From: Mustelus asterias
Lineage: Eukaryota
Direction: 5' to 3'
Length of the DNA stretch: 64,000 nucleotides
NCBI RefSeq assembly: GCF_964213995.1
Contig: NC_135830.1
Span: 12,772,001-12,836,000, forward strand
Part shown: in pieces, positions 1 to 64,000 of the stretch
Position numbering within the stretch: the stretch's first letter is position 1
How the letters are laid out: every line of letters begins with the position of its first letter
Program-made: the position numbers and the translations under genes
Notes under the pieces: generated by a model
What the model was told of the DNA's origin: nothing
The model's input: the letters and a program-made list of their open reading frames with translations, nothing else
Databases searched by the model: none

Positions 1-56
1 CTTACTGAGGTCCCCCACATTTAAACATATGTTTATTTTCTGGTTACCATTTGACG

Positions 57-364
57 GACTATGTTATTCTGATACTGTTAAGCAAACTGCACCGTCAGTA
101 TCATGCTTGGAGCAAGAACGCATGGTGTTGCCCTGTTCATGCTCCTTCGACAGCCGCCAATCTGACCTGCTCTGGTACCGACAAAAACCGAGGGAGAAGC
201 CGGTATTTTTAATCAAAAAGAAATCGGAGGGAGAAGCAGAGAAAGCTGAGCGTGTGGGAGACCGATTTTCTTCAACACTCCGAGTATCTGATCGTTTCTT
301 CAGTTTAACCCTGACAGATATGCAGCTGAGTGACGGTGGTGTGTATTATTTTGCGCTGAACATT
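57..364 (+). pseudogene. TCR alpha/delta-like V exon, probable pseudogene (leader exon lies outside the window)
   Basis: Ig V-set motifs: DTVKQ...C...WYRQKP...RFSS...LTLTDMQLSDGGVYYF. The second conserved Cys is Phe (TTT, 350-352). The expected phase-1 acceptor at 55-56 reads CG instead of AG. An RSS follows. Confidence 0.88.
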
Positions 365-403
365 CACAGTGATACAAACTGATACACGCGCCGAACAGAA
401 GCT
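365..403 (+). promoter_or_regulatory. 23-RSS
   Basis: CACAGTG (365-371) + 23 bp + ACAGAAGCT (395-403). Confidence 0.9.
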
Positions 404-752
404 ACCACTGGGTTGCAACATTACCCGAGTGACAGGGGTTTAGTTGGTAAACTCTGAACCTTCATCTCTGGCAGCAGCAGAATCAGATGTCGACCGTATT
501 CTGCTGGGCGATTCTGATCGGAAATAAAGAGTTAATCGATGTAAAAAGGCAATTCTGAATGATTGAGTTCCTGACAAAATAGAGTGAGAGAAAGGCAAGG
601 GAAAATAAAAAGGAAGAGAGAACGGCAGCGAAAATAAAGGAGCAGAAGGCCGTGAGACACAAGGAGCTAGCGCGTTGGACGCAACAATTGAAGCAGAGAG
701 CTCAAGAAAGACTGTCTGAGAGTTAGAATCAGGAAAAAAGAAAAGAAAGTAA

Positions 753-2248
753 AAGTCTTTGGCATTGATCTTTGCGTCCTCCCTGTCCACGGGGGTGGTG
801 CCAGAGGACTGGAGAGTGACGAATGTGGTTCCTCTGTTTAAGAAAGGGAATAGAAATGATGCTGGTAATTATAGGCCGGTTAGTCTTATTTCGGTGGTCG
901 GTAAGTTGATGGAAAATGTCCTTAGGGATAGGATTTACGACCATTTAGAAAGATGCAGCTTAATCCGGGATAGTCAGCACGGATTTGTGAAGGGCAAGTC
1001 TTGCCTCACAAATTTGATAGAATTTTTTGAGGAGGTAACTAAGTGTGTTGATGAAGGTAGTGCAGTTGATGTCATATACATGGATTTTAGTAAGGCGTTT
1101 GATAAAGTCCCCCACGGTCGGCTTATGAAGAAAGTAAGGATGTGTGGGATAGAGGGAAGTTTGGCCGATTGGATAGGTAACTGGCTATCTAACAGAAGAC
1201 AGAGGGTGGTGGTGGATGGAAAATTTTTGGACTGGAAACCGGTTACCAGCGGAGTGCCACAGGGATCAGTGCTTGGTCCTCTGCTATTTGTAATTTTTAT
1301 AAATGACTTGGAGGAGGGGGCTGAAGGGTGGATCAGTAAATTTGCTGATGACACCAAGATTGGTGGAGTAGTGGATGAGGTGGAGGGCTGTTGTAGGCTT
1401 CTAAGAGATATAGATAGGATGCAGAGCTGGGCTGAAAAATGGCAAATGGAGTTTAACCCTGACAAATGCGAGGTGATTCATTTAGGTAGGACAAATTTAA
1501 ATGTGGATTACATGGTCAAAGGTAGGGTTCTGAAGAATGTGGAGGAACAGAGAGATCTTGGGGTTCATATCCACAGATCTCTGAAGGTTGCTACGCAAGT
1601 GGATAGAGCCGTGAAGAAGGCCTATAGCGTGTTGGCGTTCATTAACAGGGGATTTGAGTTTAAGAGCCGTGGGGTTATGCTGCAACTGTACAGGACCTTG
1701 GTGAGACCACATTTGGAATATTGTGTGCAGTTCTGGTCACCTCACTACAAGAAGGATGTGGAGAAACTGGAAAGAGTGCAAAGGAGATTTACCAGGATGC
1801 TGCCTGGTTTGGAGGGTAGGTCTTATGAGGAAAGGTTGAGGGAACATCGGCTTTTCCCTTTGGAGCGGAGGAGGTTGAGAGGAGACTTGATAGAGGTTTA
1901 CAAGATAATGAGGGGGATAGATAGAGTGAACGTTCAAAGACTATTTCCTCGGGTGAATGGAGCGGTAACTAGGGGGCATAACTATAGGGTTCATGGTGGG
2001 AGATATAGGAAGGATGTCCGAGGTAGGTTCTTTACGCAGAGAGTGGTTGGGGTGTGGAATGGACTGCCTGCAGGGATAGTGGAGTCAGAAACTTTAGGAA
2101 CATTTAAGAAGCTATTGCATAGGCACATGGAGTACGTCGGGATGATAGGGAGGAAATAGCTTGATCTGGGTTTCAGACAAAGTTCGGCACAACATCGTGG
2201 GCCGAAGGGCCTTTTCTGTGCTGTACTCTTCTATGTTCTATGTTCTAA
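753..2248 (+). mobile_element. 5'-truncated CR1-clade LINE (RT domain and C-terminus open, ORF 759-2159)
   Basis: VPEDWR..NVVPLFKKG, NYRPVSL, QHGF, DFSKAFDKVPH, GVPQGSVLGP, KFADDTK and RPHLEYCVQFWSP motifs; 3' tail (ctatgtt)n. Confidence 0.95.
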
Positions 2249-3162
2249 AAGAAGAATATAGTGAAGGAAGGGAGAGGGAGAAATGGAGAGATAATAAAAG
2301 AGAGAGCGACAGGACCTGAGAAGAAGACACCGAGACAAACATGCATTTTAATATCATCTTACTGGATTTCTGATTTCCAATGATGTGTGATTGTATGTTG
2401 TCCCATTGTGTGATTTCGGTGTGGCTCACGGGGGTTTTGCTGATGGGCCGACTTTGAGCTGTCAGCTGCTGCATTGCAGAAACCGTTTGTTTAACTGTTC
2501 AGGGGGGAAATTGGAAACTGAACAGAGAAAAGACTTTGCAGGTGCACATCTCTCAGATCCTGCGGTTTGAATGTGAGCAACATACTTATTTTGGGAGAAC
2601 TGGAAATTTTAGACATTTTGTGTCACGGCTCCATTACAGATAGAGGGCTGTTGTTACTGGACAACAATTACCTCTCTCTTTTCCTCTCTTTAGATTTCTC
2701 CCTGTCCATCAATGTCTCTACAATTTGAAATAGCATTATTCTCCTGCTGCAACAGGAGGAATCCTTTCAGTTCCTCGAAAGTGTTCTGCCATTTCATAAG
2801 CGGATTTCTCATCTGTCAATCATTGTATTCACTGTGCTCCTATTTACCTCCTCAAAGTAAATATAAGTAAGGCTGGAAGGCAAGCTTCCAGCAATGAGAA
2901 CCCAACCGAGTCATCATTCGTTCATTCAATCTTAAGCCCAATAAGACTTTGGAATGAACTCCCTAAACAGACACAGGCTGTAGCACAGCTCTGTACACTT
3001 ATATTCACTTCCAGACAATTCACCACCTATTGCTCTCAGAGAATTACTGGGGACACAAGGGTCATCCTGAAACGGGAGGGCGGGGTTTACAATGGGTTAC
3101 CTTAAATATCCAACTCCTCTTTTACAGAGCGGACAGTGACAATACGGCTCAGTGTCTTTGAC

Positions 3163-4950
3163 TTGATTTGATTTGATTTATTGTTGTCGCATGTATTAGT
3201 ATACAGTGAAAAGTGTTGCTTCTTGCGCACTATACAGACGAAGCATATGGTTCATATAGAAGGAAACGAGATAGTGCAGAATGTAGTGTTACAGTCATTG
3301 CTACGGTGTAGCGAAAGATGAACTTAGTGCAAGGTAGATCCATTAAAAAGTCTGATAGCAGCAAAGTAGAAGATGTTCTTGAGTCGGTTGGTATGCGACC
3401 TTTGTATCTTTTTCTGATGCAAGAAGGTGGAAAAGAGAACGTCCAGGGTGCGTGGGCTCCTTCGTTATGCTGTCTCCTTTGTTGGGGCAGCGCGATGTGT
3501 AGACAGAGACAATGGATGGGAGGGGTGGTTTGCGTGATGAATTGGGCTACAATCATGACCTTTTTTAGTTACTTGCGGTCTAGGGCAGAGCCATACTAAG
3601 TTATGATATAACCAGAAATAATGCGTTTTGTGGTGCATCTGCTAAAGTTGGTGAGAGACGTAGCTGACATGCCAAATTTCCTTCGTCTTCTGGGAAAGTA
3701 GATGCGTTGGTGGGCTTTCGTAACTATAATGTCGGCGTGGGGTGACTAAGACAGGTTGTTGGTGATCTGAACACCTAAAAGCGGTAAGCTTTCGAACATT
3801 TCCACATCGTTCTCGTTAATGTAGACGGGGCATGTCCTCCAGACACTTCCAAAAGTCGAATAATAATCTCCTCCGTTTTGTTGACATTGAGGGAGAGATT
3901 ATTGTCGTCGCACCAGTTCACCAGATTCTCCATCTCATTCCTGTACTCTGTCTCGTCATTGTTTGAGATCCGACCCACTACAGTGGTGTCGGCTGCAAAC
4001 TGGAAAATCAAGTTAGAGGAGAATGTTCCCACACAATCATAGGTGTATAAGGAGTACAGTAGGGAGCTGAGAACACAGCCTTGTGGGGCACCGGTTTTGA
4101 GTATGATCTTGGAGGAGGTGTTGTTGCCTATCGTTCCTGATTGTGGTCTGTGAGTTAGGAAGTTCAGGATCCAGTCGCAGAGGGAGGTGCCGAGGCCCAG
4201 GCCACGCAGCTTGGAACTGAGTTTCGTCGGGCTAATGGTGTCAATAAATAGGAGTTTGACATAGGTATCCTTGATATCACGGTGTTCCATGGTTGAGTGC
4301 AGGGCCAGGGAGATGGCGTCTGCTGCGGACCTGTTTCGGTGGTTGGCGACCTGTAGTGGATCCAGGCAGTCTGGGAGCCTGGAATTGATTCCTGTCGTGA
4401 ATAACCTTTCGAACCTTTCTTGCTCAAAATGGGCGTACAATGCATCGAGCTCATCAGGGAGAGTTGCGTTGGAGCCGGCGACCTTGCCATAGTCGGTGCG
4501 TGTCCGTGTGGCTAGCTTGGACTCAAGCTTGGTCCACTATTGTCTTTTGGCATCTTTGATGGATCTCCTTATATCGTATCTGGCTTTTCCTATAGATCAG
4601 GTTCGCCTGACTTGAACGCCTCAGACCTGGATTTCAGCACGCAGTGCATATCCCTGTTCATCCATGGTTTCCATCTGGGGAACACATGGGTTTGCTTCTT
4701 TGGCACTCAGTCTTCTACACACTTACTAATGAAGTCAGTTACAGAAGTGGTGCACTTGTTCAGACTAGTCGCAGAGTTTTCAAACACTGACTAGTCCATT
4801 GAATCTAAGAGATCATCCTATTCCTCTGAACAACATTGCACAACTTTCTTTGACGGATTCTCCCGCTTCAGTTTTTGCTTGTAAGCCGGGAGCAGGAGCA
4901 GAACATTGTGATCTGATTTGCCAAGGTGTCAGCGCGCGATCGAGCGGAAG
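3163..4950 (-). mobile_element. Decayed Rex1/Babar-like non-LTR retrotransposon
   Basis: ORF 3775-4440 has DPLQ..RS..DAISLALH, GAPQGCVLS.LLYSLYT.DC and FAADTTVVG.I.NNDE.EYR motifs; the 3' tail is (aatca)n on the minus strand at ~3163-3180. Confidence 0.8.
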
Positions 4951-7408
4951 ACATAGATAGAAACATAGAACAATACAGCACAGAACAGGCCCTTCAGCCC
5001 ACGATGTTGTGCCGAGCTTTATCTGAAACCAAGATCAAGCTATCCCACTCCCTATCATCCTGGTGTGCTCCATGGGCCTATCCAATAACCGCTTAAGTGT
5101 TCCTGAAGTGTCTGACTCCGCTATCAGTGCAGGCAGTCCATTCCACACCCCAACCACTCCCTGTGTAAAGAACCTACCTCTGATATCCTTCCTGTATCTC
5201 CCACCACGAACCCTATAGTTATGCCCCCTTATGCTCCATCCACCCGAGGAAATAGTCTTTGAACGTTCACTCTATCTATCCCCTTCATCATTTTATAAAC
5301 CTCTATGAAGTCTCCCCTCAGCCTCCTCCGCTCCAGAGAGAACAGCCCTAGCTCCCTCAACCTTTCCTCATAAGACCTACCCTCCAAACCAGGCAGCATC
5401 CTGGTAAATCTCCGCTGCACTCTTTCCAGCGCTTCCACATGCATCTTATAGTGAGGTGACCAGAACTGCACACAATATTCCAAATGTGGTCTCACCAAGG
5501 TCCTGTACAGTTGCAGCATAACCCCACGGCTCTTAAACTCCAACCCCCTGTTAATAAAAGCTAACACACTATAGGCCTTCTTCACAGCTCCATTCCACTT
5601 GAGTGGCAACCTTCAGAGAACTGTGGATATGAACCCCAAGATCTCTCTGTTCCTCCACATTCTTCAGAACCCTACCTTTGACCCTGTAATCCACATTTAA
5701 ATTTGTCCTACCAAAATGAATCACCTCACATTTATCAGGGTTAAACTCCATTTGCCATTTTTCAGCCCAGCTTTGCATCCTATCTATGTCTCTTTGCAGT
5801 CTACAACAGCCCTCCACCTCATCCACTACTCCACCAATCTTGTTGTCATCAGCAAATTTACTGATCCACCCTTCAGCCCCCTCCTCTAAGTCATTAATAA
5901 AAATCACAAAGAGCAGAGGACCAAGCACTGATCCCTGTGGCACACCGCGAGCAACCAGCCTCCAATCTGAAAATTTTCCATCCACCACCACCCTCTGTCT
6001 TCGATCAGACAGCCAGTTACCGATCCAATCGGCCAACTTTCCCTCTATCCCACACCTCCTCACTTTCATCATAAGCCGACCATGGGGGACCTTATCAAAC
6101 GCCTTACTAAAATCCATGTGTATGACATCAACTGCCCTACCTTCATCAACACACTTAGTTACCTCCTCAAAAAATTCAATCACATTTGTGAGGCACGACT
6201 TGCCCTTCACGAATCCGTGCTGAGTATCCCGGATTAATCCGCATATTTCTAAATGGTCGTAAATCCCATCCCTAAGGACCTTATCCATCAATTTACCAAC
6301 CACCGAAGTAAGACTAACCGGTATATAATTGCCAGGGTCATTTCTATTCCCTTTCTTAAACAGAGGAACAACATTCGCCATTCTCCAGTCGTCTGGCACC
6401 ATCCCCGTGGACAGTGAGGACCCAAAGATCAAAGCCAAAGGCTCCGCAATCTATCCCTTGCCTCCCAAAGAATCCTGGGACATATTTCATCAGGCCCAGG
6501 GGACTTATCGACCTTCAGTTTATTCAAAACTGCCAGGACATCCTCCCTCCGAATATCTAGTTCCTCCAGCCTATTCGCCTGTAACACCTTCTGTTCCTCA
6601 AACACATGGCCCCTCTCCTTGGTGGACACTGAAGAAAAGTATTCATTCATCACCTCGCCTATCTCTACTGACTCCATACACAAGTTCCCACTACTGTCCT
6701 TGACCGGCCCTAACCTCACCCTGGCCATTCTTTTATTCCTCACATAAGAGTAGAAAGACCACTGCAAGAGCGCACTACCAAGCTACCAGCTCGGATCAAG
6801 GTTTCCTTGATCCGACCCGCCCAAGAACTTCTCATGTCCCCCTCCTAGCTCTCCTAAGCCCCCTTTTCAGCTCGTTCCTTGCTAACTTGTAACCCTCAAT
6901 CGAGCCATCTGAACCTTGTTTCCTCATCCCTACATAAGCTTCCCTCTTCCTTTTCACAAGACATTCCACCTCTTTCGTGAACCATGGTTCCCTCACTCGG
7001 CCATTTCCTCCCTGCCTGACAGGGACATACCTATCAAGGACACCCAGTATTTGTTCCTTGAAAAAGTTCCACTTTTCATTAGTGCCTTTCCCTGACAGTT
7101 TCTGTTCCCAACTTATGCCCCCTAATTCTTGCCTAATCGCATCATAATTACCTCTCCCCCAATTGTAAACCTTGCCCTGCCGTACGGCCCTATTCCTCTC
7201 CATTGCAATAACAAAAGACACCGAATTGTGGTCACTATCTCCAAAGTGCTCTCCCACAACCAAATCTAACACTTGGCCTGGTTCATTTCCCAGTACCAAA
7301 TCCAATGTCGTCTCACCTCTTGTCGGCCTATCCACATATTGTGTCAGGAAACCCTCCTGCAGACACTGCACGAAAACTGCCCCATCCGAACTATTTGACC
7401 TACAAAGA
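4951..7408 (-). mobile_element. CR1-clade LINE, 5'-truncated within the endonuclease region, frameshifted
   Basis: ORFs 6832-7542 (GDSDHN), 6429-6767, 5569-6438 and 5229-5609 are consecutive CR1 ORF2 pieces; the 3' tail is at ~4951-4975. Confidence 0.95.
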
Positions 7409-7924
7409 GACCTACAAACCCACATGTTTGATTTGTGGAGCAGTGGTCTAGGCTGTTTGGCCCTCTGCTGGAAGAGGAGACGTGTTGCTGGTTGCTTGGT
7501 CGTGCGCTCTTGCAGTAGTCTGGCCCGTTGGGGTTTGAACATGAAGAGTACCTGACATTGAAGTCAATCCACCATCCAGCTCCAAAAGAAATGCGTATTC
7601 AGGCGGAAAACTGACCAACTCGGTCCCAGGAAATGAATCTCAGACCTCAGTAAAACTGCACTTAAGCGCGCTCTGTCGATTGTACTAACTGAGTGACTGC
7701 TTCCACCAGTACATATTTAATCCTGCCGGTGAAAGGACTTCAGCTGACCCAAGGCCCTCATTTGAATCTAGTTTAAACATATGCGGGTATATTGTAGATT
7801 GCGACATTGCCGGAAAACAATGGAGAAGGAAGTGATTTTAACAAACTGAATCCCGTGTGTGTGTTTAATCTTGTTGCGGTTTGACATTAAAACGGAAAAG
7901 AGAAATTCGGGCTCGGCAGCAGCC

Positions 7925-8371
7925 ATGCAGATATTCGGTCTGCATTGTGTTTGGGATACTCATTGTCGGTGAGGATGATTCCAATAGTGTTCCATTCAAA
8001 CTGGCGTTATATTTTATATGAATGCGCGATCTTGTCTTGCTCCTGAACACATTACAAATCAGAGTGATGGAGATTCAGTTATTCCGTCCCAATCTTCAGA
8101 GAGCGGGAGAGAAGGGAAAGCCGTGATAATAAAATGTACCTATCGCACGACAGAAGAAACGTGTCTTGTATATTGGGACCTGCAGCCATCAGCGAAGGAG
8201 CCCCAGTTTGTTGTCTGGAGACGGTCTTGGAATGTTGTGGAATGGAAAGGCTCAGCGTTAGGAAAACGGTTTGCTTCAGACCTCCAGCTGTCAGACTCCA
8301 CCACAAGTTTAACCATCATAGACTTGCAGCTGATTAATGTTGCCGCGTATTACTGTGCTCTCTCTGGGACT
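7925..8371 (+). pseudogene. TCR alpha/delta-like V pseudogene (leader 7925-7968, V exon ~8058-8371)
   Basis: The leader reads M(+1 nt)RYSVCIVFGILIV|GTGAG, i.e. frameshifted. The acceptor at 8056-8057 is AA. The V exon reads DSVIPSQ..IKCTY..YWDLQP..RF..SLTIIDLQL..AAYYCALS. Confidence 0.88.
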
Positions 8372-8410
8372 CACAGTGATTGAAAACAATACCGACCCTA
8401 TACAAAAACT
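8372..8410 (+). promoter_or_regulatory. 23-RSS
   Basis: CACAGTG + 23 bp + ACAAAAACT. Confidence 0.95.
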
Positions 8411-8574
8411 GTCTTCCGATTGAAACTGCGGTTCCTGCCTGCTGAGGTTGTCTAGAATCTCGGACAAAAGCAATCACAATGAGGTTGTCAGCCACTCAAC
8501 ACACACACAGAGGAATCCAATTTACCTCTGTCAACTTCTTCACTCCTAATGAATGCACTAGAAGCTGCCTCAGC

Positions 8575-8870
8575 TTTTATTAATCTCGTCCCTGTATTAG
8601 TAATAACTTAATTAGACAACTTCTCAGTTTACATTAATCTAGACCCTGCATTAGTAATAACTGCACTAGTCCATTTTAGTTTATATTAATCTGGACCCTA
8701 TATCAGTATTCACTGCACTTGACCCTGCCCCACATTATATTAATATCGACCCTATCTCAGTTGATATTAATCTAGACCCTGTATCAATAATCACTACACT
8801 TGACCCTGTCCCACTCTGTATTAATCTGGACCCTGTCTCAGTTTATATCAATCTAGTCCCTGTATCAGTA
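8575..8870. repeat. Degenerate minisatellite (recurrent tattaatctagaccctgtatcagt motif, ~30/58 bp periodicity)
   Basis: About seven imperfect recurrences of attaatct(a/g)gaccct. Confidence 0.7.
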
Positions 8871-10995
8871 GAATGTTGTGTTTGGTTATTTGACTTTTCA
8901 GTTCCACTTGATTCCTGATTTATTTCCATACTTATGTCAGGAGTACTTCTAACGAATTTAACTGCTTTTATTGATATTTGGAAGTAAGCTTATTTTGTCT
9001 GCATTTCTATGCTTAACTTCATTCGATTTCATCGGTATGTTTTGTCCGTGCAGATGTGAACATTCTTTCTCAGCAACTGAAACGTTCACAGCTCACATTT
9101 GACATGAATACCGGTGTGCCAATGATGATGAGTAAATGCCCACTGACCGCTCACAACATCCTGTGTAACGAGGGACGTTTTGAATGAATATGAGGGGTTA
9201 ACAGGATCAATGTTTCTGCGAAACTATGAGTGAGATCTGATTTAATGACACCATGCTTCTAAATACTGCATTCAGGAGACCCAAAAATGCAGCCAGAAAC
9301 TTATGAATGTACACCGGAAAAATGAACTTTAAGAGTGTTTTTCTTTAATTGTTTCAGTGAGTCAGGTGTGCCTGGTCGTTACTTTGCTCGGCCATTTCAG
9401 GGGCAATCACATTTCTGTGTGTCGACAGTTACATAATGGCCAGACCAGGTAAACATTTCCTTCCCTAAAGAATTTTAGTGTGGCAGGTTTTTTTGTGACA
9501 ACCAATGTTATCATTACTGAGACTACTCTATTGTCAATGCAATATTGCTTCTAATAATTCGTTTAACTGATTAAGTTCCACCCGCTGTCATGGTGAGAAT
9601 TGAACCTCTGTGCTGACATTATCAGCATGGAACTTTGAATTCCTGGGCTGGTGGCTCTACAGCAACATCACCATGTTGCATAACTGCTACATTAAATGGA
9701 AATTGTTGACTTGCATCCCAGTATTCAGAGTCTTACTCTGGTACAAAAACAAACCTGAATACTCTTGAGTAAAACAGCAGATCACCGAGGTAATCCCAAG
9801 ACCTCTGTTGCTTAAATCACTGAAGGAACGCTTTGACCTGTCGGTGCCGGTCACTTTCAGAGCTCAACTGTTTTGCATTGAATTTTACTGCTTTATGATG
9901 TACTGTAGCATCTCCATGATTGCTGGTCTCCATCTTATCGTCTGTTCTCACGGCTTTACAATAATTGCTCTTCAACTCCAAACACGAGCACAAAATTGGT
10001 CGTGATAACAAATAACAGCTGAAAATCTCGAGTTCAACGCTGCCATGTTCCCCATTTCTTAATAAGCATTTGTCACCAACAATTGTTCAGGTATGCAAAC
10101 CGCCAGATAAAACTCAGTTGAACTCATACATTTCATCAGGCTTTTTTTCTAGTTGGTATAACTGTGGTTTTCGCTTTCCTTCGTTCAAAGAATTGAAACG
10201 AGGTCAATAAAACACCTTTTGCTCGAATGTGGATGAGCAGAAGATGGAGGAGAGAGCTTCAGCAGGTTAATGAGACAAATTAACTGAAAAGTGAAGGAAA
10301 GCGGTTTGGAGTCGAGTCAAATATTGCACGCTAGGAACTAGGGAGACATTTGGAGGACTGAGCTCAAGTGCTGTCTTTGGATTGATACAGAAACCCCAGT
10401 TTGGTTATTTAAAAACCCAGTGGCCACAGAGCCAGGCCGAGTCAGGCAATTGGCATTACTTGTGGCGAATGAGAAACTGAAAAATATGTCTGCATTTTGC
10501 ACTGCTGAATTTACTATTTCTGCCAACAATGACAGACAGAGAAGGAAAGCTGAGTCCATCAAGCCTGTTCACAACACAAATGATTTAAATGTGAAGTGCA
10601 GGCACCATCGCAATCCAGGAAAGAATCACCATGCGCATCGCAAAATCCCTGGTGATGTGATCATCTTTTGTAGCTTGGCGACTGAGGTTTAAAAATCTTG
10701 GAGAGCTGTCCTGCTTTAGAAACTAGTTAGGTGAAGTGTTTACAATGCTCCAGAAAGGCCAGGTGGAGCGTTCATTTAGTACTTTACCTGAGCAATTCAC
10801 TGTGGATACGCTCCGAGTCCATTCACACTGCCAGTGTAAGTGGCAGCTGGAATGTGCGTTAAGGCCTCTGGAGGCAGACCTGAAACCACAACTTTCTGAA
10901 TTACAGAAGATAGAATTGAGAAATGTAACAGTTAACAGAGAGCCGCGGATAGAACTTGAACTGGCGGCATCACCTGTGCCAGTTCTGTTTGGTGA

Positions 10996-11034
10996 GGTTT
11001 TTGTACAGTGAGAGATTAGTTTTAAACAGCTGTG
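10996..11034 (-). promoter_or_regulatory. 23-RSS (variant heptamer)
   Basis: On the minus strand: CACAGCT (11034-11028) + 23 bp + ACAAAAACC (11004-10996). Confidence 0.88.
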
Positions 11035-11451
11035 TCTCTCAGTACGCAGAAATAGACAGCAGTGTCTTGGATTTCTGCTCGAGCAATCGTTAAAGGAAAG
11101 TTATTTTCTGCATTAGTCTGACCGGCCTCGAATTTTCCCTTGGCGAAATCTGCGACTCTTCTGTCGTTGTGCTACCTGTACCAGTAGGGATCGGGGTTAT
11201 TGTTGTTTGTTGTGAAGCTGCAGTCCATTTTCACTCTATCTCCTTTAGTGATACGCAGTTCAGTCTGTGGAGGAGACACAGAATCTGCTTGAATCAGCCC
11301 TGAAATAAAACATAAGGGAAGGTTTAATGCAACACTGAGTGGAAAATTCCACGAACATCACCCTATTGCAAACAAACAAGGAGTTATAGTTTTACATAAC
11401 AAACACCAGGCAAAGTATAACAAGATGACGAAACCACTTGAATTCCATCAT
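11035..11451 (-). pseudogene. TCR delta-like V pseudogene, absent from the ORF track (leader 11451-11400, V exon 11299-11035)
   Basis: Manual translation gives leader MMEFKWFRHLVILCLVF, with the donor reading TTATGT. The acceptor is tttcag. The exon reads GLIQADSVSPPQTELRITKGDRVKMDCSFTTNNNNPDPYWYR*HNDRRVADFAKGKFEAGQTNAENNFPLTIARAEIQDTAVYFCVLR, with a stop at 11174-11172 and FR2 deleted. Confidence 0.9.
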
Positions 11452-12757
11452 TTCTTGGCCAGCAATCTCTTTGCATCAGATGTGTGGAGATACAGATATA
11501 TTTACTATTGTCATCTTTTAAGTTAAGCGGCTGTTGAACAGAAAGCAAAAACAGAAGGCGAGGAAGTATCTTGTGATTTTTTTCAAATACAAAGTAGCAA
11601 TGCGAAAACTGGGTAGCAGCATGTTAACACGAGTAATGACTGGTCAGCTAGTTTCTCTACCTGCACCATCTGACAGCGTCACTGCTCTTGGCGGTATTGT
11701 ATTTGGCAATTCACCCCACCCCTTCCCTCCACACACCACTTGTTCATTAAATATAACATTAAGGCATGTAATTTGTCATTGAGATTATTTTTCATGGTGC
11801 CGAAAAAAGGAAAATGATGAATGAGAGAAATTGGGAGAGAGGAAGCAGACCTGAAATAGAGGGAAAATGCGAGAGAGAACAAGGCACAAATAAAAAAGAA
11901 AGGATGAATGATGCAAACCGAGGAGGAAATTATGTGCTGATTCTCATAGGATGCCATATATTTTTGTTTTGTTGTATCTATGCTCTAGTTAACGGCGATT
12001 ATAGCAAGACCACCATTTATTGTCCATCGCTAACCTGACATAACCACATTGTGGTCTCATCCTGAACTACGCCGGTGTGAATGGTGTAGATGCTCCCACG
12101 GTGTTATTTTGGAAGCACTTCAAGATTTTAAACGAGAGACAACAACAGGAACAGTTATTTATGCCGGAGGTAGGATTGGATATGATTTATGGAATCACTG
12201 GATAAAACGACGCAGAATGAAGTTCTTTGGCCAAGTTGTTTGTACTTCAAGTCTGCAAGAGCTATCCCTTCAGGCCAGTTACATATTCTTTGCCCATGGA
12301 CTTGCCCTTTTGTCCATTTCAAATCTGAAGCCAGCCACTTATTATTGTATCTGCTTCCGCCATTCTTTCAGGCAGGGTTTTGAAGGTCATAAAGACACAC
12401 TTTGAAAATAACCATACATTTCTCCACCATTTCTATTTACCGATTATATTTAATCAGTATCCTATAATTATCGACCCTGCTGCCGATGTAAATAATTCTT
12501 CCTCCGACATTATATAAAACCCTTTCAAAATTCGGGCATCTCATTTAAAATTCAGCTCAAGTTCCTCTTTCCCAAGGGAACCAATCCAGTTTCTGTATTC
12601 ACTCCGATTAACTGATGTCTAGAATCCTTGACAGCATTTTGTCAGAACAAAAATATGTGTTTTTTAATCATTTTATAAACAAGGGATTTTATTTTTCAAG
12701 AGTCTCCGAGTGGAAGACCACTTTTCTAATTTCTCCAGTTTTGTTGTGTTTTGACGA

Positions 12758-12795
12758 GGTTTTTGTACGGGTCACAGCTGGTTTGAAGCACCGTG
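12758..12795 (-). promoter_or_regulatory. 23-type RSS (22-bp spacer)
   Basis: On the minus strand: CACGGTG (12795-12789) + 22 bp + ACAAAAACC (12766-12758). Confidence 0.9.
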
Positions 12796-13099
12796 ATCCT
12801 TAATCCGCAGAAATAGATGGCGCTGTCTTTAGTCTCCACTGCAGAAATTGACAAAGGGAAAACCTGATATTGACTGAAATGACGAGCATCGAATTTTCCT
12901 TTGACAAACTCGGCATCCTTGCGCCTGGTGTTATCCCGGTACAATATGAACTGGAGTGGCTGCTTCGGGTAGAGCCGGTACCAGTAGCGATCCGGATCAA
13001 CAGAACTGGAGTTGTAATAACAGCTCAATTCCAGATTAGTTCCATCAGCTACCTTCAACTCACGTTGACTCTGTGTTACCGAACTCCCTTGGAAATTAC
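12796..13099 (-). CDS. TCR delta-like V exon, open frame; leader exon apparently damaged
   Basis: The acceptor is ttttgcag. The exon reads GNFQGSSVTQSQ..LELSCYY..PDRYWYRLYPKQPLQFILYRDNTRRKDAEFVKGKF..LSISAVETKDSAIYFCGLR, with both Cys and the Trp kept. The candidate leader ending at 13206 (donor GTGATA) has an in-frame TAA. Confidence 0.88.
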
Positions 13100-13757
13100 C
13101 TGCAAAATAACATGCAAAACATTTAGGTAACCCCCTTATTGATGACAAGCATCCCCCTCTCTCCTCTTTCACAATGAGGGAAATCAATCACAATCGAACT
13201 ATCACCTATGGATTATTTATACCAGAAGAAGGAATACATTTCAGTATTTAGATAGTACAGGGGGCAGAATGACAATTCATATCAACAAGTGTTTCACATC
13301 TTCCAATTTACCGAATAGAAATGAGATCACGAGAAATTTAATTGGTGTCATCTCCAAAGTGCTTCCACTATGTTCAAGAATCTAATGTGCAAATCTTTCT
13401 GACCACGTGCCTACAGTGACTTTAGTTTCCTTGAGACACGGTCACTCCAATGATGCCCTGAAACGCTGTTCAGAACAAACAGCAGAAATGACAGTGAAAG
13501 ACAGAAACAAGAAACAGGAAGTGAGCGAGAGTCTGTTTAAATCGCAAAGATCACGTATGTGCGTGCTTACGTCATTGTCTAGTGCAGTATTCGTTGACAC
13601 AGAAAGCAGAGTAATATTAATAAACACATAATCCAGTGTTTTATATATAAATGCAAGGTATCTTGCTGCAATAATTAAGGCAGACCTTGTGTAATATAAA
13701 CAACATCAATGTCTAATATATTTTTACCAGAAACATATTAGCTTAAGGTACTCAAGC

Positions 13758-14055
13758 CAGCATGGTTGCAAATGGTTCGCACTGCTGCCTCATAGCTTCA
13801 GGGACCTGGGTTCGATTCCTGTCTGTGTTGAGTTTGGACGTTCTCCTGGTTTTTGCGTGGGTTTCCTCCGGGTGCTCCAGTTTTCTCCCACAGTTCAAAG
13901 ATGGATCGGTGGTTTGGCCATGCTTTATTGTCCGTCAATATCCCGAGGTGCATAGGTTAGAGGGATTAGCGGTGTAAAAATGTGGGGTTACGGGAACAAT
14001 GTTTTCGGTGCAGACTCAATGGGCCTAATGGCCTCCTTTTGCAGTGCAGGGTTTG
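13758..14055 (+). mobile_element. tRNA-derived V-domain SINE (HE1-like)
   Basis: tRNA-like head with GGTTCGATTCC box B, the central gcgtgggtttcctccgggtgctcc..ctcccacag..caaaga motif, and a CR1-like tail. Confidence 0.8.
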
Positions 14056-15212
14056 TGTGTATACTATAATTTTAGTTTAAAATTAATTTATCAGATATAG
14101 ACTTCACTGGTCAGACCCCATTTATTGCCCGTCACTGGTTGACCTTGAGAGGTGATGTTGCCTTCTCTGCTGTCTCGGAGGTGTAGGTACACGCACAGTG
14201 CTATTTGGAAGGTAAGGCAGCGTCTGTCATAATTTAGCGAAACCATTCTCTTGTTATGAATTAATTGACACGGGGCGAATTTTATGGACTGACAATCATT
14301 TAGGAATAGAAAAATATATTTTCATCACTGCAGTAACTATTGATACAGGGACTATTGTAACAGGAACGCGGAAATGCTCGACCACAGTAATAACTGCGAC
14401 AGGGACGGGCCTGATGTTAACATGATACACCTTTTTTTAACGTAAATAGTGGCATTGTCTTGTGCTGTAATAAGTGAGCCAGGGCCAAGCAACAGGGCAC
14501 AGCAATACAGCACGATAATGATGTAAGTTACAGATAGGGACACATGGTGCAAAGATAATAGACAGATCAGCAAATCTCATAAGCAATGTGCAACTCAATA
14601 GAAATGTAGATATGTTGTAACGTCGTAGAAATAGAGGCAAGGGCGAGTCTTTTAAAAACTGATGCATATTCCGATGCACTGATAGCTGAGGCAGGGTTGT
14701 TTGTAATATAAAATGAAGTAATTTGCGTGCATTAATAACTGAGGTAGGATAATTGTAATATAAACATTTGAATGGTGTAACCTTAATAGATAGAACATTA
14801 TGTAGTGTAATATAAACAGGGTGCGATATGGGCAGAGAGAGAATCTAGTGCAGCAGTAACTGGAAATAGCCTCAAACATTATGAACAATAATTTGTTGTA
14901 GTCCACTAAGTAATGCAGGGCCAAGAGAAACGCAATGAGAGTAATGAATCAGCCCCAGTGTAATAACTCTAAAGCATAATTTGGGTCATTTATATCAAGA
15001 CCTGGTCAACTGTAATATGAATAGAGATATGTTCTATAGATGCCCGTCCTTCCCCAGTGCAAACAGCGACACAATGTGGAATGTGTGAAAGAGGGACGAT
15101 CAGATTTACATCGAGACATTGCACAATGCCATAAAGAGAAAGTTGTCGAGTATGATATGAAATCAAACAATGATCTCAGGTAACATGGACAGAGAGAACG
15201 TCCAAGTTCCAG

Positions 15213-15490
15213 ATTTATTTATTAGCGTCACAAGTAGGTTTACATTAATACTGCAATGAAGTTACTGTGAAAATCCCCTAGTCGCCACATTCCAGCGCTT
15301 GTTCGGGTACACTGAGGCAGAATTTAGCATGGCCAATGGACCTAACCAGCACATCTTTGGACTGTGGGAGGAAACCGGAGCACCCAGATGAAATCCACGC
15401 AGGCACGGGGAGAATGTGCAGACTCCATACAGACGGTAGCACAAGCCGGGAATTCAACCCGGATCCCTGGCGCTGTGAGTCAGCAGTCGT
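15213..15490 (-). mobile_element. V-domain SINE
   Basis: Reverse complement of the same core (catctttggactgtgggaggaaaccggagcacc). Confidence 0.8.
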
Positions 15491-17514
15491 CCACTGAAAT
15501 AATAAATGAGCCAAGATGTATAAGAAATATAAAATATATATTTTATTGTTTGCAACAGACAGAAAATGTCAGTTAAGCAGAGGTACAATCCAATGTAGTA
15601 TGCCAAGGCCGGATGTGGTTGTTACAATCAGAAGCCTACTCTCATGCCAAAATAAAAGAGGGCTCCCTGCAGCATCAACAGAAACACCGTCTGCTGTAAA
15701 GTGACGAGGGATATTGACTAGTGGAGCAAACACTGGCAGAGGACCTCCTTTAAAAAACAATTAGATGGCATAATGATTTTTTAACGGGAAAAGGTATATA
15801 ATATAGAAACATAGATATGATTCAAATGCCACCAAGTGGACACAGAATGCTATGACACGAGTTTCTCTGACCTCGACCGCAGTTGGATTTCTCCGGTCCC
15901 GCTGCAGCAAACGTCGATTTGTCTGAGCACCAAATTCTCCGTTATCGATCGCAGCAGAATTCCAATCAGAATTCCTTTCACCCCGGTCCAATTCTGAGCA
16001 GCTGCAGCAGGTAAACACATTGGCGCAAAACTGGCCTGGAACAACGTGCAGATGTCAGGTCTCCCCTGAACAAGACCTGTGGCTGCCTCTGCGAGTTCAG
16101 AATGGAGCCACCACCAACTCACATCCCGAGAACGTTGCAAGATACATAAAGATAAAGATTTAAATTAAAATTTGGACAAAATAAACTGAAGGATTAGATT
16201 AGTAAGAGCACATCGGTTTGAAGGGGTTTTTCACATGCGAATTAGCAAACCGGCAAGAAAACAAATGTTTACGAAAATGACTATGGGTTGAACAATGTTT
16301 TATGTGAAGGTGTTAGAACTTTAGACAAGGTGATTTCAAAGTGGAGAGAGAAGAATATAATTTGCAACTATACGAAGAGGTGTTATTAAGATAGCACAAC
16401 ATCAAAGGGAACGGAAAGTATCACCATGGGAGCTGAGTACAGCAGGAGAAGAGCCGCGACTACAATAGCCTCACCAAGCTGGAGAAAGCAAACTCTCCCA
16501 AAAGGCAGTGTACTGAAAAAAGTGGCAGTTTAAAAAAACTAACAGAGAAAAACCACTATGCTGAACTAAAGAAGGGTTTTATAAGCTGCAAAATAACCCG
16601 TGGCTGGTCACTATAATCTGTTTTAAACTCATAGAGCCATACAATTTCGTATGTTGTTTGGGAAAGGGGCAGTTCTCAGAGGTCAGAAAACTGTACAGCT
16701 GGGAACACGGGTTTGCCTCATGAGATACTGTGTGTGTGGTCATTATTGTAGTTAAGGGTCCTGTTGAATTGTATTATAGTCTTTCTTGCTGTGTGCCTAT
16801 TTTCAGATAATAATTATCCATTATTAATTATTTGCAACAAGGCTGGACCATGTCTCACTCGTTTCCTTTTTTTATACATTATGTCAAATTGAAACTTTCT
16901 ACCAATAAGTATTGGTGTTCCACTTGAACATTCTGCATTTTGGGATACCCTCACATTGTACATCAGGTTCTTAACGAACACCACAACAGAGGATGTCTTT
17001 AGAAGTTAAATGGAATCGAAGAGTTCATTTAGTTGCCTCAGAATGTTCCCATAGATCCATTTTCTTTCTCAGAAGGTCAACCTTCCGGCCTCAGAAATTC
17101 TATTTAACTAAAATAACCACATCCACCACTCTCATCGGTAAAGCTGAGCATTCACTGTGGAAAAATGTTCCTCCTACATCCGCCCCCACCTCCATCCCAC
17201 ATTGCCCATAATCTTAAAAAAAGGCACCTTGCATAGCCCCGCACCATTTTCCGTTAGCACCATCAGCTAATGGGAACATCTTTTCTTTATCTACCTGAGC
17301 AAAGCCTCTCCTAATCTCATCCACTTCGATTACAGCTCCCCTCAATCTCCTCCACTCCCTTGGAGAACAACCCCAGCATCTCCACCTTCTGGCTAATTTG
17401 CGAACTTTTCAAAACGGAATTTAACGAAATTATTCAAATATTTTTCTCCATGGGATTTACCTAGAATTTATCAACTTTTGAGAAAACACGATGGAATTTA
17501 AAGATGTTTCGAAG

Positions 17515-17725
17515 GAAAAATGCTGGAAAATCTCAGCACGTCTGGCAGCATCTGTAAGGAAAGAAAAGAGCTGACGTTTCTGATCCAAAGCTTTCACAAA
17601 GCGTCATTTGGATTTGAAACGTCAGCTCTTTTTTCTCCTTACAGATGCTACCAGACCTGCTGAAATTTTCCAGCATTTTCTCTTTTGGATTCAGATTCCA
17701 GCATGCGCAGTAACTTGCTTTTATT
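17515..17725. mobile_element. Palindromic Penelope-derived non-autonomous repeat
   Basis: ~73-bp inverted arms: aaaatgctggaaaatctcagca..gagctgacgtttc / gaaacgtcagctc..tgctgaaattttccagcatttt. Confidence 0.7.
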
Positions 17726-18154
17726 AAATTTGTTGCGAACTTCTTCGCATTAAACATATTTAAAATAATCTTTTCCCTTGAGCTTGACAAGTGTTGGTCA
17801 ACGTTTTGGAAATTCGTTTCAGCATTTTGAAAAATAACTTTTCCATGCTGAACTTTTCCATCTAGACTTTTCCAACTTTCAAAATATAGTGTAAACTTAT
17901 TAAAATGTTTTTCCAAACGATTTAACAAAAGCGTGCCATTTAAAAAAACAAACACGATTAAACTTACTTAATGAAAATCTTTCAGTGGAATTTAATTTGA
18001 AATAGTCGAGTTCTAAAAAAATTACCTAACATAAATTTCTCCAGGGTAGCTGACTGAAGTTCGACAGCATTTATCTGAATAGTTCTAAAGTTATTGAAGA
18101 ACGGTGTCATCCCAAGTAACATGGAATTTGTGAACTACTTTTAAAATTTTACAT

Positions 18155-18227
18155 CGAACCAGCCAGGAGTTGAATCGGGAATCTTCTAATCCGTAATCAG
18201 ATGCATTACCCACTGTGCCACTGATCC
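18155..18227 (-). pseudogene. tRNA-Arg(ACG) pseudogene
   Basis: Reverse complement GGATCAGTGGCACAGTGGGTAATGCATCTGATTACGGATTAGAAGATTCCCGATTCAACTCCTGGCTGGTTCG is colinear with vertebrate Arg-ACG but has many substitutions. Confidence 0.8.
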
Positions 18228-18479
18228 ACCTGCTAACTTACAGCACTTGTTACATATTGGTCCAACGCTTAGAAATCGGGCAGAAACTTTGTCAAAGCGA
18301 TTCGTTTACTTGTGAGGAAAAGTTCCATCATTGAAATTTCCATTATTCGTTTACATCATCCCTAATAGCCCTTGAATTGACTTGCTGAGTTAATCTGCCG
18401 TGTTGGAATTAAAGACAATAACACTGCCCAACCACTAACCACTCCTCTCAGTGAATCAACTATCGAATATGACTTGAGG

Positions 18480-18765
18480 TGGAGATGCCCAGCTTTGGGC
18501 GAGGGTAGGCACAGTAGGACGTCTCACAACACCAGGTTAAAGTCCATCAGGTTTAATGAATACACGAGCTTTCAGAGCGCTGCACCTTCATGAGGTGAGT
18601 GATTCCAAATAAACCTTGTTTTGATTTAATTTCATTTATTATCGTCACATGTATTAACATACAGTGAAAAGTATTGTTTCTTGCGCGCTATGCAGACAAA
18701 ACATACCGTTCATAGAGAAAGAAATCTGTTGGACTTTAGCCTGGTGTTGTGAGGCTTCTTACTGA
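18480..18765. mobile_element. Second Penelope-derived inverted-repeat element, interrupted by a Rex-like 3' tail (~18620-18725)
   Basis: Arms ctcacaacaccaggttaaagtcca / tggactttagcctggtgttgtgag; the insert matches 3165-3270. Confidence 0.6.
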
Positions 18766-19655
18766 ATATTACTTGAACACAATATTTTGTACGTATATGC
18801 CATTAGCTCTTACATATGCCTCAATATGCATTCAGAAAAAAATAAATAGAAGTGCTGAAATTCTCTGCACTCTGCGCAGGAAAAGAGATGCTCCTATTTT
18901 GACTCAGCACACATTTTATCAGTTCGTGCAGTGGCAACAAGAGCAGGTTAGATGCTAGAAATCCTGCAGCGAATAACTCACCTCCTGACTCGCAGAGCCT
19001 ATCCACCATCGACAAGGTAAAAGTCAGGAATGTGATGGAATGCTCCCCACTTGTCTGGATTATGCAGGAACTCACCACATATACCTTAGTCGGTAGTTTC
19101 CAAACCCAAGAGAGCTGCAACCTGGAAGTTCCCCTCCAAGCCAATCACATCCTGACTTGGAAATATACCGCTGTTTCTTCACTGTCGCAGGGACAAGATC
19201 CTGGAATAGCCGCCCCGCCCCCCCCCAACACCTCCACTCCCCCGCCCCCGCCGCCTGTCGCCCCAGTAACATAACGATGCATATACCTACAGTAATAGAC
19301 TGCAGCGGTTCAAGAAGACAGTTCACCACCACCTTCTCAAAGGTAATTAATGATGAGTAATAAACGCCGGCCTAGCCAGTGACACTCACATCTCGTTACT
19401 GAATAAAAAGACACATCCAGCCAGCTGCCGGGACAATCATGGGGTCCCTTGTACAGGTGAATTGTGATAAAATGGATATCCCCTTACAAGTCAACCCTTT
19501 TGAAAATGTTGTTCCAGTGAGGTTGTCGTTCTGATGGATTCCCTACAGTTTGTGCTCAGGCTCTCAAACCAAACCCCATGTGAACCAACCCCGCCATCTG
19601 CACCGGAAAGAAATGAACAAAACCTGCGGAATGGGCAATAGAAAGCAACATCAAA

Positions 19656-19744
19656 GGGCTCATCCGGGACTTGAACCGGGGCCCTCTCGAACACTTTGAC
19701 CTCAAATCCCCAAAACGAAAATCATGACCCGAGACGAACGAGCC
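19656..19744 (-). pseudogene. Intron-containing tRNA-Pro(TGG) pseudogene
   Basis: GGCTCGTT...TTTGGG + ~17 nt insert + TTCGAGAGGGCCCCGGTTCAAGTCCCGGATGAGCCC. Confidence 0.78.
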
Positions 19745-19784
19745 TACGCTGTCGGTGGGTTCATCAAAATATAGCTCATTTGCT

Positions 19785-21228
19785 TTTCCCAGAGGATTGG
19801 AGACTAGCCAATGTTGTTCCTTTGTTTAAGAAGGGTAGCAAGAATAATCCAGGTAATTACAGGCTGGTGAGCCTTACGTCAGTGAAAGGGAAATTATTGG
19901 TGAGTGTTCTTCGATACAGGATTTATTCCGACTTGGAAATAAGTGGACGTATTAGTGAGAGGCAACATGGTTTGGTGAAGCGGAGGTCATGTCTCACTAA
20001 CTTGATCGAGTTATTCGAGGAAGTGACGAAAATGATTGATTAGAGTAGGGCAGTTGATGTTGTCTACGTGGACGTCGGTAAGGCATTTGACAAGGTTCCT
20101 CATGGCAGACTGGTGCAGAAGGTGAAGACGCATGAGATCAGAGGTGAGCTGGCAAGGTGGACACAGAACTGGTTCGTTCATAGTAGACAGAAGGTAGCAG
20201 TGGAAGGGTGCGTTCCTGAATGAAGGGCTGTGACAAGTGGCGTTCCTCAAGGATCAATATTGGGACCTTTGCTGTTTGTAATATATATATATATATAAAT
20301 GATTTGGAGGAAAATGTAACTGACTTCATTAGTAAGTCTGCGGATGACACAAAGGTTGGGGGATTTACGGATAGCGATGAGGACCATCAGAGGATACAGC
20401 AGGATGTAGATCGGTTGGAGACTTGGGCGGAGAAATGGCAGATGGAGTTCAATCCGGAGAAATGTGAGGTAATGCTTTTTGGAAGGTCAAGTACAGATAG
20501 GAAATACACAGTAGATGGCAGAAACCTTAAGAGCGTTGATAGGCAGAGGGATCTGGGTGTACAGGTGGAGAAGGTAGTCAAGAAGGCATACGGCACTATT
20601 GTCTTCATCAGCCGGGACACTGAGTTTAAAAAGTGGCAAGTCATGTGGCAGTTTTATTGAACCATAGTTAGCCCGCACTTGGAATATAGTGTTCAATTCT
20701 GGTAGCCACACTACCAGACGAATGTGGAGGCTTTGACGAGGGTACAGAAAATATTTACCAGGGTGTTATATGGCATGGAGGGCATCAGCTATGAGGAGAG
20801 TTTGGAGAAACTTGGTTGGTTCTCACTGGAACAACGGAGGTTGAGAGGCTACCTGATAGAAGTCTACAAGATTATGAGGGGCATGGACAGAGTGGATAGT
20901 AAGAAGCTTTCTCCCAGGGTCCAAGAGTCAATTACGAGGGGGCATAGGTTTAAGGTGCGAGGGGCAAGTTTTAAAGGAGATATACGAGGCAATGTTTTTA
21001 CACAGAGAATAGTGGGTACCTGGAATTCACTGCCGGGGGAAATAGTGGAAGCAGATGCGATAGTGACTTTCAAGAGGCATCTTGATAAATACATGAATAG
21101 GATGGGAATAGAGTGATATGATTCCCCGGAAGGGTAGGGGGGCTTTTGTTCTGTCGGGCAGCATGGTCGGTGAAGGCTTGGAGGGCCGACGGGCCTGTTC
21201 CTGTGCTGGAATTTTCTTTGTTCTTTTG
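19785..21228 (+). mobile_element. Decayed CR1 LINE
   Basis: RT pieces in ORFs 19696, 20220 and 20724, broken by stops and frameshifts; CR1 3' UTR. Confidence 0.92.
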
Positions 21229-21839
21229 ATCCAAAGCATTTCAATCATCTCTGGTAAAAAACGAAATCGTTGAACAAACTCAGCACGTCCACATTTGAGG
21301 ACTGAAAGCTCCAGGAAAATATTCACCAACGTTGCAAACTTCACTGTTTGGAACTGGGCGCTTTTGTGTACAAAGTACACGTTACCCAATGCACTCCACG
21401 AAGAATGCGGAGCGCTAAGCTGAACGAACGAAAATATTTGCAGCACACTAATAGTAAGAGCAGTTTTGATAATCGTAATAATAGATCTCGTGAAGCAATA
21501 TAAGTTGGCTGTCAATGCTAAAATAATATTTCTGTTTCGACATTTGATCTTTTAGCTACATTTTTTCAAAATTGTTACCGGCCGCGGTTGTGAGTCTGGA
21601 ATTCGCCCCGATACGAAAGCCAACCCGGCATCCCATTGCCGTCTGGTGGCGGCGGCATGGAACTACAAGGTGCAGCTTTCTTCCTAACGTGAGTCTTCGG
21701 GACTCAAATTTGTGTCCAAACATTTCGGATCATAAATTCTACCCCGATTTTATGCCATTTCATTTCAAATTTTAGACTGCACTGGAGTGCGGAATATTTT
21801 CACCTGAGCCCACCAACTCCAAAGACAACCCTTTTCCAG

Positions 21840-21934
21840 ATATGGGTCATGGAGATTCTATCACTCAGCCGCTGTCCTCAACAGTAAAGACAGAAGGAGA
21901 TTCGGTGAGTTTACAATGTATCGAAAAGATATAA
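21840..21934 (+). pseudogene. Truncated V relic (L2 + FR1 only)
   Basis: ttttccag| DMGHGDSITQPLSSTVKTEGDSVSLQCIEKI*. No FR2, FR3 or RSS follows. A possible damaged leader lies at 21657-21688 (donor GTGAGT). Confidence 0.8.
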
Positions 21935-22269
21935 TTAACTCTGTGGAAAGGGAAAAATTCTGTATGTATCAACAGAGTCGCTTTTGTATCTTCTTGTTTG
22001 TAAGCAAAATAAACCAAATTAATCTGTTGATCCCTGGCACTATTCTGATTATTAACCAAACTCCTTAAGACGATAAGATATAGGAGCAGGATTAGACGAT
22101 TGGGCCCATCAGGTCTGCTCCGCTATTCAATTGTGGCTGCGAAGTTTCTCAAACCCATTCTCCCGCCTTTACTCGGAACCTTTGATTCTCTTACAGATCA
22201 AGAACCTATCAACTCAGTGACCTGGCCTCCACAGTCTTCTGTGGCATTGAATTCCATAGATTCACCAGG

Positions 22270-23790
22270 GAGTCATGGAGTCATAGAGGTTTACAGCATG
22301 GCACTGGGCCCTTCGGCCCAACTTGTCCATGCCGCCCCTTTATTTGACCTCTAAGCAAGTCCCAATTGCCCCGTTTGGCCCATATACCTCTCTACCCATC
22401 ATACCCATGTAACTCTCTAAACACATTTTAAAAGACAAAATTGTACCCGCCTCCACTATTACCTCTGGTAGCTTGTTCCAGACACTCACCATTCTCTGTG
22501 TGAACAAATTGCACCTCTGGACCCTTTTGTTTCTTTCCCCCCTCACCTTAAAGCTCTGCCCTCTAGTTTTAAACTCCCCGACCTTTGGGAAAAGATAATG
22601 ACTTTCCAGCTGGTCTATGTCCCTCATCATTATATACACCTCTAGAAGATCAGCCCTCAGCCTCCTACGTTTAAGGGAAAAAAGTCCCAGTCGATCCAGC
22701 CTCCCCTTATAACTCAAACCATCAAGTCCCAGTAGCATCCTAGTACTTTTTTTCTGCTCTCTTTCTAGTTTTATAACGTCTGTCCTATAATAGGGTGACC
22801 AAAACTGTACACAGTATTCCATGTGTGGCCTTACCAATGTCTTGTACAACTTCAACAAGACGTCCCAGCTCCTGCATTCAATATTCTGACCAATGAAACC
22901 AAGCATCCAAGCCCGCCGAATGCCTTCTTCATCACTCTGTGACTCCACTTTCAAGGAGCTATGAACCTGTACCCCTTGATCTCTTTGTTCGATTACTCTC
23001 CACAACGCCTAATCATTAACTGAGTAAGTCCTGCCCTGGTTCGATCTGACAAAATGCATCATAGAACCATAGAAAATTACAGCTCAGAAACAGGCCTTTT
23101 GGCCCTTCTTGTCTGTGCCGAACCATTTTATGCCTAGTCCCACTGACCTGCACTTGGACCATATCCCTCCACACCCCTCTCATCCATGAACCCGTCCAAG
23201 TTTTTCTTAAATGTTAAAAGTGACCCCGCATTTACCACTTTATCACCTTGCATTTATCTGAATTGAACTCCATCTGCCATTCGTCAGCCCACTGGCCCAA
23301 TTGATCAAGATCCCGTTGCAATCCGAGATAACCTTCCTCACTGTCCACTATGTCAGCAATCTTGGTGTCATCTACAAACTTTATAATCATGCCTCCTAAA
23401 TTCTCATTCAAATCATTAATATAAATGACAAATAATAGTGGACCCATCACTGACCCCTGAGGCATACCGCTGATCACAGGCCTGCAATTTGAAAAGCAAC
23501 CCTCTACAACCACCCCGTTTTCTGTCATCAAGCCAGTTATGCATCCATTTCACTACCTTACGCTAGATCCCGTGAGATTTAACCTTATGCAACAATCTAC
23601 CATTTGGTACCTTGTCAAATGCCTTGCTAATGTTCATGTAGACAACGTCAACTGCACTGCCCTCGTCTACCACCCACTGGCTGAAGCAACTCCTCCTCAT
23701 CTCGGTTCTAAAGATTCGTCCCTTTACTCTGAGGATGTGTCTTTGCATCCTAATTTCTCCTACTCATGGAAACATCTTCCACAGCTCCGC
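22270..23790 (-). mobile_element. Nested CR1 fragments (a younger 3' fragment is inserted at ~23060-23240)
   Basis: ORFs 22340-23005, 23232-23531 and 23563-23748 carry CR1 RT motifs. Confidence 0.9.
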
Positions 23791-24339
23791 ACGTTTTCCG
23801 AAGTTTTGGTATTCATTCGACTTCGTCGCAACCAGGGTTTGAACAAAGAATTCCAGCAATGATGCTCGCAGGATCACCATCATTTTACGATATAAATAGG
23901 AAAAGTAACAAACACAGTGTTCAAGGAGCACCAATTCAGGTGTCTGGGCAGCATTTATGTCTTAGTGTATATTGGAGTAAACATTGAAAATAGTCAACAG
24001 CCAAATGCGAACTTGCATTAAAAAACACATTTGTCAGCTGAAGACGCCAAATTAAAGCCCAGTTTGGGTGTGGGGCGTGGGGGAGGATGGGTTAGCAGTT
24101 GTGGGAGGGGGGGGGGGGTCACAAACTCACGTGACATTATCACTAGAGCCTGTATGGATGGTAGACTGATGAAGTCACAATAGACTCCCCCTTGCCCTCC
24201 CCCCAATCACACGCACACAGACAAACTGACACACACTCACTCACACATTGCAATCAACGGAACAGAGCTCGGATTGCCTCTCTCTTTCTCAATCTCTGAC
24301 TCCGTCCATTCTTATTCACTGAAAGAGATTCAGTCAGAT

Positions 24340-24840
24340 ATGTTTCTGACCATTCTGGCGGCGCTTTTGAACAGTAAGTACCGGATAACGTTCATCAAGC
24401 CAGACAAACATATTAATACACATAGATGGCATTTTAATGAACCATCAGGAATATCTATGTGAGGCGTAGATGGGAGGTTCCACAAACTGTCACAGGTACA
24501 AGAAAATTTACAATAACTCTTGATATTTAATTCCTCTATCTTTACAGGTGGACTATGCGCAGATCCAGTTACGCAGTCACCGGTGAAAATAACCGCATCA
24601 GAAGGGGGTTCGGTGCAGTTAGATTGTAACTATACAGGCAAGGGTATGAGCTACATGCAATGGTATCAGCAGAAACCGGCACAGGCACTGAGATGGATTA
24701 TTACCACAATATTAGTACTGAAGGAAAATAAAGTTTCAGGACGATATCTGGCGGCTTCTGACACGTCTAAACAGAATGGTTACCTCAAAATCAGCGGCCT
24801 CATTCTGGAGGACGTGGCGGTCTATTACTGTGCAGTGAGG
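24340..24840 (+). CDS. Intact TCR alpha/delta V gene segment (leader exon 24340-24373, V exon 24548-24840)
   Basis: GTAAGT donor and tttacag acceptor, phase 1. Spliced product: MFLTILAALLNSGLCA-DPVTQSP..VQLDCNY..MQWYQQKP..GRY..LKISGLILEDVAVYYCAVR. Confidence 0.93.
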
Positions 24841-24879
24841 CACAGCGTTAGACTACAGCTAGAACCCCGTACAAAAAAC
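24841..24879 (+). promoter_or_regulatory. 23-RSS
   Basis: CACAGCG + 23 bp + ACAAAAAAC. Confidence 0.92.
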
Positions 24880-24954
24880 CTCAGCAAGTATTTACAGCTC
24901 GACTAAGCTGGGTTCACGAATGTAGTCAGGTCGCTTTAATGGGCAGTTTTTTTT

Positions 24955-25230
24955 CTGTCGTTGTTTAGATACACAAAGAAGCAGTTTGGAAAATATCTGG
25001 ACTTATGTCCGTGCTGCGATTCATATAATAAATTTAAACGCGGAACATTTAACACCCAGCAGAAGGATGCACTCAGAAGTGGAATTAACATAGCAGGAAA
25101 TTAATGGCTGTTCTTCCAGAAATTTTATCTGAGATGAATCTAAGGACCCTGACTCCTCGGCACTCGTTGCTTTCATGAAATACAGAATGGAGTAAACAAA
25201 TGAGATGTAGAACACGCGCCTCAGAAAGTC
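24955..25230 (-). pseudogene. Decayed V-like relic, paralogous to 59511-59780
   Basis: Shares ttctacatct(c/t)atttgtt, ctg(g/a)aagaacagcc and ccaaactgcttctttg with the + copy; reads ..EESGS..FLEEQPLISCY.. Confidence 0.55.
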
Positions 25231-36707: not shown

Positions 36708-37699
36708 AAATGGATTTGAGTTTTGGTCTAACATCTCGGATTGAGTGCAGGAGTGTGTGCGGTGTCGTTTTCGTCGTGAACAACGAGCAGAGACATCACC
36801 AATTTAAAACGTTGCTGGGGTAAAGCAGCGTGTGTGCAAGTGGCTCCTTTGAGAGCGCACACAGGCTGAATTTCTGACTGCCTCTTTGAACAACCTGCTG
36901 AAGGAGCAGTGCTCCTGAAAGCTCGCAATTCCATAACAGCCTGTTGGACTTTAACCTGGTGTTGTGAGAATTCTTACTGTACCCACTCCAGTCCAATGCC
37001 AATCTTTGCATCATGATATAAATAACAGGAGTACAAACAGTGAGACTGTATTCCCTGCCCAGGAATTAAGGTGCTGGACTTGAATTTTCTAACTGAAGTT
37101 CAAATCCTATCATGTACACTTCATCATTCCTCGTCCTAACCAGATATTTTCAGAATTAACCTGACTCTTGTGATAACCACCGAACTACAGAAATACGGTG
37201 ATGACCTCAGGGCAAGCAGATCCGGTTTACTGGAGAAACAACTAGACTGGCTCCGGAAGCCCATCTTCTGCCCACAGCAATTGATATTACATTGTCTCTG
37301 CTGATTTTTCCTGTCAAAATGAATAATGATGCTTCCTACTGCATTAACGTTTCGTAATAACATGTTCGAGAAAAAGTATTCATGACGTGTAAAGCAAATC
37401 AACTGAACACCTGAAATTTGCGGCATTTGATCACTTTCCTCCACAAATGCTGCTGCCTCGAATTCAATGCCTCAGAACACTCACCAACCCTTTTAACAGA
37501 GGTGATTCCTATCAGATCTGGTGCTGCAGGGAACGGAATTGATGGAGTAGGATTGGCTCACATGTCCCATGGAGTCTCCTCCGGAATTTGAGGAGATCAT
37601 GACGAATCCCAGGAATCAACATCAATTTCCAAACGTATCCTGATGGCCCTTCATTCCCTTAGATTCCAAAAACATCTCTCTCCATAGAAAAGTTAAAAA

Positions 37700-38036
37700 A
37701 CCGACAGTGCGGAAAGAGGCCATTCAGCCCAACGAGTCTGTACCGACCACAATTCCACCCAGGCTCTACCCCCATTATCCCTACATATTTCCCCACTAAT
37801 TCCTCTCACCTACGTATCGCAGGACACCAAGGGCAACTTGAGCTTGGTCAATCAACCTAACCCGCACATCTTTGGACTGTGGTAAGAAACCGGAGCTTCC
37901 GGAGGGAACCCACGTGGACACGAGGAGAATGCGCAAATTCCACACAGACAGTAACCCAAGCCGGGAATCGAAGCCGGGAATTGAACCCAGGTCCACTAGA
38001 GCTGCGAAGCAGCAGTGCCAACCACTGTGCTACCGC
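37700..38036 (-). mobile_element. V-domain SINE
   Basis: gcacatctttggactgtgg..aaaccggagc core and a tRNA-like head. Confidence 0.78.
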
Positions 38037-38479
38037 TCAGATGTTCCAGCATTGTCTGTTTTTGTTTCAGATTCCAGCATCCGCAGTATTTTGCTTTTAC
38101 CGCCACCCTTTCCATTCCCTTAGATTTTTTTTCCATCACAACTTTGTCAACTCTTACCCACGGCTCCCACCCTCACACGACATATCCCACACTTAAAGTA
38201 TCAATCTCGTCCCCTTTTCCTGTCTTCAGCTTTGATGACTGACCATGCAAATTTGAAATGTTGGCTCTATTCTCTCTCCAGAGATGCCGTCATGCCTGTT
38301 GAGATTTTCGAGCATTTTAAGTTTTTCTTTTAAGTTCCAGAATCTGCAGTAATTTGCTGCTGACTGAAGGAGTCATTCGTGTTCGATCTAAACATGAGGT
38401 TTTTTTCCCCCCAAACCTTTCTCGAGTATTTGAAAAACGCTGAAATGTATCGGTCAGATTAAAATGCTTGCCCGCATCT

Positions 38480-38549
38480 TCCTTGGTGGTCTAGTGGTTA
38501 GGATTTGGCGCTTTCCGCCGCGGCCCGGGTTCGATTCCCGGTCAGGAAA
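38480..38549 (+). pseudogene. tRNA-Glu(TTC) pseudogene with a 2-nt deletion in the anticodon loop
   Basis: TCCTTGGTGGTCTAGTGGTTAGGATTTGGCGCTTTC--CGCCGCGGCCCGGGTTCGATTCCCGGTCAGGAAA. Confidence 0.85.
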
Positions 38550-39364
38550 TGTCGATTTTATTGCTGCCGACCAGCACATGATTGAGGAGGGGCTGAAATT
38601 ACTTCCTGATCGATAACAGGAATGATCATTCTGTCAGTTTGAACTACCTGGAGAAACAAAATAAACCCACTTGCACAATCCCGTCAATTGTCCCCGGCAA
38701 TTTTTCATTACATTCTCCTTGCTGCTTCCTCCTCTCTAAATGAATAATATTGCATTCTACCCCACTAAATTTCACTATAGCTCACCACATTCAAAGATCA
38801 TTCGTAACCTCTGCCTCTTCGATAGCTTCTTGTGAGAAATCTGCTGAACAATATTAGCTGATCACAGCTCTGTTGTGATTTCAGAGATTTGTATCTCATT
38901 GTTCATCATTACTGTCTCCATTGCTTCATTCCAGGTCACTGTCGCTACAGACATAGTCACACAGTCATTCAACCTTCTGCAGCAAATGATATTCTCTTCC
39001 TTTGCTTTCAGATTCTTTCACCTCCAGAAACTGATTACACGCTCAGTAAAATGTTCTGTTTAGTTGACAGTTTATCATCAATTCTGGGCCTTGGCGGTGA
39101 ATGGATTGACTCTGAACGACTTGACCACCCGGCCTCCACGATCGCCAGCTAAATGTTGCCTTATCCATCACTCCTTGTTTCATTTAAACATCCTCCCTTG
39201 CTTTCTATCACAGACCATTCCTTCTGTTCTTTTCACAGGCTAATTCATGGCGTTACCATCAGAAAATGTTGGAAATACTCGGCAGTTAATGATTTGTGGC
39301 AAATGCGTGATTATTTCTGAAAGCTGAATTACTCTGAAATTGAAAACATTTGGAAATGTTTCTG

Positions 39365-39570
39365 TAAAGGTGAAATACTGCTGATGCTGAAACCTGAAAC
39401 ACACAAAAAGAATACTGGAAAATCTCAGCAGGTCTGGCAGCATCTGTGAAAAGAGAACAGAGCCAGTGTGTCGAATCAGGAAATTTGATGAAGGGTCATC
39501 CAGATTTGAAACGTTGGTTTCCCCACAGATGCCGTCAGTTCTGCTGAGATTTTCCAACATTTTCTATTCC
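39365..39570. mobile_element. Palindromic Penelope-derived repeat
   Basis: Same family as 17515-17725. Confidence 0.65.
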
Positions 39571-39579
39571 TGTTTAATA

Positions 39580-39646
39580 CATTTCTGCCCAGGATTGAAC
39601 CAGGAAACTTGCGTGTGTACGGCGAACGTGAAAATTACCAGAAACG
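39580..39646 (-). pseudogene. tRNA-Val relic
   Basis: + strand tttctgcccaggattgaacc..ggcgaacgtga..agaaac. Confidence 0.55.
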
Positions 39647-40617
39647 CTGCGGTGCAACGATGTAAGGAAACTGGCTCCACAAACACGTCAATTGCCCACA
39701 GCAATTTATATTTGCATTGTGTCTACTGGTACCTCCTGTTGACATGTTTCACGATACATTCTACTGCATGGAATTCACGTGTTAAAATGCACGACCTACC
39801 TTGTATTAAGTTGATCTTCCTCTACACCCGAGCTATGACTGTGACAGTACATTCTGCAATATTTCGTTTCCTTCCCGATGAACGATATGCTTTGTCTGTG
39901 TAGCGTGCAAGAAAAATACTTTTCACTGTATGCTAATGCATGTGATAATAAAAACATCAAATCAAAGGTACTCCATGAAGTTAATTAATTGAACGTTCAG
40001 CAGTGATGGGTTTCAATCATACACCTTAACTAATGCTATTACCCTGAATTCAGTGCCTGAGACTTCAATGCTCTCAGCGGAAGCCATTGGTACTGGATCT
40101 GCTATTGATAGTGAACAGAATCAATGAAGTAGAACTGGGTCACATGTCCCATTGAGCCTCCTCCACGACTGATTCAAGGCAGATCCGCAACCTCAACCCC
40201 AATTTCCCAGCTTATCCCAACAGCCCTTCATTCCCTTAGATTTCAGAAAACACTCCAACTCAACCTCCAATGTCCTCATCGACTGAGGATCCACACACCT
40301 CTGGCCGGCTGCAGAACTCTAAATATTCACAAGCCTTTGAGAGAAGAAATATCTCCATACCTTCGTCATAAATGGCTGACACATGATCCAGAGAATGTAA
40401 GCCCAGGGTGCCTGACAGAGACTGTTGTCGCCACCTTAACCCACTTAAGCCCACACATTTACCATGGCTAATCCATCAAACCGACATCAGCTGCACACTG
40501 AGAGCATCTTTTCCAATAATTGCTGAAGAACAAATTAATATTTTGGTTGATCCATATTCAGTTCACATCCAACAACGAACTACAATCGGGCAACTTTCCA
40601 GCAGTAAATTTCTATCA

Positions 40618-40690
40618 TGTTCAACCCCGTTTCGAATCGGGGAGCCGATACTGTATGATATGAAGATGATAACCCCTACACTATAGAAAC
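40618..40690 (-). pseudogene. tRNA-Val relic
   Basis: + strand gtttcgaatcgggga..tgataacccctacactatagaaac. Confidence 0.6.
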
Positions 40691-41525
40691 TCTGCTCATG
40701 ACCAATGTGACCGGCCGAGAATATCAAACCGTGCAGTCTGATTGCAATGTGGAACCTTGTTTTCTCCTATTCCAATTCGGCTGGAAACCTTAGCAATGTG
40801 GCGTATTCATTGATCTCACGTAAGATTCAGAAAATAATATTTGTCCCAATTTGTTTCCTTTCTCTATGACTGCAGTTGTACAATATCATTCAAGACCTGG
40901 CGAAGTGTAAATGTCCTATGGCTGTGAGACAATGTAATGCCTTAATAGTTAACAAAAACAATTTGAAATGAGTCAGTTGTTTTGAAAATATTTTGCCGCT
41001 TTACAAACGCAATAATCGCTATAATTCAGAAACAGCTAACGCATGGAAATATTTAGATTTTTATGTGTCCACAGATGCTGCCAAATCAGCAGAGAATATC
41101 TACCATCAGCTGTTTATATTATAAATACAGGTTTTATCACAATATAAAATACACAGAAAGTCGGTAATGATCAGTGGAATGACGATAGTCTTAAACTTTT
41201 AAAGAACGGTGCTTTTAAAGCTACACAATGCTGAGGTGGAAAGCAGATAGGTTGAAGCGATGGACATCTGCTGTGTGTTACCTCATCCGTTTCACAGGAT
41301 CAGCAGTGATGAGATGGGTCGGTTTTGGAAATTGCAAGATACACATGAACATCCTTTGAGACCTCACTGTTGATTCCTTGTTCCAGACAGCAACAATTAG
41401 TGTTTCATTGGCTGAAGGAGTCACTCGTGTTAATTCTGGATGTGATTTTTGTCCAACAAATATTTCTTGTGTATTTAAAAAAATGCTGAAGTGGAAAAGT
41501 CAGGCTAAAGGTTGCGTCGTTATCT

Positions 41526-41597
41526 TCTCTGATGGTCTAATGGTTAGGATTCGGCGCTCCCACTGCCACGACCCGTATTCGATTCCCGGTCAGGGAA
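41526..41597 (+). pseudogene. tRNA-Glu body with the anticodon mutated to CCC
   Basis: TCTCTGATGGTCTAATGGTTAGGATTCGGCGCTCCCACTGCCACGACCCGTATTCGATTCCCGGTCAGGGAA. Confidence 0.8.
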
Positions 41598-42579
41598 TGA
41601 AAATTTATTGAATGCGTGTAGCAGATGAATGAAGAGGAGCTGGAATTATTTCCTGATTGAAAACAGGAATAATAGTTGACCCAGTTTGAACTGCGGTGAG
41701 AAACAAAATCGCTCATTTTCACAATCTTGTCAATTACCCCCAGCAACTTATTACCTCTGCTGGTTCCTCCTGTCAAAATGAATACCATTCATTTTGCTGC
41801 ATGAAATCTGAGCTACTTACAAACTTCTCGTCAGAAATGGAATAAAACTGCATTTCTTGTACAAACGCAACCAAATCAGTATCAACATTCATAAGTTTCT
41901 CGAGTCTATAAAGACTTGTCAAAATTGTGTAAGTTTCAGTGACATCCCCTCTCATTCTTTAATTCATTTTTTCGTCACAAATCCAGCTTACATTAACACT
42001 GCAGTGAAGCTACCCGAGTCGTCACAGTTCATGTCAATGCACTTAATCAGCACGTCTTTCAGAACGCGGGAGAAAACCACAGCACCCAGAAGAAACCCAC
42101 GCAGACATGGGGAAAACCCACACAGCCAATGGTTCCAGCCAGGAATCGAACAGGGTCCAGCGAGCTGTGTGACAGTGGCGCTAGTCACTAACCATTCTTC
42201 TATTCTCCAGAACCACTGGCAAGAGATTTGGAATGAGACTAGCTCTTTCACTGAACACACTTCAGGCTGGGATGGACAGATTTCTGATTGAACCGGGAAT
42301 GAAGTGGAGTGGGTGGGAAAATTAAATTGAAACCCAGGATTAACCATGAGTTAAAGTTTCGCGTTCAGTTATTAAGTTTAATAGTATTTGAAATATATAA
42401 ATTACTACAAATGTGTTTGGGATGAATATTCACTGAATTAGTAATGTCGATCACACCGGTTAACAGCAGAGCTGGACGCCCATGAGAAATACTTTCATTG
42501 AGGCCCATGGACGAAATGATAAAGAAAAACTATGTAACAATAAAAGCTGGTGGGGGAAACTGAAACACAGCGGCAGTGC

Positions 42580-42653
42580 CGTCTCCGCACGGTCGCGAAT
42601 CACCACTCTTTCGGTTCATAACCATGTTCGCTGACCGATCGCGCCAGAGAGGA
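42580..42653 (-). pseudogene. tRNA-Asn relic
   Basis: Reverse complement ..TGGCGCGATCGGTCAGCG..AACCGAAAGAGTGGTGATTCGCGACC..GGAGACG. Confidence 0.65.
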
Positions 42654-44631
42654 TGACACGGCTGTAGCAACGCACGACATTCTTAATCAGGCTGGAAGCT
42701 TTTTCTCTGCAAATTTGACGCCAGTTCGATTTGCACCAAACCTGATACAGGAAGACCACATGATGATATAGTTTACAAATCTAAACAAGTTCCTTCGACT
42801 ACTTTACCTCCACAGTGTTGTTTTGATGCAGTGGTTAAATACTTCTGCCAAAAATGGAAAAAGGGCCGTTTGATAGAGCAGATATGGACAAACTATTCCC
42901 ATTGACTTGAGTCAGTAAACAGAGGACTGGGATTGAAGATCGTTAAATACAGTCAGACTTGCATTTATATAGAGCCTCTTCCGACCAGCGGACGTCATAA
43001 AGAACGTTACAACCACTGAGGGACTGTCAGAATTACAAAAAAAATCCAGTTAAATACTGAAGAGGACATGCCGAATTGAACAAGGAACCTCTAGATATGC
43101 AGTCAAATTCTCGACAACTGAGCGTCAAGCCTCTGCCTTTGTCGTTCCTCAAGCGTCTGTCACGCTCAACGTCTATGTTTACGTTTGCTCCTCTGTGTGC
43201 GTCACTGTGGTTATGTACCCGGAGGGAACATGTCGACATATTTTAGCATCAAATCTCTGTTCAATTGCTGTATAAATCTTCACGCTAAATGGTACAAAAA
43301 TAACAAAAGCTTTGAAGTTGTAAGAGGAAATGACGTTTTTTTTTGAATGGAGACTTTATTGAGTGAGTTCCGGCATGTTTTCATAACGGAAGCTGATTAA
43401 AATTTCACTCATCAACATTTAAACGGGCAGTGGATTTACTCGGTGTGATGGTGCGTTACAGTTCTATATCTACAATCACAGCATCAATTTCTATCAGTTA
43501 CTGAGAATGACAATAGGGTTGATAATATGTGCAGGACGAATATAATTTGTCTAATTTTATTTGAATTCGACATTGCTAAATCTATTCCTATCATTGTGTT
43601 CCTGCAATGCAGAATCAGGACATCAATTCTGAACCAACTCTCTGATATAGCATCTTACACAGTTCAAAATGATCAGCCCCACATCCTGAGACTGTGTTCC
43701 CGTCCTTTAGATTCTCTGACCAGCGGAAACAATCTCCTTTCTTTCGTCTGACTCCAGACAATAAACACCCAATTTACTCAGCCTTTCATCATAGGACAAC
43801 TCCCTCATCTCAGGATCCAATCTTTCGAACATTCCCCCTACAACCTCCAATGCAAGTCTATCAGTTCTCCATCGTGGGGATCAAAACTGCACAGAGTGTT
43901 GCAGCTGTGGTCCCAGGAGAACCAGGTTACAATTGTGGCAGGCTTCTTGATTCTTGCATTTCATTCCCCTGATAATGAAAACCAAAATTCCCATTCACCA
44001 CTTTGAGCATCAACACATAACTTTCTCAACTTTTTCAAGTAGGTCCTGTTCCTTCTACTTCTCTCTCTCCGTAACTAAATTTTCTCGCTCATTAATCTGT
44101 CTCCTCCCCACAACTTACTTCACCATCTAACTTGTTACCGGAATCTCAAACGTAACCTCAGACTCCAGCGAGAATTTGACTCGCGACTATTGGTTTACAA
44201 AAAAAAACTGTGCTGTAATGAAGCCAGCTACTTGCGAAGATCAGAAAGTTTACCATAAACTGTGGAGTGAGGAGCAGACTGAATTTTTGTTGGTTGATAT
44301 TTGATAGGTGTGGAAATGTCTGAGAAGTAGAACAGGGAGATAAAAAAATCTGACTTGAGAGCGGCAGATTTGGACAGGTATCAGATCCTTGGGTGAACAA
44401 TGTTTGGGCCATGTGATTTATCTTCTGAGCTTGTTGTTGTTGTTACATCTCTGACTTTTCCAAGTCTGACACAAGATATCCAGCTGGAAGGTGAGTCTTG
44501 TTTTGCCCTTCACAGACACAGACTGAAAGCAGAAAATGCTGATTACGCGCAGCAACGCAATTGATGCTTAATGACGAATGCAAATCATACTGAAATCGGA
44601 GCTATTCTGAAACTGAAGCATTGGAAGTGCT

Positions 44632-44698
44632 TGTTTCGGGTTTCGAAACAGAAATTTTCGCGTGTGAGGCGAATTTGATAACCACTGCACTGCACATA
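44632..44698 (-). pseudogene. tRNA-Val(CAC) relic
   Basis: + strand ggtttcgaaac..ttcgcgtgtgaggcgaatttgataaccactgcact. Confidence 0.7.
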
Positions 44699-45467
44699 CA
44701 CGATGACGGGTTTTGAACTCGCGGATCTACTTTGCTGGAGGAGGAACGAAGCTGGTTCCACAAGCCTATCAATTGCGCACAGTAATTCATATTTGCATTG
44801 CCTCTGCTCGTTCCTCCTGTCAAAATGAATAATGCTACATTCTACTGCATGAATTTTTAGTGATTACATGTTCGATTAATGACGTTAAAAGTAATGACGT
44901 TTAAAGTAAATTGTAGAGTAACTGTTACATTGGACCTGCGGTTGGCTTAATATCTTAGAAACTAGTAATCATGTCCGAGTGATTAACGTGATCGAGTTAA
45001 AATCCATTGGGATTTCCCGCTTTTTATTATTCCTGCTTTCAATTGTATGTCTACAGAGTCAATTAAATCAAATCCATGCAAAAACTCGGGCGTGTTCCCA
45101 TTTCCGTTAATTCACAGAAACATTCACGGATGCTGCAGCCGGAACTGGAACACCATCAGAACCATGTTAGTGTCAGCCTTGTTTTCATTGTGTTTGTCTC
45201 TCCTTAGGTCCCTGTCTCTCGGGTGTGTGTATTTGCTTCGTTTTCTCTGTGTCTCAGTGTGCTTCAGTTCCCGATGGAAACGAACAGCTTGTTACCGTCA
45301 CAACATGATTCATACTCGTTCAAAAGTTGAATCTTGAAATGTTACAGAGAAAAGAGCAGAATGAAAGATGTAAGAGGAGTTTGTAATGTTTGAAGGAACT
45401 GCAGATAAAAAGTAGAAGATTTGAATGATGTTATTGATGATTGAGAGGAACGTATTGTAACCTTGGG

Positions 45468-45710
45468 GATAAAAGCAAATTGCTGCGAATGCTGGAATCT
45501 GAAACCAAAAGGGGAAATGCTGGAAAATCTCAGCAGGTCTGGCAGCATCTGTAAGGAGAGAAATGAGCTGACGCTTCGAGTCCAGATGGCCCTTTTCAAA
45601 GCTGACATTTCAAATTGAGCTTTGGAAAAGTGTCACCTGGACTCGAAACTTCAGCTCCTTTCTCATTGTGGCAGACCTGCTGGGATTTTCCAGCATTTTC
45701 TCTTTTGGTA
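45468..45710. mobile_element. Palindromic Penelope-derived repeat
   Basis: Inverted arms as at 17515. Confidence 0.68.
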
Positions 45711-45826
45711 ACCTTGGGGATGCTGTTGGTCCGTTAATTGTAAACTTTGTAATCAGGACAAACTGAGACACCAGATTCGAACAACATTTGGGTATTAAGA
45801 GTCGGACAAGGGTTATCACAGCAGTA

Positions 45827-45897
45827 GCCTGGCTACCTTAGTCGGTTGCATGGCAGATGTAATTGCAGAGTCTTGGGTTCAAGTTCCACGTTAGGCG
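45827..45897 (+). pseudogene. tRNA-Lys relic
   Basis: gcctggctaccttagtcggt..gggttcaagttccacgttaggcg. Confidence 0.65.
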
Positions 45898-47315
45898 CCA
45901 TTGTTTTTAAACTTTGCTGATTTCCTGGTTAAATTCCAGCTCTCCATTCCTCCGGCAGTGACACCACTCAAACTGAGGCTTTCTCCATCTCGCGTTGTTC
46001 ATCTCACAATTACAGATTTCTGAATAAAAACTGTTTGCAATCAGTAGAAGTCAAATAGTTTAGTGTTTCATTCAGGGAGAAGTTTTTTAGAAGTCATTTA
46101 GCCCGAGATTTTTATCCAGAAATTAGTGATATTTCTGTCAGTGTAAACGGTTAAATCTGACCTAATACCACCCGGATTTTAGCTTGTATCACCATCTCCA
46201 TCGTCAGCGCTTTGGAGCTCATCACTGCCTTTGACTGTCTGTGTTTGATCTCAGCCTGTCACCCATGTAACATTTCCAACTCGGAAACAGTGATCCTGCT
46301 GCAGATGATTTACATTGCAATAAAAGCAGTAAATCCTGGAACTTTCAGCCAATCTGAGTGCTTCTGTGAAGAGCGAAACATTGTTTACATTTCTAGTCTA
46401 TGTTCTTCCATTGGAATTGCATTGTGTCGCTGACAACTCGATTGGCTCTGTTTATCAATCCACTGAAGCTGTCAGTGAAAACTGCCCCCCACTTCACTGG
46501 GAGTAAATGGAACACGTTTATCATTGCAGCCGAACAAATATTCCTTCATGGGATATTCCCTTAACACCTGATGGGGCAGAGGGAACCTCAGTTTAAAATA
46601 TCCGTTAGTGCAGCAATCTCTCAGTTATTCCGGAATTTTAACCTATATTGTTGTGTTCAAGTCACAGTAATGCAACTTGGCCTACTGACATTCCAAAATC
46701 GTTACCAACAGAGTCACAGGAAATTAAACTATTTAATGTAACAGAATTAATGGCAGGATTAGTGGGAGTGGTTCAGTAATGCATTTCACCCAGACGGTGG
46801 CTTATAGAACTCACAGCCTGAACTGTGATGAGGCAGAACTCTCCATTGGTTTTGAAAATAGAATACTTGGAAAAAAACTTGTGGTCCTGTAACCGACGGA
46901 GATGCAGAGAAACAGATACGATGTGGGATTAAACTGGAAGAAATTAGAGATTTAATGGTTTACAACGAATACAGAGTCAAGGAAAACAGAGCATGAGAGG
47001 AGGAAAGATCAAACGTCCTTACGGTAAAATGTAAGGCTGGAGTGATTGAATTACAACGGGAATGATTATTGTTTCCACTGACACAATATCCCAGATTTGG
47101 TTTCAAATTTGGCGCAAAATTAGAAGAATCCTTCTCGCTGAATAAAGCACTAAACTCGTCGACTTCCAGGGAAACAGAGACAGCTTTAAAGCAGAAAGCA
47201 ATAAATGTGATGTGAACAAAGTGGGATGGAGAAAGTCTCAGTTTGAACGTTGACACTGCCGGGGGAAAGTGGAGCTGGAGTTCACCCAGGAAAGCAGCAA
47301 AGTTTAAAAGTAATG

Positions 47316-47380
47316 ACACCTAACTGGGGCTCAAACCCTGAAATTAAAGCTTCATGTTTTACCGACTGAGCTAGACAGGA
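47316..47380 (-). pseudogene. tRNA-Lys relic (inverted paralog of 45827-45897)
   Basis: + strand ggggctcaaaccc..taccgactgagctag. Confidence 0.55.
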
Positions 47381-47997
47381 ACACGGAAGAAGCGGCACTC
47401 CATATCCTAAAATATGTGAAGACTAACTTGTTTTTTGTCCATTTGTTGTCTCAGTTTATTCTGATTGCAAAGTTTGCAATTAATCGAACGACAGAATCCC
47501 CAAGGTTTCAATGTATTCCTCTCAATCATTAATAATTTCATTCACATCCTCCACTTCTTAGTTTCATCTCCATCCTAACATAGCAAACTCCTCTTACATG
47601 TTTCGCCTTAATATTTTTGTTCCAAGTCCCCCGGCTAGGTGAAATCAACGTTTCGGTATGGACACTGTAAAACTGTCTCCCAGTTACAGAATTTTTAATC
47701 AGATTACTTCTGCTTATTCTGAACTATAGAAAGAACAGACTCATCCCACTGAATATCTCCTCCCTGGACAACCGCCTCATCACAGAAATCAATCCAGAGA
47801 ATTTAGCTCACACAGACACAGCAGAAAAAAAGAGCAAAAAATGAACAGTGATAGATGCACAGACAGAGAGACTGAGGGGAGAAAAGAATGGGACAGTTAT
47901 AGAGACAAAGTGAGACAGACAGTGACAGAGATTGGGATGGACACACAACCCACGAATGAATCATAATAAACACACAGCCAGCTGTCCGAATTACAAG

Positions 47998-49500
47998 CAT
48001 AGAGTCATGGAGGTTTACAGCATGGAAACAGGCCCTTCGCCCCACATTGTCCATGCCGCCACTTTTTTAAACACGAAACTTGTCCCAATTGCCTGTGTTG
48101 GGCCCATATCCCTCTATAACCATCTTACCCATTTAACTGTCTAAACACTTTTTAAAAGACAAACCTGTACCCGCCTCTCCTACTACATCTGGCAGCTTAT
48201 TCCAGACACTCACCATCCTCCATGTGAAAAGATTGACCATCTGGGCACTTTGTATCTCTCCCCTCTCACCTTAAACCTATGCCCTCCAGTTTTAGACTCC
48301 CCTACCTTTGAGAAAATTTTGACTACCTAGCTGATCTATTCCCCTCATTATTTTATAGACCTCTATAAGATCACCCTCAGTCTTCCATGCTCCAGAGAAA
48401 AAAGTCCAAGTCTATCCATCCTCTCCTTATAACTCAAAATATCAATCCCGGCATCATCCTAGTAAATCTTGTCTGCATTCCTTCTAGTTTAATAATATCC
48501 CTTCTATAACAGGGTGGCCAGAGCTGTACACAGTATTCCAAGTGTGGCCTTACCAATGTCTTGTACAACTTCAACAAGACGTCCCAACTCCTCTATTCAA
48601 TGTTCTGGCCAATGAAACCAAGCATGCTGAATGCCTTCTCCACCACCGTCCACCTGTGACTAAACTTTGAAGGAGCGATGAACTGTACCCCAAGATATCT
48701 TTTTTTCTAAAACTCTCACCAACGCCCGACCATTAATTGAGCAAGTCCTGTCCTGGTTCGTTCTACCAAAATGCATCACCTCGCATTCATCTAAACTAAA
48801 CTCCATTTGCCATTCGTCAGCCCACTAGCCCAATTGATCAAGATCCCGCTGCAATTCTCGATAACCTTCTTCACTGTGCATAATGCCTCCAATCTTGGTG
48901 TCATCTGCAAACTTACTAACCATGCCTGCTAAATTCTCATCAAAATCATTAAAATAAATGACAAATAACAGTGGAACCAGGACCGACCCTGAGGCACACC
49001 GCTGGTGACAGGCCTCCAATTTGAAAGCAACTCTCTACAACCACCCTCTGTCTTCTATCATCAAGCCAATTTTACATCCATTTGGCTACCTCACGCGGAA
49101 TACCGTAAGATTAAACTTATGCAACAACCTGCCATGCGGTATCTTGTCAAATGCCTCCTAAAGTCCATGCAGACAACATCAATTACACTGCCCTCACCGG
49201 CCTTCTTGGTTACCCTTTCAAAAAACTCAATCAAATTTGTGAGACATGATTTTCCACTCACAGAACCATGCTGATCAGTCCTTGCCTCTCTAAATGCCTC
49301 CAGATCCTGTTTCTCAGACTACCTTCGAACAACGTACGCACTACAGATGTGAGGCTCAGCAGCCTGTAGCTCCCAGGCTTCTCCCTGCAACCCTTTTTAA
49401 ACAAAAGCACGGCATTTCCCACCCTCCAGTCTTCAGGCAGATCACCTGTGGCTTTCGATGATTCAGATATCTCTGCAAGGGGACCCGCAATTTCCCCGAG
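47998..49500 (-). mobile_element. Older CR1 LINE fragment
   Basis: RT motifs in ORFs 48825 and 49258; same 3' UTR type as 22270. Confidence 0.9.
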
Positions 49501-49524
49501 TCTCCCATAACGTGGGTGGTCGTC

Positions 49525-52153
49525 TGAAGCATAGAAGCATAGAAGCATAGAAAAACAGCTCAGAAACAGGCCTTTTGGCCCTTTTTGTCTGTGCCGAACC
49601 ATTTTATGCCTAGTCCCACTGACCTGCACTTGGACCATATCCCTCCACACCCCTCTCATCCATGAACCCGTCCAAGTTTATCTTAAATGTTAAAAGTGAC
49701 CACCATTTACCACTTTATCCGGCAGCTCATTCCACACTCCCACCATTCTCTGCGTGAAGAAGCCCCCCCTAATATTCCCTTTAAACTTTTCTCCTTTCAC
49801 CCTTCAACCATGCCCTCTGGTTTTTTTCTCCCCTAGCCTCAGCGGAAAAAGCCTGCTTGCATTCACTCTATCTATACCCATCAAAATCTTATACACCTCT
49901 ATCAAATCTCCCCTCAATCTTCTACGCTCCAGGGAATAAAGTCCCAACCTATTCAATCTCTCTCTGTAACTCAGCTTCTCAAGTCCCGGCAACATTCTTG
50001 TGAACCTTCCCTGCACTCTTTCAATCGTATTTACATCCTTCCTGTAACTAGGTGACCAAAACTGTACACAATACTCCAAATTCGGCCTCACCAATGCCTT
50101 ATATAACCTTACCATAACACTCCAACTTTTATATTCGATACTCCGATTTATAAAGGCCAATGTACCAAAGGCACTCTTTACGACCCTATCCACCTGTGAC
50201 GTCACTTTTAGGGAATTCTGTACCTGTATTCCCAGATCCCTCTGTTCAACTGCACTCTTCAGAGTCCTACCATTTACCCTGTACGTTCTTCTTTGGTTTG
50301 TCCTTCCAAAGTGCAATATCTCACACTTGTCTGCGTTAAATTCCATTTGTCATTTTCAGCCCATTTTTCTAGTTGGTCCAAATCCCTCTGCAAGCTTTGA
50401 AAACCTTCCTCACTGTCCACTACACCTCCAATCTTTGTATCATCAGCAAACTTGCTGATCCAATTTACCACATTATCATCCAGATCATTGATATAGATGA
50501 CAAACAACAATGGACCCAACACCGATCCGTGCGGCACACCACTAGTCACAGGCCTCCACTCAGAGAAGCAATCCTCCACAACCACTCTCTGGCTTCTTCC
50601 ATTGAGCCAGTGTCTTATCCAATTTACTACCTCCCCATGTATACCCAGCGACTGAACCTTCCTAACTAACCTCCCATGAGGGACCTTGTCAAAGGCCTTG
50701 CTGAAATCCAGGTAGACAACATCCACCGCCTTCCCTTCATCCACTTTCCTGGTAACCTCCTCGAAAAACTCTAATAGATTGGTCAAACATGACCTACCAC
50801 GCACAAAGCCATGTTGACTCTCCCTAATAAGTCCCTGTCTATCCAAATATTTGTAGATCCTATCCCTTATCACACCTTCCAATAACTTGCCCACCACCGA
50901 CGTCAAACTTACTGGCCGGTAATTTCCCGGATTTCTTTTGGAACCTTTTTTAAACAACGGAACAACATGAGCCATCCTCCAATCATCCGGCACCTCCCCC
51001 GTGAATACTGACATTTTAAATATGTCTGCCAGGGCCCCTGCAAGTTCAACACTAGCTTCCCTCAAGGTCCGTGGGAATACCCTGTCCGGTCCTGGGGATT
51101 TATCCACTCTGATTTGCCTCAAGACAGCAAGCACCTCCTCCCCTTTAATCTGTAACGGTTCCGTGTCCTCCCTACCAGTTTGCCCTATTTCCGTGGACTC
51201 CATGCCCGTTTCCTCAGTAAACACGGATGCAAAAAACCCATTTAGTATCTCCCCCATCTCTTTTGGTTCCATACACAGTCTACCACTCTGGTCTTCAAGA
51301 GGACCAATTTTATCCCTCACTATCCTTTTGCTCCTAACATACCTATAGAAGCTCTTTGGATTTTCCTTCACTCTGTCTGCCAAAGCAACCTCATGTCTTC
51401 TTTTTGCCCTCCTGATTTCCCTCTTAAGTAGCTTCTTGCACTTTTTATACTCCTCGAGCATCTGATGTGTTCCTTGCTGCCTGTACATTTCATACAACTC
51501 TCTCTTCCTCTTAATCAGTGTTACAATCTCCCTCGAGAACCAAGGTTCCTTATTCCTATTTAGTTTGCCTTTTATCCTGACAGGAACATACAAACTCTGC
51601 ACTCTCAAAATTTCTCCTTTGAAGGCCTCCAACTTTCCATTTACATCCTTACCAGAGAACAGCCTGTGCCAATCCACACTTCCCAGATCCCTTCTCATTT
51701 CATCAAATTTGGCCTTTTTCCAGTTCAGAACTTCAACCCGAGGACCAGATCTATCCTTATCCACGATCAGGTTGAAACTAATGGCATTATGATCACTGGG
51801 TCCAAAGTGTTCCCTCACACTCACATCCATCACCTGCCCTAACTCATTTCCCAATAGGAGATCCAATATCGCATCCTCTCTAGTTGGCACCTCTATATAC
51901 TGATGTAGAAAATTCTCCTGAACACATTTTACAAACTCTACCCCGTCTAAACCTTTAACAGTATGCGAGTCCCAATCTATATGTGGAAAATTAAAATCTC
52001 CTATGTCACAACTTTGTGTTTCTTGCAGTTGTCAGCTATCTCTCCGCTGATTTGCTCCTCCAATTCTCGCTGACTATTGGGTGGTCTATAATACAAGCCC
52101 ATTAATGTGGTCATACCTTTCCTGTTTCTCAGCTCCACCCATAGGGCCTCTGT
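49525..52153 (-). mobile_element. Younger CR1 LINE (~2.6 kb; endonuclease C-terminal part plus RT; one frameshift in RT)
   Basis: ORFs 50274-51890 (SDHN through FADDTK) and 49804-50346; tail (agcatag)n. Confidence 0.95.
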
Positions 52154-52351
52154 CGAAGGAATGAGGTCCTCTCAATTCGTGTCTGCAAGCAGAGTCAGCC
52201 ATTGAAAATGTTTTGATTTACTTGTGAGCCTGCTATGGCGTTAGAATGTGTTCAGGTTCTCAACCCAAAGCCCATGTGAAGCAATCCCGCCGTGTACACG
52301 GAAAATAAATTTACAGAACCAGTACCTTGTCCAATTCAAAACAGCAGAAAT

Positions 52352-52430
52352 GGATTTGAACCCGGGACCTCTCGCAAGCTTGCGAATTTCAACACCCAAA
52401 GCGAGAATCATACCCCTAGACCAACGAGCC
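52352..52430 (-). pseudogene. Intron-containing tRNA-Pro(TGG) with the 3' acceptor strand missing
   Basis: GGCTCGTTGGTCTAGGGGTATGATTCTCGCTTTGGG [tgttgaaattcgcaagct, 52394-52377] TGCGAGAGGTCCCGGGTTCAAATCC, then unrelated sequence. Confidence 0.9.
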
Positions 52431-52811
52431 TTCGTTGCAAATATTTGCCAAATTATTATATTTTCATTGTCATCCAAAATTGATCTTACATCTGCAGTGA
52501 AAGTTGAAAATGCTGGAATCGCTCAGAAAGTCAGAGAGTGTGTGTGCACAGAGAAACACAGCTCATCTTTCACCTCTATACCCTTTAACTGACACTGGGG
52601 ATGCTTAAAGATGTAGAACGTTTCGAGCAAATGAGATGCAGGAGGGAGGAAACATAACATCCTGTCGGGTGGAAGTCAGGAGAGGTGAGATGAGGGAAAC
52701 AAAGAAACACAAAGCGATTAACCACAGAATGAGGCCGTTCGGAAGTTCTTTCCAGGACACACATGTGCTGTGGATAAAGGGGAACCGGTGAATGTACTGT
52801 ACATAGATTAC

Positions 52812-53430
52812 ACTGGATTGCTTGCCTTTATCGGACGGGGCATAGAGTTTAAAAGTTGGGGTCTGATGTTGCAGTTGTATAGAACGTTGGTTTGGCCGCA
52901 TTTGGAATACTGCACCCAGTTCTGGTTGCCACACTACCGGAAGGACATAGAGGCTTCACAGAGAGTGCAGAGGAGGTTTACCAGGATGCTGCCTGGTATG
53001 GAAGGGCTTAGTTATGAGGAGAGATTGGGTAAACTGGAGTTGTTCTCACTGGAAAGACGGAGGATGAGGGGTGACCGAATAGAGGTGTATAAAGTTATGA
53101 TAGGCATAGTTAGGGTGAACGGTGGGAAGCTTTTTCACAGGTCGGTGGTGACGTTCACGAGGGGTCATAGGTTCAAGGTGAGGGGGGGAGGTTTAACACG
53201 GATATCAGAAGGACGTATTTTACACAGAGGGAGGTGGGGGCCTGGAATGCGCTGCCGGGCAAGGTGGTGGAGGCGGACACACTGGGAACGTTTAAGACTT
53301 ATCTAGATAGCCACATGAACGGAGTGGGAATGGAGGGATACAAAAGAATGGTCTAGTTTGGACCAGAGAGCGGCGCGGGCTTGGAGGGCCGAAGGGCCTG
53401 TTCCTGTGCTGTATTGTTCTTTGTTCTTTG
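52812..53430 (+). mobile_element. CR1 3' fragment
   Basis: PHLEYCTQFWLPHY..QRRFTRMLPG; tail ttctttgttctttg. Confidence 0.9.
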
Positions 53431-54074
53431 GAGCCACATTGAGTTTTGCAAGTTCCACTCAGTAATATGGAAACATAGGAATCAGGAGCTCAAAGAGGCA
53501 AATTCAGCCCTTCGAGCCTGCTCCGTCATTCAATCAGATCATGGCTGATCTCTCCCTGGTCTCAAGTCCACTTCCCCATTGTTTCCTTAAAAAGAGGTCA
53601 AGTCCACTTCCCCATCTGTTCCTCATTTCCCTTTAAACATTTTTTGAAAACATCAGAAATATATCTATCTCCTTTTGAAACCATTCAATCTTTCAGAACC
53701 CACCGCGTTCTGGGGCAGCGAATTCCAGACACTCGCCACTCTGCGAGAAGTACGTCCTCCTCATTTCAGATTTAAATCCACCGCCTCTCAATCTATACCT
53801 GCGTCTTCTTGTTCTACATTGCCCCATTGAGGAATCATTTGGTCGACGTTTATTCCATTTGTTCCCTTTAGACTCTTGTACACCTCGATAACTTCAGCAA
53901 CTTGTGAGACTATTTCACCTCGCTGTCGACGTCATGTCCTGGCAAATACAGTGGGTGTTGTCATTCGCTGAAAGAACCAAGTATGTCCCTCTAAACAGGA
54001 TATTCTGAAGGAAATACTTGTCGTTGATGAAAATGATCTGAGATGAAAATAATAAGCAGAGAGATGTATTTTAA

Positions 54075-54368
54075 AGTTTATTTAGTCGTGTTACAAGTAG
54101 GCTTGCATTAACATTTCAATGAAGTTGCTGTGAAAATCTGCTGGTCGCCACACTTGGCTGCCTGTTTAGGTAATTAGCAGAAGAATTAGCATAGCCAATC
54201 CAACTACCGTGCGCATCTTTGCACTCTGGGAAGAAACCAGAGCATTCGCAGGAAACCCACACAGAAACACGAAGAACGTGCAGGCCCCACACAGACAGTG
54301 ATCCAAGCCAAGTATCGAACGCTTGTCTTTCGCACTGTGAGGTAACAGTATCAAACACGACACCACCG
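54075..54368 (-). mobile_element. V-domain SINE
   Basis: Diverged copy of the same core. Confidence 0.7.
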
Positions 54369-54957
54369 TCCCATAGGGTACGTCAGTTTAAAAATACAGT
54401 TCACCCGTTACCCTTGGAGTTAAGTGGTTTGTGTTCAGTACCCACCCCTCCCGCTCCCTCCCCCCCCCCACCCGCCCACCCGCCCCCACCGTGGAGGAAC
54501 AGTGCCAATGAAACAGTTGTTGGGGGAAAGGAGAATGTGTGGAAGGAGTGCAGTTGCTCCTATAGGGGGAACATACGGAAACACCGGCTGAATGACTGGC
54601 TGCCGATATAAGCAACAGTATTGCAAACAGTGAGACTATTCCCGGCCCAGGGGTTAAATTCTGGATAAAAGCAAATTACTGCGGATGCTGGAATCTCTGA
54701 AAGTGAGTCATCTGGATTCGAAGCTACAGCTCTTTTCTCTCCTTACAGATGCTACCTGACCTGCTGAGGTTTTCCAACATTTTCTCATTTGGTTCCAGGG
54801 ACAAATGTGACGAATTTAAATTTTCCAAGTGAAGTTCAAATCCTGTCCTGTACGCTTCCCATCTTCCTCATTGTGACTATGTTTTTAGGGAAAGTCATTT
54901 GAATTAAAGCAATGGGTACGAAGATGATCATCTCATTACCAATGTGTCACGTCAGCT

Positions 54958-55021
54958 TCCCTGAGAGCATAATGATCAGGATTCGGCGCAGTGGCCCCAC
55001 GTTCAATTCCCAGTCATGGAG
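54958..55021 (+). pseudogene. tRNA-Glu relic
   Basis: tccctga..aggattcggcgc..gttcaattcccagtcatgga, with an internal deletion. Confidence 0.5.
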
Positions 55022-55279
55022 TCAATCATCTTTTGTTCAATTCTTCATTTACTGAAAACACGACTCACAGCGCCTGTGAAGGGAGAAACAAGGTTAATCT
55101 TCCAGCTGGATGAGTTTATATCAGAGCTGGGAAAATCAAACGTGTAACTTTGACAATAAACTCTGAAGAAGAGTCAGATGATACACACGACGCACATGTC
55201 AAATCTTACCATTTTCAAGGTGCATATTTTAACTTCCTTCCCCTGTGACTGAGGGAAGTGCAGTTGATCTAGTTTGTTT

Positions 55280-57220
55280 TGTTCGAGCAAAGCACTGAGA
55301 AGGTCCCACAAGGGAGACTGATTGAGAATATAGAAGCACTTGGAATTCAGGAAACTGGGCGAGATGGATCCGAAAATGTCTTCATAATAGGACACATAGG
55401 GCAGTGGTAGAAGTCTGTTCGAATGAATGGAGGTTAGAGCAAACTGGCCTACTATAGGTTTCAGTGCTGAGACGCTTTTTGTTTGTTACATGCATAAATA
55501 ATATAGATGATAATTTGAGGGGAATTATAAGCAAGTTTGCAGCTGGTACAAAGATTGTTGGCGTGGTTAATATTGAAGACGAAAACCCTATGTTCAAGGA
55601 AGATCTCGATAGGTTGGTCAGATGGAACCAACAGTGGCAGATGGTGTATAAACCGGATAAGTGCGAGGTGATGCACTTTGGAAGAAATAATAACACAGGT
55701 GACTATTTAATGAATCGCAGGACATTAGGAAGCTCAGAGGAACATGTGGATTAGGAGTACTTATAAACTGATCCCTGAAGGTAGCAGAGCAGTTGAATAG
55801 GCTAGCTACGACGGCATAAGGGGCACCTTGTTTTTATCAGTCGTGGCATAGAATATAAGGGCAAGGAGTTAACGTTGGAGTTGTACAGCGCGGTGGTTAG
55901 GCCAGAGCTGGAGTACTGTGCGCAGTTCTGGCCAGCTCACTGTAGGAAGGATGTGATTATACTAACAGGGGAACAGAGCAGATTCACCAAGATTTTTCCT
56001 GGGACGGAACATTTGAGCGAAAAGGGGGAACAAAGAACAAAGAACAGTACAGCACAGGAAACAGGCCCTTCGGCCCTCCAAGCCTGTGCCGCTCCTTGGT
56101 CCAACTAGACCAATCGTTTGTACCCCTCCATTCCCAGGCTGCTCATGTGACTATCCAGGTAAGTCTTAAACGATGTCAGCGTGCCTGCCTCCACCACCCT
56201 ACTTGGCAGCGCATTCCAGGCCCCCACCACCCTCTGTGTAAAAAACGTACCTCTGATATCCGAGTTATACTTCGCCCCTCTCAGCATGAGTCCGTGACCC
56301 CTCGTGATCGTCACCTCCGACCTGGGAAAAAGCTTCCCACTGTTCACCCTATCTATACCCTTCATAATCTTGTACACCTCTATTAGATCTCCCCTCATTC
56401 TCCGTCTTTCCAAGGAGAACAACCCCAGTCTACCCAATCTCTCCTCATAGCTAAGACCCTCCATACCAGGCAACATCCTGGTAAACCTTCTCTGCACTCT
56501 CTCCAATGCCTCCACGTCCTTCTGGTAGTGCGGCGACCAGAACTGGACGCAGTACTCCAAATGTGACCTAACCAGCGTTCTATACAGCTGCACCATCAGA
56601 CTCCAGCTTTTATACTCTATACCCCATCCTATAAAGGCAAGCATACCATATGCCTTCTTCACCACCTTCTCCACCTGTGTTGCCACCTTCAAGGATTTGT
56701 GGACTTGCACACCTAGGTCCCTCTGTGTTTCTATACTCCTGATGACTCTGCCATTTATTGTATAACTCCTCCCTACATTATTTCTTCCAAAATGTGGATA
56801 GTGGATAGGGTTGGATTATTTTCCTTTGAACAGAGAAGGCTGAGGGATTGCGGGGGCTGATTGTGGCGTATAAGTTTGAGGTTCATGGACAGGGTGAAGG
56901 GAAAGCAGCTCTTCCCCTTTGTTGAGAAGTTAATCACGAGGGGGCATAGTTTTAAGCTAAGGGGCTAGAGATTCGGCAAATATTTTTTTTTCACGAAGAG
57001 GTTGGGGAAATATGTACTACAGCGCCTGGGAAGGTATTATTGGAGGCCGGAAAAGTTACAAACTTTAAAAAGTATCTGGATGAACACTTGAAAAATCATA
57101 GCATTCAAGGATATGGGACATGTGCTAGAAAATGGGATTAGCGCGATGTTCGTGGCAGTTATTGTTGTTGTACACTCGATGGGCCAAACCGTCTCTACTG
57201 CGCTGTACGACGCTATGACT
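55280..57220 (+). mobile_element. Old CR1 (+) interrupted by a younger CR1 3' fragment (-, ~56028-56794)
   Basis: ORFs 55464 and 55875 (+) and 56105-56710 (-); the + element resumes at ~56800. Confidence 0.88.
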
Positions 57221-57608
57221 AAGCACAGTTCACAGTGAGGAGAAATGCAACATGTCCTCTGTTAGTGACCAACGCCTCTGCTGATAATTCGACCTATCAA
57301 GGGAAAAAAGGCACAACCAAACTGAGGAGAAACTGTGATAATGCGGGGATTGCGGGAAGGGATTCAAGCAACATAAAGTAAGAGACAAATGAATGGGGAA
57401 AGAAGTGCGAATGAAAATCACATCCTTACATCGGAAGAACAGAGTCTGATACCAGCCAATCAGATTGCCGAAAACCCCAGCATCTGACGGTTTCTCTGGT
57501 ACATCTTACATTCGGGGAATATTGAAGTTGTTGATTCGCTTCGTGCCTTTCTGCTGTGAGATGTGCTATATTTTCCGATTGACATTTTTATTGTATTACA
57601 CGGGGCAA

Positions 57609-58028
57609 ATGAATCTGTTCCATTTTATTATGGTTCTACTAATTTGTAAGTGCAAGAAATTTACTCTATAACGTGTGGAGACTGCTATTTAAATACATTT
57701 TGCTCCAGTGCCTAATTGACTAAATGTTTTTTTTTATAGATCGGTGTCGTTCGGACTAAGTTTCACAAACTCCCATAGCCAGAACAGCCCAGAGCGGGGA
57801 TTCGGTGCGGCTAAACTGCAGCTATGATATGTCCAGCATTTACAGAATGCATCGGTACAGACAAAAGCCCGGTCAGGGTCTGCAGTGGATAATACGTAGA
57901 TTCTCGGATGGCAAAGAGAGAAAGGACCGATTCGAATTGGAACTTTCCACTGCGGACAAATCGAGCCAGTTGATAATTGAAAACACGGAGAGCACGGATA
58001 CCGCTTTATATTACTGTGCGATAGAGCC
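57609..58028 (+). pseudogene. TCR alpha/delta-like V pseudogene (leader 57609-57645, V exon 57740-58028)
   Basis: Leader MNLFHFIMVLLI|GTAAGT; acceptor tttatag. The exon reads YRCRSD*VSQTP..VRLNCSY..MHRYRQKPGQGLQWI..DRF..DTALYYCAIE, with TAA at 57757-57759 and the conserved Trp replaced by Arg. Confidence 0.92.
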
Positions 58029-58067
58029 CACACTGAGAGGAAAGACGGCAGTCACTGTCCAAAAACC
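58029..58067 (+). promoter_or_regulatory. 23-RSS
   Basis: CACACTG + 23 bp + CCAAAAACC. Confidence 0.88.
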
Positions 58068-58321
58068 TCACGCCTGTTTACAGTTGCTGTAGCAATCAAA
58101 TAAACAGCACACTGCAGGCAAGACATGTCAGAACGAGAACAGGAAATGGAGTATGTGAGCGCGGTTGCCAGGGCTTTGCAATTCCTGACAGCGGCTTTGC
58201 TCAGACATATTGACAGTCAGGGCATAATTTATCAGATTGAAGAAGCAGTCACTCAGTGAGAGTGGGGTTTGTGATGAGAAAATCATCCGCATTCTTTAAT
58301 TTAAGGATGATACTGCATTGT

Positions 58322-58620
58322 CTGACAGTCTGAGGATTCGGGGTAGACCATTTAGGACGGAGGTGAGGAGACATTTCTTCACCCAAAGAGTGGTGAGCCT
58401 GTGGAATTCATTACCACAGGAAGTAGTTGATGGCAAAACATTGAATGCATTCAAGAGGCGGCTAGAATTAGCACTTTGGGCAAATGAGATCAAAGGTTGT
58501 GGGGATAAAGCAGGATTAGGCTTTTGAGTTGGACGATCAGCTATGATCGTAATGAAAGGCGGAGCAGGCTGAAAGGGCCGAATGGCCTCCTCCTCTTCCT
58601 TTTTCTATGTTTCTATGTCT
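58322..58620 (+). mobile_element. CR1 3' end fragment
   Basis: RRHFFTQRVVSLWNSLP; tail ttctatgtttctatg. Confidence 0.85.
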
Positions 58621-59461
58621 CGAATCAGACATTTGGTCTATGCCCAAATACCGCAAGACCTGGACAATATTCAGGTTTGATCTGATAAGCAAGCAACACT
58701 CACGTCGCAAAAGTTCCAGACCATGATCATCTCTTAAAAGAGAGGATCTAACCTACGTTCCTTGATGTTCAATGGCATTGCCATTGCTGAATCCTCCCCC
58801 CTGCTCCCGCCTCCCCACCTCCCCCCCGCCCCCGCCCCCCATCCCCCCTCCCCCTACATCCTAGGAGTCGACCGAAAATTGAACTGGACCCAGGAATATT
58901 AATACAGTGGCTACCAGAGCAGATCCAATTAATCCTGCGGCGAGTAACACGCCTCGTGACTCCCCAAAGCCTGTCCAGCATCTATAAGGTAGAAGTCAGG
59001 AGTGTGATGGAATACTCTCTGCTTGCTTGGATGAATGTAGCTCCAACAAAACTCAATAAGGTCGACAAGATACATGACAAAGCAGCCCACTTGATTGCTA
59101 CCCATTCCATAAACATCCATTCCTGCCACCACAGACGAACAGTGGCAACCGTGTGCACCACCTACAAAATAGACAGCAGCAACTCACCAAGGTTTTTTTT
59201 AGATCGCAAAATCCAAACACACGAAGGACAAGGGCAGCAGGCACATGGGAACACGACAACCTAGAGGTTCCCTTCCAAGTTATTCCACATCCTTACTTGG
59301 AAATATATCGCTATTCCTTCACGGTCACTGGGTCAACACCCTGGAACTCCCTCACTAACAGCACATGGGTGTACCTGCATCTCGGGCAGCGCTTCAAGAA
59401 GGCAGCTCACCACCAGACAATACACTAATGTCAGCTGTGAGAATCGACTATCTTCGTGCTG

Positions 59462-59780
59462 ATGGGTAAGCATCTGTGTCCCGGATTTATAATAATAGTC
59501 GTGTTGTTGGGTGAGTCTGTGTGGCAGTTATTCTACATCTTATTTGTTAAACACTTAAGATTTTTATCCAATTAGTATTTAGTATACTCCAAGAGTACCG
59601 GAGATTCGGTGTCCGGGGGGTTATTTGAGCTAGCAATTCTGAAAGAACAGCCTGTAATTTTCTGCCATATTTTCACCTGAGTTCACCCTTCTGATGATAT
59701 TCCTGGTTCGTGCTTACTATGTAAATCGCGGCATGGGGATTTCCCAAACTGCTTCTTTGCCGATCTCAGTCAAGACAAAG
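59462..59780 (+). pseudogene. Decayed V-like gene: leader exon 59462-59510, intron, V-like FR1 from 59583
   Basis: MGKHLCPGFIIIVVLL-G|GTGAGT (phase 1); tttag| VYSKSTGDSVSGGLFELAILKEQPVIFCHIFT*; out-of-frame FPKLLL further on; no RSS. Confidence 0.62.
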
Positions 59781-60046
59781 AGGCGGGGGGAGATGGGGGG
59801 CGGGGGAAGGGGGGGGGGGGGGGCGGGTGGGGGATCAGCTAGGGTAAATGCATAGGGTGATGGGGATAGGGCCTGGGTAGGATTGTTGTCGGTGCAGACG
59901 CGATGGGCCGAATGGTCTCTTCTGCACTGTAGGGATTCCATGATTCTATGCTGAGTGCTTTCAACAATTTTGGCTTTTAAAGAGATTTCTGAGCTGCTTT
60001 GGATACAAACAAATGAGTGAGACTTTGGTGAAAGGACTGCAAGTGT

Positions 60047-60136
60047 AGACTCATTGGTAGAGTGGAACGATTCTTGCTCTTGGTCTTTGAGGTCAAAGTA
60101 TGCGAGAAGTCTAGACTTCACATGCGGGCCGAGCTG
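60047..60136 (+). pseudogene. Highly decayed intron-containing tRNA-Pro relic (paralog of 19656-19744)
   Basis: gattcttgctcttgg..tttgaggtcaaagt..tgcgaga; shares the intron core with the 19.7-kb copy. Confidence 0.6.
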
Positions 60137-61192
60137 TTTGATGTTTATTGACTCATCCGCAGGTTTTGTGCATTTCTTTCAGGTGCAGACAGCGGGATTG
60201 GTTAATATGTGGTCTGGTTTGAAATCCTGAGCACAAACTGCAGGGAATCCATCAGCACAACACGCTCACGAGAAAAAAACATTTTCAAAAGGGTTGACTT
60301 GGCAGCGGATATTCAGTTTGTCACCATTCACCTGTTCAAGGGATCCCATAATTGCCCGTTCTTTTTCTTTTATTCATTAACGAGATGTGGGTGTCACTGG
60401 CTGGGCCTGCATTTATTACCCATCACTAATTACCCTTGACAAGGTGGTGGTGAGCTGCCTTCTTGAGCAGTGCAGTGTATTGGTGTAGGTACATCCATAG
60501 TGCTGTTCGTGAAGGGGTACGGGTTGTTTTCCCTGGTCATTATATTTCCAAGTCAAGGTCATTGATTGCCTTGAGGGGAACTTGCAAGTGGTTGCGGTCT
60601 TGGATTTGAAAACAGCTGTCTGGGGTGTATTTGGTGAGTTCCTGCATCATCCAAATAAGTGGGGAGTATTCACTGACACCCGACTTGTGCCTTGCAGATG
60701 GTGGACAGGTTTTGGGGAGTCAGGTGAGTTACTCGCTGCAGGATTCCCAGCCTCTGATCTGCTCGTGAAGACACTGCACGAACTGATAATATGTGTGCTG
60801 AGTCAAAATAGGAGCATTTCTTTTCCTGCTCAGTGTGCAGAGAATTTTCAACACTTCTATTTCTTTGTTCTGGATACGTGTTGAGGAATATGTAAGAGCT
60901 AATGGCACATGTGTGTCAAATATTATGTTCAAGTAATATTCGATCGTTGATTCACTGAGGGGAGCGGTGAGTGCTTGGGTAGCCTTATTGTATTGAGACA
61001 GCAGTTTGAATTCCAACACGGCAGGTTAACTCAGCAATTCAATTCAAGGGCAATTAGGGATGATTGTAAATGAATAAAGACACTCTGAATGATGAAACTT
61101 TTCCTCACAAGTGAACGCAGAATTTTTTTTAAAAATCTGCCTGATTTCGAAACATTGGACCAACATGTAACATCTTCCACAAGGATGGGTGT

Positions 61193-61265
61193 GGGCCAGT
61201 GGCGTAATGAGTAACGGCTCTCCCTGCATATCAGGCGATTCCAAGTTCGACTCCTGGTTAGTTCG
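61193..61265 (+). pseudogene. tRNA-Arg(ACG)-derived pseudogene (paralog of 18155-18227)
   Basis: GGGCCAGTGGCGTAATG..GATTCCAAGTTCGACTCCTGGTTAGTTCG; the anticodon arm is destroyed. Confidence 0.72.
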
Positions 61266-61707
61266 GCGTGAAACTTCAAAATAAGTTCACAAATTCCATG
61301 TTACTTTGGATAAAAAATGTCTGCAATAACTTTCGACCTCTTCAGGCAGATACTGACGAACTTTAGTCCGCTTCTCTGGAGAAATTCATGTTAGCTAATT
61401 GCTTTTCAACAGAAACTGATTATTTTAAGTTAAATTCTGCTGAAAGATTTTCATCAAGTAAGTTTAAGACATTAAGTAAATGTTAATCTCAATTACGTTT
61501 TGTTCATAATCCAAAATGTTTGAGAGAATTTACACAATTTTGTATAATTTGCGTCATCAAATTCAGCATTTCTGATTTTGAAGAAAGCATGTGAGGCCGG
61601 AGTCAGAGCAAAGATAATATGGCTGCAACATCGAGATTCAGGTAATGTTTACCAACAAACTGAAATCAAACATATTCCTCTCACCCTGCATGGGAAACCT
61701 CAATGAA

Positions 61708-61778
61708 TGTTCCTTCCTGGTTAGGAACCAGGAACCGCCTGCGTATTAGGTGAATGTGATAACCAAGTGACAGCATAG
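61708..61778 (-). pseudogene. tRNA-Val relic
   Basis: ttaggtgaatgtgataacca core; the flanks are duplicated with 62865-63200. Confidence 0.55.
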
Positions 61779-62864
61779 CGCCGCCAATCGGCCTGACTAC
61801 AATGTTCAACTCCACTGTGTTGCTGCAGGTTCTCGCGGTTAGATTGAGGGCCCATGTCACTCAATACAAGAACATATCCGTTACTTTGAACCTGACGTCT
61901 CAACTTATCTTGTACTTCAAAATTAAAAAGCGATCGTCCGGCAAATGTCTAAGGGAGCAATGATTTCTGCTCAATCATTAATGCAGCATTCTCATCTTCC
62001 GTCCAATAATTTCAACCGTTTATATCCAGTATTGGTTCGTTATTCAACATTTAATATCAATACATGTATTTAACCAAATGCCCGCATTCTGAATTGAATA
62101 TCTCTGAAATATAAAATATTGAATTGCAAACATGACTGGCCATCAAAATAAATCGATTCACTGTGTAATACACATCCTATGGTACTGATTTGAGAATGGC
62201 CATATTTTTTATAGAAATCAAATATCTTCCAAGGGAAGAGATTTATGAATGTTCTGTTATTTATACTTGATCCTTCTTTATTCTGTTTGTCAAACATTGT
62301 GGCATCTAAATCTCGTTCATCTGCAGGAAGTCCAGCAGGTCCGCACTGATTCGCGATTTCCTCATCTGCCTGAGTGCTTGTTTCCTATTTCTTTATCATG
62401 AAGAACAATTTTAAAAATGATGCTTCGAAGAAATGTGCGCCATTACCTCTAATTCAATTGCAGCTTCACTTCTGTTTGCCTTCATGAGGAGGCAATACTA
62501 TCAGACATGTTTCAGATGGTGATTAGATATGTTAGTCTGCATCCATAAACCCATTAAATTCTGTTGTGGGCTGAACGAGGAGCGAATATGTATGCAAACC
62601 ATACAAACATTTATTTGCTGCCATAGCGTCCTAAAATACAGCATTTCTGATTTTCCTCAAAGCATTTGAGTTGGTGTAACCTCGAGGTTCGCTGAATGTT
62701 GAATCATGCAGAAACCAAAAGAGAAAATGCTGGAAAGTCTCAGCAGGTCTGGCAGCATCTGTAAGGAGACAAAAGAGCTGACGTTTCGAGTCCAGTTGAC
62801 TCCTTGTCAAATCTTTATTAAATCATGCAGACTTCGCCAAAGCTTAACGAGAAGGATCCAAAAG

Positions 62865-62937
62865 TGCTTGCGCCCTGTTTCAAACCGGGGTCTTTCCGCG
62901 TGTGAGGCGAATGTAATAACCACGACACTACAGAAAC
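62865..62937 (-). pseudogene. tRNA-Val(CAC), full length, probable pseudogene
   Basis: Reverse complement GTTTCTGTAGTGTCGTGGTTATTACATTCGCCTCACACGCGGAAAGACCCCGGTTTGAAACAGGGCGCAAGCA; box B and the stems have mismatches. Confidence 0.8.
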
Positions 62938-63205
62938 TGACAGCACCCTGCAGCTAATCGGCCTGTCGGCAATGTTCAACCGCGCTGTGTTGCTGCAGGG
63001 TCCAATGGTTCGACTGAGAGCCCACGTTACTTAATTCAAGAAGAAAGCTGTCTCTTTCAACCTAATTTCTCAACTTAGCTTGATCTTCAAAATGTAAAAG
63101 TGTTCGTCTGGCAAATTTCTAAAAGGGCAATGATTTCTGCTGATTCATGAATGCATCATTCTCATCTTCCTTCGAATAATCTCAACCAATTGTACTCATT
63201 ATTTC

Positions 63206-64000
63206 GAACATAGAGCACAGAACATAGAAAAGCTACAGCACAAACAGGCCCTTCGGCCCACAAGTTGCACCGACATGTCCCTACCTAATAGGCTTACCTA
63301 TAACCCTATATCTTACTAACTTCCATGAGCTTATCCAAAAGTCTCTTAAAAGACCCTATCGAATCCGCCTCCACCACCACTACCGGCAGCCGATTCCACG
63401 CACCCACCACCCTCTGAACGAAAAACTTACCCCTAACATCTCCTCTGTACCTACTCCCCAGCACCCTAAACCTGTGACCTCTTGTGGTAACCATTACAGA
63501 CCTGGGTGAAAGCCTCTGAGAATCCACTCTATCAATACCCCTCAACATCTTATACATCTCTATCAGATCACCCCTTATCCTTCGCCTCTCCAAGCAGAAA
63601 ATACCTAGCTCTCTCAACCTATCCCCATAAGGCATACCACCTAATCCAGGCAACATCCTTGTAAATCACCTCTGCACCCTTTCTATGGCTTCCACATCCT
63701 TTCTGTAATGAGGCGACCAGAACTTGGCACAGTACTCCAGGTGGGGTCTGACCAGGGACCGATACACCTGCAGCATTATCTCCCGATTTCTAAACTCAAT
63801 TCCTCTATTGATGAAGGCCAGTATTCCATACGCCTTCTTAACCACAGCCTCCACCTGCGACGCTGCTTTGACCGTCCTATGAACCCGGAGCCCAAGGTCC
63901 TTCTGATCTTCCACACTGCCAAGCGTCCTACCCTTAATATTATATTCTTTCATCCTATTCGACCTGTCAAAATGACCCACCACACACTTATCTGGGTTGA
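63206..64000 (-). mobile_element. CR1 3' portion running off the window end
   Basis: ORFs 63666-63983 and 63306-63656. Confidence 0.92.

Follow-up and report, generated by a model that had tools for sequence, protein, structure and literature searches.

A mostly decayed tRNA gene cluster probably co-duplicated with V segments in the TCR alpha/delta field of Mustelus asterias

The stretch of DNA analysed here (64 kb, hereafter the window) belongs to the 20-Mb chromosome C71 of Mustelus asterias, where TCR alpha/delta V segments form a field that extends over at least 12 Mb. Within this field, the window carries 30 tRNA loci, genes as well as relics, which represent 10 isotypes; 27 of the loci are broken. 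The observation made in a preliminary description, which had reported more than 20 mostly dead tRNA loci among V segments, is thus confirmed, while its interpretation is partly supported. The best reading, to which we give a probability of about three in four, is that the tRNA cluster is a passenger that was co-duplicated with the V segments.

A J-alpha array and C-alpha lie 5.6 Mb downstream of the window on the same chromosome, so the window is no orphon, which the preliminary description had named as a possibility. The field also contains, judged by likeness to database models, a NAR-TCR-type V pair in L044 and an IgH-like V in L010. The J-alpha array consists of 34 J motifs at C71:18.37−18.42 Mb, most with a 12-RSS, followed by a C exon bearing the tra signature (PMC10322711), and C-delta exons at C71:7.14, 11.04 and 12.27 Mb bear the trd signature. 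A comparable multi-megabase TCR alpha/delta V field, the AgRC, occupies 8.2−17.1 Mb of white shark chromosome 27 (Flajnik et al. 2025, PMC12227049). There, V segments of either orientation occur together with NAR-TCR cassettes and with V of IgH-like type, and C71 has the same parts. The accessible text and supplements make no mention of tRNA. The M. asterias genome has 19 constant exons of TCR delta and two units of J-alpha and C-alpha, in contrast to the single constant gene given for each of delta and alpha in stingray and catshark (PMC12227049, Table S1).

The V segments that had been described as an array are real but sparse, six in 64 kb, with two intact and four broken. Both V13k (12758−13351, minus strand) and V24k (24340−24879, plus strand) combine a Cys-Trp-Cys V-set exon with an in-frame leader exon. 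V13k has an RSS with a 22-nt spacer at 12795; V24k has its leader at 24340−24373, its V exon from 24549 and an RSS with a 23-nt spacer at 24841, and a PDB search with it returned antibody constructs only. RSS were scored against the heptamer/nonamer consensus. The broken segments comprise a likely pseudogene of TCR alpha/delta type at 29−410 (plus), with the second Cys changed to Phe and a degenerate nonamer; V8k at 7925−8410 (plus), also a likely pseudogene, with a 23-nt spacer RSS at 8372 and a splice acceptor lost by comparison with its L048 paralogue; V11k at approximately 10990−11460 (minus), a pseudogene with a stop codon and an internal deletion; and V58k at 57609−58067 (plus), a pseudogene with an in-frame TAA at 57757, the conserved Trp lost and a 23-nt spacer RSS at 58029.

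The 30 tRNA loci were identified by nhmmer with queries from the same genome, all at 10 bits or more, although four are weak (11.5−12.6 bits). The queries span 14 isotypes (without Gly, His, Phe, Ser, Trp, Asp and Sec), making the window and background counts lower bounds. Removing two window-derived queries and adding 11 others left the same 30 loci. Reversed DNA (964 kb) gave no match at 8 bits or above, and the best tRNA decoy with the enlarged query set reached 9.5 bits in 744 kb. Seven SINE heads were kept separate, outside the 30. ARAGORN calls six tRNA genes in the window and Rfam seven; relaxed ARAGORN produced many false calls, and 150 kb of flanking sequence scanned at the Rfam gathering threshold yielded no match, indicating that such a scan misses relics. 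All eight isotypes named in the preliminary description were recovered, but its list was incomplete, as Cys and Thr are also present. Its placement of most loci between V24k and V58k holds (24 of 30, with two to the left and four to the right).

Val is the most frequent isotype, with seven relics at 30780−30852 (plus, 30 bits), 34934−34993 (minus, with deletions, weak at 11.5 bits), 39580−39652 (minus, 24 bits), 40617−40690 (minus, 23 bits), 44628−44699 (minus, CAC, 30 bits), 61708−61780 (minus, 21 bits) and 62865−62937 (minus, CAC, damaged, Rfam 29.9 bits). The six Glu loci lie at 30519−30590 (plus, TTC, damaged, ARAGORN, Rfam 39.9 bits), 34561−34631 (plus, weak, 11.6 bits), 38480−38549 (plus, 42 bits), 39063−39134 (minus, weak, 11.7 bits), 41526−41597 (plus, Rfam 34.1 bits) and 54958−55021 (plus, weak, 12.6 bits). 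The third of these has a 2-nt deletion in the anticodon loop; ARAGORN called it Lys(TTT) from 38479, an assignment we rejected as it is a Glu body minus 2 nt. Pro is represented four times, by a relic with an intron remnant at 19657−19744 (minus), its inverted duplicate at 60048−60135 (plus, 23 bits), a Pro(TGG) relic with intron at 33433−33521 (minus, 32 bits) and a Pro(TGG) at 52342−52430 (minus, 65 bits) with an 18-nt intron and its 3′ acceptor strand lost. Similarly, the Arg(ACG) relic at 18155−18227 (minus; ARAGORN, Rfam 42.1 bits, nhmmer 39 bits) has an inverted duplicate at 61193−61265 (plus, 30 bits), and the two Lys relics at 45827−45897 (plus, 15 bits) and 47315−47380 (minus, 17 bits) are inverted partners. 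There are three Gln loci, at 31987−32058 (plus, CTG), 32387−32421 (plus, a 5′ fragment, 16 bits) and 32710−32781 (minus, 36 bits), two Leu(AAG) genes at 35565−35646 and 36626−36707 (both plus, both called by ARAGORN and Rfam), two Asn relics at 28611−28685 (plus, 36 bits) and 42580−42653 (minus, 23 bits), and single relics of Cys (43061−43132, minus, 27 bits) and Thr(TGT) (44160−44236, minus, 22 bits).

Only the two Leu(AAG) genes have intact boxes, a cloverleaf, a T-run and conservation above the flank. The first, with a T4 at +14, is unit 1 of a 1061-bp tandem duplication; the second has an identical body and flanks 91% alike. Across window−window and window−C23 pairs the Leu bodies are 100% identical against 0.77−0.91 for the flanks, though gene conversion instead of selection could be the source of this identity. 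Minimum-energy folds were informative for Leu only. Gln(CTG) at 31987 is borderline: it was called by ARAGORN and scores 59.2 bits with Rfam, but it has a weak acceptor stem with three G-U pairs, no T4 within 45 nt and a body identity (0.94) equal to that of its flank (0.94). The other 27 loci have broken stems, boxes or anticodons and body identity below flank. Overall, the bodies of the relics have changed no more slowly than the sequence beside them (identity 0.790 for bodies versus 0.820 for flanks over 69 non-independent pairs), and the relics are unconstrained.

This pattern bears on the proposal, also made in the preliminary description, that surviving tRNA genes, bound by TFIIIC and Pol III, could serve as barriers or open-chromatin sites and thereby govern how accessible the V segments are to RAG or AID. 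An intact V does lie upstream of the two intact Leu(AAG) genes, at distances of 10.7 and 11.8 kb, many intact tRNA copies occur throughout the field, and the accessible part of PMC3258141 describes a boundary function of tRNA genes in yeast and a putative one in human T cells; intact Pol III genes in a regulated locus could act likewise. Such boundaries require occupied genes, however, whereas 27 of the 30 loci are broken and unconstrained. Furthermore, tRNA−V spacing and orientation vary, the same cluster is V-free on C23, and of 20 V-anchored stretches six have no tRNA trace and 15 no ARAGORN call within 5 kb. The papers listed on insulators in antigen receptor loci concern CTCF, and among the matches listed Tcra appears with 'tRNA genes' only in one general review. 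We consider a regulatory role of this kind very unlikely; a V-specific role is not supported, nor do these results show receptor genes to be controlled by tRNA loci.

The preliminary description had attributed the spread of the tRNA loci to DNA duplication instead of retroposition, and this is borne out. The longest A run within 30 nt downstream is four across all 30 loci, and flanks are common to paralogues for 25 loci in a first comparison and 29 after a further one. A tRNA retropseudogene or tRNA-SINE origin was rejected on these grounds and because the Pro introns are kept. CCA follows the Lys relic at 45827, yet its flanks are shared, and a pre-tRNA−LINE chimera at Pro 52342 was dropped, as both flanks align to Pro 33433. 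The loci lie in direct and inverted multi-kilobase blocks of 65−99% identity across 12 Mb, several of which combine a V segment with tRNA relics. One such block (19343−32424), with the order Pro relic, V24k, Asn, Glu, Val and Gln, is collinear on C138 and C108 at 94−99% identity; another (57416−64000), with V58k, Pro, Arg, Val and Val, recurs in inverted form at C71:8.26 Mb (94%), and a further copy, 89% identical, lies downstream of the window at a distance of about 60 kb. The window also matches C71:16.5 Mb at 80−89% over about 6 kb and C71:8.5 Mb at 69% over 2.9 kb.

The suggestion that V and tRNA relics were duplicated together is further sustained by the Pro relic, found 0.8−4.9 kb upstream of V24k, on the opposite strand, in the window and in 10 of 20 paralogues. 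Within V24k subfamilies, V identity (0.95−1.00) and that of the Pro relic plus flank (0.96−1.00) move together; between subfamilies the values are 0.82−0.91 for V versus 0.58−0.76 for the relic region. The two measures correlate across 11 loci (Mantel rho 0.33, p 0.01).

Could this arrangement reflect misassembly, or simply the density of tRNA-SINEs? There are many near-identical unplaced scaffolds, and one duplicate pair on C71 (L088/L089) is 99.8% identical. The window, on the other hand, is free of any N, and the V−tRNA order is repeated at 94−99% identity on two other scaffolds. SINE heads had been set aside, and none of 27 random 10-kb stretches on other contigs contained tRNA loci, compared with five positive stretches among 19 sampled along C71 on a grid with 1-Mb steps (Fisher p = 0.0085). 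A comparable relic density genome-wide, which the preliminary description had said would count against it, is thus not what was found, and an artefact, already largely refuted, is extremely improbable. On the grid, tRNA traces are confined to 4.5−16.5 Mb, save for a Leu and a Val at 18.97 Mb; the J−C regions had no tRNA in nine stretches on C71 or four on C546.

Chromosome C23 carries a twin cluster: 26 stretches, some of them selected for their tRNA matches, contain 89 tRNA-like loci and no V or C matches. Leu- and Lys-block trees do not decide between C23 and C71 as the source (p-AU 0.139 and 0.044). Two 7TM-like ORFs on C23 are the same as those seen as further passengers in the flanks L042, L046, L049 and L054. 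These ORFs are presumably GPR139-like; Pfam gave no family for the one of L135.

Instead of travelling as passengers, the tRNA genes might themselves promote duplication, by offering short stretches of homology or by stalling replication, and so have helped the V field to expand. Some alignments end near tRNA bodies (29709−30594, for example, ends at Glu), and pure tRNA arrays on C7, C11 and C16 also amplify in tandem. Yet most blocks continue on either side of the tRNA loci into the flanks, generic repeats, which make up about 36% of the window, offer far longer homology, and V pairs without tRNA duplicate too (L111 and L103), so that a driving role seems improbable. On the passenger reading, the segmental duplications that multiplied the V segments at the DNA level would also have copied a mixed tRNA cluster repeatedly, most tRNA copies decaying afterwards. 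The engine was presumably unequal crossing-over and inversion between repeats, with selection probably acting on V diversity and, for ordinary translation, on a minority of tRNA genes, while surplus copies would die. Passenger status does not account for the cluster's entry into the V field, and the few intact genes may have a role; the presence of relics in 14 of the 20 V-anchored stretches, all 20 being paralogues and thus not independent, and the confinement of tRNA traces on the grid were counted against a passenger-only reading.

Later passenger amplification is compatible with an ancient linkage, in which the jawed-vertebrate ancestor had a tRNA cluster beside TCR alpha/delta from which both the shark field and human 14q11.2 descend. 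The human tRNA cluster is about 1 Mb from TRA/TRD, outside the V array, and its genes are not known to alternate with V segments. The presence there of Leu-AAG and Pro, as stated in the preliminary description, is real: in the accessible part of PMC10791582, the matches listed for chr14:20.61−20.68 Mb include Pro-AGG (two), Pro-TGG (two), Leu-AAG, Leu-TAG, Thr-TGT (three) and Tyr-GTA (five). Pro, Leu-NAG and Thr-TGT are thus common to those listed matches, on the TRA/TRD chromosome arm, and to the shark field. The elasmobranch antigen receptor complex is also reported to be syntenic with human chr14 via PSMB5, and deep blocks at 65−75% identity show the cluster to be old in this shark lineage. 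However, none of 93 Tyr loci is on C71, an overlap of three in four families is expected by chance (P 0.20−0.37), and C14 has a compact Tyr-Pro-Arg-Thr cluster (L146) that is no less plausible as the counterpart. That the cluster moves between chromosomes is evident from its C23 twin, and the trees give no direction. Moreover, the human cluster spans 75 kb and, according to the accessible text, is mostly Pol III-occupied and Tyr-rich (PMC10791582), whereas that of the shark is scattered across 12 Mb, largely dead and without Tyr, and its Pro genes have introns. We therefore regard common descent as possible but doubtful.

Other systems offer partial parallels. An elasmobranch tRNA/histone supercluster has been likened to human chr6 and zebrafish chr4 (bioRxiv 10.1101/2025.06.08.657570); its accessible text describes abundant clustered shark and ray tRNA loci, many with introns, beside a proliferating gene family. 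There the partner is histone genes, a type represented in this genome by C85, and the term 'T cell receptor' does not occur in that text. A histone/xMHC-type identity for the present cluster was rejected: none of the best 150 of 731 histone candidates is on C71, the clusters lying on C85 and C5. In the chicken BG region, unrelated genes (kinesin, lectin) recur within duplicated immune units, although these passengers are protein genes and tRNA is absent from the accessible text (PMC4046983), as it is from the accessible parts of PMC5931798 and PMC9772353. In the literature searched, we found no report of tRNA genes within a shark TCR locus, although tRNA positions or constant-gene counts published elsewhere could bear on novelty.

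The field and like scaffolds hold 54−61% of the genome's best-matching Leu-NAG, Glu and Val-NAC copies, with 57 of 94 Leu, 48 of 89 Glu and 36 of 64 Val exact core matches located either on C71 itself or on a scaffold that also matches the V24k family or C-delta. Haplotype duplicates such as L088/L089 may inflate these counts, and the patterns derive from C71-type copies. With over half of such copies in the field, the immune region is a major tRNA gene store, and tRNA dosage would vary with immune-locus copy number. Joining V24k to the C71 J-alpha array by deletion would excise eight Leu, eight Glu and 10 Pro core matches from the allele. A far-reaching scenario would have an ancestral cluster kept beside TCR alpha/delta from shark to human 14q11.2, expanded in sharks, as the V field grew, until it held most copies of several tRNA families, with active Pol III genes organizing chromatin over the 12-Mb V field and each long V−J deletion costing the allele of the T cell concerned some working tRNA genes; we regard it as improbable. 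tRNA clusters at TCR alpha/delta across vertebrates could be a cheap marker for the age of the complex layout, and neutral relics could date V duplications and so reveal how the V field grew.

The window occupies positions 12,772,001–12,836,000 of C71, a chromosome of 20.4 Mb in a genome of 3.68 Gb; its nearest named proteins come from sharks, and CR1-type LINE ORFs occupy much of it. There are six V segments, of which V13k (near 13 kb) and V24k (24340–24879) have a leader in frame and an RSS, while the remaining four are broken (V58k, 57609–58067, has a stop at 57757). A leader of the V24k family is fused with a TCR alpha constant domain in a database model. The preliminary description had considered that the scaffold could be an orphon unlinked to J and C segments. 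Against this, C71 holds 34 J motifs followed by a C-alpha exon at 18.37–18.42 Mb, as well as C-delta genes at 7.14, 11.04 and 12.27 Mb, and its constant exons satisfy the signatures that PMC10322711 describes for tra and trd. A NAR-TCR-type cassette on the minus strand lies 2–7 kb upstream of the window (V at L044:2591–2854, supporting V at 7737–7997, in the numbering of that flanking stretch), and an IgH-like V is found at C71 9.5 Mb. This layout agrees with the elasmobranch antigen receptor complex (AgRC) described in PMC12227049. Judged by sequence, the window V segments are thus assigned to the TCR alpha/delta type, linked to J and C on C71. Other features of the window include mutually inverted CR1 fragments (754–2152 and 5048–6443, 88–92% complementary) flanking another LINE fragment, a 45-bp minisatellite immediately downstream of V24k (25125–25754), and a long hairpin within a dispersed repeat (17517–17679) with sub-threshold matches to miRNA families.

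ARAGORN called six tRNA genes in the window and Rfam seven. Searching with nhmmer, using tRNA genes of the same genome as queries, yielded 30 loci of at least 10 bits, with seven SINE heads kept out of the count; such counts are lower bounds, because six isotypes (Gly, His, Phe, Ser, Trp and Asp) and Sec had no query. No decoy reached 8 bits in 964 kb, and the identical 30 loci were recovered once window-derived queries were left out (top decoy 9.5 bits in 744 kb). More than 20 tRNA genes or relics of eight isotypes, mostly between the V segments at 24.3 and 57.6 kb, had been proposed; they are real, and in fact comprise ten isotypes (Val 7, Glu 6, Pro 4, Gln 3, Leu 2, Asn 2, Lys 2, Arg 2, Cys 1 and Thr 1), with 24 of the 30 loci located from 24.5 to 57.7 kb, between V24k and V58k. 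The cluster is also mostly dead, as suggested. Only the two Leu-AAG genes are intact: they share one sequence, which a copy on another contig, C23, also has; they show a cloverleaf fold and a T-run at +14, and their bodies are 100% identical against 0.77–0.91 for the flanks in the closest comparisons. Gln-CTG is a borderline gene. The other bodies are no better conserved than their flanks (mean identity 0.790 versus 0.820 in paralogous alignments of 69 non-independent pairs), a quicker decay that CpG loss in GC-rich DNA could explain.

The loci spread by DNA duplication rather than retroposition, as first proposed. None of the 30 has an A-tail, the Pro relics retain introns, and flanks are common to paralogues at 29. 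The Leu genes form a 1061-bp tandem duplication, and an Arg-Pro block at 18–20 kb has an inverted copy at 60–61.5 kb. Some duplicated blocks include V segments: the block Pro-V24k-Asn-Glu-Val-Gln recurs on contigs C138 and C108 at 94–99% identity, and V58k-Pro-Arg-Val recurs at C71:8.26 Mb (94%). Among 20 stretches centred on V24k paralogues, picked from the 150 listed matches, 14 carried tRNA relics and six had none; in ten, an opposite-strand Pro relic lies upstream of the V. Identity of this relic tracks V identity within subfamilies and drops below it between subfamilies. As the preliminary description envisaged, tRNA genes and V segments were duplicated jointly, as the shared blocks and the Pro relics show.

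Equal relic density throughout the genome would offer a trivial explanation for the association. However, tRNA loci were absent from all 27 random stretches on other contigs, whereas five of 19 grid stretches on C71 were positive, all within 4.5–16.5 Mb (p = 0.0085). Per 10 kb, 4.7 loci were counted in the window and 1.1 across the 200 kb flanking it (22 loci in all); none were seen in six further C71 stretches at 16.9–18.1 Mb, nor in either J-C region. Density is well above background, yet patchy. Of the exact matches to tRNA core patterns, 57/94 for Leu-NAG, 48/89 for Glu and 36/64 for Val-NAC are located either on C71 or on a scaffold that also has a match to the V24k family or to C-delta. 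The patterns derive from C71-type copies, a match is not equivalent to a functional gene, and the proportion on unplaced scaffolds may be raised by haplotype duplicates. Counting chromosome-scale contigs alone, the C71 share is 17/30 for Leu, 14/30 for Glu and just 3/13 for Val. Two stretches 1.227 Mb apart, at C71:11.145 and 12.372 Mb (L088 and L089), match at 99.8% along 9.8 kb, reflecting either a very recent duplication or a haplotype duplication; the identity between C-delta stretches separated by that distance is 97.6%.

C-delta itself is present in many copies: 19 constant Ig exons, three on C71 and 16 on unplaced scaffolds, all open and 83–100% identical to the query; L090, L091 and L188 are among the stretches concerned. 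One, examined in detail, has two J segments upstream plus connecting and TM exons. Table S1 of PMC12227049 gives a single C-delta for stingray and for catshark; some of the 19 may be allelic duplicates, though three sit on C71. J-alpha/C-alpha units occur at C71:18.37–18.43 Mb (L033, L173–L177) and C546:200–242 kb (L032, L178–L181), with 34 and 49 J motifs seen, respectively. They are probably two loci, not alleles, because their C exons show 73% and 98% identity to the same database protein.

The tRNA cluster can exist independently of V segments, because a region on C23 (12.10–12.53 Mb) carries the same isotypes, with flanks 65–80% like those of the window, and the approximately 260 of 430 kb examined there gave no match to V or C. 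Here, 26 stretches (L087, L135–L139, L149–L168), some chosen on tRNA matches, held 89 tRNA loci, along with two 7TM-like ORFs of the same family as those flanking the window. Trees do not give the direction of copying between C23 and C71. Tandem arrays of other kinds were found for Tyr on C7 (77 Tyr-GTA matches at 40.24–40.36 Mb, L128, period near 1445 bp), Lys/Thr on C16 and Cys on C11. C85 is a histone/tRNA region in which tRNA genes for Pro, Arg and Leu recur, and an intron-containing Arg-TCG lies there as well; histone clusters were also seen on C102, C103 and C5:144–148 Mb. Introns of 13–18 nt were present in 90 of the first 100 listed among 178 genome-wide tRNA-Pro matches, covering all three anticodons; examples are window 52342–52430 and 33433–33521, L006:2526–2616 and L121.

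It is less likely than not that the cluster represents an ancient linkage akin to that at human 14q11.2. The rows listed from PMC10791582 place Pro, Leu-NAG, Thr-TGT and Tyr tRNA genes at human chr14 20.61–20.68 Mb, and three of these four families also occur in the shark field. However, this overlap is attainable by chance (P 0.20–0.37), Tyr is absent from C71, and a cluster on C14 also resembles the human one in content, a span of 400 bp there holding genes for Tyr, Pro-TGG, Arg and Thr-TGT (L146:5223–5601; C14:65.108 Mb).

The text and supplements of the AgRC paper (PMC12227049) do not mention tRNA, and in the literature searched we met no description of tRNA genes inside the TCR locus of a shark. 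The Squalomix preprint (bioRxiv 10.1101/2025.06.08.657570) describes abundant, clustered and intron-rich tRNA loci, but their partner is histones rather than TCR V segments. Boundary function is on record for tRNA genes (PMC3258141), in keeping with the suggestion that surviving genes shape V accessibility. This role is nevertheless unsupported here: 27 of the 30 window loci are unconstrained, ARAGORN calls nothing in 15 of the 20 stretches anchored on V, and tRNA-to-V geometry varies. We conclude that co-amplification of the tRNA cluster with the TCR V field is real, apparently undescribed and most likely passive.
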